Assembly: GCA_038496445.1 (NCBI GenBank)
Contig: JALMLS010000072.1
Coordinates: 96,754 to 160,753 of the forward strand
Reading direction: 5' to 3'
DNA length: 64,000 bases
Source of the DNA: Trichosphaerium sp. ATCC 40318
Taxonomy: Eukaryota > Protista > Tubulinea
Shown: positions 1-64,000 of the stretch, one piece after another
Position numbering within the stretch: the first letter of the stretch is position 1
Layout: every line of letters starts with the position of its first letter
Translations under genes and position numbers: made by a program
Notes under the pieces: generated by a model
What the model was told of the DNA's origin: nothing
Seen by the model: only the letters and a program-made list of their open reading frames with translations
The model's database searches: none

Positions 1-575
1 TGAAAAGTTTTAACTGTTTGACATATCACCTGGATATAAAACGTACAATACTTGGTGAAGTGATGCCTTACTTCAGAGTAAGGTTTTTGCTGAGTTATAA
101 GCATAAGTCATGTGCACTAAATTGTGACATATTATATTGAAGATTCAACATGAGTGAATACAATAAAAACACGTGTCTCAAACGTTTTTTGGATTAATGG
201 TTACGTAAATACAACATTTGAGTTATTACGAAATCTACAATGGGAACTGCAAAATAAACTGTCTATTGGACTATAAAAACACGTGATAAATAGAGATAAT
301 AACATTAAAAACAATCAACAAAAAAAGCGCTACCAATAAAAAAAAACGAACCCAATTTACTATTTATAAATAACCTTCATTCACGCTAGCGCAACTTATT
401 AATAAACAGAAAACTAAATACAACTTCACTCCATGACCAGAAGGAAGATAGTGTTAAAAACCAATCAAAAATTTAGATGCGAGGTATCGCACAATACCAA
501 AAATTAATCAACAACAGATGTGTTTAGGACGACATTAGCCTGTTTCCTAGCGTAATATGAACGTCTACAACAATC

Positions 576-3115
576 TCATTTGTCTTTGCCAGTGTACGCG
601 ACAATTCGGAAAGCTGACACTCTGCTAAGCCTTATAGACGCTGAGCACTATAATTTACATATGAAATTTACATTAAAAAAAAGTACGTTAACCAGTTTGG
701 GCGATAGGTCGAAAAATGATTTATTATTACTATGATACAATAATTACATGTGCTACAGACGCTCACCTTCTGAGTTTCTCTAAAGCATGACCCTAAAAAA
801 AAATTAACAACCAAGCAAACAACGCAACTCACAAAAAAACAAAAAAAAACCCGAAAAAAAAAATTAAAAGGTTTCTCCCTTTTTCCACCCTACAGAACCA
901 CCTCATGTGTTTATATCGCCCATAAAAACAGTATTTTCAGGGATGGTAAAAAAAAAATTGAAAAATGATTTGAAGCGTAATCTTGATCTCAAGCGAAAAA
1001 AAAAAAAAGCTTACCCGTTTGACGATCATGATTTCGCTGTATGGACCACGTTTTTGTAATAAATCAATACGCTCTTTTGATTTTAGCGCCAAAACAGCTG
1101 AAAATAGAGAAGCAGCTACAGAACGTTTCTGCATACGTCCAGCACCATGAATACTACAAAAAAAATAAACAACAAGTTCCATAAAACTCGCAAAAAATCA
1201 AAAAAAAAATCAAAAAAAAATCAAAAAAAAAAGCAAGAAATTACTTACGTTTCTACCAAATCGTCGAACTTTAGTCTATCTACACCCTGGGATTGGAATT
1301 CCTTACGTAGGGTAATAGCTACACCAAGATCACGCGCAGTAAATGCAGCCTCTGGCGTAGAAGCAGAATCGGAGGTAGAAGTAGTGGTACGCGAACGTGT
1401 GTCAGCCTCATTCTGTTCTTCTCCCATAATGATTGGAGAACCTGGTGTACCTGGCGAACCTGGGGAACCTGGGAAACCTGGAGAGCCTGGGAAACCCGGA
1501 GAACCTGGGATTTGTTCCATCCCTTCACCACCATCAACACGATCATCTGAGTACTCTCCACCACGACCCTGTAAAAACAAAGATTAATAACAACATTTGT
1601 TTTGCAACGAACAATATCAACAAATTACATAGGTCAACGAAAGAACTCTCAATTGACGCACATGTGCAGCAAATCATAAAAAAAAATTCAAAAAAAAAGA
1701 GTTTGCGTTCAAAACATCCTTGGTAAGTACCATGAGATATGCAGGTGCTTTCAATGTCATGTTACGTCTAGTAACATTCATAAGAGTAGGGTTAAGACTT
1801 CTAAACGCTGGCATGCTTAGAAGAGCTTCTGGACCGTCTATTTCCATTTGACGAATCTCCATATCTTCTGGAGTATCTGGGACATATCCTACTTGTCTTA
1901 CAAGTCTATCTACATTACCCAGCCATCCGTGCATTGTTCTAGATTCACAATAATAAGTCACAATCCAAAAAAAGAATAAAAGAAGATTTCAGACTTACGT
2001 TGTTGAAAGTTGAGTTTTTTTGTCCATTCTGACCATTGATTTTGTTTCACGTGGCTTCTTACGACGTTCTTGAGGTGGCAGCATGACACCTAAACACATT
2101 AGAAGGAGATCAACGCTGAAAGCGCCAAAAAAAAACCAAAAAACGCCAAAATTCAAAAAAAAGCTTGTGTTTTGTTTACGAACCCGGCGATCTACTCTCT
2201 GTAGTAGGGTCTCTTAATTCAAGATCATCATCTTGTACAATTGCAAGACCATCATCGTCAGGATTGTCGAAGGCATTTTCCATCTCAAAGTCCTCTCTAT
2301 GTTGGTTTTAGTCTCTGGAGCTACTAGCTAGTGTGAGAAAGCGTCATACCCGCCAATAACATCGATAACATCTTCTAGCTGTGCAAGACGTTGTGCAAAG
2401 TCATCTGACGTGGCTTCTTTTATTTGGGAAGCTGTATAAGATGGTTAATAAAAAAGTAACGTTTAGAAAGCGTAACAAAGAAAAAAATGAAGTTTTTTTC
2501 AGTCTCAGAGTGTTTACCAGCTATTTCATCACGCTGTGGGAATAGGTTTAAGCTCTCAGCATCAATGAGACCATCTTCCATTGCCGGTACGTCACTGTAG
2601 AGTTAGTTTTTTTGAAATATTTGAGTTTTTTATCGTACGCAATATCCATATCGGTTGGTAAGCTAATATCATACTCTGGGAAGTGCTCTGGAAGCGTAAT
2701 AGCGTTTATATTTGCTTGGGTTTGATCTAAATCTATTTTGGCGATTTCTGTCCTCTAAACGCTTTGTTAGTTTCCATATTGTCGTAGATTAATACGTACA
2801 GTCTTTCGCCGTAATTTAACGAGTGCATCAGAGCAATCTGTGTACAAGTAGTGGACTTTCTTCTGATAGATACGTACAACACCAAGGAGCAAATGACCCT
2901 TAAGACGCAATGCGAGGCGTACTTTTGGGTTTAAAATATGCTCTACAACGGAAAATAAGTATTTTAAATTGTAATTTAATACACTACGTACCAATGGTCT
3001 GTGATATATCTGTGTCGTTAACTTGCGCTTTTGTCAATTTCTTTGGCCAATGCGCTGCGAGCCATACTTTACCAAGAACACCTTGTCTGGCTAAAACTAC
3101 TTGTAGAAAAAACAT
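576..3115 (-). CDS. RAD21: Rad21/Rec8-family cohesin kleisin, multi-exon; 3' end uncertain
   Basis: N-terminus MFFLQVVLARQGVLGKVWLAAHWPKKLTKAQV...|HILNPKVRLALRLKGHLLLGVVRIYQKKVHYLYTDCSDALVKL is the Rad21_Rec8_N motif. Near the C-terminus, KRSVAASLFSAVLALKSKERIDLLQKRGPYSEIMI is the winged-helix motif. Last exons below 1013 are tentative; Rad21 vs Rec8 not resolved. Confidence 0.85.
1435..1510. repeat. 9-bp-period coding repeat, (G-x-P)8, inside the kleisin
   Basis: ggagaacct ggtgtacct ggcgaacct ggggaacct gggaaacct ggagagcct gggaaaccc ggagaacct; the minus strand reads PGSPGFPGSPGFPGSPGSPGTPGSP. Confidence 0.9.
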
Positions 3116-3589
3116 TGTATGTAGCTGTGGAGAACGCGCGCTTTTTTTTTTCGGTTGGCGGGAATATGTAGAGTATTAACTTAATACCCTTAGCTTAACG
3201 GTTCAAAGTCGTAACGGAAACGTCCTTTTTAAATAGATAAGGCCAAGTTTTATTCACCACAAGTTATAAGATAGTTTTACAGCACAAAGAGTCTTGGACA
3301 TGCCATTTAAGACTTACTAAAAGTGATACAAGTAAAATCTAGCTAAACGGCCTTTGACGCTGGATTATACGCCCATCAGGTAATTTCTGTGACTGTAGCA
3401 AAGTTCTCGTGTCAACTCAAAGGTTTGTCGTTGCGAAGCCAACAGCGTTAAGTATTCATATCCTTTGTTTCAACAGCGTACTGTTTGAGCTCATGAGGTG
3501 ATTGTTAAGTGAAACAAGGCGTCGATATTGGGAATCTGACACAAGTTCCCACAATTCATAAATTCTAAAATAACACTACCACCGAACCA

Positions 3590-5323
<1,734 letters not shown>

Positions 5324-5988
5324 AAAAACAAGTTTGTAATTGTTGTTATTATTTTAAGAGCTCGCTTGTCACTAGTACAGTTAGGATATAGCGAGCGTAA
5401 TCCACAACTGACCTAGAATAATAATAATACACTTCTCGTGAATCAATCACTGAATTTGAGAAAGAACATCCGAGAAAACCTATAAGAACACTGAACAACG
5501 CAAGAATGAAATTAAAACAACATACTGCGAGTTTTATAACTCTTTAGCCGAAAAGTCGCGACAACGTGACGTAATAACCAACGTGAAAGTAATCTTTGAA
5601 AATACTGTAATGTAGTAGAGCCGAACAAATTAGCACGTAAAACACGAGCGCCAAACGGCGTGACGTTTTCAAATAATTTAACGAAAATCATGCACGAAAA
5701 AAAACGTGAAAAACAATATTTCACGTAAAATGCTTTCGTGACTCTGAGCTACTGTACAGCGCTTTCTTCGCTTATATGCCGTTTCCAGCCAAACCGAACG
5801 GTCTTAAAAAGCACACATCAAGTTAAAACAAAACCATAATTGTTTTATTTCGCTACTTGCACTACACTCTTTTCAAAAGCAAAAAAAATGCGAACAAACA
5901 AAGTCTAGTTGTTTATACAAAGATTTTTTTATTTCTTTTGTTTCTTTGGGCTTAAAATGATCTAAGCGTCTAATAAAATACGTAAGAC

Positions 5989-6973
5989 TTATATCTCTAG
6001 CGTAAAAACAAAAAATAACGCATGTACAACGAAAACATTTTCACCAAAAAAAAATAGAAAAAAACGCCTTTGTAACGCATATCACGAATCCGTACCAGCT
6101 TTTGGTTCCTCTTCTTTGACTTCCTCGAGTGCTGGTGGTTCATCAGCAACTTCTTCGAGTGCAGGTGGCTCATCGCCTTCTACGGCCTCAAGTGGTGGTG
6201 GACCGGCGTCAGCAGCGGTTTCAAAGTCGACATCATCGAATTCGTCAGACTTGGCAGCTAGAACAACGAGTTAGAAGCGAAATTAGTGTTTTTTTCTCCA
6301 AAGTCGTTTTGCTTGTAATAAACGAAGCTTAAATGTTTATTTTTGGTTTCTCTACGCATAAGATAACGCGTACCTTTTGGATCGGCGCCCATTTGTCCAA
6401 ATAGTGCAGAAATATCTAAACAACAAAAAATGAGTTGTTGGTTTCACTACGTGCTTTCTATCGTACCAGATTTTTCGTGTTTACCCTTTACAATGTAGCA
6501 GTTGGCTTGAATATTGGCCATAACTAAACAGGGTATAAGTAATTTTCCTCGGTAGTGATATCCGCATTGTAGCGCAAAATATAACTCCAAAAAGTCCCAC
6601 GAGCCAACAAAGAGCTCACGCAGCAGATTTTGAACAAACGGCACCAAACGAGAATAAACTCGTAAAAACGAGCGCGATGAAGCGCGAAATAGCTCGTGGG
6701 TAATTTGGAGCATGAATACGCCGTTTTTCTGTACAAACAAAGAAGATTACCTTTAGGGCTTTTAAAGAGCATAACTTTGTCTTTAGCGTCTCCCTTATCA
6801 TTTATCATTATTACTTGATCAATTTCTGGGATCGTTTGTATGTTATGTTTTTTTGCCCAAGCCAACAACGCTTTCTCATTGTTGCCGCGTCTGTACTTTG
6901 TCTTCCTGCGTACGGAACCCTTACCACCTGTGCGCACGGACGCTGCTCTTCTTTCTAGCTTTGCTCTGTTCAT
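5989..6973 (-). CDS. BTF3: Nascent polypeptide-associated complex subunit beta (BTF3/EGD1)
   Basis: MNRAKLERRAASVRTGGKGSVRRK...IQTIPEIDQVIM...FKSPK|VMANIQANCYIVKG; acidic tail with repeated PPALEE. Confidence 0.9.
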
Positions 6974-7157
6974 TCTGCAAAATTTTATCTCACGGTAACT
7001 TAAGAAACGCAAAGGAAAAAAAAAAAAAAAACCAAGACTTAAGTGTTTGAGGTTTGAACGTTTGCTTTATGTGGGTTTTTGCGTCCGGATAGGTACATTA
7101 GGGTAGATACAATAATACAAGGGGGTTGTTATGTTACATTTCTTGGCCGCGTTTGGC

Positions 7158-7457
7158 TTATTTGCTTGCGGAGTTTTTTGTGCAAGAAACAAGCAGTTTT
7201 TCTTGCGATGAATTGAAAGTTGCTCGTTTGAGTAGGTTAGGTCCTCTGGATCCTCTGGTAGGTCTGTAAGATTTATTTGTTAATCTGTTTGCTTGTTCTC
7301 GCGTCTTCATTACGTAAGTGTCCAAGTTTTTCTTTTGTAGCTTTAATAACTGATTTTCTCTCTGCATTTGTTCATATTGCTTCAACAATCGTGTAATCTC
7401 TTCGTCGTGTTCAATCTCAGCATTAGACTTGTTTCTGCAGCACATTATTGTCGCCAT
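7158..7457 (-). CDS. Small hypothetical coiled-coil protein
   Basis: 99-aa ATG-started single-exon ORF with a heptad-like segment EEITRLLKQYEQMQRENQLLKLQKKNL; no family recognised. Confidence 0.35.
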   Translation of the reverse strand: MATIMCCRNKSNAEIEHDEEITRLLKQYEQMQRENQLLKLQKKNLDTYVMKTREQANRLTNKSYRPTRGSRGPNLLKRATFNSSQEKLLVSCTKNSASK

Positions 7458-8738
7458 TCGGGAAAGAAGTTGTGTAGGTGGTGTGGTTTATAAAAAATGT
7501 CTGAAAATTCACCGTCTGAAAAGAACATGACGTTAGTGTGTCGTCAGAAAATGTCCGCCCAATGTGAAATACTCTTTGTACCAGTATACAACGGTTAATA
7601 AACTACAAATTGGCCCATTATGTTCATAAATGGAATTATGAGATCGCTAGGAAGCCCCTTATTATTTTAGGCGGGTACGTAAAAATATAACGGAAGTGCC
7701 GGAAACGCTTCTTTGATGCTGGTAAAACAATAGTAGGTGCATAGTACGATCGCCAATAACAATTCCAGATAAAACATCATTTTTGGTCGTGGCTTGCGTC
7801 AGATTGCGCGGAGCCGGATATACTTTCCGTAATACGCGAATGAAGAGCATTCGCCTTTATTACAGGCGCCTACAGAGAAAGTTCGTGTAAAGAAAGTGAA
7901 GTTCGAGACAAAACACAATTTGTTGATGCCATTGTTAGCTATAGTTTAACATACATTTTTCGGGTAATACAACGTTTTGTGGAATGATGGGATTTTTTTG
8001 CGAAGTTTTTTGGAAGATTACGGCAGTGCGCTCGAGATTATAATAACGACACCATAGTTTGTTGGGGATAAATTTATACAATTAATTGAACAAACAATAT
8101 ACAGTTAAAGGAGTTGTCGCGCATTGTCTCGCGTAGCACTTTTCTCGAATAGTTTCGGCGTAATATGGCGCCAAGAGGTGCTATTGCGGGATTTACGTGT
8201 GAGGTTCCTTTTGTAGATATCGGATGAAAGTCGCCTAGTACGATACCTTATATAACCATGTATATTTTAGAGCAATTAAAACAATTCTGATTTTTTTCAA
8301 GATCAATGGCGCAATATGTTTACGTGATACACTTGTTTCGTCATGAAAAGCAATAAACACGTCTTACAACTGCTTTCAGCTCGCGGAGGATTATTCCCAC
8401 AAGTATACTAATCGCTTGAGCTGCAAATGATTCTTTTCTGTGCAGTATAGCCTAAGATTGTATGACGCTAGGAAGATCGACTACAAGGCGTGTCGCCTAC
8501 GTAAACAGATCACAATTGATCGGAGCTAAAGCATTTATCGTTACTCCCTTATGTAAGATATTATAAAGGCTTGTTTGTTGCGGCTCGTGCGGAGTGTAGT
8601 GCGTAGACACATTCATGATAGAAAACCCGAACCATACCCTCGATGCTCTTGTGCATAATATTTCACAATCAGTTCATCCTGTGTTCAATCGAGTGCGCTG
8701 AGCGACTATTCTACTTACAGTATCTTAGAAAACGCATT

Positions 8739-9043
8739 ACCTATGTACCATCCACACTTCGTTGCGTAATTGTTGACCAAACATATATTTGCTAGTGGTA
8801 CACTTTGGGGTAGATTGATTCATAGCGACTGATGCCAGTGTGAGGCTCATAAGTAGCTTCTCTATGTCAATAAATGAAGCGTTACTCTGAGCGCACCTAT
8901 GTACTATCCACACTTCGTTGCGTAATTGTTGACCAAACATATATTTGCTAGTGGTACACTTTGGGGTAGATTGATTCATAGCGACTGATGCCAGTGTGAG
9001 GCTCATAAGTAGCTTCTCTATGTCAATAAATGAAGCGTTGCTC
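8739..9043. repeat. Near-perfect direct tandem duplication, 156-bp unit x ~2
   Basis: acctatgtac(c/t)atccacacttcg...taaatgaagcgtt(a/g)ctc starts at 8739 and again at 8895; about 2 substitutions seen. Confidence 0.95.
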
Positions 9044-9287
9044 CAAGGTTAAGTGTCTCTAAAAACTGTGTTAAGGCGTGCTTTGTATCAATAAATCAAC
9101 AATTTACGGTAGGTCGCTACAAATGGTTTTCGGTTTTGGTTTGTAGAAGTGATGTTATTTCTTGTACTAGTGTGTGGCGCATATACTATTATGACTTTGG
9201 CTGTTTACTTAGTTAAAAGACCATACGAGGAGGTAATCACTTCAACGGTATCGTACATTAATTACTCTAACACCACGTAAGGGAAAA

Positions 9288-9860
9288 ATGTCAAAATGTC
9301 ATCTATTGCATCTACCTTTGGAGCTACATCTTGATATTATTGATTTAGACCCTACATTTGCCAAATGGCCACTATTATCAAAATATACAGCGACAACAAC
9401 GAGGTTTGATAGTGACTTGAATAAACATGGAAAATGGATGAAACATAAGAATGTGCTTGGCTCAAAAAAATCAATGTTGTTAGGCCAAGAACGTTGGAGG
9501 CATGGTCAACTTCATGGAGAGTATAAGAGTTGGTATGGAGTACATCACAAACATATACAAGATGTGTTGCACAAAGAACAAACTCAAATGAGCTGTCATT
9601 GTTATTACAGTAATGGTAAAAAGGAAGGTGAATACAAAGAGTGGCATCAAAATGGTGAATTGCGGAGACATTGTTACTATGTTGATGGTAAATTAGAAGG
9701 AGAATCTAAGCAGTGGTATAACAGTGGACAAATATATGAGGACTCTAATTTTGTATGTGATGAACTAGTAGGAAGTTACAAGCAGTGGAACAACCATGGT
9801 TTGTGTACTGTAGACGGTAGTTATGTGGATGGTAAACTAGTAAGATCCAGAAAAAGGTAA
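9288..9860 (+). CDS. F-box-like + MORN-variant (YwqK-type) repeat protein, paralogue 1, single exon
   Basis: N-terminal LLHLPLELHLDIIDLD...KWPLLSK...TTRFDSDLNKHGKW, then ~24-aa repeats such as GKKEGEYKEWHQNGELRRHCYYVD and GKLEGESKQWYNSGQ. Confidence 0.85.
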   Translation: MSKCHLLHLPLELHLDIIDLDPTFAKWPLLSKYTATTTRFDSDLNKHGKWMKHKNVLGSKKSMLLGQERWRHGQLHGEYKSWYGVHHKHIQDVLHKEQTQMSCHCYYSNGKKEGEYKEWHQNGELRRHCYYVDGKLEGESKQWYNSGQIYEDSNFVCDELVGSYKQWNNHGLCTVDGSYVDGKLVRSRKR

Positions 9861-10185
9861 ATCGTAGAATAAACCTTCAACATTTTTTCTTGTTATTTTT
9901 TTAGTTCACTGGAGCACAATCAATTGCTTAAGAACCCTTAAAGCTACAAGGTATCAATTGAAAGTAAACGTTTTACAACTCCATCCTTGTCCATCGAGAA
10001 GTTTCTGTCCGTAACATGTATCAGTTACACCAAATGCAGTTGCGCCCTAGGTAGAACTATAATGGTAGGGGTACATGTACTCGCACCCTTAGGCGCGAGA
10101 AAGCAGTATGGAAGTTAAGTTTGTGTTTATAAGTCGAATATAAGTAAAAGTTGAGCGAATCTCCTGATCCAACAACATCTACGGT

Positions 10186-12182
10186 ATGGCATACTCTGCA
10201 AACGCACATGACTGGCCTGAAAACACTGTATTGGATTGGCTAACAGCAAACGGTTTACAGGGGCTACATGACACATTCAGAAATAACGAGGTAATGCGTT
10301 GTGTTATTCGTCTTGGCAGAAAATTGCTCAATCTAGCGCTAGATTGATGGCTCTGCTCTAATGGACCTTACAAGAACCGACATTAAAGCAGAACTTGAGG
10401 TACAGCAATCTATATCTCTGAGAGATAGTTCACAGTATGAATAAACAAACAACAGATTCGATCGCTTGTGTTGAGAAAGAAGCTATGGGCCGCCATTCAA
10501 CGTACCAAAACGCACCTGATTTTTGCGAATCACGTGGACAGTCTTCGGCTCCAGAAACATGAAGCAGCGGTAAGCCTTTTTGAGAGAGAAACAAGCCAAA
10601 TACCCGGTATAACAAAGTATAGTTGTTTAAGGCTGAAGAAGCGAGAGGAGGCGAAATTGCTGTTGCTGATATGATTATGACAGATGTTGATAACTTGAAA
10701 AGTGTCAAGGAGAACTTTATTGTACGGATTACGGTACTTTAATCCGTACAATAACTTTTATTTTAAAGGCGGCCTCCGAGTTACAACAAGAGTATGATGA
10801 AATGAGAGACCAAGAGGCTATAGATCTTGATTACGCCTTATCACTGTAAGTAAGATTAGCACTTTGTCTAACACGTGGTAGAGCCAGCGAAGAGCAAAGG
10901 CGGAAGTTTAGAGCTCTTTTGGCTAGAAGAAATCCTTCTCTTGAACTCTCATTTAACATAGAGATTGTGTCAGAGCATGGCTCAAAATTAAACGAGCTCC
11001 GTGATTCCAGAAATTGGCTTGAAAAAGAGCAATGTGCGATTTGCTCGCAAGTCAAGCCTTGGTCGATTCAAGTTTCTTGTGGACATTTGTGGTGCCAGGA
11101 TTGCCTTGTGGTAGGTGTATATTGGAAATAAGTGAGTTATAACCATATAGGATTTGTTCAATGCGTGCTTGAAGAATGTCGGGTTGATTCCACCAAGATG
11201 CTGCAAGCAATTGTTAGATCCAAATTTAGCTTGTGTACTTCTACCTTCTGTGACGCTTAAGAAAGTAAACGCCTTACGTACTTCTCAAGTTAATGGCATA
11301 CTCTTAGTTTAAGAGACTCTTTGCCGAACATACCATCAAGAACAAGATGTACTGTCCAAAGAAGACTTGTTCACACGTATTGGATGTAGATAGACTTGTT
11401 GTTGAAGGTATGCGAATTCATAGAGCATGTGACATTTCTATCTTTTAATGTATTTGATAGAAAGCGGAGCTTCTCAGTGCACGAAATGCCATTCATCTAT
11501 CTGTAGCAAATGTAAGACTTTCTGGCATTTTACAATGACGTGTGGCGAGTATCAGAGGCTTCCTGATTCGGTTAAATACGCCGATGATGAATCGTTGTTC
11601 AAGATTGCCAATAGCAACAATTGGAAAAGGTATTATTGCTTGATTTTGATTCTACCATTTGACAACTACAAAGGTGCCCGGAATGTCACATTTTCATTGA
11701 ACTAAAACATGGGTGCAATCACATGACTTGTAAGAACTGCGGGTACGTTTGTACATAAAAACTTGTTTAGCAACCTTCTCTCAAGGTGTGAGTTCTGCTT
11801 TCAGTGCCTTGAGCTATGGAGAAACCATGGATCAGGGTGTAACTTGTGGAATAATGAGGATCAACTGTTAGAAGTAGTAAATCGTAGAGCTCAAAATCCT
11901 GCACAAAGGTATTACTACAAGTGGAAAAAAATCAAATCTTATCGTAAACTTATACCTTTCTTAGAAATGCAATTAGGAGGAACATCGAGTACAATGAGTG
12001 TGTTGATCATAACTTTAATCGCATTAAATGGCTTCGTGGTGATTGTGAAGTCTGTGGCTTTTATATGAATATGTACTGGGCACCCACCATTGAATGATGG
12101 AGATTAATCTATTTTTAGTTTCTCATACAGTTGTTCTACTTGCAGAATGTTGGTTTGTATGCAATGTAGACACAATGCTTAG
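10186..12182 (+). CDS. SAM-domain + RBR (RING-IBR-RING) E3 ubiquitin ligase
   Basis: SAM: DWPENTVLDWLTANGLQGLHDTFRNNE|IDGSALMDLTRTDIKAELE|IRSLVLRKKLWAAI. RING1 CAIC..SCGHLWCQDC; IBR KMYCPKKTC..CTKCHSSICSKCKTFWH; RING2 CPEC..IELKHGCNHMTC..CEFCFQC. Confidence 0.9.
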
Positions 12183-12325
12183 TGCGTATTGTCTCAAGTA
12201 TGTGCGAATAGGCTAGCTTTGTATGTGATAATTCTCGTTGTCAGACTGACGCAAATAAACTGTCTACTATTCCGTAGTTTTGTTTTTATAAATTCATATG
12301 AAAGAAGCGTTTAAATTAACTTACA

Positions 12326-15300
12326 TTACATTCCTAGCACGTTCTTACCTGTATTCAAATTCTTTAAATCTGTACTAGAATGAGTATTGACTATTGTGAA
12401 GGGAACAAGTTTATTACTTCTTTATGTATAATTTGACACCAGTAGAAGATACTTGATTTGACGTGCTGACCAACAAGTTAGCTAAAGACAAAAAGAAAAA
12501 GACTAAGTTACTGCACAGCATACCTTGTTTTGGTTTCTCCTTTTGAATTGAATCCTTTACAATACGGATCCGCATTACACATGACCATCAGTTGCTCAAC
12601 GTCCTTAATCCACATACCATGAAGTGTGTTACCAGAAACATCGGTGTTATCTTTTACCTCATACAAAGATGCAGAAGGACTGTATTTTTGCTCCTAAAAA
12701 TCCAGAAAAAAATTAGAAAACACGTGTTTGGTTATTTTGTCTTTGTTGGTGGATTTAAGGACGTACAAAGCTCTTTGCAATATCTAGAGGGTTACCAGTA
12801 GCAGTAGTTGGGAAAGATTTCTTTTCATGGTTCCATCCAATCTCAAAGTCTGATAACTCCTTGTTATACTTATCCTCATCAACAGGAACTCCAGATTTTA
12901 CAGCCTGAAGTAATGTCTTGTACCAAATGTTCCATCTTCCATAGTAGTAATCTAAACAACCGTATTAGTAACTAAGACTCTTTGTTTTGAAAAGTCGTAC
13001 CTGAGTATAATCCACTCCAAGCCTTGGAAGCATAATCGTTGATCTGGCCAGTAGGTCCCCTAATTTTTTTTTGATTAGTTGAAAGAGTACAATCTGATAA
13101 GAATAGTATTACCAAAGAGTTATTTGATTTCTTGCATTGAACTCCAATGCGTCTTTCTCTTCTGTAGTAGTACCGCCGCTATTTCTGGCGTTGTTGATCC
13201 ATCTGCCCAATAAGTAGTTGACATCTGAAGCAAGGATTGTATCAGTATCTTTTATGATATCCATTAATTTATCTCCAATTGATTTTAACTAGTTTTTGTT
13301 TATGATTAGGTTAACACGTGGTAAAATGTTGTTTCTATCACGTACTGCAATTGTAGTATTCGTTTTATTAGTTTCCCAATCTTGGTAATGAATACGGAAG
13401 AGGTAGTGCAAGTCGATGAATAAATCAATGAGAACTTGTCTGAACAAAAAAAAAAGATTAAAAAAAAGAAGACGAACAAAGCATTTGTTCCTTACCTCGT
13501 AATATCCACCAGATCGTAGTTGTACGGACCATTGATTTTTTTATAATCAGAAGAAGCCTTGATAATACTATGCCAAGCAGATACTATCTATAAAAAGTGT
13601 GAGCAATCCAAAAAAACCCCTGAAACAGCTAATATTTTTTTTGTTGGTAGAACTTACTCCTGTTGCATCAGGTTGTTCGTTAGAGTTTATTTTTATATTT
13701 GGCACGTGTTCAATAGGACTTAATGTAATTCCTTGATGGCTATAAGTGCTCTTGTAAAGTGTTTTCCAAGTAGAAGCAGCATTTGAAGAAACACCACCGT
13801 ATCTACTAATCTGGTATTGTTGTATCCATTGAGATACATTAAACTTGGCGTCACGCCATCCAACTTCCGTTGCAAGTTCATAAACAATAGGGCTATTAAA
13901 ATTAGTACTAAAATACCACGTGATAACAAGTACTTGTTCTCGATAGCCTCAGGAGTAATACCAGTACCAATAATTGTTGATTTAGCTAAAGATACAGTTA
14001 CATCAATAAAACTCCTCCATCGTTTCGAAAATACATACCTGCTATCGCATCCAAAGGACCGTTAGCTATTACATCTAATGGTCCATACAATGATCTTCTA
14101 CCGCCGAAATTATGAAGTGTACACCAAATGAAAGGCTACATAATAATTATAAATTAAAGAAAAAAAAGTAAGAAAAACAAAACGAAGAGCTGGGCTTACC
14201 TTTCCAAAATAGCTGCTTGTTTTAGACCATATAGGAACTTCTTCTGACCATAGATCAAGGATTATCATTTTATCGTCAGGGATGCTTCCAAGGTAGGCTT
14301 TGATTTCAGGAGATTTCCAAAACCCTTAGAGCTTGTTAGATACTACTGTAGTTGTCCGGCGATTTGTTTGGACGCTAGGCTAAGGAAATACGTGCCAGTG
14401 TCAGTAAATAACCATCCTTGCATGAGCCATACAGCATCAGGATCTGCTTCTTGTAGTGCGGTAAGAACACCTTTGCTTGAAGCTCCCAAATACCTTAACA
14501 CGTCAGAACGTCCTCGACCAGGCTTGACAGAAAAAGGAAAAAATTGACTTACGTTGGATCATTTGATTTCGGTCTCATTTCGTTGTAGGTATCAGCGTTG
14601 TAAATATGGTCTGTGCCATAGATTTGTGTCTATAATTATTAGATGGCCACATAAAATTTGAGACGAGGTAGGTACCTGAGCGTCAATGAAAACCTTGCCA
14701 ACTTTTGCGAATAATGGATCAGTAGGTTCAACTAAAAAGTCTGCACTGTTCGTTTGATTAAAACCAGCCCAGTTAGCATTTCTCGTAATATTAGACTTTG
14801 GGAAGAGCGTCTGAAATGCACGAGGAACATGACCTATCCAAAACTCTTGTCAGACAAAACAAAGCCACAACAACAGGATGAAGTTGATGTTTAGGTTAAT
14901 TATCCTCGTATCTTACCAGCAAAACCTGGCAAAACAGGGACCATTCCGAACTGTCGTGAACGTGTTAGAATTTGCTTTTGGAGCTGCATCTGGCCTTCTC
15001 TCCAATCAGGTAATAGAGGACCTGCCCAATGTTGAAGATTTCCCATACGATTCCAAGCAAGGAAGGCTGGGCCGCTGAAGAACTAATGATAAAAAAAGGT
15101 AAGAAAGTAGGTTCATTTGAGGAAGCTTTTTACATCCTGGACGTCTTCTTCTGTACATCCTAACTGCTTGAAAGTCTGCGCCCAGACATATTCTTGTCCA
15201 GTAAAGGATAACGGAAGGTTAATACCATGAAGAGCCTACATGAGTGGTTAAAAACCAACTTGACAAACCACAGCAAAATAGAGTTGGTACCATCCAATCT

Positions 15301-16337
15301 AACGATGCATTAGTGTCACATAAGTTTTATTAAAACCCGATCAAATACCGTACCTATTTCGCGTTCCCATCGCTTCCAATCCCACCATACGGCTGAGTAA
15401 CTAAGGAAGAGATGTTAGTGTTTTTTTGTGGATTCTCGAGACTGGAAATAAAAAAAGTTCTACAACTATTTCTTACCTCACCGTACAAACGTTCATGTAG
15501 TATCTCCATTTCACAGGAGCTACAACACTCTTCTTACCAGTCACAGATGGCAAAGGACTAGGTATATCCAAATTATCGCCTAAATAAGTTAATATAGTAA
15601 AACCTACAATAAACTGGTGACAAACTTGCCTGTGCCATCGTCACCCCACGTGACGCTTAAACCACAAGAATAGCGCATGTACTCATACAATCCAGACGCA
15701 AGGGCTACATAAAATAATAAACCACAACGCAGAAAATAACTACAACAAGCAAAGGACATCATCTTGTGTCTTTACTGATGAAAAAAGTTTTTCTCTTTTT
15801 AGTTTTCGTACCAACACCGCTACTTCCCTGTATAAGAACTCTATCGTGTTCAGGTGTAGTTATTTCGTAAACATCTTTACCCTTTTATCTCATTTGTAAG
15901 TACATGTGCACGTGTTTTTAAAAACGAAGTTACGGTTTGGAAAAAAAAGGAAAAATCAACCTCAACGAACAATCAAAAAAATGAAGATATGGACGTACTT
16001 GCGATTGAGGGATGATGGAATAGTTGAATTTCCCAGCAATTTGGTTACCTTTTTGTTTAAAACAAACGTTAGAGCTATAAAACACTACTGATAAAATATA
16101 TAGAGTGCTACGGCACTGTAGAGGTGGTTTTTATGAAAGTAATTCTTCGCAGTACCGAATAAGCGTTGTGTTAGGCCGATTACAGCGTCTACTTGTTCCT
16201 GAGGCGTCGCGGATGCTTTTAATCTATCTAAACTACTATTTGGCGTTAACGGCAATTTAATATGTTGTAGCTTGAAGTTTGTTTACGTACCATACGGCTG
16301 TGGCTACGAATAGCAGAAGCAATGCTGCTCTGAACAT
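12326..16337 (-). CDS. NAGLU: Alpha-N-acetylglucosaminidase (GH89), secreted/lysosomal, many exons
   Basis: Signal peptide [15 protein letters not shown]; motifs [94 protein letters not shown]. Confidence 0.95.
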
Positions 16338-16982
16338 TTGGAGTCCACTTTATGAATGGTCAACTGATTTAAAGAAAAATGTGTTCAGTTCGTTTGCTGT
16401 TGAATGTAGTACACAAAGACATTTCTGTGCGGGACTTTTAAGCCTAGAACAGATATTCACGTGATTGTTATTGTGAGGCCAATGCTATATCCAAGAAATA
16501 GAGCACAAGCGTTGAGCATGTTGGTGTATTCCATTCAGACCAAAAGGGGAAAACGGCAGTACAGTGAATACAACTTATTGTGATACTTTAGTTTGTATTG
16601 ATTGTTCTGAATGTGTTGGTACTTGATACTGCAAGGGAGATCACCTGAAAAAGAGAATGCGAATGGTGTTGAGCATGTATAATTTACAGGTTCAAAGTCA
16701 TCTCATGTGTGGAGCAAGAATGAGTAAAACAATTGGGATACATGTATCTGTTGAATAAATGTTTACATACCTTTTTGGACTACCTATACCCTAACATGAC
16801 ATCTCTAAGTACAACCAACGCTTTTCCCAACAACACAAATGTTACGAACTGCAAGCACGTGGTAGTTTATCAAGAACATTTTGTCAGGGAACATATTTAT
16901 TATTGGTAAGACTTTTCTAGTAAATGTTTAGAGGAAAAGATCTGATTATGCCATTGTTTATCTTGATATTGTAAAGGCGTAG

Positions 16983-17663
16983 TTATTCTAAATACACCAC
17001 CTTTTGTTCGTCATTTTCATAGTAAGAATGGTGTTTCAATTGGCCATAGATATCCCACTCCTTATGCTGTCCTACTTGCATACCATTATCACAATGACAT
17101 TCTTCAAGAAGTTGTCCGTTCTTATGCCAAAACTTAATTTCTCCATGTTGCTCATCATTGACGTAATTAGAATACCGCTGTAATACTCCACTAGCATACC
17201 ACTTTCTACTAAGTCCATTTAACTTACCATCAACATACTCACACGCTTCTTGTATTTGACCGTTTTCATACCAACGCTTATACACTCCATGAAGCTCATC
17301 GTGTTTCCAACATACCTGAGAAACAGTGTAATGATTCTTATAGTATAAAGGTGACCATCTAGCTTGGTTTTTGTCGCATTGTTGTGACGATTTCTCTTTA
17401 GATTTTTGGACCATCCACTTGCCATGTTTTCTCATTTTACTATCGAACCTAGTGGTTATTGCTGCGTGTCTTGATAGGATAGGCCACTTAAAGTATACTT
17501 CAAAGTCTAAATCACCGATACAGAGAAGTAACTCAACTGGAAGGTCTAACAGGCGCGTTTCAGAACTTTTTGGGAAGTTGTAAGTAGTTTTCTACGAAAG
17601 CTTGTTATTATATAACTGGATAGTTTCGTAAGGCTTATGGCATACTTTGGGTTTTGCGTCCAT
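16983..17663 (-). CDS. F-box-like + MORN-variant repeat protein, paralogue 2
   Basis: Short leader exon MDAKPK|gtatgc...ttcgtag|, then one exon: RLLDLPVELLLCIGDLDFEVYFKWPILSRHAAITTRFDSKMRKHGKW followed by MORN-variant repeats (ELHGVYKRWYENGQIQEACEYVDGKLNG). Confidence 0.8.
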
Positions 17664-18412
17664 ATTTGAAGCACCAATGTTGTAAACCACGTGGTTTTCA
17701 TAAATTTAAAGCTTACTCCTGTTGACTTGCTCTTGTTAAATTTGGGGTGAATAGTTGATTGATTGAAAGGGACTGAATATGCTTGTGATACCTTTGACTG
17801 CGTAGTAACTATGTCTGCAGTATGTAATAAACAGTTCGTAAGCCAATATGCACGGCGTACCTAAGCGGTAATATGGTGTTAATAGTGTTGCACGCACATC
17901 TACTTTGTGTTCTTCTTTTGGCATTGCGTTCTTAAGATCAAACCTTCAATGCTAATTTTTGTGAAGTCTCGATCTGTAGTGCTACAACGCAATTAGGCAT
18001 AATAGGTACTCCTGTTTTACAAGAAGAAGAAAAGAGGACTAATGCTATTCTCTTTTTTGAGTTAGTATTTGTTCATCACAGCAAGCGTTAACTAGCAAAT
18101 ATTTATATACCTGCTAGCACCAGTCAATCGAAATATGAGCTATGGAAATAGTGAAGGTTATTACTAATGAGAACTCAACACTTGGATTGTCATTAATCTT
18201 TTTAGTGTTTATCTGGGTCAACTCCATTGATCGTATTCTTGAAGAGACCTGATGTTCAACAGTAGTCAGAGTACTGAATGAAGTTGTTGTTCTATTCAAA
18301 ACATTGTATTTATTGTAGATATCTAAACTGTTACACAAACCAACCTTTCCAGTGATTGGTTTGATTGATGTATTCCTTGTGGGTAAAAAATACAACACTT
18401 CAAAGTAATCGT

Positions 18413-20213
18413 TTACAGAGCGTTTTTGCGCTTTGCTTTGATGACCTTGATACGTTCAATAGGACTGAATTCAAGCTCTTCTAATACATCTGAGGTGATG
18501 TCTCCAGGTTTGATACCTGATTCATTCATCAACGATCCAAGTTCTTGTGCTCTTGCACTTGAAATACCCAACGTCGCCAATGCTGATTGCCAATTAAATT
18601 TGGGAGTAGCGATTGATTGATTTTCTTGAGGTGGACAGAACTCCGACTAAATGAACAAATTAAATGTGAAGAAAATAAAATTAAAACAAGACACCTTTGT
18701 GTGAGCAACTGAAACATGAGGCTTGTCATTCCATGATTGTTGAGATAACAGTGACATATTGTAATTTGATGAAACAGATTCAACATTTAAGGTATCTACA
18801 TCAATTGGCAAGTGATGATTGTCAACCTAAATACCATGTGAGATAGGTGTGCTTGTTTTCCAGTACTTACATTGTTGATGTATTCATCTCGATTTTGTTG
18901 TATTTTAAAGGCTTCAAGGGTATTTTGAATGATATCTAGATGTTCAGGATCATCTCCAAACTTGGTGTAATCATGATTGGGATCAACCACAGCTTTTGAC
19001 AAGTACTTATCTTTTCTGTCTTCTTTTACCTCTGACTTCATTGCTTTCACAGCATCATCATTTTTATCTTTTGACGTTACTTTATCTGTTGCGGTTACTT
19101 TACTGACCGCTTTAAAGTGCTTAAGGATTGTTAGACAAAAAGAAAGACAAATAAGATTTCAAAGTACCTTTTGATAATTAGTGAATGTTAACTTTTGTGG
19201 CGTTGATTGACCATGTTCATTATTTCCACCTGTGACCAACTGAAAGTCATGAGATATTGCCAAGTAATCATGTGCTTTATTGGCAAACTCGACATATTTT
19301 CCAGGTAATTTTAGTGGTTTGTTTGATGAGAACGAACCAATCCATTTTCCACTGCCCCAACCAAACAAACAACCTTCATCATCAATCGCAAATGATGTAC
19401 ACACACCAGCGTGTACGGATTTGATGTTATTGAGTCCATGAATGATAGCCTGGGCATGCTTGTGGTCAGTGCCGAACCCAAGACGCCCATCCTGTTGACT
19501 CCAAAAGGAAATACTTGTCCTGACTTGAGGAGAACAAGTACATGACAATAACCAACAGCAATATCAGTGGCATCATCAATACTTGGAACACGTGAAATTG
19601 TCTTTGGTTTCAAGAATAATGATTTATCTTTTGCTTTATGTTTGGTTGTTCCCCAAAGAAAGATATGACCTGTTGATGTCATTGCTCCACTTACATAGCG
19701 ATTAGTTTGAATTTTGTTGACATGATCTAGACTTGTAATACGTTTCGGTGAGTTTACTTTCTCCTTGTCGAATGAATGGCCCAATCCATCCCATCTGTTG
19801 TCTCCCCAAGAGTAGACATGACCTGATTGTGATAACGCCATACTCGCATAATAAGCAGAGACTTTCGTGATATTGTTGAGATATGGAACACGTGTTGGTG
19901 ACGAAACAGGTGACTTGAAGTGGCCCAGACCCAATGACCCATTAAAATTGTATCCCCATGAATACATAATACCGTTTGAATCAACTGCAAGGCTATGAAG
20001 GGATCCAGCAGCAATACAGACGATATTTAGGAGTGACTTAATTGGTCTTGCGATAGGACTCGTATTTTCGTCTGTGTTACCCAATTGGCGGCAATAGTTT
20101 TGTCCCCACGTGTAAACAAAGCCATCGTCTGCGATTACCATTGAATGTTTGTAACCAGAGGCCAAACGGTTAATATATTGTAATCTAACCGACGAAGTTT
20201 GCGGCTCTGCCAT
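18413..20213 (-). pseudogene. RCC1-repeat protein with C-terminal SAM-like domain; one frameshift at ~19493 (pseudogene or sequencing error)
   Basis: RCC1 repeats (IAAGSLHSLAVDSNGIMYSWGYNFNGSLGLG). The frame changes at FGVN/xDGRLGFG. Three clean GT-AG introns downstream lead to WQSALATLGISSARAQELGSLMNESGIKPGDITSDVLEELEFSPIERIKVIKAKRKNAL*. Confidence 0.75.
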
Positions 20214-20522
20214 TACTGAAGAACTGATTTATCTTGATAAAAATCCAATCAGGCGGTTGGAAAATTAACTCCTTCAGGTACGGGTTTTGTTACCGAGCAG
20301 ACAATAAATTCGCACTCGCATCGTATATTAAGTTACACTAGACTGCTTAACCAGAGTCGCAGTTTATCCTACTGCCAACGGGTTGACTACTTTAGGAGGA
20401 GTTGAAGCACTTAAAACTCGTGCAAACTGAATGCAATAAATAAAATAGTTGTTGTTAGCTACATTGTCCATCGTATCACCCCTTATGTTGTACCATTAGT
20501 TCTGTTTAAAAACTAAGAGTAC

Positions 20523-20722
20523 CTATATATTAGAAGGTTAACAGTATTGTGCAAAACTGGGATAAACTCCCATGAATAGGTGAAGTTTTCAAATGGATTT
20601 TCTTCTGCAGTGTCTTCAGTAAACTGCCGTTCTCTTAAGAAACGCCTATCAACTTTTGAAGGTGGAATACCTGTTTTTGCTTCTCTAGTATTTAAGACAT
20701 CAAATGCGGCATCCGTTGTTTC
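20523..20722 (-). other. Orphan coding-like exon
   Basis: ctag|...AG|gtactc bounded 200-nt open frame ETTDAAFDVLNTREAKTGIPPSKVDRRFLRERQFTEDTAEENPFENFTYSWEFIPVLHNTVNLLIY; no partner exons found. Confidence 0.35.
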
Positions 20723-20962
20723 CTAGTCTTACGTTAGATTGTACAACTCTCATTATCTGTTAATCCCGTTTAGTATGGGTTAAATTTATATAGTTGCATA
20801 GTATATTCATATCACGTGCATTGAATTATACTACCTATATATTTGTATACGTCTATATATACGAAGAGTAGTAATTAGATATTTTTACATGTTTTTATTA
20901 CGGTCTTTTACAAAGGTTCTTTGTTTTTGGGATTTTTTTTTTCAAAAGGTTTTTTTTTTTCA

Positions 20963-23900
20963 TTACGGAGGTAAGCAAACTTCATCGCCATCTTGGAATT
21001 CTTTAGAAGCAGTCTGACCTTCCAGAGAGAAAACAATATTTAGTTTCGCCTTCTTCCTACTGCGTCCCAAGTCAGGAAACCCAGATATCGTGCTCTTTGT
21101 CCCAGATTTAATGTGAAGCCTTCCAGTACCCTAAAACGAAGAAAAAAAAATCAGCAAAGCAAAACCAAAGTACATAAAAGTTGAAGAGAAATAAAAGCAT
21201 TGTTGCCAAATAGTAAACATATTAAGGACACAAATGAAGAAACAAGGAGTAAAGTAGTGTTTTTTTTTGAATCATAAAAATCACTTTCTTTTTTTTCCTT
21301 TTTTTCTTTTTTTTCAGTTCGTTGGTTTACCTGTTGGTTCATTATATCTTTTAATACTTTAGTTACATCTGTTTGCCGTTCACCAATACCATACGTTGCT
21401 GTAAGTATAACAAGACCATTATCCTCAAGTTTATCAAGCATAAGATCTGCATTAAGCAAGAAAGTATCAAGTGCTGTTTTGATATCATTAAACAATGATT
21501 TAATCTCAGGGCTATCAATAACCCAACTTCCTTTCTGAGTCTTTATCTCCAAATGCTCTAAAACAAAAAGAATCAAAAATCACGTGACTTTACAACATAA
21601 CAAAAACAATAAAGAAATGATCGAGAATTTCCTCCAAGCGGTCAAGAAGACAAGAAAAAAACCGTAAAATGAAGTTCATCAACCAAAAGAAAAATCACGT
21701 GATTTATCGGAAATTCACAAGCACGAAAAAAAAGGAGTATAAGACTTACGGCCCATGGAAACTTCAATGAGAGGAGAGAAATGCATCATAACCTTGAGAT
21801 TATAAGTATTCTTTTTCTTAACCTTGACTTCTTCTGCGATTATTATCGAATCATTAAAAAGCCAAATTCTAGCTCTGAATGGCTTAGCTGATGGGGGAGA
21901 AGCCATCACAGCGCCATCTCGGATATACAGACGATCCCTCTTTGTTGACAACTCCTATACAATTGTCAATCACTTGCAAGTTTTCAAAAGACATACTGTG
22001 TCGCCTGCGCTAACTAAGATTTCTTCAATGTCTCTAAGCTTGTTTCTGTTATCTGCTACTCGTTTCGTATCATTCAGATGTTTATTCAATGCTTGAACCT
22101 TCTCCTGAGCCTTAATCAAATCACCATAATCAGAATGAGACTCTTCTGTGAACTTCAAAAGCTCCTAAACAAAAAAACCTGTTAATGGATTTTCTTTCAA
22201 ATCCTTCTAGCAACACTTACTCTGAATAACAATTGGTATCGCGGTAACCTTTGAACTGGCATAATCAATAAACTCTCTAGATCAAGCCTAGATTTTGATT
22301 TCGCTCGACAAGCCTAAAAGAAAAGCGTGAGTAAACCAAAAAAAAAACCCCAAAAAAGTAACTCACATCCAGAAAGTGTTTGAATTTCGATGCTGAAGAA
22401 CGTGTCTTTTCAAGCTTCTTGTACGAGATCATAGCTTGATCATATCCATTAACGTATGTAGAATAAATAGGCATCATAGGTAACTAATAATGCGCATTAG
22501 AGAACAAAAAAAAAAGACAATCAAGACGAACCATATCAAGGAAAATATCACCAACTTTAGTAGTTGTTGGCCACATCTTCAACCGAGCTTCAAGTGCATC
22601 ACGCAGTTGTACATTAAGCTGATATAATGTTTCCATTGAACTGAATAAATCATGAATCTGAGCAGGTGTGATCCATGAATGTGACTTGGATCGAAGAGGC
22701 TTGAGATAAAACTACACGGAAAACATTAAAAAAACGAAAAAAAAAACTGTACTCACTTCAATACAGATTTGAAGGTTCTCAACATAGGCTTGCTCTGTTT
22801 GCAACAGCTCAAATAAAATCTTAGCACGCTGTCTAAGCTCTTTAGAAGACTTAGAAGCCTTATAATCGACAACTAAATGTACAATAAGCAAAAAAAAAAA
22901 CACATATAAAACAAAAACTGGTACCAAGCTTATTAACATAATCACGTGTAACCCAAGAAACGATAAAGTTTTGAAGCTTTGCAATCTTGGCCATATCATA
23001 GTCACCAGATGATTGCTTTGATTTAAAACCAACTGGTCTAAGTACGCCTGATTGCCTAACAGCCTCTTGCTCGTCCTTAAGACTCATCTCAAGCTAAAAA
23101 ACAGAATAAGCAAATGTTGTGATCAAACTGGCTTACCTCTTTTTTTTCAGGTTTAGGCTTCTTTTTAGGCGTTGAAGGTAATGGTCTTACTTCCTTTTTC
23201 TTTACAGGAAATACTGAGAATGCTGTCATACGTCTACTATCATTCTCATTAATGCGGAGTTGTTGTAAACCGCGGACAACAGAGGAAAGTGTAAAGTTAA
23301 CAGCAAGCGCGTGTTGCTTGATTTTCTCAGCGCGTTGCTTAGGAGGTAGTTTAGATTCAGAAGCCTCTGGGTTTGTTAATAGATGTGCTGCATCTAACAG
23401 AGCTTTTACAGCATTTCTGCAAAAGACATGAGATAAAGAAATCAACTTCTAAAAAAAAATGTACCCAAACTGAGCAGCGCATGAAGAAATGTTTGTATGA
23501 ACATCTGCTTCAAGCTCTAGTGAGTTATCTCCAAGTAGATTAACAACCTTATCAGTTCTACTCTTTGTGATCTCCAAAGATTTATCAAAAAGGGACCTAT
23601 AGACACTACTTTAGACCAAACAAATAAAAAGTAATCAGAAAAAAAACCAAGTCATACCTAGCTTCTTTTGTTGTCATTATACCCTCATGCTGTTCATTCA
23701 CCATACGAAGCACACGTTTAGAACTCTGTGCAACATACTTACAACATTCTAGAAGAGTAGCATAGAAGCTATCTTGATCCTGCTTCCTCTGCTGTCTCTC
23801 TTCTTCAAGGTCTTTTCTTTCTGCTAACTCTCTTTGTGCCTTCTCTTCAGCTAACTTCTTCTCCCTCAATTTCTTTGCTTTTAGCTTAATAGCTCTCTCT

Positions 23901-25832
23901 CGTGCTGCTTCTTCTTCTTTCTTTGCCCTTTGTCTTGCTTCACGCTCCTTACGACGCTTTTCTTCTTGTTCTTTTTGCTTTCTCTGCTTATCTGCTGCAG
24001 CTTGTCTAGTCTTCGCTTTTTGTGCTTCTATACGTTTCTTTATAGCCGCTTCTTCATCGTCAGCTTGTTGTTGCTGTTGTCGCTGTTGTTGAGCACGTAA
24101 ATTAGCTTCTCTTTGTTCTTGTTCTTGTCGTTTTTTGTATGGATTTTCACTTGGAAAAGATCAGCAATTTGGTTTAACAAATAAAGGTATAGTACGTTGG
24201 CAAGTTCATCTTGTTGACCATATGTGCTGCAAATTCTTGCGTATTAGCTTTTGGCGCATGTCTGTTATGTGAAGGAGAGCTATGAGGTGATTGATGTTTC
24301 TGTACAGGCCTCGCTTGAGGAATATTTTGATAGCGCTCAGCCTGCAATTTCTGAAATAAAAAATAAATACAAAAATTATACTCCTTCATCTTTACCTGTT
24401 GTAACAACGCTTGTTGTGCCGGGGAAATATTTGAAGCATTAGTTGGTGGTGCAGTATATCTAGGCCGAGCAACAGGCTAATAAACATAAGTGAGCAGGTA
24501 ACGTTAAAGATAAAGAACAAAAACCAAAAAAGTATCATATTTTCAATAAGAAAAGTCACTTACCACGTTGCTGTAGGCAGTAGATGGTGGAGGATTATTA
24601 ACTGTATTAGGAGGCCATTGGCCTGGAGAACCTGCGTTGTAGTGCGATAGATTATTATACGCTGGTGGGTGTCCACCGTTATTGTTTAAGTGACTGTGCG
24701 CTGTATTATTATAACCTGTGTTGTAGTTGGCAGTAGGAGCTACGAAAATGTCATTATAAATTTGTTTGAACAATTCGTCGGCAAGACAAGCCAAAATAAA
24801 TGCTTGTTGAAACAAAAAAAAAATATGTTCTGTGTTGTTACCTGGACTCCAGTTTTGATTTGGTGGTACTGCTGATTGTGTATTTACTGGAGGTACTACT
24901 GACTGTGTTGGTTCAACATAACCGCTTTGATTGGTCGCTATAACGTTGGTCAAAGGCTTAAATAAAAATAATAAAAAACACAAAAAAAGAAATAAATTAA
25001 ACGACTTTTTGAGGGAAATTGTAGAGTTCGAGAAAGTGACTTACAGGACCAATGAGCTGGTGGAGGGACTGCACTCCTTGTGCCATACAATGAAGCGTTG
25101 TTCGAGGCATAGTTTGGATACCTACAAGGCGTCATAAGGCGAGTTAATCCGGCTAGGGAAAAATATTTTTGCGGATTTTCTTTTATCAAAAAACCCGAAT
25201 TAAGCGCTACTGCGGTAATTACTGGACAAGTGGTTTGCAATTTACTTCGCGTTTCGGGTATGGACGCATATTTATGGGTGTTGTAATAAAATGAAACATT
25301 TTGTTTTCCACAGTTGGTGCAGACTGAAAGACGTAATTTCTGACTTTGAAGCGGTCAGTACGGCGGTACGTACGGTTGTGCTGCATTTGGTGATGTATGA
25401 AATGATCCTACTGGTGGTACAGCCGAACTTGTGTAGGCTAAGGAGGAATCAGCGCAAGATTATTGGGAGGTTGTTTTTAAGCGCTCTTGCGTGAATAAAA
25501 GGAAATGAAGCGATGTTAACCGATTGATGAGGGTAAACAATTCCGTGAGTGTCCGTGGATGTACGTACAAGGTGCACCAGGCGATGTGTTGAATTGTGAT
25601 GATGTATAATTCGCTGGAGGTACAGCTGTGCTGTACGCGGTGCTCGTAGCGTTGTAATTGGGTTGGTTATTATACTGGTTATAATTAGGCTGAAATACGT
25701 TAGTCTTACGTTTACTGGCAAAAACGCTTACTTGTTGATTATTTGGCGTGTATCCAGTGTTATACGCTACAGCAAGTCAATAAAACGGAAATCTTAAAGG
25801 TACTATTATCCCGTACGATAATTGTTAGACAT
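20963..25832 (-). CDS. Large DH-PH RhoGEF: Pro/Asn/Gln-rich N-terminus, coiled coil, helical bundle, IQ-like motif, C-terminal DUF3395-like domain
   Basis: DH: RAKILFELLQTEQAYVENL, PIYSTYVNGYD, LIMPVQRLPRYQL, FTEESHSDYGDL. PH: RLYIRDG..RIWLFNDSIIIA. C-terminus: GLVILTATYG..DVT..KSTISGFPD. Confidence 0.9.
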
Positions 25833-26293
25833 ACCGCCTAACGGTGTTGTCTTTTTGATTTTCAACGCGTTTTTTCGTGTTGTAAACCTTTTGTTCTATC
25901 AATGATTCACTTTTTAAAGCATGAAACTTCATATGGTCGCAGTTATTCTTCGAGCCTTCTCGTGAAGCTAGTGCGCTCTAGGGCTTTATAATTACCCCTA
26001 TTCAGTGTTTTGACGCACTTTAAAAGAAAAACAATAACCCCTATCAGTAAAGACCACGTGACGAAAAAGAAAACCAATTGTGAGTAAAAGAAACCAAGCT
26101 TTAGTGTTTGACAGCTGTGAATACAATTTGTACTTAAGCTTGGCTTGAGGAGAATTCACGTTGCCCTTAATTGATCCTTACCTTTTCAGTTCTATACATT
26201 CCCAATAGCGCATACGTGGTTATTCTACAAGCAGAGAACAATTCCCAAAGTTTGCAATCAGTTAGTTATATTGTTTATGCACGCCAACTGCAA

Positions 26294-27883
26294 ATGTTCC
26301 ACCTGGACGGCGTAGACCCAGAAAATGATAAATCACAGCAAAACAGCGTAGATGGCGTAGAAAACACAAACAGCTTTCCAGTAGTTCAAGGCTTTATAGA
26401 AACGAGCCCCCTAGTGCACTCAGACAGCTCCACATCGTATGATGATATCCCCTCATTTCTCAAAGTACCTAAAACGCCTTAATTACTTACCACACGCGAA
26501 TAAACACTGTAGGGGTTCACTTGTGATGATATCACGCCACAATCACATAAAATCGTTATTTTTGACTCAAACTTATCAATTCGTGACGCCCTTCAATCTT
26601 TAGTAACTAACGGTACGTATGTGAGTATTTTTGTCAAAGTCTAATAAGAAAAAGACGTTGATTCTGGTGTAATTTGGGACAGTGCCAAATGTAAATTCTC
26701 AGAGGTAGTCAGGTACCATATAAAGACTTATGAGTGTACACTCAACGCCAAACGGGCGGTTTTACGCTTTCTTTTGTATAATTTTTTTAATCTGACTTTT
26801 AAAGCCTTGGTGACTTTGTATCAATGCTTCGTGTGCTCCACACGACAGTAGGAGCAGCTAATAAATCATCACAGCTAGCTGACAAGGCATTACGGAACCG
26901 CATAGGCAAGATTCTTTTCATTCATTTATTCAAATGTCAATTTTGTAGATTTTCGCTTATTATAATCATTCAGGTGAATGGAAAACAATTTTACAACAGC
27001 CAGAGCTATTCGAAGATACTAATAAAGGCGTACCCAAAGACGCACCAAATTTTATAGCACTGGAACCATCAGATTCGCTGTACGATGCAGCAGTATTGTT
27101 TATTAGATACGCTTCTGTCCGTATCCCAGTTATTGATACACTAAACGATAACACACTTACTCATGTGATGCATCCTCACCGTATCATAACATTCATTCTC
27201 AAAGTGGCACGTGCAGTGAAAATCAAAAAAAAAAAATTTGCTTTTTTTCTATTTTGCTGTCATGCGACTTTTTAGCTGCCTGGTTTTGACTTTTTTGTTC
27301 ATTAGTTGCCTAAAATGCCTTGGGTGATGAAACAAACAATTTCAGATCTATCTAAGCAACTTGCTGGATTCACAGCATCATCAATACTCGATTCAGTCTC
27401 AAAAGAAACGACTCTATCAAATTTGATTAATATTCTATATACTAATAATATGTCTCTGGTACCTATTTGTGATGCTGATGGCAAGTATATAACCTCTGTC
27501 CATTGGTGGAGGATTGCTCGGATTCAAAATTTGGCCGAATTCGAAAAGTTCTTATCTGAACCAATTGAAGCGATTTTTACTACCACAATCTCATCTACTG
27601 TACGTTTTAGTTGTTTTAACAGTATTTGGTTTGCGCGTAGACAGCCTTTTTTCTTTTAGATTTTTTCGTATGGCTTATCTTTGGTTTATAGGAGGAAGCC
27701 AGCATGGCCTGTAATATGAGCGATGCTCTTGGCACAGTTTTAGAAAAGATGTGCAGATTGAGGCAAGATACACTGCCATGTGTTGATGCTACTTCTGGAC
27801 GCTTGCAAGGCATCGTACAACTTAAGTCCGTTTTGGCTTTATTGTTGGACGACATTGTAAAAGAACAAGCGATAAAGTTTTAA
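26294..27883 (+). CDS. CBS-domain protein, AMPK gamma/SNF4-like
   Basis: TCDDITPQSHKIVIFDSNLSIRDALQSL, GVIWDS, FIALEPSDSLYDAAVL..RIPVID, SLVPICDADGK, DTLPCVDATSGRLQGIVQL; four CBS-like units. Confidence 0.85.
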
Positions 27884-28085
27884 AAACAAAAAAAATTGAA
27901 ACTAGAAAAAAAAGAGAATAAAGCAAAAAAAAATGTATTGTTAAAGCTGATCTTCTTTCAACTGTTTTGTCAAGACTAGTTTTAAGGATGGTATTGTAAA
28001 CATCTTTGAAGTTAAATCTTTGGAAACGAAAAACAAAGGCGCAAGCAATATCGTTGTAAACACTGTTTTATTTGTTTATCTAAAA

Positions 28086-28965
28086 TTACGCTTTGGAGTC
28101 AATCCATTTCTTGATTGGTTCAAGTGCTAGTACAGAATTGTACAGTTTGCTTACACGAGGTACAGGAGATAGATCAAGTGATTCAGGGATTGTCAATGAG
28201 ACATCACGAATCAATCCAGTGAGTAAGAGATCAGCGAAAGTAACTTCGGTTCCTAAAAAGATGTCATTTCACTTAGGCTTTTAAAGGATCGAAAATAACG
28301 AACCGGCAAAGTAGTCTCCTTCAGTTTGACCCAAAATGGTGTCAAAAGCCTTCAACTGAGCTTTTTGAGTCTCAGCAAATGCCTTCTTGTCTGCTCCACC
28401 AAAAGCGGCTGGTACCTACGGAGAAAAGGGTCAGGATGTTTTTTTTTTTCTCGAGTTCTCTAAAAGCGAAAGAAAATGTAATGTACCCAAGCGTCACGGT
28501 AAGAGATGTACGCTGAGGCAGCTCTATCAGTGTGGTAATCCTTTACAGGATCTACACCGTATTTGCCGATTTTTCTTGCTAAGAAGCGTGTCATGGCTAC
28601 GTGTTCGCATAGAACAAGACCTGAATGTAATTAGTACACTGTCAACGAATTCGTTTTTGAGTGAAGAAACGCATCAAACACGTCTCGTACCGTTCAAGTG
28701 CATGGTTGGGAGGCCTCCAAATGGGTTATCTCCACTGCTGATAATTGATTTTTTTTTGCCAGCCCACTCGTCTGGGTAACCAATGAGTTCTTCAGTAAAC
28801 TTGATGCCGTTGAGTAACATGAAGAATCTAACAGGTGTTTCAGTTTACGTAATGAATCTAGCTTCAAGACGCGTACCTGACGCAGCCACCACGGCCAGCT
28901 ATTTTACCGAGTTCAAGGTACACAAATTTAGGGACACCGCCGAGTTTATCGTTAACTGTTGTCAT
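28086..28965 (-). CDS. Glutathione S-transferase (sigma/alpha-like)
   Basis: KFVYLELGKIAGRGGCVR|FFMLLNGIKFTEE..NPFGGLPTM..|LVLCEHVAMTRFLARKIGKYG..|GTEVTFADLLL. Confidence 0.9.
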
Positions 28966-29312
28966 TCTTGTTGGTTTTTTGTTGATTTGAGTAACGATTT
29001 CATCGGAAATTCACATTTTTTCGCTCCATTTAGAAAAGCTTCCGAGGGTGATGTATTTAGCGAGGAAATAAAACTGTATGGCGCTAGAATTGTAATATGT
29101 AGTAGTGCTTGATTTGGAACAAACACGTTCACAGAGAGAAAAGAACCGTTTGACGTTTCACGTCAAAACTCATAGCACTAGCTTACAAAACATAATAAGG
29201 GCGTAAAACCGCTATCATAGTTCCCCACGTGCCAGGTATGTAAGCTAGTTGACTGACTGCGGAAAAACTCGTGGGTAAAAAAAAAACAGCGAAAAAGCGA
29301 CCAAAGCGTCAA

Positions 29313-30038
29313 ATGACTGAACATAAAAAAGAAGCACCTATTGCTACTCCTGACAGCCATGTTCTTTCTTCCCTGCGCGTCACAATAATTAAAACGCAAT
29401 GGAATGCCAGTTTAATTGATCCTCTCGCTGAGCGCGTGGAGAATAAGCTGGTATCTTGTGGTGTACCCGCTGACTTCATTACTGTTGTCAAAGCTCCAGG
29501 CGCCTATGAATTACCTTATACAGCGTCTTTAGTAGCAAAGAAGAACAAAGAATGTACATACACGAATTCTCAGGCAATTTCTAACAAAAAGGTGTAGTTC
29601 CTTTCCCAACAGTCATAATATGCCTTGGTGTCCTTATTAAAGGCGAAACGATGCATTTTGAGTATATTTCACAAGCAGTAACCCAAGTACGTCCTCAAAT
29701 CAAACCTAGGGCAGTTATCTAGACAAAAGAATTAAGGCCGCTAACTAAAAGCCGTTTAAAATTCCGTCACGTCACAAGCCACAGAACCATGCTGTAGTAT
29801 CGCTCAAAGCACTTTTTAACCCATCTATACTGCTCTGAGAGAACCATCGCTAACATCGTTTTACCTTTAGGGTATAATGCGAGTTCAACTTGATAATCAT
29901 GTCCCTGTGCTCTATGGTGTTCTGAATTGTACGAATCTAGAGCAAGCAAAGTCTAGATGTATAACGGATGCGACACACGGAGAATCACTAGCAACATCAG
30001 CAATTACAATGGCAACACTCACTGACACGTACAAGTGA
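29313..30038 (+). CDS. ribH: 6,7-dimethyl-8-ribityllumazine synthase (RibH/RIB4)
   Basis: LRVTIIKTQWN, APGAYELP, IICLGVLIKGETMHFEYISQAV, PVLYGVLN; two introns. Confidence 0.95.
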
Positions 30039-30465
30039 ACAACACAACATTACACCTCTATGTAAAATTGACAAATATGTACCCGCCTTGTAAATGATAA
30101 ACCGAGATTTTCTTTCAGTTCACTATCTAAAGCAAACGTTGCTGTCTTCTTGCTAAACGAAAAAACTTTTGAAAACGTGAACGGAAAACTCGCTCTTTTT
30201 TACCGTTTTGTGACCTTAAAATCCCCGCTTTATAACATCAATCGCTACTGCGCTTGGCCAGGTAGAGTATACTTCGTTTAGTTGGATGCTATGCGCAAAA
30301 ACAATAAAAATCAACGCAAGACGCGTGCCCAGACACGAAAACGCGTAAAACAAGTATAAAAGCCTTTTTTCGCTTACAGACAACTTACATTTACAAATTA
30401 AGGTCAAAACATCCTCTACACGCTCTATATACTATGCATACTCAGTAATCGCAAGTTTTGTCGTT

Positions 30466-32988
30466 ATGCTTGCTATTCTTGCTTCAATTTGGGTGAATAA
30501 CCCAAAAGAGAACCCAAAACGATCTGAGCGCTTGCATAAAGACCGTTGCCATCACTTTTTACAGTCTGTAGTGGCTGGCGACATCGAAACTGTCAGAAGA
30601 ATATTATCTTCCAAACGGTCTCCTTCTGTTATCAAATGCACCAATGAACGGAATGAAACAGCCTTACACAACGTTTTATATGGTTAGATATTTTCTTTTT
30701 AACTTAATCACGTTTCTTGACACGTGATAAAGGAGCTTACCAAGCATTCAACAGACATTTTCTGAGGTGGAATGAAGTACCTTTTAAGAAGATTTTGAGA
30801 TTGCTTTTAGACAACGGTGCAGATGTACGACAAGGCTCCTTATGCCCAGTAACATATGCTATTACATTTCGAATATCATGGGTAAGTGTTAGTAGTATCC
30901 ATTGGGAGCTAATTGAATGACTAGGCGCTTGAAGCTCTGTTAGAACATGAGAATACTGAAATAGAGAACGGTATACTTTCAAGTGATGATGCTTGTTATA
31001 CACGCAAAGATGCTCTTGGTAGAAACCTCCTACACTTAGCAGCATCATCTAGCTTTGCATCAGCATTCGCTAGAGTTTTTCTGAGGTCACCTAATAAGCC
31101 TCTACCTTCGACTATTTTGAACACTTTCAAGTTGAAGCCGATTCACAATTCTAAAAAACAAAGGCTCACTGCGCAGAGCGTTAATGATGCTGTAACCCCT
31201 TGGTTCATGCGATACATTCTAGTACATACGCCTATCAATGTTAATGAACAAGACAAAATGAATAATACACCTTTGCTAAGTGCTATTGACCAAGACCGTG
31301 AAGACACTGTCGAACTTCTCCTTGGTTCGTGAATAATGAAAGCGTGCCTTATTGCTGACAGATTTAGAACATGAGGCAGATGCGAATGTATGTGGTGGAC
31401 GTATTGGTTTATGTCCATTGCATATAGCCATGGCATTGAATAATACTAGAACAACAGAATTACTGCTAAAACATGGTGCGAATGCAACAATCGAAGATAA
31501 TTATGGAAGGTGACTATAATTTTCTATGTTTTTTTGAACTTCCTCGTAACTTTGATACAAATGTTATTCATCAATATATTCACAAGTCTATAGAGTACCC
31601 GAAAATATGGCTTTTAACCGTCAAGATAAGGCAGGTGATGGGAAAGATGCGAAAAACTTGCAAAATAGCAAAACGTAAACACAAAATGAATGTACTCTTC
31701 CTGACCGGTAATAGTACTACTGACACTGGCGGATGGAATACTTTTGCTTTAGATGAATATTCAATATCATATTGTGACATTGACAGGTGTGTTTTATTAC
31801 TCTTAACACGAGACTTTGCAACTTTTTGTTGACTGTTTTTCTTTTTATCAAGAGTTCCTTCTACAATAAGCCCAGAGGATTTTTTCAGAGATTATGTATC
31901 TATAAGAAAACCAGCAATCATCAGTGGTCTAATAAGGGATTGGAAAGCAAATGAGAGTTGGAAGAAAGAAAGATTGATGCACAAATATGGAACTCGTACA
32001 TTCGGTGTAAGTTTGTTGGTTAACTCATTTACTCTTTCATAATTTTAATTAAGATTGGGAGTATACCATACTCTAGTATATATGGGAAACAGACTCAACC
32101 ATCCACCCTCAAAGAGGTACGTACGTAAGCTTCAGAACAATTTACAAAACAAAACAATGAACAATTTTCAAGTCTTGAATAACAACGACTCTCACTCCCA
32201 GTTCTGACTCCGAGTATTCCCATTTTATAAAAATATCATTACACATACCATATTGTAATATGTTAGACCTATCAATATTTTTGTAGTAGCACATAAGTTT
32301 TGGTTTTTGTTGTCCGTTCTGTTTGCCATGTAAAAAAAAGTTTTCAGTTTTTTTTTGTATTCACAACTTTATTAGTATGTTGCATACATGGATGGTATTA
32401 ACTATCAAGAACCTTATACTTCACCAATGTATATGTTTGATGGTAGAGCGAGTCACCATATTTTAGAATTTGAGGACGATTTCTCCTATCCAGAAATATT
32501 CAATTTCACTTCACGATTGAAACAGTAAGAATGTTATTTTTATCTTGCCATTCTCAACACTCTTCATGTAGATTTATACTCGGTCCTCCTCTCTCAGGTG
32601 CTCCACCTCATTTCCATGGACACGCATGGAATGCTTGTATTTTCGGTGCTAAGAGGTGCAAGTTTTAACAACAACGAGATTGCTCACTGCATTGTTAGGT
32701 GGATACTTTATCCTCCAAAGTATTCTTTTTTTTCAACAAAACCAGTGCTGGAGTGGTTCAATAAAGACTACCCACATCAAGGTACTGTTATGGTTGTCAG
32801 TTAAATTAAAATAAAATAGAAGGCGGTATGGAATGCATGCAATATAGCGGTGACATTATGTATGTACCCTTAAACTGGGGACATGCGGTACAAATTATCA
32901 AAAATTGATTGTTTTTCTTTAATGATATTTATAGGTTCTCAACATACAGCAAAGTGTTGCACTTGCTATTGAATTTGAAGAGTACTAA
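30466..32988 (+). CDS. Ankyrin-repeat + JmjC (JMJD8-like) protein
   Basis: Ankyrin: NETALH, GRNLLH, VNEQDKMNNTPLLSA. JmjC: FFRDYVSIRKPAII, FILGPPLSGAPPHFHGHAWN, KRWILYPP, GDIMYVPLNWGHAVLN. Confidence 0.88.
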
Positions 32989-33239
32989 CAAGCTTGTATT
33001 ATAATAAAAAGAACTCTGTTTGTTCTAACCCTTTTTATGCTCAACAACAGTTTGTTGATAATTTATCAATCAAAAAACCACCTTTGTGAAAAAGTATTTT
33101 TTATTGTACTAATAAGTCACATGGCTATTTTATAACTAGTGTTTGTAAACACGCCTACATTGAATGCACTCTTTTCTTATGAACCACAATCTTTTTCACA
33201 TCTTCACTTACACAAGAACGAAAGGCGTAAGTGTTTTCT

Positions 33240-33420
33240 ACCCAGTGCTTTAATCTCTGTCAGTTTTTGAAGTGTCGTTGAGGGAAATGGTATGAACTCC
33301 AGCAAGTGCTTTTGCCCTTATCTGATACTGAAGTGTGATTGAGGTAAATAGTATGAACTCCAGCAAATGTTTAAGCGTAATAGCGTCCTATCTGATAGAA
33401 CAAGTAAGCTAGTTTATGAC
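33240..33420 (-). pseudogene. Decayed leucine-rich-repeat gene fragment ('GVHTIxL..SDxGLKHL' type)
   Basis: Direct repeat gag(g/t)aaat(g/a)gtatgaactccagcaa near 33280 and at 33341. Allowing several 1-2 nt indels, the minus strand reads KHxAGVHTIYLNHTSVSDKGxKHxAGVHTISLNDTSKTDRxLKH. Confidence 0.6.
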
Positions 33421-33653
33421 AGATTTGTTGAGCGTTAAGCGAATAGCGTGTATTAATATCTGTAGAAGCTGCAAAACATTTGACGACGTTAAACTTTATT
33501 TGTTGCCACATGATTAATATTGACTATGCTTTGACCGTTTTAGTACAAGTTTTTTTGGGGTTTTTTTTCACGTTACCTTGGTTTGTTTTTTTTAGTCACG
33601 TTTTTATCTCCAAAAACACCAAAACCTGGCGCAATTCCTAAGGGATAATATAG

Positions 33654-34230
33654 ATGAGCGAAAGCGCTTGTAAAAGTACTTTTGAACCGCTACCTAAAGT
33701 ACGCTCTTAACTTAGTTTTATTTTTGCTCAAAAAGACCAACAAACGTTTCTGTACAGACATGGCTCATAGATAAACTCCTCATGGATACTTTGTACATTA
33801 AATACAACAGTTTATTTCTAAATATATCTAAAAACAGTTTCTTTAGAACAGAGGCTGGTCTACAGACGCCGAAAAAGAGAAATTAGATAAAGAGGACCAC
33901 AGAAAAAGTAAAATTTAAACCTTTCCTTTTTTTACTTTTACTCACGTGATCAAAGCGATTCATATTATAAAATCACGTGGTACAAGAAAAAAGCAACCCG
34001 GTGTATCTCTATCAGATTCATTCACACCTCTACCTGGTCGTAAAACGTTCAAAAATTGGATAATCAAAAGCGCGCAACATGCTGACCAAGAAATATCATC
34101 GCCAGCTGTTGAAAACCTTTTTTGCGAGATTGCAGAAGAATGGCTCAAAAAGCAACCTCAAAAAGTAGACGTAACAGAAGGTCTATTACTAAGGATGGAA
34201 ATGCCAATAGACAAGATGTTACTGGCGTAG
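33654..34230 (+). CDS. Small hypothetical spliced protein
   Basis: ATG at 33654 with GT-AG-bounded exons; an internal repeat FEPLP..TWLI / FTPLP..NWII; no family recognised. Confidence 0.35.
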
Positions 34231-34973
34231 TGTGAACTTCAAAAAAACCCAAATACACATCGATTTTGACAAAAAAAACCAAACACGAACACGAATTAAT
34301 TACCCTCATCCTCTGTGTGACGCAAGGCATCAAGGTTGCACCCATTAGGGTATTGACAAGCATTTCGACTACCTTTTTCTCAAAAAGAATGACAAAACAA
34401 TGCACACTGCAACACGTACTTTGTTGCAACTGGAAAGTGCAGTCTGGGCGTCTTGCGTATTTGGTTTTTTTATAAAACGTTTTGAAAGATTTAATGCATA
34501 CTCTTGTACGCAATAGAACACAGTAGTAATGAGTTTATGAGTGTTTAAAGTGTTTTTGGTACAAAAGTTGAAGATAACGATGTCAATTTACTTAATATTT
34601 GTTTATTTACATTCTCCACGCGCGATACAACGTACCTATGCCAAAATCATTTGCAATTCGTCGGTAATTCTCACAACATCCGATTCGAACGTAAAGTCTG
34701 TCGTTTTACGCCTAGGTTAACAGTCAGAACTACACCAGGTATAGTAAAATAAGACTAGTATTGTTTTTAAAAGAATCAGTAGTGCTTAGTTTTGCATCAG
34801 AAGGGTCAGAACAGATCCGGTTGGCATCACAAGTTGGTTTTTAAAGTGAAAAGTGCTTGTAGCGACCCGTACCTTATCGAAGAGATGCTTTGGTGAGTTG
34901 TAGCAGATAATAAATGACTTGGGTACGACTTTATCGCGATTTCTTTTATGTATTATTTCTTCGGACAGTGATT

Positions 34974-35860
34974 TTAAAACATTCCGCATAAGATCGAAAA
35001 ACGTTTATTAGTTACATAGGCACTCGCTGTAATCAATAGACACAAAACCATGTAGCTTGAAGCCACGATAGGCCAGCTACCAGAAGTTGTCACTACAATA
35101 GGAGCACTTGTAGTAGGCGATTGAGTTGAAGGCACAGCTGTTGGCTCAGTAGTTGGCGGCATTGTTGGAACCTCAGTCGTTGGTACTAATGGAGCTGCAG
35201 AAGTTGGAGCGTCAGTTGGAGTGTCAGTTGTTGGCTATAGTTGTTGGCAAGGCTAGCACTTTTTGTGCTTCAATAGTTGGTGGCATTGTTGGAGCCGCAG
35301 TACTGGGAGCTTCGGTTGTTGAACTCAGTAGTCGGTTGTTGGAGCATCAGTTGTAGGAGGTTCAGTTGTAGGTGCACCAGTTGCGTTTGTGTTGTAATAT
35401 TAGCTCGCTCTTCTGGTACTTTTGTGAACTTAGATCTCCTATGTATAGTGCAATTCAACACTTGACGTGATCCGCATGAGGCTGGCTCTGTAAAGGTCTG
35501 TAGCGCTACGAAATTTATTGGGGAAACACCAACATGAGAACACTCATGGGAAGCATGTGGTGAACGTAATCTTCTTGATCAACAACAGTTTCAAACTACA
35601 AAAAGGAGATTAAAATAAGAAACCTAACTTTGGGTTTTGTACTGAAACACCATGATAGGCAGTGCTTTCTGAGACATTAAAATATTGGCAAGCATATGTT
35701 GTACCCCAGCCAGGTATTGTATAACCTTAAAACAAGAGAATAAGCTACTTAAACCGTACATTGTTTTCAACATTTTTACAACTATATAAAAACAAGCGCT
35801 TCATTTATTTACCTTTCATGTGCATTTCATCTCTTAATCCACCTCGAGATGCACTGGTAT
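34974..35860 (-). pseudogene. Copper type II monooxygenase (DBH/MOXD1-like) fragment with Pro/Thr mucin stalk and hydrophobic C-terminus; frameshifted
   Basis: GYTIPGWGTTYACQYF..|FETVVDQEDYVHHML(frameshift)HECS. PTTEPPTTDAP-type repeats switch frame several times. Tail WPIVASSYMVLCLLITASAY. No C-terminal catalytic half seen. Confidence 0.65.
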
Positions 35861-36748
35861 CTGTTCCAAAAAAGTAACTGAATCAGCAACAAACAAAAAA
35901 AAGGCACAAGTACGAACTTCTGTCAAGTACAATCTAAAACAATGAAAAAAATAAGAAAAAAAAATACATCTATTTGATACGTGGAACTGAAACGTATCAC
36001 TGCTTGACCATGCTACTACAATCTTATTTTGTCCAGATACAATATTTTGGTCTTATGTACTGGTAAAAAACAAAAAAACAGAACAAGGTATTCGTAGACG
36101 CTCACATTTTGATCACCTGTCTTTAGTTTTCTTCGACAGGAGTTCTTAGTTAGTTTGCTTTGAATATGTACACCCAAAATAGTAATAACAACAATCGCTG
36201 CACTTACACTTTCATTTTTACGCAAGTTTAGAGGTATTGCAATAATGACCAAACGAAGTGGTACTTTGCCTTCTTTTTTAGTTGCGACAGTTGGAGTCGC
36301 TGAAAAAACTTGTCAGTTGGTGTATGAGCAAGACGTGTACAACATCTTTGATCACGTGTTTCGATAACTTATTGCACTAGGCGTTTTTAAGCATTCCCAG
36401 TTTTTTTTTTGTTTTTTTACGAAATACGAGTGCTCACTTACCTGTTTTGATTCTTCTTTTCTGTACTACCTGTTTTAATACTACAGTAGTATACTACAGC
36501 ATAAACCGAACAATAAGACACTTTTTCAATAACCCAGCCGAAAAACAATTAATACGCAGTAAAGTAAGGTTTTACTAGTGCAACAGCGTAGGGACTAGCA
36601 TAGAGAGTACTGTAAGTGATTAAAGGCAGAGAAATGCGAATGTGGGAACTCAAAACAGCTTACTTAACTCCCGGTATAATACAAACTGCCTAAACTGATT
36701 TGTGTGTATTTTTTAATTGAGGCAAGTAGCAACTCCGGCAAAACCGCT

Positions 36749-39670
36749 ATGGCAGCGGTAACCGTAAGCTCGGGTTCTGAATCATCCAAGGATGGTATTA
36801 GGAGCAAAAAGAATAAAGCCTCATCGGTACTACTACGGTCTAACTCATTTGTACTACAATAGATATAGCCTCAAAAACGCTGTTTTTAATTCAAAAAACG
36901 AAAAAAAACCCAAAACGCTCTCCCTTATACGCCACTAACGATAATATTGAAGAGACTTAAACGCCAAGCAAGCGTAATGAGGGTTGATAAGACTAAAATA
37001 TTCCCTCCTGAAAAATCGATAGAGGACGTCGTGGTATATATTGTGAGCGAAAGGCTAGGTATTCATACCGTTTTAAAGCTTTATTTCATCATTTTTTTAG
37101 CAATTAATTACTTACTTAATTTAAAATAGGTATTGAAGGTGTAGATGTTGCTCCCTGGGTTAAGCTACTTAAACAGCATCTAATTTTCAACTTGGGTTTA
37201 TTATGCAGGCAAGTGTTGTCCTTAAAAATCGATTTTTCGGAAAAAACCGAAAAAGGTCAAAACAAGAAATCGAAAAAAAAAAAAAAAAGTTGTTGATTTT
37301 GAAAGCGCTCAATTTCATTTTTTATTGATATAATACGCATAAACGTGATTATTTAATAATAATTAAAGCGTTTTAAAGGAGATTCAATGGATTTTTTTAA
37401 GTACAAGATTTCCAATCTTAACGTTTTGATAGGTTGTCTGTAGATCGCTTAAAACGCGTTGGATTACCTCTATTACTTGAAGAAGAGCTTGCACAAGCTA
37501 TTGATTGGTCTACAAACCAAAAAGAGAAGCTACCACTCGTCGTATGATCAAAAAAACAATAAGTTTTCTTTTTTGGAAGGTTTTCGGCTTTCTTCCTTTC
37601 TTGGGTCTTATGATCTTTACTAATGCTTTTAATTACCTAATAAATATACAAGGCAATGTTTGCAGGTGATATACAGACTCTAAAGAGTAAAGTACCGTCC
37701 GTATCAAGCTCTGATAGGAGTTCTCTTTTGGGTATTACAACAAAAGAGCGAAAAATGATTAAAGACAGCTGGGACAAAGCTATGGCTATCACACGGGATT
37801 CAGCAGACGTGGATCTATTTGAGTACGCTATTGTATTACGTTTAACTACTTTTATTATCTAAATATATGTCATTTACATTAATATTCTGAAAACTACAAA
37901 AACGTGATTGTTTTTCTTTACTGCTCTTTTTTTTTGTTATTCGCTCCTCAACATGTCACAAACTATTTCTTTCTAGGAGGTGCATTACTATATTATTTAT
38001 ACATATATACTCATTACACATATACTATTACAAACATCATGAACTCTCACTCTTCGTGGGCAACCTTTTTTTTTTTTCATGTTCCTACGTTTGTCTGTTC
38101 CATTTTTTTCTCGTTCAGAGCTCTGTTATTTTCACCTTTTGTATTTTCTCTATTTGTGATTGTAATTGTTAACTCTGACTGTTTCTTTTAGGACATTTTA
38201 TAGCAAATTCATGAGCGAAAATCATGTGGCTAAAAAGTTATTTGTGGTATGTTACAAATAGAGAACTTTACCAAGTGTTTTGTATTTTTTTTCCTGAGGC
38301 GACAAGTTTATTTAACACGTTTTTATAGGGCACAACACCGAAGAAGCAAGCCTCTGTATTGAAGAAAATTATACGTAAGATATTAGAGTCATTAGATAAC
38401 CCTACAGAGGTCACTACGAGACTAAGCAGGTTGGGTAAGTATAATAAAACAAGATTTAATTCGAGTTTGTTGATCTTTTTTCAGGTGCACGTCACATGAT
38501 TTATGGAGTCAAGGGTGAAGATTTTAGATCATTTGCTTTGGCGTTTACACAAGCTATGGAGGTTGTTTGTACTGATATTGTACGTGTTATTATTTTCGTT
38601 CAAAAAGCAGCCGGGTTACAGTCGAAACAAAAAAACGGTTTTTGTACACTTAGTTTGAACTTTTTCACGTTTAATCTGCTTTGGATACGTTTTGTGCATA
38701 CTGAAATAATTTTTTGTGATATCTATGGATATATTATTGCTGTTGCTAATATTCAGGATTCTTCAAAAAGTGTCTAAGATGCTTTACTTTTTTTGGAAAG
38801 CAGCTTGCATTATTTAACTCATTTTTTGGTTTTAGATGACACCTGCACTTAAAGAGGCATGGTATTCTCTTATAATAAATATGGGGAAAGTAATGACAAG
38901 AGATTATGAAAAGATTAAAGAGGTATGTCACGTGATTTTATATGGATTCTATTGCATAGTTTTTTTATTTTTATCAAAAAATCACTTTACTGAATGAGTA
39001 TTATCTAGGGAGTTAAGGGTGACTTGTGGAAACGGTCAGGCGCTAAATGGACAAAATATACATATAAAATCACACATGAAACATTGTTTATTTACAAAAC
39101 AGAGGAAGTATGTTACGACCACTTAAAACATTTTTTTTTTGATTTAGCAATTTGTATTTCGGTGTTTTTATTTTTTTTCTCCATTCGGTGGTTGACTAGC
39201 GTTATCTAACTATCTTCATTAAGTGTATTAAAGTTCGAGATGAGATTATTCTTAGAGATGTCACAAACAAAGCATTTGGTGGTGACTTGGATAGTGCACC
39301 TTATAACTTTTGTTATTCTTTTGATATCAGAAATGCTGGTGGAGCTACCAAATATCAATTTTGCTTCGACACACAAAACGCTCAGAAGAAGTTTGCTATG
39401 CTAGTCAATGAACGTGTTGTGGCACATGCGCGTGCATATAGAGAGAGGGATGATTCTGGATCAGGTATGCACATATTTCGTATGAAGTTTCAAACGTTTT
39501 TTTTTTTGCGGAACGACTTTTTTTTCGTTCGTCGTTGACTTTGGTTGATAGGATCTATCAAATCTCAGAGCTCTGAAATGCATCTAGTAAGAGACTTTTC
39601 TAGTAAACTAAAAGGGGCCATGTCACGTAAGACCAAGACACTATCACGACCGACTTCAGGAAAACAATAA
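36749..39670 (+). CDS. SAM-like + globin + PH domain protein
   Basis: Globin: ITTKERKMIKDSW, FYSKF, AKKLF, KKQASVL, LSRLG|ARHMIYGVKGEDF, TPALKEAW. PH: VKGDLWKRSGAKWTKYTYKI..LFIYKTEE..YQFCFDTQNAQKKFAMLV. SAM-like: PWVKLLKQHLIFNLGLLC|RLSVDRLKRVGLPLLLEEEL. Confidence 0.85.
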
Positions 39671-40128
39671 GGATGATCATCTCTATTTTTACCTTCTGCC
39701 TTATAATTGCCGTTTTACTTTTTTTTATGATCATCTCAACGGTTTGAGATATGGCAAATTTTGTGGGTTTTTTTTTTGGTCTATGCACGGAAGTCGATAG
39801 TTACTGCAGATTGATGGAAATGTATCTATTTTCTTGTCATAACTGAATAGCCTTATATCTTGTACTTAAAAAAAATTTCTTAAAAATAACCAAACAACAA
39901 AAAATGTGACTTCATTTCTTGCTTTCTCTCTCACGAACTTGGTTCTTTTTCTTCGTTAATGTAAAAATAGTTCAAATAATGATACTCTTACTGTTGATTT
40001 TTTGTGTTGAGAGTAGTATGATAATATTCACAGAATTGTGGAACGCAATTACTTTTCTTCTTCTGAACATCACTTTCGATAAGCATGTTCTTCATTTAGT
40101 CAACAAACGTTACAACGTCCTCTGCAAT

Positions 40129-40938
40129 ATGTCATCTAAACGGGCAAGAATAAAACCTCACAAAGTAGAGTATTGTAGTATTCTACTGCTACCAATAGAG
40201 CTACGACTTGATATCATGGACTTGAATGCTGAAGCTTCCAGACAGCTTCCACAACTTTGCAAAGAGATTGCTGTAACAAGCGGTCGTTATGATGAATCTC
40301 TCCTAAAACATGGGAAATGGAAGAGTCCGTTAGTGAAGTTCGGAAACTATCTATTCTCAGATGTACATAGATATATCCTTGAGCACTTCGAACATGGATA
40401 TTGTATTGAAAGAAAAACTTGGCATGAAACAGGTGGTATCGCTTCACATGCTTTTTATAGCAAACAGAGTACAGGCACAGATCAAAACCAATATAGATAT
40501 AGACCTTCAGTTGCACGGACATGTTTTAGGCTACCTAAGTGTAAAATATATTGCACGTGGGAACGAGAATCTCTTTGGTACTATGATGGTAAAAGAGAAG
40601 GAGAATATAAAGAATGGTTTCGAAATGGAAATCTAAGATTACATGAATTCTATAAGGATGGATACAAGCATGGAGAGCAAAAAGAATATTATCACGGTAA
40701 ACTAGCATTTCAAGAATTTTATAAGAATGGTAGCCGAGAAGGACAACATAAGAAATGGATAAAAGGAATATTGGTTGATTGTAGTAATTATACCAATGAT
40801 GTTAGACATGGTATTTCAACATCATGGTATAAAAATGGAAAATTACAATCTCGAAACAACTATGTTAATGGTGTTCTTCAAGGAGAATTTATCGAGTGGG
40901 ATAAAGATGGAACTCAAATTGAACAAAACTGGGATTAA
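40129..40938 (+). CDS. F-box-like + MORN-variant repeat protein, paralogue 3, single exon
   Basis: Probable start MSSKRARIK; ILLLPIELRLDIMDLNAEASRQLPQLCKEI..SGRYDESLLKHGKW, then repeats such as GKREGEYKEWFRNGNLRLHEFYKD and DVRHGISTSWYKNGKLQSRNNYVNG. Confidence 0.85.
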   Translation: MSSKRARIKPHKVEYCSILLLPIELRLDIMDLNAEASRQLPQLCKEIAVTSGRYDESLLKHGKWKSPLVKFGNYLFSDVHRYILEHFEHGYCIERKTWHETGGIASHAFYSKQSTGTDQNQYRYRPSVARTCFRLPKCKIYCTWERESLWYYDGKREGEYKEWFRNGNLRLHEFYKDGYKHGEQKEYYHGKLAFQEFYKNGSREGQHKKWIKGILVDCSNYTNDVRHGISTSWYKNGKLQSRNNYVNGVLQGEFIEWDKDGTQIEQNWD

Positions 40939-41560
40939 GATTTATTTAATAAAACCATTCCTACTAACAACATATGTTGATTGGCAAAAAGAATAAGGAG
41001 CACAAAGAATGATATAGGGACAGAAGACTGAGAAAAAGTACAGTGTTGTTAAGTGAGGTCAAGGGTTGAATGTTACTTTCAGCACTAAAATACAGTTTTT
41101 GACGCTGATGCGCTGTTTGTAAGTGTTTATTCCTTCTGTTTGATGAAAATTTCCCGACAAAGTAAACTGTACAATCACGAACGGCATCCATAATAGTCAC
41201 TGCTCTTGGCTTTTCAATGGCGTTATAAGTATGTATCCCTTTCGTTATGGGGTGTAAGCCAAAAAACCACTGAGCCGATGCTGGGTACGTTTTATAGGGA
41301 GAAATGGCAGTTGTGGGGTTGTTTAATGTTAATTTTTTTTGGTTTGGTGGCTTTGAAACGTGAACTTTTTATGCAAACGACTTAGTGACGAACAAACCAA
41401 TAGAGTATCGATTGCTACCATACAACGAGCTGGTAGTGTGTAGATAATAATAAGGAGAGCAACGAGAGGTTAAAAAAAACCCCACAATCTTTTTCTCCAA
41501 CAAAATTACATTTTTGTGAATCACGTGATTCGCTAGAACATTATTGTAGTATTTTACAAC

Positions 41561-42748
41561 ATGCGCATCGTCTTCTTTGTTATATTGGCGTGTACCATTA
41601 CCTCTGTATCCGCTTATGGACACCGACGTAATACTGAGGATAACCCTTTCAGCGGCCCTACTTGGGAGAACCAAACAGCTACAGCAAAAATAAGCCAGCT
41701 TTGGTCTGTTATTTCTTCCGATTCTACCCCTCTTGGTTGGTATGGTCCCCTCACAATGCCGCAATTGTTTATAGAGTACATGAACGTAACATTTGATACT
41801 ATATCTGACCAGCTACCAAAGCAAGGTACCTACTATCTCAAGCTCCAGTATTTTTTTCGTTTTCGTTTTTCTTGGGTTTCTTCATTTTACCATTACTTAC
41901 ACCTACTGCCAGGTCTTTTGGAGACAGATAGACTAAAATTAATACATACCGTCGGTGGGGTAGCTAAATGCGCCTGGAAACCATTAGGGAACCACAATTA
42001 TACCGGTATTTTCAGTAGCGGCGCTGATAACGTCATCTGTCGATTCTCAACGGCGACACAACCTGAAACTGGTAATTTCCCACCTGGTCTTAGTCTAAAG
42101 GTCTTGATAGATGGCCAAGACTCCGTAAACACAATGGCTATGTACGTACAAAGCCTTCGAATACAAAACGCTTCTCAACTAACATTTATTTAAAGGTATT
42201 CGTTGTCGGGACAAGATTCTTACAATTTTTTCAAACATGATTTGACAAATCACGTGCCTATGTACGGTACTGCTGCAGCACTTAAACTACAACTCCTCGT
42301 GAAAAAATTCAAAGAGGCTTCAAAATGGGCTAACTTACTTGGACTTAACACGTGGGCTCGTCGCACCCAAAACGGAAGTGCTGTTGACCGACCAAATTAC
42401 CCATACAGATTGATCTTCCACCCAGCCAACAACGTCCGTTCTGCTTTCCCTGACGGCAATCCTGGTGTAATTCTCCCAGTACAACTACAATCTGTTCCAA
42501 TAGGTCGTATCTATGACGTTTACGCCATTGCTACACCTTTTGGTAAACCTCAAATGATCGGACAACTTTCAACCACTACTAAAGTTACTGGATCCAACTA
42601 CGGTGATAAGAAATTGTTCTTTGAGCATGTTAGAATGGATGACGATTTTAATGATCATCCAGAGTGGATAGAACCTACCATTCAGATTACAAAAGAACAA
42701 GCCTCCGTACCAAAATTTGTATACCCTGATTTATCTTTTACAGAATAA
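41561..42748 (+). CDS. Secreted small catalase-fold (catalase-related haem) protein
   Basis: Signal peptide MRIVFFVILACTITSVSA; RLKLIHTVGGVAK, YTGIF..ICRFS, PGLSLKVLIDGQDSVN, SYNFFKHDLTNH; two short introns. Confidence 0.7.
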
Positions 42749-43814
42749 AAACATATTCTCACCTGCCCATTTTGTTGTAAGTGTGACTAGCCTATACATT
42801 TCGTGATAGTTCAGGTTGCAATTGAAGTTTAGAACTTAGAGCAATGTGAATGTAGTTTACGTTTGTAATGGGGGTATAACGCTTTGTCGACTTTGAACTG
42901 AGATCTTTTTTGTTTTTTCTAGCGTTTTCTTTTACTTGTTTTTTGCTTCTTCTGCTTTCTTGACAGCCTCGTTTTCGTCTGTTGGATCATCAAGCATTTC
43001 TTTAACTCTTTACCGACGGCTTTGTAATACATAAATCCTTGAGTGAAATATGGTTCGCTGATTAATAATCAATCAAAAGATTGATCTGGTTGTCAGGGTG
43101 TAATGATTGCGTAATATCAATGCTTCATTGTATGTAGTCTGCGAAGTCTGTAGGCTTTAATAAATCCATAGAAAGATTCTAACAATTGGGCATGATATCA
43201 ATCGGACTTGATTGATTTTGTTAAGTATTGACTATTTTTTTAAGTCGCGTCCTTAAACATTAACCATCAATTACAACAAATATCACCACTCTTCCCCTAT
43301 TAATAAAAAGCAATCATGTACTTGAATTTACATCTAATCTGTTTGTGCACTCTAAGTACGCTACTAATCAAAGTTGACTGTCAATCAAATTTCTTTGAAT
43401 GACTACCTTTATCAATCTCTTACTTTTTTTGCAGTTTTGGTTGCAGCTTGCAAACTTAATGAGAACCACGAAGATCCCATTACGCAGTGCACTGTAGAAA
43501 AACCTTTCGCTTTTTGTCATACAACCAAAGGTGCCTTTGTGAAGTTAGATCTACGGGATCTACGGGATGTGAGGAGTTTATCTTCAGGTACACATCTATC
43601 TTTTATCATATTTATAATCATCTTTAACCTAGGCTTTCTTAATTGGAACGAATTACCACGAACTGTTATTACATCTGAGAAACAGAATCAACTTTATTAA
43701 TAACTAGCATTCAGTTCAACAATATTTACAGTAATGGCAAAGAAACAAAGTATGAAACATGTCAACTGCTTACAAATAAAATAAGTTTTTAATAGGTAGT
43801 ACAATTAGTTTAGT

Positions 43815-46210
43815 CTATTCTATTTTTAACTCTAGTAACATATCTTTAATACTACTCTGGTTTCTTTCAAGAAGCATCTCCAAAGCTCCAGAAGTAGAGT
43901 TAATCATCTTTTTGTATCTTTCCATATTTGTTTTTGTTTCCTTTGATTGCTTTTCAACATCTTTAAATCGCTTGTTAAGAAACTCTATGAGCTCTTGAAG
44001 ACTCCTAGACCATTATTAAATAACTGATATTTCCCAACCACATGTATATTTTAAAAACGCACGTGTTGTCATCTTTTATTGCTATAATCTGTTCAGCCAA
44101 CAATTCATTTTCTGCTATCAAATCTTTGATGACCTAATCAGAAGATTGTTAAGCTACAACATCCTTTTACATAAATACACATTGGTACCTGATCGTTAAC
44201 TTGTGATTCATTCCCTTTTTGTGACGCAATCTCTTCTTGTAAAGCACGTATCTTGTTGAGATTCAGCACAAAAACATGGTCGAATATACTCTCTTAAATT
44301 ACCTTTTTTTCGGCTTCCATTAACTGCTTTTCTAATTCTATCACCTTGTTTGACTGCTCTTCCATTTTGAAGTTTACATCTTTTAATTCATTTTCTAATC
44401 TCTCCATATCATTTGGAGACCCTTCAGATATTTCCTGTTCAAGTTTCTTAAACAAAGCGCTATACTCTTTATTTTTTTTTGCCATTGCTACTAATTTTCC
44501 CTTAAACCAAGTCAGTCAGAAAGCTCAGGAATAAAATGATTTAACGATAAAAAATGTAGTGAAAATCGAGAAGAAGACAAATTAAAAAAAGGTGCTGAGG
44601 GTGTTCTGAGAAACACCAAGTTTGGAAAATTTTAGGAAACTTTTTTTTGAAAAAAATCAGAAGAGCCTCTTCCTTTGCGGCGTTACCTTGACGTCTCGGA
44701 GTAATTTTAGCACATCTTGCATTTCAGCTGTTAGACTAACAATAGCCTCTTCCTTTAAAGCTAGTTGTTCTTTTAACTCTGCAATTGTTTTATCTTTTTC
44801 TTTTGCTTCGTTTTTCAACTTGCTTATTTCTTGTGTATGCTCGCTTATCATAGAACCTTGTTTTTTGAGCTTCTTCCTACACTTAGAAAGTTTTGATTCT
44901 AGTTCTTGTATACGTTTATCTTTAGGGTCAATCCTATAGTGTATAAGTACTTAAACTCTTTCTGAATGATTTGAATAAATCTTACTTTTCTTTAGGTTTC
45001 AACGTAGTGTGCTAGAACAGTGACGTTAGAAAACACGTGATAGTATAATGTACGCATACGTTTTTGAAAAAAGATACGTATACCATGATAATGTTTTCAC
45101 TTGGTGGATCAGGGAAGACATCACTTGGTTCCAACAAAACGGGGATGCCAAGCTAACAACTATGTAAAAAATACTTTTACAATACAGATATTGTTTTACC
45201 TTTTCTTTAGCAACGTCAAAAGCAGTCTTCAAAGTCTTTATAGAATCTCCTTCCTAATTAACTACAATTAATCACGTGTCAACTTTACTTAAAATCACAC
45301 CTTCTCAAGTGCTTCAAGGTCAATATCTTCAGGTTTTAGAGATGCGACTAAACAAGCAAAAGCTCTTCCATCCGTCCAACTACAATCATCATTAATACAT
45401 AAATGCAAAGACGCCATCCCGTGGGAAACAATCAAACAAGTTAGAATTTTATCACGTGCCTTGAAGAAAAGTTTTTAATATCACAACCAAAAGAAGATAA
45501 AGTTTCTTTTACCCATTTCAAAAGCGCTGCGCGTTGAATGTTTTGATACTTCAAAATAATGGTCCAAATAAGACCATAAATAAGCGTTGCATTTCCTTCA
45601 ACAACATCTAAACACCATCACATTAATATAGGTCGTGCAGTGGGGCTGTGACGTAAGGAATGACGTACTATTAGCGTCAAGAGTAATGTTAATATCCTGG
45701 TCCTTTATAAACTCTAGCAGAGCGTCCACTTCGCTTGAACGGTTGAACAAAACACTTGAATTCTTCTCTCTTTTCTTTGACTGCTTTTTTGAAGCCAAAG
45801 CTTTATTACGTGCTTTCTCTGCCTTTTTCCACTTCTGTAAAGGTATTGACTTGCCCGTGAGTACCTTGAATTATTTTAGTTTTGGACACGTGATCGTAAA
45901 AGCGGAACACGATCTTTTTTTTTTGTGGACTTTTTTTTATTATTTTACCTCCAGTAGATGAAACATTTGGTAACCTTCTTGGACATCTTTTACGATATCG
46001 TCAACCTCAACTCCACGTGGTTTAAGCGTTATATTCATCCATCGCTTATAAACCTTCAAAAACAGTAAATACGGCGTCTCAAGAGGGTACTAGTGCCTTT
46101 GCTTGAGCTTTGCTCTGCTCGTCAGCTAACTCCTTTCTTATGATAGTGTGCGATCTCTCTCTACTCTCTGCTATTTTTACAGCTGTCAAAGTATCAGTTT
46201 CTGACTTCAT
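43815..46210 (-). CDS. Tandem calponin-homology actin-binding domain + long coiled coil (cortexillin/alpha-actinin-like)
   Basis: CH1: QAK|VYKRWMNITL..DIVKDVQEG..LLE|VLTGK..GNATLIYGLIWTIILKYQ. CH2: NFSS|SWTDGRAFACLV..AFDVAKEK|LGIPVLLEPSD. Lys/Glu-rich heptads follow. Confidence 0.85.
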
Positions 46211-46484
46211 GATGCTCAAGTCGGATAGTAAGATGGATTATTTGAACAAATATGGAATGTAATAAACTGTGATTTCCCTTTTCAAAACTTTCCTAAAACT
46301 ACATCAATACTTAACTTATACTACACTCCTCCTTATAATAAGCGGTTAACGTAAGGTACATATACACTTCTTCTGAGCCATAAGGTACATGCAGCACTTT
46401 GTAGTGTGTCGTACAAATACCTGACGTTGCCGATTACCTGAAAACTTGTTTGACAACTGTTTACGTTATTGCGTTGTTCAAAGC

Positions 46485-47158
46485 ATGGGCAACCTTTTCG
46501 GTTGGGCTAGGAATACGTCAGTACGTGCAGTTATCGCTGGTTTGGACGGTGCTGGCAAAACTGTACGTTATCCCGTTGTTTTTCAATAAAAGACGTTAAT
46601 ATTAATGTGATGCGGCTTGTTATAGACGTTGTTGTACAGCATGAAGCAAGGTACTCCTGTAGAAACTATTCCAACCATTGGGTTCAACTTTGAGACTATA
46701 AACTATAAAAACCTTCAATTTAGCGTATGGGACATGGGTACGCGGAGTTTGTGTCTAATAATTTACAAAACCTCTAAAAATTGCCCGTAGGAGGTCAACA
46801 TAACATAAGAGCGCTATGGAAGCACTACGTAACGTATTTGGGCGGTCTTTTTCTTGTTATAGATAGTACAGACACTGAACGCTTTGAAGAAGCCAAAAAC
46901 GAGTTAGAAACGCTTCTAGCACATCCAGACTTAGCACGTGTGCCGATTTTAGTTTATGCAAATAAGCAGGACTTGGGAAATGCGATGACAACTGACAAAA
47001 TCAAAGAACGATTTAATTTTGATAAATCTTGCTCTGAAAGAAAGTGGCGAGTTCAAAAATGCTCAGCATTGACGGGTGAAGGAGTGAAGGAGGGTTTAGA
47101 ATGGTTACATATGACAATAGAAGCTCGTCGTAGACGGACAAACAGATCATGGTTTTAA
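46485..47158 (+). CDS. Arf/Arl-family small GTPase
   Basis: MGNLF (myristoylation), [22 protein letters not shown]|[14 protein letters not shown]. Confidence 0.95.
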
Positions 47159-47881
47159 CTATGCTACAATTTTAACTTTTATGTTATCACGTGATAAGTA
47201 AATACTTTCTTCCTTGTACATAGGTATTGTACTCTTATAACAAGTAGTTTTATGAAATACAAGAGCTTCAAAGTAGTTTAAGGGTACTATTGCGCCTGAA
47301 CAAGTTGCACGAAGCTAAATGTTGTAACAATAACGTTCCATTTCTTGTTTGTCTTGGAGCAGGCTTATTAAGTTCCTTTGGCTGGCGTGCTTTTGCGATG
47401 CTCTCTTCTACTGGGATTGCCCTTGCATGTTGACGGCTGTACAGCGGCAATGCACACTTCAGTTTCCGAAAAGGATGGCAGACACATGCGGCATTAGCCA
47501 GTTTTGGGATTCCATGAATATTTGCGAACAGTGTGTTAATTTGTTTTGGGTTGTTGAATGCCAATAGGAAATATTTATATCCCAAATTTCGCGATAACTC
47601 GTGTGACTGTGTTGTTCAAGTACTCTGTTTGCGAAATTAGCATTCTGATGGTCAATGAAACCTTGACAATTTAAGAGTATGAATAACAAAGTCCGAGACT
47701 TTTAGTATTAATAGCTCATTCATTTAACATCTCAAAAAAACAAGAACGCTTGTACAAAAGAAGGTTCATTTCGTTCTCTTGTACGGTTTACTTTTGCTAC
47801 TTTTTCTTAAATCTGTGTAGCACAGTGATATGTGCTATGAAAATATATGTGATATTTCTGGCAAGTTTTTAAGAATATATC

Positions 47882-49929
47882 ATGAAAAGCAACGTTTCCT
47901 CACTTTTTGTGCTTTTCTTGTGCTTCTCAGGTATTATAACAATACTAGCACAAGAACCAATATACCTTTCTTCTTCTGGTGGTACTCCAGCTCCAAATTG
48001 CGGCTCTAAAGAAACGTGCGCATTTGTATTTGTATAAATACTTCTAAACTATTTATACAGTCCTTGTGGGTCATTACAAGATGCTGTATGTGTCGCCACG
48101 TGTTTTAATGTCAAACCTGCCCCAATTAACAAATCTGTAATATACGTTGCAGATGGCGTGTACTCAGGTACGAAAGGAAGAATAACAGCACGATATTGTT
48201 CTTTTTTTATCCGCTCATTGCTGATACTTATCCTAGGACCCAAAAATTACGGGGTATCGATGTCTGGAACATGTGGAGAATGCACGAGAGGACCTTACTT
48301 CTCTATTGCTGATGATTTTCGAATTATCGGTGGCACACCCGAAAACATTAACTTTGAACCAAAAGCACGTGCTTTTTTCAGACCTAAACAATACAATGCT
48401 CCATATTCTTATTCCTTTGTAGGCTAATATATCATGTGAATACAATATTGGTGGCTTTAAGTCATATTACAACCTAGGTACAAATACATGAACAACAGCG
48501 TGTGTATCTACTTTCAGTTTTAACTTGTTGATCATAGGTATTTCACACATTACATTATCTGGCTTGATATTTGACAAGTGTCGTCCTTTCCGAGCCGACT
48601 ATGCTGTCTTGACTGTCTACGCTGAGGATGCTGTACTTAATATCAATAATTGCTTGTTTACAAAGTAAAAAGAGAACAAAGACACCATGTACTGACTTCA
48701 TTACGTAGATCTTTGGGAAGCCCAGTATTTTTCTGGAGTGGTGGCGTACTCAATGTTACTGGTACAGTATTCTCGTACAACACTGGTATGGGTTCGTATG
48801 TTGATCAGAGTGGGTTGTCTATTCAGTCTGGTAACGAACATGGAATGGAAGTGTATGTTGACAACTGCACGTTTATTGGTAACACAAATTTCAACACCAA
48901 GGTACTTTCCTAGGAAACTCGCACTAGCGATTCATATCAAACAAACTGATTTCTAACTTTTTCACAGGACGCAACTCCTAATTGCGGAGCTGGTATATAT
49001 TTTAGTGCAAACAATGCTTATGGAAGATTGACAATAACGAATTCTCACTTTGAAAGAAACATGTACTAAAAACTGTTTTTTTTGGATTTGTTTAAGCATT
49101 CATTCCTGACCCACTCACTAGGGCTGATCAAGGATCTGTTTTGTGCTTATCAAATGTTACAGTGGTAAGATATTATTTATATTTGTCTCTGACACACTCT
49201 GTTCGATGAGAGTGGCTTTTGTTCTAATTCGTTTATGTAGACAGCAGAACATACTTCATTCATCAAGAATAGTGCAATGAATGATGGAGGAGGTTCGGTT
49301 TCTTTGAAGATTTGTCAGCTATTTCTTTTCTTACATTGTTTTCTAGTGATGTTTTTTCGATCTGGAACCAATGCAAGATTCTGTAATGACGTATCATGTA
49401 CGCAAAGAAGGCAACAACAACTCCTTTTTTTTTAAGTTGAATCTTATTTGGAACATTCTTCAACTTGACAGACTCCATCTAGTTTCTGAGAATGTTGCTC
49501 GCAGAGGCGATTTAGTAAGCATGTATGGAGCAAAGTTAGTTTGTAATACAACAGTCTTCACAGCAGGTACATTTCAAGCTTAAAAACAATTGCCTTTGCT
49601 AAGTTGGTTTTTTTGTTAGATAAAATTGACGCTACAGACGATGCAACTGTTGAAGATTGTGTTACTGGGCCAACTAAAAAACCTGTTCCTCCGTTGACAC
49701 CAGTAACTATGCACCGCCGTGTAGTATCCTGGCAAATTACAAGTACGTCTTAAACAAGAATCACTTCAACACTAAGCAATCGCCTCAAAACATTAAAAAA
49801 ACTAAAGTATTTTTCTCAACAGCTTTCGTTCTGGTTGTTTTGATTATCCTTCTTGGTGGATGCTCCATGGTTTGCTACTATAGAAAAAAGGCCCGATACG
49901 CAAAAATTACAAACATGTATAAGCTCTAA
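47882..49929 (+). CDS. Secreted/type I membrane protein with beta-helix-like repeats
   Basis: Signal peptide; CGSKET|PCGSLQDA..IYVADGVYSG; repeats such as VDNCTFIGN and ITNSHFERN; C-terminal TM followed by CYYRKKARY. Confidence 0.65.
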
Positions 49930-50457
49930 AGGTAGAATAAACTGTGTAATCCTATTGTTGTTGTCGCCTAAGCACGTAACTGTTTGGTTAACTATAACAC
50001 CTTTCGTCTCTCAAGGCCGTTGGTTGCTGCGAAAATCTGTGCTTTGTGCGGACGTAATCAATCTTCAAGCATACCATCAGCCCTACAGAAGGCCCTTCAC
50101 AAATGCAATTTATCGCAGAAAGATTTTTTGGTCTGAAAAAAATGCAATTTGTTTTAATTCACGTGACTTTCTGCTCTCTTAGACTCACATAAGCTCCATA
50201 AGGACAAACTAATGGCATTGCTTGCTGAGTTACAAAACTACCTAAGTTCACAAACCGTCCCGAAAAAACAGGCTTAGACAAAATAGCGTTATCAGGTCAA
50301 ATCCTGCTTCACGTTTTTTCTTTTTCTGAAATATGAGACTGCACAAAAACAAGATGTACTTTGCTTCTTTTTAATTACAGATAACCAGCATTTCACTACT
50401 TATGAAGGCTAATATTATGCCTATACAAACTTTCTCTGATTCAGACTAGTGCCAAGT

Positions 50458-53400
50458 TCATTCTTTCTTCTTTCCTCTTTTTTTCTTCTCTCTTGCTACT
50501 TCAGTCTGCTCATTTACAAGTGTGCTGTTTGATGAAGACTTGACTGCTATTTCCTCAGTATAAGATATCACTTCTGTAGTGTTTTCATCTGCTATGCTGC
50601 TATCCTCTGTGTATGAAGTATCATTTGCTCTTTCGTTTTTCAACTTTGCAACTTCAGCTTCTAGTTCTTCAACACGTAATCTCAGGTGACTATTGACTGG
50701 TGTTTCACTTCTCAAGTTGCGATTATTTGTGCTAGTATTCTTCATAGAAACCTCCGTCATTGACTCCTTCTCTCTTGTCATGTATACCATCTTAGGAATA
50801 AGAAGAACCAGAACTGATGATAGGGGTCCAAGAACGATACATAATGATCGTAGAATGTACAAAAGTTCTCTATTCGATGGTCCAAAAAACTAAAGAAAAA
50901 AATGAGAAAAAGATGAAGAAACTACAGTTTTCTTTCGCATCACCATTTGATAAAAAAAATAATTAACTTACTTGAATGACAATAAAAAGATCAACAAAGA
51001 AATTCAATATATAAACAGCCAGCCCAATCAACCTAAAATGTCAAATCAATAGACTAAACTCCAAAGATAAAAAATCTGAAACAAATCGCGTTTTCAGATT
51101 CACGTCGTACTTTGTTTCATTGTACAACAGAGACTTCAACTTCCATATTCTGAATACCCAGTAAAGTCCATATACAAGAACACCCAAGTTGACAACACCA
51201 AGTATCGATACAAATATGATATCCACCTTGTTATTTTGACAAAGTAAAAATCATCTGATAAGATATGCTCATTCTCAATCTCAAGTCTCGCTTTTCCTTT
51301 ACTTACGATTGTCCATAACACGAGTATCACAATTTCAATACCGAGTATAATACCGACAATAGGAAGAATCATTGCATTCGTCACTTTGAATACTTCCAAA
51401 GACTTGACTAAAAAGATTTGTCCTATCCGGTAAACACGTGCAAATAACGCTCCATAAGTCAACTATAACAATAAATCAAAACCAAAATGATTAATAATTA
51501 GCTTACACCAAACCCTACAGCAAGAAGCCATCGACATAGGCTACAATGTAAATCGTTTGTGTGAAGAGACCAAAAGAAAACGGAAGAATACATCAGAATT
51601 GTACCACACTAAAGGCAGGTAAGTATTCGCCTGACTGACGAAGATAAAAAGGTAAAACAGCAAAAAACCTATAATGACTTACCAGCATGAGTACCACAAA
51701 CAACGGTTGAGAAGCGCGAATCACGAGGTTGTTCCTTGCCAAAATCACAAATATTATCAAGCCAATTGTCAACAGTATAACCACCCCAACAAGACATGCA
51801 ATAGCGCGCTCACTAGTGTACACTAACAACCACTTACTATTTCATATTTCATAGCAAACCTCTACTTGTTAACGTACAATACCATCCATAGCTTGTTTGA
51901 CGTTGATCCCATCTTGGAACTGGATAAACTACACCCTTTGTAGCTGCGAATAGAGGAGCTACAATTTCATAGTTTAAGTCTTTATCAAGTTGATAAGTCA
52001 GAACATTTCTTCCAGCGTTTTGACCATATCTATTAATCTGAAACTCTCCACTGAACCCTCTCATATCCATTGTATCAATCGCAGATTGTATTAAATCTGG
52101 ATCTAAAGAGCTAGAGAATAAAATGAGAACACGTTTCTAGTTTTCTTCAAAAAAATGTCTTCATTCGTCTTACTTTGCTTTCTCAACTGCGTATTGAATT
52201 ATATATCCCGTCGTGTATCCAGAAGTTCCATGATGTCTGGGTTCCCTGTCGAATTTGTCTTTGTACTTTTTTGCAAATTGACGACCTGAAGAGAGAGTAG
52301 TGCTATTAGATATGAAGTGATGATATCGAACAGAAGGATCAGTTTCTTCATATACTTCAGAACTAAGCCTCTCATCAAACTATAAAAATAATCTTAGTAT
52401 TGTCGTCTACTTTACCGCTACATACAATACTCCCCGCCACCATCACATACTGCGCGTCTGGTCCTATGTTTTCTTGAACAACCTCAGGTACAACCAGACA
52501 AGGAATTGAAAGTAAAAAAGCCTATACAAATGATTGAAAGATACCGAAGTAAAGGTTGCTATTAAGTACCTTTGGATTAAATCCAAGCTCACGAGAAAGA
52601 CGCAATAACGATGAACAAGAGTTCCATGTACCACCAACAAGCACATCTATTCATTTTAATGATATTGGATCAGGTAAGAGTTTAAATACAAACCAGGTTT
52701 TATCTCTATCAATTCTGCTATCATTTCTTTCAAATCCTTTTCTTGACCATCAGGATCAAATCTGCTGCTTATTTGCTTTTGATACACACACTCTAGCTTC
52801 AAGAATCCCATATCTCTTATAGCACCCTCTGCAACACCAACCAAAGCAGCTAGTATTCATTATAAAACGTTAAATAAGTGGATTGTAACTCGCAACGTAC
52901 GTTCCCAATAAACTGCAATTCTTTTTGTTCCTTGGATTGTCAGGATATTAAGTGCTTCACGCATAAAAGAAATCGTAGGTATGATGAGCTCTATGGTATA
53001 TGGAAGTCGTCTACCAAATGCATTCTCACATGGATATGCTAGATTTTCATCACAGATAAGTAAAGCAGGTACTCCCGATGCAGCTACAACAAAAAAGTAA
53101 ATACCATAAGCCAGTTTTGACTATTTCTTTGTTGATGAAAAAACCACGTGTACAACATGATTACGCACGTTCAATACTGTTAACTTTATGCTCATGACCA
53201 ACAATAGCAGCAGGTAGACCATAGTTAATCGTACGAGGCTAAATAATGAAAGTTACAAAAATTCTGTAATTGTTTCGAACCCAATTGGAGGAAGTGACTC
53301 GTGAATTCAAGAGACGTACCAAAATTAAAAAGTTCACATCATGATCATTCACCAGTTGTAGTGCAGCAGTAGTAGAAGCATTTACCGTAGTTTCTAATAC

Positions 53401-53764
53401 GAAATATTATGAAAAAAAAAAAACTACACGTGCAGCAACAGCCTCAAACCTCTAACTCCGAACAAAAAGTCAAAAACGTACCAATAAACTTGAAAATAAT
53501 TTCGACTCTATAAGTCTCGTTGTTTATTAGAAACCCTCCGCGTTTATTTACCTAGTTACACGTTAATTAAAGCCGAAAACAGTCTTTGATTATTAACGTT
53601 TTTCGGAGTACCTCCTCCAGCCACATTTCTTGCCCACGACGAGAGTCAATTGAATCTTGTGTAAACGGTGAGTCTAGGTAAATGCTCCCAATCCTGAAGA
53701 CTCGATCGGTTGAACCCTTTATAGCTGATAGAGCTAATATAAAACATATAACAGAGAGGTTCAT
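50458..53764 (-). CDS. Class C (GABA-B-like, Grl-type) GPCR with periplasmic-binding-type ectodomain
   Basis: Signal peptide; RRGQEMWLEE|VNKRGG ectodomain; 7TM motifs VIRASQPLFVVLML, TYGALFARVYRIGQIF, LYNETK, LLIPKM; coiled-coil tail. Confidence 0.9.
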
Positions 53765-54243
53765 AGGCGCAGTATGTGAAGCCTATAAAGGAAATTTCAG
53801 GTCTTTGGATATTTAAGTTACTTTCTAAAAAATCACAATTAAGCCTGACTGGGATATAAACTACGATTCTCATGTAAGGATGGATAGTTGAGCAGGAGGT
53901 AACATTATTTATATTTTGGGATATTGAGAGCAAGCAATGATAAATTAGGCTTCTTGTTAGGGGCCTATGATAACACAAAAGGATCAATGATCAACATTGC
54001 AGTGAATGGTTACAAATTTGAGAGTACGTTTGTTCCAACTTTCCTGACGTTCTAGACCTTTTAGAATTGTGAATATCCAGCTCCTCTAATAAGGTAAAAA
54101 AGTTGCTTAGTGTAGTACAAAAAGGTTATGATTAACAACAAAAAAAGTATGTGGTGATCGCGTCTCGTTGCCTTTAAATAGAAGTTACACTCAAGTTTTA
54201 TTTTAAACCATGGAGTGCAACAATACTAAACGAAGAAAACACG

Positions 54244-54319
54244 CTGCAGGTGGGTGCTCTACCACTGAGCTACGGCGAGAAAACTCTACCGGGAGGATTT
54301 GAACCTCCGACCTCCAAAT
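54244..54319 (-). other. tRNA 3' half followed by tRNA 5' half (GCA anticodon): permuted tRNA-like element or tRNA pseudogene fragments
   Basis: Minus strand: ATTTGG AGGTC GGAGG TTCAAAT CCTCC CGGTAGAG tttt CTCGCCG TA GCTC AGTGGTA GAGC A CCCAC CT GCA G. Perfect T-arm (B box) and D-arm (A box), in reversed order. Confidence 0.65.
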
Positions 54320-54930
54320 CATAAAGACCCGATGACATTCTTGCACCACGTCAAAGTAAGTCTTTGACTCAATAGTTATACATCTCATTCATCAAAACAA
54401 ATTTATTGTGGCTTGGACAGTAGTTTCGCTTGTTGTTACAATACTATGTGAGAATTTTCTGTAGTTTATGTGCACGATAATTCGCGAAGTAAAACAGTGC
54501 GTGTTTGCCAAGTGAGAGCAACTAAGCATGATTGCATATATTGCTAACCAAAAGGGTTTTCTGACATTTTTCTTTACATTTCTTATTGCCACGTGTTATG
54601 TGAAGCTCATGGGAAGAAAGGCGGATATCTTGGCAACTATGCAAATAGAAGTCAGTGATCGTACCTTAAAGCAGGACATATTTCTGAGATATCCTGTACT
54701 AGTTCAAACGCAACATGTTCCTTCTTATCGAGCTAACCCAACCGCCATTTACAAAGGTTCTCCATGTGGATATGAGGCGACATCAGAATTTTGACGACTT
54801 TTCCGAAGGCTGAAAAGAATTAAAGTCCACAACTTTGTACAGTACAGCGTTTTTTTATTTTTGACAAAGGTTGAAATCTGAGTTTTTTCTGTTTTTCCAT
54901 GACGAGTCTCTAGCGTTTTGAGTCACGACT

Positions 54931-57323
54931 TTACAAATCATCAGGATCTAGGTAACCCATTGTTGGATCATCTTCTTCTTCTTTGTGTGTGAAAATAGCT
55001 TGATACTTTGATCCAGGACAAGGTACTTTCAAACCAAGATCCTTTGAGAAATTCTTTATAACACTCTGAAGTGAACTGCATTTTGCTTTTCCGATTTGGT
55101 ACTTTCCTCCTGGAGAGTGCTGTACACGGAAGTGGTTAACTTTCACCTCTTTTTTCTTACCACTCTTTGCTTTTGCAGATATTGCATAAGAACCTGGGTC
55201 ACGTGAACTAAACCTGACCAAATACGTTCCTGAAAAAAATTTGTGAATACCCAAGAATAAAATAAGAAAATCATTGCTTACCTGTTCTAGAAGCTCCTTT
55301 TAAAAGTTTTTCTGTTTGACCAGATGAAATATCTCCGTGAAACCACTCTTCTGATAAAACACTACGAACCTAACAGCACACGGTCAATAAACATATAAAG
55401 AATGAAAGTTTGATTTTTTTTAACGGTTTTTTTAACCTTGCTCCTCCACGTACAGTGTCTAGTGTTTCTTTACCATTAAGAGGTCCAAACCATTGTAGGA
55501 ATCTATAAAAACTATCCATGGTAACTTCATCATCCTTGGCTACCAGGAATTAATGTTACAAGCATCAAAAAAAAAAAAAGCATTTCTTTGCTTCAATAAA
55601 AAAGCAGTACCTAACAACATCTCTAAGCAAGCCGTCATCTCCTCATTCACCAGCTCTTTACCCAGAAATTTTGTAAATTTTGCAATAAATTCATCCCACG
55701 TGACCTCTGTCTAAACGAAACGACGCATAAGTAAAACTCAAGAAAACTTTTTGGATTTGTTTATAAAACTGTTCTTGCTTTACCTCTTCTTTGAAGTATT
55801 TCTTCCAAAACCTGATACCACGTTTATCTTTCAATGTCCCTTCAATCACAATACTCTCAAAATCATCCAGAATCTAATTTAAAACCATTTTAGCACGTGT
55901 AGAACCAATAAAATTCGAAGAAATTAACTGTTAAATAAAAAAAATTTCGTAACGTACGTCTTGGAATGATGGCCTGTTCTCTGGGTTAGCATCCCAGCCT
56001 ATAACAATTCAGTTAGTAGATGAACCTGCACAAAAAGCCAAAAGGGTTTTAAGCTTTTTTTAAACGTACAAGCTTCCAATATCTTTTTGAGTGTTGGTGG
56101 GCAGTTAGCAGGTATAACAGGGCGCTTATGCTCTTGACATACAGCCTGCACCATAGAAGAGTATGTTTCGATTTCAGGGAACGGATCAGAACCAGTTAAA
56201 ATCTCCCATAAGACCATACCGTAACTGTATAAATCGCACTTTTCATTATACCTAAAAACAAAAAATGTTAATTACCAATACTTTACTCACAGCAATCAAA
56301 ACGTACGATTCATTCTGTAGGACCTCAGGTGCGATCCATAATGGTGTACCAACGGTTCCATACGCTGCAGGATCATCTCCTTGAGCTTTAACATGACTTA
56401 GACCGAAATCAGCCTAAAATTCTATTACAACTGTTCACTGCCAATCACAAGCAAAAAAAAAAACACAAATTGTTCTGCTTTATCATAAATAATTTATCTT
56501 CAACGTACAACTTTAACACGGCCATCTTCATCCACCAATAAATTAGGTGTCTTCAAATCCCTAGAAGAAAACACGTGAACAACAGCAAACGTTTGACAGC
56601 AAAAAAAAAAAACAATTTGTTTTTTTATGTTAATTATTCAGATAAATCCTTCTGCGCAGCACAAACAAAGCGGTTTTTGATGATCGTGAGCTCAAAAAAA
56701 AAAGGTGAATTGTGATCAACCTACCTGTGAATGGTGACAGGGTCTGTGTTATGTAAGCAGTTCATTCCCTGTGCTGCCTGTCTAGCCATGTCCATACGTT
56801 GAGCAAACGTTAACTTTTTTTTTTCCCTTTTAAGTACTTTGCGAACAGAGCCCTGATAGTTTTAAACGCGTCAGGAATAATATTTTACCAGATAGCCGTA
56901 AAGTGAAAGAAAAAAAAAACTGCAAAAACGTTTATCGGTCAGAAACGACGCTAAATTTTAGTTGAAGTTGGTAAAAACGCCATGAGATGGTTTATATCTA
57001 CCTTACGCATGAGTTCTGTGACTATCATTAAATCCCCTACTTCAGTACAAGCCCCCATAAATAATAATACGTTGGGGTGTTTTAGATTACTACGTAATAT
57101 CGTTAGTCCCGTTTAGAGCATTTTTAATAATGACATGCCTGAAAAGCGCTATTTCTTTTCTGAATGCATCTAATGTGTTCTGATTTGGATCCTGTATTAT
57201 TAGGCGCTTAACAGCGACGTCCTTGCCGTGAAGTGTACCCTCAAACACCTCACCAAATGTACCAACACCTAGTTTTTTACCCATTGTGATGTCACTCTTG
57301 CCTATTTCGAATCTTGAAGCCAT
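54931..57323 (-). CDS. TKL protein kinase with C-terminal SH2 domain (Shk-like)
   Basis: LGVGTFGEV, VAVK, KHPNV, IHR|DLKTPNLL, ADFGLS, GTPLWIAPE, EEWFHGDIS, GTYLVRFSSRDPGSYAIS. Confidence 0.93.
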
Positions 57324-57909
57324 TAGAAGCAATTAGCGGTGATCGTGTACTTTTGTAGTTGTTTCTCGAATTCAGCCCTCTCCTCTGACGTAGCTTCTCT
57401 CTCTTGCACCCCGCCTTTTGCTATACTAGAAACACTCGCTGAACCGCGAATATTAACCTACAATTGAATTAGACATACAAATACGCTTAGGAGTATCATC
57501 GTGCCTTTTTTTTTCTAGAATGAGGGCCGGAAGCTGCCATTTGAAGTTATGTATGTTCACAACTTTAATAAACGTAGATACAGAGGTGGTTCAAACAAGG
57601 TAGATTAATGACACGCAAAAAGAGAGATGCTGTGACAATAAATTTAACGCCTGAAAAAAGTGGAATGGACAGTTTTTTGTTTTGTACTGCCGCGTTTTTT
57701 CTTCAAAAAAAACCTGAGAATTCGCGTGACCGGCGGTTATTTATTACGCTGATTGAAGATATTCTTTGAGAGCGTAGACCCCTATGGATAGTTATATGTA
57801 CTATATCTTGCTCTAGAAACATAAGGTTTTTACTTGTTACACTTTGTACAGCCCATTAAAAAAAAAAGAGTTTTGATGAAATTTTTTTTTCGAGTTTTTT
57901 TTTTTCTTT

Positions 57910-60900
57910 TTAGGTAGTTTGGTATTGTTTGTTGGTTGGTGTGGTACATGAATCTATATCCTTGTCCTTATTACCAATAGTAAACGTAACAGACCTATCA
58001 GGTCTGCTTGTTACTTGTCCTGGAGCACTCCATAATGACCCAGACGTTGGTCTAGAAACTCTTGGAGAAACGTCAAAAATGCCTATCCGTCTGTCGCTCA
58101 ACTCGCCCGGTTTTGCCGCCTATACATGTCATTAGAGTCTCCAATTGTATAATCAACAGTACCTGTACGGATATGCTAACAGCAGGAGCATTAAAGTCCC
58201 TATTGTCGCATTTAAGCATCGTCTGTTTAAGTCGTCTTCTGGGTGTTCTCCAGCTGAAAGTGATTGCTCCGTTGTGTGTAAAATCAGCGTCTTGGAGATG
58301 CTCATCTGATCGAAGAAGGTAGGCTACTTGTGTACATATTACAGCACTAGGTTTCCCGTTTGTGTTATTAGTACGGTTTCGAGAAGCAGGAAGTGTTGTT
58401 GCTATTAATTGCTTTGTTCCTGGTGCGATTTTAGTTGGTGGCGCTTGTGTCCACGTCTCGCCTTCGCTTCCAGTTGTAAGCTTTAATCTGTGTAGGTAAC
58501 ACTTTGTAGTATTATTAATCTCAATGACAGCAGTGCGTCGCTTCGCCTAAGAACATTAAGAGACCGTAAAATACATATTACTGAAAAGACAAAAAAAAAA
58601 CGTACCAACAGACGTTGTTTAGTCTCTTCGTACGTCTCCTCTACTACTTCTTCTGGTTCTTCCATGGATATATTATTAATCAAATCAGCCTCTAGATCGC
58701 CCATAATTTTGATTAAGTGCTTCAAGCCGTGAATGTACTCTGTATCTATACAAGGAGGATCCACTCGCCAAGTGTGAGCTAAATATCGAGGAAAAAAAAA
58801 TTAGTCCGCTTCGCTTTTGTGTCGTTTTACGGTCACGTGACCACGTGGTAAGCGTAAATTAAGTATGATTTAATTTAAAAAATTACTTACCAAAATCTAC
58901 AATCTTGACTAAAACATTCCCAGGTACATCAACACCACTAGACGCATCATAGATAAATAGAATAGAGCTTCCAATAAAAGAAAAATCAGTTTGTTTTTGA
59001 AACCACTTTAAAATCTGCTTTACTGGTCCAATCATTGCTTGTAATGTCTTTATCCTTGCTTTACCACCAGGCGTATTTGTGACATACTGTAAAAATGCTG
59101 GTTTGATCTGTACAGGTTTGAGAGAAACACCCCAAGGCTTATCTCTCTTTATATAGTCTTTTATATCCGTTTGCCAAACTTTCATACCACAAATACGGAA
59201 TCCAAGGCTAGACGATGTACTGTATGAATCAACAGCATTCAAATACCCCTTCTTTATAAAACCAGCTGTATGATCAGCTGATCTCCTTCCCACTATAAAA
59301 AAAAAATTAAAAATGTCACGTGAGCGCAGAACAATAGTTTTCTTTTAGATTTCCTTCTTTTTTTTTTCGACAATAAAAACTTTGCCTCCTGGAATGAATT
59401 CGTTACTTACTCTTTATATCCATTATACATGGCTTGTCGTAACCATAAGTAAGATCTTCCATTATAATATACTGTAAGGAACCGGCTTGAGGGTCATTTA
59501 TAACAGTACGACCATCAAACTTTGGAAAAAAACTTGGCGTATCATTAGGCATATTTCTTAAACCTTCATAGAACGTCCACTCCCTACAAGCTGTTAAAAT
59601 CCGCTGCCGATAGGCACAAAAAGAAACAGAAACACACTACAAAAAAACACAAACGAATCATAACTACACCTCAAGCATGGAAATAGAAAAGAAAAGCTTC
59701 TATTGTTTAGAAAAAATTGGTTTCAGGTTTTTTGGCGCCCTTCGGATCGTTTCGGGTCACGTGCCTTTTTGACCATGGTTTAAGAATCTTATCACCCATT
59801 TTAAGTATCCCTCCTATTTTTCCATTACCTTTATGCCCTGCAACCTGGTTTTGAAACTGTTGAATATTATCTTGAACAAGAACAGGCATAGGATCTGCGC
59901 AACGCATAAGTGCACGGAGTATTCCCATTTCAAACACCCGTTGCATCCTTGGATCAGAAAGACCCGCTTTAATAAATTCCTAAAGTAGTTTTAGATGTAA
60001 AAGAACAGAGTAAACAATAACAAGTATGAAAAGGGATCAAGTTTTTTGCTCAAACAAAGATTTTTCTTCTTTTTTTTTTTCGGTATTAATTTACCTCTAA
60101 ACCAACTTTATCGAGTTCCTTATTATGCCCAACTTTATCTACAATACCATCTCCAGCAGAAGAAAAATTAACAGCTATAGAACGTGATCTTTGGTTTGGT
60201 TTGTTTCCTTGAGGTTCGATACTTGGAGGGTTGTGATTAAGTCTGTATATCAGTTCAAAAACCTCGTGACGGTGTAAAAAACCCTTATCAGAGCGATCCA
60301 TCATTTTGAAGGTAAATGTCAATTTTTCCTCAGGTGTCCCTTTTGAAAAGGTAGCATAGCCTTTAATATAATCCTTATACGTAAGCATATCATCCTGGGT
60401 ATGTAAAAATGCAAAAAACCTAAATGACAAAACATAAGAACACCAACAAGACAACAAACACAAAAAAAAAAAAAGAAAAAAATCAAAAAAAAAGACTTGA
60501 AAGGAAAAAACGCACATGTTCTCCCAAAAACGCTTAGATGCACCATTTAGTCTCAAATTCTCTTCTACAAACTCAGCACCACTTATCGTCCCTTAAAAAA
60601 ACCGGTTAAACAAAGAAAGACTAGTAGTCTAGTCATTTTGTGATACACTAAATAGTGAGCACGTGCGGTAAAGTTTATGTCTTTTGTGACTTTTTTACTT
60701 TATGAGTGTTTATGGGAACGCAAAAAATGACTTGTTTTATTCAAACAATAGGCAGTTTTAACAGCTAAAAGAAGTTTTAATTTTTTTACAGTACCTGTAG
60801 GGTATTTTGCCATAAAAGTAGCATGATGCCTACTGAGCTGTTCTGTTGTAACTAATAATATGTTTTAGAGCACTATTTGATGGTCATATTTAAAATTAAA

Positions 60901-61141
60901 CAGATTTTGCGTTAATTGTTTAACACATTAATATAAAACCTTAATTATAACAGCATAACCGCGTATAATACATATCGGACGTACAATGTCCATAAGTTAG
61001 TTCTCTTAGCTCTTCTAATTCGCTAGATGATAAATGTGAGCTTGTATTAGAGCTAGCCTGCCCCATCTGCCATTTACGTCTAATTAGATGTCGTAATTGA
61101 CCCATGGAGAATTTTCGCTTCAGTTTGGGTTGATTGCTCAT
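57910..61141 (-). CDS. EF-hand (NCS-1/calcineurin B-like) + inositol polyphosphate kinase + aegerolysin-like domain
   Basis: MGQASS..LSSSELEEL; KGTPEEKLTFTFKMMDRSDKGFL. IPK: QVAGH, MEDLTYGYDKPCIMDIK, SSSLGFRICGM, SSILFIYD, IVDF. The start may be the ATG at 61066 (MGQ). Confidence 0.88.
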
Positions 61142-61438
61142 TTATTACCTTACAAGCTGCACTAAACTAACCCAACACAAAAAATGTGAACACGTTGTAC
61201 GCCTGTCAGCGCGGGGTTTTTTTTTGGTTGCTTAACGTGGCTTTGACCACATTTTTTACTGCTGTCGAACTGAGACGCACCAAGTGCTAACATTCTAAGC
61301 TTCAGAATATCATAAGGGTTTTCATGAAATATTTCTTCTTTTACATGTTACTGCGCAGTTTCATGGGCGTTTACGCTAAATAAACGTTGGTGTCTACCCT
61401 TCTAAACGGTTTATTTACAATTAACTTTTTTTTTTGTT

Positions 61439-62759
61439 TCACGCAAAGAGATCAATGATCTTTGTCTTCTTCCTTTTCTGAGGAGCAAACATTTCACGTT
61501 TTATAGGCTTAAACTCTCCAACATCCTCCTCTCTTACAAGAAGGCCTTCACCAAAGTATCCTCCATCAAACCAACCGATCATAGACCTAGAAAAAACACA
61601 TCAGTACCAGACAATAATAGTAAAAAAAAAAGAAAAAAAAAAGAAAAAAAAATTGATGAAAAGACAAGCTTACACAGTATCAAATGGTCCATGAAGATCA
61701 TCCTTTCCTTCCCATTTATACTCCCACCTACGTTTATCCTCTTCTAAAGGTATCTCATCATCTCTTTTAACCTTTGAAGCGAGCTTCTCCTTTACATCAG
61801 CGTAGATATCTTACACCCAGTCAAGGAGAAAAAAAAAGAATAATCGATAAAATGCCTTGAAGGATACCAGGAAAACCCGACTGAATCAAGAGGTCTGCAG
61901 CCTCTATGAGCGTATCAAAACTACTAGTTCCTTTATCTGAAGAAGAAGTATCCTTTAATCTTCTTATAGCCATGAGAACATTCTCTCTAGGCTGTAAGAT
62001 ATCCAACACTGTAATCATTGCTTTATCAATCTCATTCTTTGTTTTTCTTCTTTCTTGCAACTCCTTTAAAAATGTATCTTCCTCCATCTCGTCATTGTCT
62101 CCATCATCTTCCTACAATTTATAACAGTTAGACGGCTGTACCGTTGTCTTTAAGAGTTTTTATTTTTGTACCTCCTCGTCATCACTATCGCCGCGTTGTT
62201 CCTTTGTCAGAGAGGCTAGCCACGGATCTTCGTCTTCTTTTTTGTTCCTGCCAAATACAAAAAATCCGTTATCATCAAAATTACCTGCAAACGGGTGTCA
62301 GACACTGCTGAATTGATAATTTTGATAACAGACGCGTGAATTACAGTTGCTTGTGCTGAATAAAAAAAATAACGTACCTTCCTTCAAATCTCCATCGTCA
62401 ATCTCTAGGTTGCGTTAGAATAATGTTTTACGGCTTATTGGGCGTACTGAAGCTTTCAACTTTTTCTTGTTTATCATCAAACCTACATAACTGTTACTTG
62501 CGCTCACTTGATGGATATAGAGCGTAAAACATACCTTTTGGGAGCAGGAGCGTCTGATACTACCAATTTAGAGTTTTTACGCCGTTTTAGCGCTGGTAAG
62601 TCGAAATCATCAAGAGCCGCTTCTCTTCGTCGTTTTTTTTTTGCGAATGAGTTCTGGTACACCCTTCGCCTTTACTTTATCGTAAACGTCTCCTAATGCT
62701 TCACTAGGATCATAATCCTTTTCTTCATCATCTAAATCAAATGTCACTTGCTTTGCCAT
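61439..62759 (-). CDS. CD2BP2: CD2BP2/Lin1 (U5 52K) GYF-domain protein
   Basis: GNFDDNGFFVF, DPWL, LQPRENVLMAIRRL, LIEAADLL, WEYKW..LHGPF..MIGWFDGGYF. Confidence 0.88.
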
Positions 62760-63374
62760 CTCTTGGGTGCCAGTGGACTTACGACTTAAATTCCAACTAG
62801 GTTAAGTTGTAAAGTGAGTTGCATTTGTCTCACTAGTGGTACAATAATTGTCTTCTCCTGGGAAAGAACCGTGTTTCTAGCGAGCCCTTTAAATTTGTGG
62901 TGTACGCGAGGTATCGTTTGACACAGTACTCTTCTCAAAAGTAGCGTCGAGTCTAGAGCTTGTTTACGCGAGTGATCTACAGCACCCACTGCTGCTATCT
63001 GATGCTGATTGGTAGTAGGTTTGTTAGTATAAGTCATCTGCATCTTCAGCTTGTTGGTTTTTGGTCAGCGCATCTTTTGTGAATTGTGCCTTCAAAGACG
63101 AAGTTTTGAAGTGTTCAATTACTTTTCTTTCCTGACTGCATCAATTTTATGGTTGCAAGTGTCGGTCGGCAGTTGGCACTAGGACAAGTTGATTTTAAAA
63201 CAAACCATACTCAATTTATTGTTTGGCCTTCTTTTCCTTCAGCTCACGATGCACATGAAAAACGTGATGTAGTGAAAAATATTGCTAATCAAGACTGAAA
63301 TGTTTATTGATTGGCTGGTGACTACACTTTACTACTAGTAGCATGATGCAATGGGTTTACTATTGTAAGCTAGC

Positions 63375-63602
63375 TTATCTTAAAAGTTCCCAGAGGGGAG
63401 TTTGGTTTTCTCGATAGCTGCAGGGGCATTTGAAATATATTGCATCGTTCCTAGCTACATACATGGTTGCTCCTCGTTTATTGTTGCAGCTGTGGCAAGC
63501 ATTAACTAGAGCAAAGTTTCCGTGTTCGTCGTGCATATGGGCTCGAAGTGTCGCCATGTTAGGGCAGCGTTCCAGCCACCAAAAATATTTCTGCACCAAC
63601 AA
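63375..63602 (-). pseudogene. Small Cys/His (HNH/beta-beta-alpha-like) zinc-finger ORF fragment
   Basis: RCPNMATLRAHMHDEHGNFALVNACHSCN pattern; upstream frames contain stops and shifts. Confidence 0.35.
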
Positions 63603-64000
63603 CGACAGATTGGATTATAATGTGCTTGTAATGATGACATTTACTGGTGTTCTCAGTGTGTTTCATTTTTATCAAGTCATAATTATTATATCAGGAGCAT
63701 ATCCTTGGAAAACGTGACACAGCTGGGGCAGTGGGTTGGTGTTACATCACGCACCTCAAACGTGTTGAGGAATTTTCGCGTTCGAAAATCAGGTTATTCA
63801 TGGCAAAGCTGTTGAGGGCATCAAGCCTGTTGAGGGATTACAGCGGTCGCGGATAAGGCCATTGATGACAAGCGCGTTGAGATTATTGTAGTTGTGGCAA
63901 AATTGATTGGACAGCATGGAATTCATCATCATAATGTTGGACATATATTGTTGGTGCGCTAAACGCCGCTGTGCTTCATTGACCGTTCCTGTTCGTATGC

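What the first reader, a model, noticed from the sequence alone, without database searches (positions are those of the whole stretch)
9288..40938. Three dispersed F-box-like + MORN-variant paralogues with intron-free cores: possible giant-virus-derived SCF adaptor family
Seen: genes at 9288-9860(+), 16983-17663(-) and 40129-40938(+) share an N-terminal block L-L-x-L-P-x-E-L-x-L-x-I-x-D-L...(W/L)P-x-L-(S/C)...R(F/Y)D...KHGKW, followed by ~24-aa MORN-variant repeats. The F-box and MORN cores contain no introns, while most conserved neighbours are split every 100-250 bp; only paralogue 2 has one intron, in a 6-codon leader. The copies are strongly diverged and sit between unrelated housekeeping genes. 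Known: expanded MORN-repeat families, some with F-boxes, are typical of amoeba-infecting giant viruses (faustoviruses, marseilleviruses, pandoraviruses). Inference: a large host family (3 copies in 64 kb) of ubiquitin-ligase adaptors with variable repeat surfaces, either captured from viruses or the source of the viral genes, possibly acting in host-virus conflict.
Basis: partly seen in the sequence, partly recalled or inferred. Interest (0 to 1): 0.8.

Follow-up and report, generated by a model that had tools for sequence, protein, structure and literature searches.

The report
Amoeba mass-expanded virus-like repeat adaptor family
Three scattered genes in an amoeba-like genome each join the same short conserved head to a variable stack of MORN-type repeats; they likely belong to a family of several hundred copies resembling giant-virus proteins and possibly act as interchangeable target-binders for the cell's protein-tagging (ubiquitin) machinery, but that role and a viral origin are both unproven.

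Summary
In detail: three real paralogues (27-35% identical), each a conserved ~45-residue head plus 24-residue MORN_2 repeats in one exon, among intron-rich host genes. Correction: paralogue 1 also has an intron (~50 nt, 5' UTR); it is found in spliced contigs of three runs. Six full-length relatives were found, one from Trichosphaerium sp. (Amoebozoa). A published Trichosphaerium gene table labels 719 of 27,369 models 'YwqK antitoxin' (bacterial best hit) and 163 'MORN' (mostly Pacmanvirus/Orpheovirus), so the family likely numbers about 850; sharing of the head is untested. The paper already notes F-box and MORN domains among viral-like genes. The F-box call is weak: no Pfam, PDB, HMM or fold support; only a language-model look-alike (giant-virus MORN_2/F-box clusters) and a post-hoc profile test. 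Skp1 co-folding could not be run. Repeats resemble giant-virus and phage subtypes more than bacterial ones, but the tree is unresolved, so origin and direction are open. The scan noted similar head+MORN arrays in giant viruses, not in this host. Best reading: a host-amplified family of degenerate F-box-like adaptors (~50%). Side implication: part of this amoeba's reported record gene transfer may be in-genome amplification.

The parts
9093..9227 (+). Paralogue 1, untranslated first exon; likely transcript start near 9093
   Evidence: X2 record 5 covers 9050-9227 and continues at 9280; X3 has an 18-letter loose end before 9093 that I recall as a cDNA template-switch adaptor
9228..9281 (+).
   Evidence: joined pieces 9227|9280 in X2 record 5; GT/AG positions
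9288..9860 (+). Paralogue 1 coding sequence, 190 aa, single exon; head 9303-9437, then MORN_2 repeats
   Evidence: covered in one piece by contigs of X1, X2, X3; 3 synonymous sites and one changed codon between isolates
17646..17663 (-). Paralogue 2, inferred 6-codon first exon
   Evidence: sequence; no RNA contig listed over it
17592..17645 (-). Paralogue 2, inferred 54-nt GT..AG intron, phase 0, ends in an in-frame stop
16983..17591 (-). Paralogue 2 main exon, 202 codons; head 17552-17415, then MORN_2 repeats
   Evidence: AlphaFold2 beta-hairpin sheet at pLDDT above 90 for residues ~100-190, head below 50
40129..40938 (+). Paralogue 3 coding sequence, 269 aa, single ORF; head 40180-40320, a longer insert, then MORN_2 repeats
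   Evidence: expression not tested

Best explanation
These are three members of an old, dispersed gene family of a likely Trichosphaerium-type amoeba, probably several hundred strong, whose constant helical head is likely a degenerate F-box that would plug into Skp1 while the variable MORN_2 beta-hairpin sheet would bind different target proteins for SCF ubiquitin tagging. Shown: paralogy, architecture, single-exon cores, host-type splicing of paralogue 1, head more conserved than repeats, beta-hairpin fold of the repeats (model). Inferred: host lineage (0.85), family size (0.75), head derived from an F-box (0.6), Skp1 binding in the cell (0.5), kinship with giant-virus F-box/MORN_2 proteins rather than bacterial YwqK-type proteins (0.6), virus-to-host direction (0.45). 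The family likely spread by repeated duplication of an intron-poor founder inside the amoeba genome, not by hundreds of separate transfers.
For: One head is shared by all 9 family sequences and by none of the other 183 proteins then held (next score 12.6 bits). Head identity 56% vs repeats 38% fits constant plug plus variable binder. ESM Atlas: the head alone is nearest to a Nucleocytoviricota cluster with MORN_2 28% and F-box 19% (0.91, 115 shared features); whole paralogue 1 is nearest to two such clusters (0.95/182 and 0.94/175 features; F-box on 10% and 19% of members). Against a profile of 7 Pfam-picked viral F-boxes, allowing one deletion, 8 of 8 heads chose the F-box register and 5 of 8 beat 99% of shuffles; 0 of 12 control N-termini did. 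BFVD top named matches are Orpheovirus, Pithovirus and Hyperionvirus MORN proteins. A viral contig has a Skp1 gene among three head+MORN_2 genes (L001). Repeat-unit profile: Trp at position 5 in 93% of 27 host units, 81% of 31 giant-virus-type, 97% of 39 phage-type, 31% and 19% of two bacterial-type sets; divergence to host 0.164, 0.173, 0.24, 0.21. Family size: 719 'YwqK' and 163 'MORN' rows among 27,369 Trichosphaerium models; extra paralogous contigs touch the window genes (loose ends).
Against: No F-box Pfam hit for the 3 proteins, 6 relatives or 8 heads. Head profile finds no F-box among PDB sequences at E<=10. HMM and profile-profile scores against the 7 viral F-boxes are no better than shuffles (500 of 1000; 20 of 100; 30 of 150) although true F-boxes pass leave-one-out 7 of 7. 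The positive profile test was designed after these nulls, and the 8 heads are related, so not independent. The head model is low-confidence (pLDDT 61, pTM 0.35) with two main helices rather than a clear three. The heads of the L001/L002 viral proteins do not match the host head. The repeat tree is unresolved and does not group the host sequences. Table labels come from best BLAST hits to the repeats and do not show that those genes carry the head.
Confidence: 0.5

Rival explanations
1. Same expanded family of variable MORN_2 binders, but the head is not a working F-box: it is an N-terminal cap, dimerisation or localisation module (or a decayed F-box that binds another partner), so the proteins act as scaffolds, decoys or inhibitors without SCF.
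For: All standard F-box tests are negative. The most conserved stretch (the RFD..KHGKW end) resembles the first repeat of bacterial-type MORN2 proteins P0180 and P0183, so part of the 'head' is a repeat cap.
Against: Eight of 8 heads take the F-box register and 5 of 8 beat shuffles; the nearest Atlas clusters carry F-box on 10-19% of members.
Confidence: 0.35
2. The family comes from bacterial YwqK/MORN2 proteins (prey or symbionts), got its head in the amoeba, and has no special tie to giant viruses; viral look-alikes are parallel or came from hosts.
For: 145 of the best 150 representative hits match by repeats only, mostly long proteins; 49 of 49 inspected YwqK rows have bacterial best hits; a phage-like contig holds 13 tandem genes with the same repeat subtype; no viral locus with this head was found.
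Against: Host repeat units are closer to giant-virus and phage sets than to bacterial sets; 10% and 18% of unit assignments went to the two bacterial sets. No bacterial or archaeal genome locus with the head was found by word search.
Confidence: 0.25
3. The genes are mostly selfish or neutral copies (retrocopies or pieces of a mobile or endogenous viral element) with no host job.
For: Intron-free cores, dispersal, and a high inferred copy number; paralogue 2 has no listed transcript contig.
Against: Three of 3 ORFs are intact at 27-35% identity; paralogue 1 is spliced and shows 3 synonymous sites against one changed codon; no shared flanks beyond one 16-nt match and no poly-A tail by eye; GC matches the window; neighbours are host-type genes.
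Confidence: 0.1

Closest known systems
Putative viral-LGT 'F-box and MORN' genes of Trichosphaerium sp. (Tekle et al. 2023, PMC10521059; read: abstract, passages, sections 2.4, 3.1-3.4, 4.4, searches of the supplement, which was cut before Table S3)
   Same: Same kind of organism and genome features (GC 37.7%, mean intron 75 bp, exon 154 bp); MORN-labelled models with Pacmanvirus A23 or Orpheovirus best hits (44 of 53 rows inspected), scattered over scaffolds; one Trichosphaerium protein (P0088) carries this head.
   Different: The paper lists F-box and MORN as separate enriched domains and counts genes by best hit; in the parts read it does not describe a shared head, one family, or the 719 YwqK-labelled models, which it files under bacteria.
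MORN-repeat and F-box multigene families of giant viruses (Orpheovirus: 55 MORN, 81 F-box sequences, PMC5786535 passage; Atlas Nucleocytoviricota clusters with MORN_2 plus F-box)
   Same: Size, head+MORN_2 architecture, repeat subtype, multi-copy state.
   Different: Here the family sits in a spliced eukaryotic genome, dispersed, with 5' introns; no viral protein with an alignable head was retrieved (best: P0170, hhalign probability 9.9%).
Bacterial YwqK-family 'antitoxin' / MORN2 proteins (Pfam PF07661; NCBIfam LIC20035 adhesin)
   Same: 24-residue beta-hairpin repeat.
   Different: No head in the bacterial-type hits, many of which start with a signal-peptide-like stretch (by eye); different repeat subtype; no partner toxin gene seen beside the window copies.
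Chlorovirus SCF mimicry (PBCV-1 Skp1 A039L with ankyrin proteins A682L/A607R; PMC7019647 passage) and F-box/BTB family expansions of Parachlamydiaceae (PMC4209131 abstract)
   Same: Divergent Skp1-binding motifs joined to repeat scaffolds; birth-and-death expansion of ubiquitin adaptors in the protist world.
   Different: Those are on the parasite side and use other repeats; in chloroviruses binding was shown by experiment, here it is untested.

Membership tests
F-box proteins (PF00646/PF12937) | Scores against the curated F-box profiles | tested here: not met
   No hit for 3 proteins at E<=1, 6 relatives and 8 heads at E<=10; HMMER filters drop weak matches
F-box proteins (PF00646/PF12937) | Leu-Pro-x-Glu...Ile...Leu...Cys/Ser-Lys motif in F-box register near the N-terminus | tested here: inconclusive
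   HMM and hhalign at shuffle level; post-hoc one-deletion profile: 8 of 8 in register, 5 of 8 at <=1% of shuffles, scores -6.9 to 9.7 vs 2.2 to 14.0 for true F-boxes
F-box proteins (PF00646/PF12937) | Three-helix F-box fold | tested here: inconclusive
   Head model pLDDT 61, pTM 0.35, helices 10-19 and 21-37; best VIA Z 3.2, uninformative
F-box proteins (PF00646/PF12937) | Binds Skp1 | not tested
   Complex prediction queue full
MORN variant repeat (PF07661) | Tandem ~24-residue beta-hairpin repeats above the Pfam cut-off | tested here: met
   2 of 3 above 29.6 bits, paralogue 1 at 26.1 bits, E 7e-6; hairpin sheet at pLDDT above 90; MORN structures SET7/9 and Morn1 top the PDB list
YwqK antitoxin of a bacterial toxin-antitoxin pair | Encoded beside a cognate toxin in a bacterial operon | tested here: not met
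   Neighbours are NAC-, IBR-, NAGLU- and RCC1-domain genes, NAGLU-like gene spliced
Giant endogenous viral element | Cluster of viral genes or hallmark genes with shifted composition | tested here: not met
   Copies lie 7 and 23 kb apart among host-type genes; coding GC 35-38% as in the window; only 17 long ORFs and 3 further exons were scanned
Giant-virus F-box-like/MORN_2 proteins | Homologous head as well as repeats; nesting in a tree | tested here: inconclusive
   Atlas look-alikes 0.91-0.95; no alignable viral head; tree backbone support 11-65

The most novel reading that the evidence does not exclude
A marine amoeba took a giant-virus-type F-box-like/MORN_2 adaptor, gave it host introns and promoters, and amplified it to about 850 dispersed copies (about 3% of its genes): a variable-surface repertoire of SCF receptors that tags foreign or self proteins inside the cell. 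Much of the record 'gene trafficking' reported for this amoeba would then be amplification of a few founders, with this one family counted partly as bacterial and partly as viral.
Probability: 0.25. Interest if true: 0.78.

Novelty: new variant of a known kind. Interest (0 to 1): 0.5.

Why it matters
Head+MORN_2 arrays are known from giant viruses. A host genome with hundreds of dispersed copies would be a candidate intracellular recognition system of a free-living amoeba, testable with Skp1 pull-downs and infection transcriptomes. Apart from mechanism, the table counts suggest that best-hit LGT totals for Trichosphaerium are inflated by a few expanded families: 719 YwqK-labelled rows would be about 14% of its 5,210 bacteria-matching models, and the inspected viral rows hit a few viral proteins again and again. 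If the head is no F-box, it is still an undescribed conserved module on a very large family.

Tried and rejected
No whole genome held: no direct copy census. No RNA holder on record; RNA nature is inferred from splicing. Only 9050-18500 was laid, so paralogue 3 is untested; paralogue 2 has no listed piece (112 rows not shown). Word-based protein searches were nearly blind: 2 of 17 candidates, 37 of 894, of which 2 family members, self only. Locus searches with family queries found nothing in viral, metagenome or prokaryote genomes; one search gave 3 repeat-only loci at 27-28%; none; these are exact-word searches, weak evidence of absence. Phage collection: one weak repeat match. PDB sequence search: nothing meaningful. 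Head-only model: VIA best Z 3.2 of 48,161 chains, no F-box among the 50 rows; BFVD 5 matches at E 6-10, unnamed proteins of 182-234 aa in accession series that I recall as mostly faustovirus: a hint only. Skp1 co-folding: queue full, no result. Tree: 37 sequences, 95 columns, P0184 dropped as too short, unresolved (crashed). First repeat regex failed, scripts 135 and 137 failed. No look-alike findings by sequence or in this genome. Literature searches for a description of this family: searches gave only PMC10521059 and its preprint as relevant to the host; PMC10980511 has no MORN mention; PMC11788076 and PMC4679923 passages added nothing. Rejected: contamination by bacterial DNA (spliced 5' UTR, spliced neighbour); recent viral insert (no cluster, no GC shift).
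Full report
Observation. The three ORFs exist as stated and are homologous over head and repeats (E 1e-24 to 5e-16; no fourth copy among 1586 frames). Pfam finds only MORN_2. AlphaFold2 models the repeats as a beta-hairpin sheet at pLDDT above 90 and leaves the first 50 residues below 50; MORN proteins top the solved-structure list.

Gene structure. Contigs of four public runs (3 samples, 3 studies; none on record as RNA) laid on 9050-18500 skip 15 listed stretches of 41-117 nt in the NAGLU-like neighbour, 12 with CT..AC ends, so they derive from spliced RNA. The only GT..AG pair is 9233-9281, 3 nt short of the skipped stretch. Five variant sites in the coding sequence are three synonymous changes and one changed codon, a tiny sample that fits constraint. 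Paralogue 2's 6-codon leader and 54-nt intron are plausible from sequence alone. So 2 of 3 copies have one intron just upstream of the head and none in the core. Short matches with long loose ends at 9525, 9692, 17256 and 17290 likely come from other paralogues. Flanks share only one 16-nt match, and coding GC equals the window's.

Relatives and host. Of the best 150 hits among 1.84 billion representatives, 5 align over head and repeats and 145 over repeats only; one search added a sixth. Three come from MMETSP with no organism shown, two from JGI contigs of about 1 kb, and P0088 carries taxid 498012, Trichosphaerium sp.. The window's GC (33-41% per 2 kb) and intron sizes fit the published Trichosphaerium figures (37.7%, 75 bp). 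The host is therefore inferred to be Trichosphaerium or kin; no marker gene was tested.

Family size. PMC10521059 says that F-box and MORN are the commonest domains among putative viral transfers. Its Table S2 has 719 'YwqK antitoxin' hits, the last in row 27365; 49 of 49 inspected rows are separate models with bacterial best hits on many scaffolds. 'MORN' occurs 163 times in the same sheet; 44 of 53 inspected rows have Pacmanvirus A23 or Orpheovirus best hits. YwqK and these MORN labels name the same repeat type, so about 850 models (3%) are candidates, or about 0.8 per 64 kb; three here is above average. Whether they carry the head was not testable. The viral rows also repeat a few targets: 8 of 14 Harvfovirus rows hit one protein, 14 Hyperionvirus rows hit 5 proteins, 23 of 29 F-box rows hit Indivirus ILV1 (first rows only). 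This suggests amplification after few transfers. Table S3 was cut off and may bear on introns and expression.

Is the head an F-box? It is N-terminal, has a Leu-Pro-x-Glu motif, and is more conserved than the repeats (56% vs 38%). For: the Atlas places the head alone and the whole protein nearest to Nucleocytoviricota clusters where MORN_2 is common and F-box is on 10-19% of members; with seven Pfam-picked F-boxes from a giant-virus bin and one deletion allowed, 8 of 8 heads choose the F-box register, 5 of 8 beat 99% of shuffles, and 0 of 12 control N-termini do. Against: Pfam and PDB sequence searches are blank; HMM and hhalign scores against the same seven are at shuffle level while real F-boxes pass leave-one-out 7 of 7; the positive test was designed afterwards on related sequences; the head model is weak. 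The last dozen residues of the block resemble the first repeat of bacterial-type proteins. I do not file it as an F-box member; it may work like one (about 50%). Co-folding with Skp1 was prepared (alignments A4, A5) but the queue was full.

Origin. Fold matches in the viral library are led by an unnamed 206-aa protein aligned over 193 columns and by Orpheovirus, Pithovirus and Hyperionvirus MORN proteins; no library of cellular models was available, so this cannot rank viruses above cells. Viral contig L001 has Skp1 among three head+MORN_2 genes and L002 has one such gene beside a giant-virus capsid gene, but their heads do not match the host head. Host repeat units are closer to giant-virus-type and phage-type sets than to bacterial-type sets (assignments 42%, 30%, 10%, 18%); the sets are small, my labels are partly inferred, and the phage set is mostly one array (L026, 13 genes). 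The tree is unresolved. A viral affinity is plausible; donor and direction are not shown.

Mechanism. Most likely: a constant head docks the protein on a shared partner, probably Skp1 of an SCF ligase; the concave MORN_2 sheet, with fixed Gly/Trp/Tyr frame positions and variable positions between them (entropy 0-0.4 vs 3.2-3.6 bits), binds a copy-specific target. This follows from general knowledge of F-box adaptors and MORN repeats, not from a test here. Rivals: non-SCF binder or decoy (0.35), bacterial origin with a host-made head (0.25, compatible with either function), neutral copies (0.1).

Verdict. Real and partly published: the viral-like F-box/MORN enrichment in Trichosphaerium is in print; a single head-defined, dispersed family that likely includes hundreds of genes labelled bacterial was not found in the searches named under Tried and rejected. 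Earlier notes of this scan describe such arrays in giant viruses. New variant of a known kind; interest 0.5.

Noticed in passing
window:18413-20212 (-): RCC1-repeat gene whose repeat core of about 1 kb has no intron but changes frame near 19490 (305-aa and 134-aa ORFs both hit RCC1-like profiles): assembly error or pseudogene; its 3' end region is covered by a contig of X1. May belong to another intron-poor expanded family.
   Followed up: partly
window:8739-9043: Two near-identical 156-bp tandem copies (98%) just upstream of paralogue 1's likely transcript start.
   Followed up: no
window:10430-12070 (+): Multi-exon gene with IBR-like exons (likely an RBR-type E3 ligase) directly downstream of paralogue 1.
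   Followed up: partly
window:40017-40099 (+): Possible GT..AG intron upstream of paralogue 3's ATG, by eye only; would give all three copies a 5' intron.
   Followed up: no
window:41537-42748 (+): Long-exon gene for a likely secreted protein with no Pfam match at E<=0.1; looks catalase-like by recall.
   Followed up: partly
L001:3758-7041: Divergent viral Skp1 (PF01466, 29 bits) between genes of a head+MORN_2 family with a different head; a natural pair for a co-folding test.
   Followed up: partly
L026:7462-12551: Thirteen tandem genes with a short constant head and 2-5 MORN_2 repeats on a phage-like contig beside an intein-bearing ribonucleotide reductase.
   Followed up: partly
PMC10521059 Table S2 (not in the window): Inspected Harvfovirus, Hyperionvirus and F-box rows hit a handful of viral proteins repeatedly, pointing to several more amplified families behind the high viral-gene count.
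   Followed up: partly

Follow-up and report, generated by a model that had tools for sequence, protein, structure and literature searches.

The window, by which we mean the whole 64,000-nucleotide stretch of Trichosphaerium sp. ATCC 40318 DNA analysed here, has a GC content of about 36% throughout and carries, at positions 36749-39670 of the + strand, a gene built of short exons separated by GT-AG introns of 50-370 nt. Its exon table contains 12 exons with a total of 1305 nt, or 434 codons and a stop when counted from the ATG at 36749; individual exons encode 18-81 residues, and the phase is consistent at every junction. Exons 1-4 and the acceptor of exon 5 were placed from their splice signals, reading phase and positive coding scores, while most of the downstream structure could be compared with a transcript (L001) and its called open reading frame (P0001). 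The features of the locus are as follows.

36749..36826, + strand: putative exon 1 of 26 codons, beginning at the first ATG; frame open, coding score +3.1, donor gtacta; the weakest exon
36992..37058, + strand: putative exon 2, where the SAM-like unit begins; ag/gtattc signals, phase-consistent, no Pfam match
37130..37208, + strand: putative exon 3, SAM-like unit; GC donor cag|gcaagt, phase-consistent, coding score +4.4, no Pfam or PDB match
37433..37541, + strand: putative exon 4, closing the SAM-like unit; coding score +11.9, beyond the 95th percentile of introns; donor gtatga, no SAM match
37653..37822, + strand: exon 5, encoding a linker rich in Ser, the A helix of the globin and the start of its B helix; donor and last 29 nt present in L001, acceptor inferred
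37977..38191, + strand: kept intron segment of 215 nt, included in L001 through the alternative acceptor 37976|37977; adds a premature stop
38192..38246, + strand: exon 6, B and C helices with Tyr B10 and Phe CD1; in L001; P0001 runs from the ATG at 38211
38329..38434, + strand: exon 7, E helix (Gln E7, Leu E11) and EF region; junctions confirmed; Pfam Globin match and NCBIfam flavohaemoprotein alignment
38485..38579, + strand: exon 8, F helix with the proximal His F8, and G helix; in L001; Pfam Globin match; aligns with the F8 region of rice non-symbiotic haemoglobin
38836..38922, + strand: exon 9, H helix; phase 0 end exactly at the boundary between globin and PH-like domain; L001 and Pfam
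39009..39107, + strand: exon 10, PH-like domain up to its initial strands; L001, Pfam PH (E 0.002-0.0055) and predicted fold
39224..39464, + strand: exon 11, remaining PH-like strands and C-terminal helix; L001, Pfam PH and predicted fold
39552..39670, + strand: exon 12, basic Ser/Thr-rich tail and TAA stop (39668-39670); in L001
39671..39935, + strand: 3' UTR of at least 265 nt, extending to the end of the L001 contig

An alternative start is offered by the ATG at 36977, which lies in an extended exon 2 and would give a protein of 413 aa. No paralogue of the gene was found within the window by tblastn of each exon, and no Rfam family matched anywhere in it. The neighbouring genes encode RCC1 repeats, an Arf-family GTPase, an SH2 domain, a fragment of a class-C 7TM receptor, an inositol polyphosphate kinase, lumazine synthase and a collagen-like repeat; three single-exon MORN_2 genes are also located here. 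A human origin of the DNA was rejected in view of the 36% GC, the 50-370 nt introns and the match to a transcript from a protist culture.

The gene is expressed, since the MMETSP transcript L001 (1312 nt, JGI sample 3300016894) spans exons 6-12 and thereby places the E-H helices of the globin and the PH-like part on one mRNA. This agrees with the first-pass annotation of the locus, which had assigned the globin and PH exons to a single transcript and not to separate ones. L001 is about 100% identical to the window, with one poly-T tract differing in length, and its alignment blocks end exactly at the predicted splice sites, confirming the donor 37822|37823 and the junctions of exons 6|7, 7|8, 8|9, 9|10, 10|11 and 11|12. 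P0001, the 260-aa open reading frame of L001 and the sole member of its cluster, equals the exon model residue for residue.

The 5' end of L001 lies at 37794, within exon 5, and from 37822 the transcript is spliced to the alternative acceptor 37976|37977 instead of 38191|38192, keeping 215 nt of the intron between exons 5 and 6. The length of this segment is not divisible by 3, and the frame entering it from upstream stops at 38157 (with the T13 poly-T tract of the transcript) or at 38170 (with the genomic T12). Because of this premature stop, the called frame P0001 begins only at Met 38211, so that neither Tyr B10 nor helix A is included in it. The canonical acceptor 38191|38192 is preceded by a strong pyrimidine tract and its use restores a typical B-helix motif, although the resulting junction (37822|38192) is absent from L001, the only transcript found. 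Thus, the complete globin is what the genomic sequence would be expected to encode when the canonical acceptor is used.

The globin assignment is based on several lines of evidence. Pfam Globin (PF00042, cut-off 22) matches P0001 with 32.8 bits and its residues 1-110 with 35.2 bits. The NCBIfam flavohaemoprotein model NF009805 aligns over its positions 51-136 of 399 (E 1.8e-4), by which E7 (model position 53) is occupied in P0001 by Gln 19 and F8 (model position 85) by His 51, 32 residues apart as in Hmp; by inspection, the spacing of 14 between Tyr B10 and Phe CD1 is also that of flavohaemoglobin. All residues named in the first-pass annotation occupy the places proposed for them: the Trp of the A helix (37770-37772), Tyr B10 (38199-38201), Phe CD1 (38241-38243), Gln E7 (38347-38349) and the proximal His F8 (38493-38495). 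Leu E11 joins them in the pocket, and the flavohaemoglobin-type distal pair Tyr B10/Gln E7, which had been recognised earlier, is accompanied by this Leu and set in flavohaemoprotein spacing.

Among the PDB entries, the best sequence matches were plant non-symbiotic haemoglobins, cytoglobin and neuroglobin, to which the F-helix motif ...RLGA-H..YGV was aligned; the His at 38493-38495 corresponds to F8 of rice nsHb1. For the last 30 residues of exon 5 only 2 of 177,635 PDB chains were matched, and both matches, weak (E ~1) as they are, fall correctly on globin A helices. The first-pass description of a “complete 3/3 globin” can thus be kept in part: the Pfam score exceeds the cut-off and the pocket residues are intact, but helices A-H occur together only in the genomic model, and the A helix is weakly matched. 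Judged from its sequence, the protein is a globin of the F/M type with a flavohaemoglobin-like distal pocket, and it presumably binds haem. By analogy with NO-reactive globins, the Tyr B10/Gln E7 pocket may be expected to have a high affinity and to hydrogen-bond the ligand.

The globin H helix is continuous with strand 1 of the second domain, which follows without a linker, the boundary being marked by the phase-0 intron 38922|39009. Pfam PH (PF00169) aligns its positions 5-94, out of 105, with residues 109-196 of P0001; the score of 17.6-19.1 bits (E 0.002-0.0055) is below the cut-off of 25.1, and a phmmer search of this part against PDB gave no matches. Since there were no homologues from which to build an alignment, AlphaFold2 was run on single sequences. 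The model of whole P0001 (pLDDT 42) was unusable; residues 100-225 taken alone gave a low-confidence model (pLDDT 46.6) with 6-7 strands followed by a long C-terminal helix. When this model was compared with PDB using Foldseek, the top 50 hits almost all belonged to the PH superfold (PH, PTB, FERM-F3, Rtt106), with a best E value of 1.3e-3 and TM scores of 0.39-0.57. We consider a PH-type fold probable because two weak and partly independent lines, the Pfam profile and the Foldseek result for the predicted model, agree. The domain had been called a PH domain outright; its profile match (E 0.002) and the PH topology of the low-confidence model favour this, but the score remains under the Pfam cut-off, and we use the term “PH-like”.

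The canonical phosphoinositide-binding motif, K-Xn-(K/R)-X-R in the beta1-beta2 region, is carried only by a subset of PH domains. By eye, it is absent from beta1-beta2 of the PH-like domain, in which T-K-Y stands after the beta2 Trp where R/K-x-R would be expected; the helix Trp typical of PH domains is replaced by Phe. In this respect the PH-like domain appears unlike the canonical binders of phosphoinositides, and the earlier proposal that ligand binding controls recruitment to phosphoinositides is not supported. The domain is followed by a tail that is basic and rich in Ser and Thr.

The globin part can be compared with the known globins closest to it. It shares the 3/3 globin profile with the flavohaemoglobin-like single-domain globins (the F family, including the Hmp globin domain and Vitreoscilla haemoglobin), plant non-symbiotic haemoglobins, cytoglobin and neuroglobin; with the F family in particular it shares Tyr B10, Phe CD1, Gln E7, Leu E11 and His F8 and the equal B10-CD1 and E7-F8 spacings. 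In contrast to flavohaemoglobin, the FAD/NAD(P)H reductase domain is absent from the C-terminus, which is PH-like according to Pfam and NCBIfam; the CD region is 2 residues shorter; and G5, 10 residues after F8, is by inspection of P0001 a Phe, whereas flavohaemoglobin has a Tyr at this place in its proximal His-Tyr(G5)-Glu triad. In agreement with the first-pass annotation, which proposed a protein with no enzymatic output, neither a catalytic output domain nor a transmitter domain was detected with Pfam or NCBIfam.

The Tyr B10/Gln E7/Leu E11 pocket is that of the NO-detoxifying flavohaemoglobins. It is conceivable, by analogy with membrane-anchored globin X, that the same architecture has no sensory role and represents a locally tethered protein that acts as an NO dioxygenase, buffers O2 or protects against redox damage, in which the PH-like domain would serve for localisation only. 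This would accord with the pocket and with the lack of a detectable output domain; however, the protein has no reductase domain, and its G5 residue is Phe in place of the proximal-triad Tyr. We regard this non-sensory interpretation as rather unlikely, while the chimeric architecture itself is common to it and to the sensor/scaffold interpretation considered below.

The N-terminal part of the protein is supported differently. The pattern of exons 2-4 is helical and, by eye, SAM-like. An exon-by-exon Pfam scan with E up to 10 returned no match, to SAM or to any other family, for any exon of the gene, exons 2-4 being too short (22-37 aa) for such a scan to decide, and exons 3 and 4 matched no SAM chain in PDB. 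Pattern scans of metagenome-contig DNA with exons 5 and 4 were likewise empty, in a collection that may not include the MMETSP contigs. Coding potential was measured by codon usage, with 2005 codons of the window as the training set; introns score -7.3 on average, with a standard deviation of 8.1. Exons 1-5 in the proposed frame score +3.1, +0.8, +4.4, +11.9 and +3.7/+11.7, respectively, and their sum is about 3 standard deviations above introns. The gap of 111 nt between exons 4 and 5 has a ctaat motif 12 nt before its AG and joins the exons in exact phase; the donor of exon 4 (gtatga) resembles the confirmed gta[ct]g[tc] donors, and the acceptor of exon 5 (aag|G) resembles the confirmed acceptor of exon 11 (aag|T).

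This gap may, instead of being an intron, separate two adjacent genes, a small SAM-like protein ending at the TGA at 37545-37547 and a separate globin-PH-like protein of 322 aa starting from the ATG at 37656, so that the SAM fusion would be an artefact of taking an intergenic gap for an intron. If the intron after exon 4 is retained, the frame indeed stops at this TGA, just 2 codons past the donor; exon 5 holds the ATG 37656 in frame, 4 codons after an in-frame stop; an aataaa occurs at about 37641; and L001 starts at 37794, the gap being unspanned by any transcript found. However, only 108 nt would be left between the two genes, compared with a 3' UTR of at least 265 nt in this gene and with about 460 and 620 nt in the two measurable stop-to-ATG gaps on the same strand nearby, and the gtatga donor matches confirmed donors, the aag|G acceptor resembles a confirmed one and the phase is exact. 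We therefore consider the two-gene arrangement unlikely and the fusion of exons 2-4 to the globin on one mRNA fairly likely from the splice, phase and coding signals. Under the fused gene model, the mRNA would encode an N-terminal helical SAM-like module in a protein of about 413-434 aa. The first-pass statement that one spliced gene encodes SAM, globin and PH is thus borne out for the globin and the PH-like domain, which are joined in L001, but the SAM identity is not accompanied by any profile or PDB match.

The gene stands alone in the sequence collections searched. When the 81 aa of exon 11, which form half of the PH-like domain, were compared with 1.84 billion proteins, the one true match was P0001 itself (100% identity). 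The 9 other matches were bacterial Ig-like, Flg_new or DUF7507 repeat proteins, in which short strand matches had been summed, and were rejected as spurious. A word search with exon 11 was empty, and one with P0001 among proteins of 143-455 aa returned only P0001. No relatives were found in bacterial and archaeal genomes or viral contigs, and neither exons 3, 4 and 6 nor the PH part found a useful match in PDB. As no homologue was found, there is no conservation from which to argue for function. Full-text searches of the literature for a globin combined with pleckstrin or PH and with SAM yielded no described protein of this architecture either, which together with the sequence searches is in keeping with the earlier remark that no such described protein was known; the partners of globins listed in reviews and protist surveys are reductase, transmitter, calpain-like and cytochrome b5 domains, with no PH domain among them.

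The sole assembled transcript being a premature-stop isoform and the gene having no homologues found, one can also suggest a mostly unproductive locus, that is, a decaying or splicing-silenced lineage-specific gene whose main mRNA yields little or no full globin, but this is quite improbable since open frames are kept in 12 of 12 exons, the haem pocket is intact and the canonical acceptor with its strong pyrimidine tract restores the B-helix motif.

We modestly favour, as the best explanation overall, an expressed nuclear gene of a marine microbial eukaryote (an MMETSP culture) for a chimeric protein, in which an F/M-type 3/3 globin passes through its H helix into a PH-superfold domain and ends in a basic tail. 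In such a protein, the PH-like domain, together with the SAM-like module if it is real, would bring the globin into a complex, either membrane-proximal or of the scaffold kind, and the binding of O2/NO or redox chemistry would take effect there. Two modes of action may be considered: the state of the haem could alter a partner-binding surface via the H helix running into the PH-like sandwich, as in a sensor or scaffold, or the globin could consume NO or O2 at the site. The protein may have either the sensor/scaffold role or that of local O2/NO chemistry. A more specific scheme is a eukaryotic analogue of globin-coupled sensors, where O2 or NO at the Tyr B10/Gln E7 haem would shift the H helix and so switch lipid or protein binding by the PH-like domain, while the SAM-like module would cluster the sensor; we consider this scheme improbable. 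SAM polymerisation and aerotaxis are pure conjecture.

Comparison with known chimeric and membrane-associated proteins places these possibilities in context. In the globin-coupled sensors (the S family, for example HemAT), too, a second domain comes directly after an N-terminal globin, and a haem input is, in concept, combined with an output. However, the globin considered here is not of the sensor type, no Protoglobin match being obtained at E up to 10, and it is joined to no MCP, cyclase, kinase or other transmitter. The label “globin-coupled sensor”, brought in by the first-pass annotation, can accordingly be used as an analogy only, because the globin is of the F/M type and does not belong to the sensor family.

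Membrane-anchored globins (globin X and the acylated invertebrate globins) resemble the protein in a possible membrane or scaffold address for the globin, although they use N-terminal acylation, whereas here the candidate address is the PH-like domain with the basic tail, in which the canonical lipid motif is absent. Androglobin and the cytochrome b5-multiglobin proteins of Guillardia theta (PMC4101818) are likewise multidomain eukaryotic proteins with a globin inside and atypical intron positions, but their partner domains differ and no sequence relationship to them was found.

The proteins CNK, Boi1/2 and ARAP are membrane-proximal scaffolds which combine SAM and PH domains. If the SAM-like unit is real, their SAM ... 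PH frame is alike to that of the protein considered here, while none of them is known to carry a globin.

The gene represents a genuine chimeric globin, in which the globin is joined to a PH-like domain and possibly to a SAM module as well. The weight of this finding is limited because it concerns a single orphan gene that has no detectable relatives and for which the one transcript known is unproductive. Chimeric globins reveal what the binding of haem ligands can be wired to, and the partners known so far comprise reductases, chemotaxis transducers, cyclases and kinases, as well as a calpain-like domain and cytochrome b5. A globin combined with a PH-like adaptor, and possibly with SAM, would add pure localisation or scaffolding outputs to this list, and it would be a small system in which the control of protein recruitment by haem could be examined.

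The sole transcript of the globin gene (L001) uses an alternative 3' splice site, 37976|37977, in the intron between exons 5 and 6 (37823-38191), the other acceptor of which is 38191|38192. As a result, 215 nt of the intron are retained and a premature stop is introduced into this transcript. The retention may represent regulated unproductive splicing, or the assembly of a minor isoform. The poly-T tract at 38066 reads T12 in the genome versus T13 in the transcript.

At the end of exon 3 there appears to be a GC-AG intron with a textbook donor, cag|gcaagt (window 37206-37214); an alternative donor, gttgtc, located 6 nt downstream of gcaagt, is weaker and would also preserve the frame.

The following neighbouring features were located in the window.

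1248-1583 (-), candidate collagen-like G-x-P repeat ORF
9237-9857 (+), single-exon MORN_2 paralogue 1
16986-17591 (-), single-exon MORN_2 paralogue 2
19314-20228 (-), RCC1-like repeats in one long exon (Pfam WD40_RLD, 163 bits)
29253-29594 (+), lumazine synthase exon
40129-40938 (+), single-exon MORN_2 paralogue 3, with the globin gene 459 nt upstream of it
41561-42745 (+), two long ORFs in succession (210 and 181 aa)
46778-47155 (+), Arf/Arl-family GTPase exon
51139-51462 (-), class-C 7TM receptor fragment
54934-55299 (-), classical SH2 domain
58886-59344 (-), inositol polyphosphate kinase

The MORN_2 paralogues look like a local lineage-specific expansion. All three carry an N-terminal L-x-L-P-x-E-L-x-L-x-I-x-D-L motif, which by eye seems F-box-like, followed by MORN_2 repeats.

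The 210- and 181-aa ORFs, which lack a Pfam match and whose start resembles a signal peptide, may constitute one secreted orphan protein. The collagen-like ORF is overlapped by a Lys-rich candidate ORF on the plus strand, and either strand could be coding.

The class-C 7TM fragment, SH2 domain and inositol polyphosphate kinase all lie inside 8 kb. The presence of the SH2 domain hints at phosphotyrosine signalling in this lineage.
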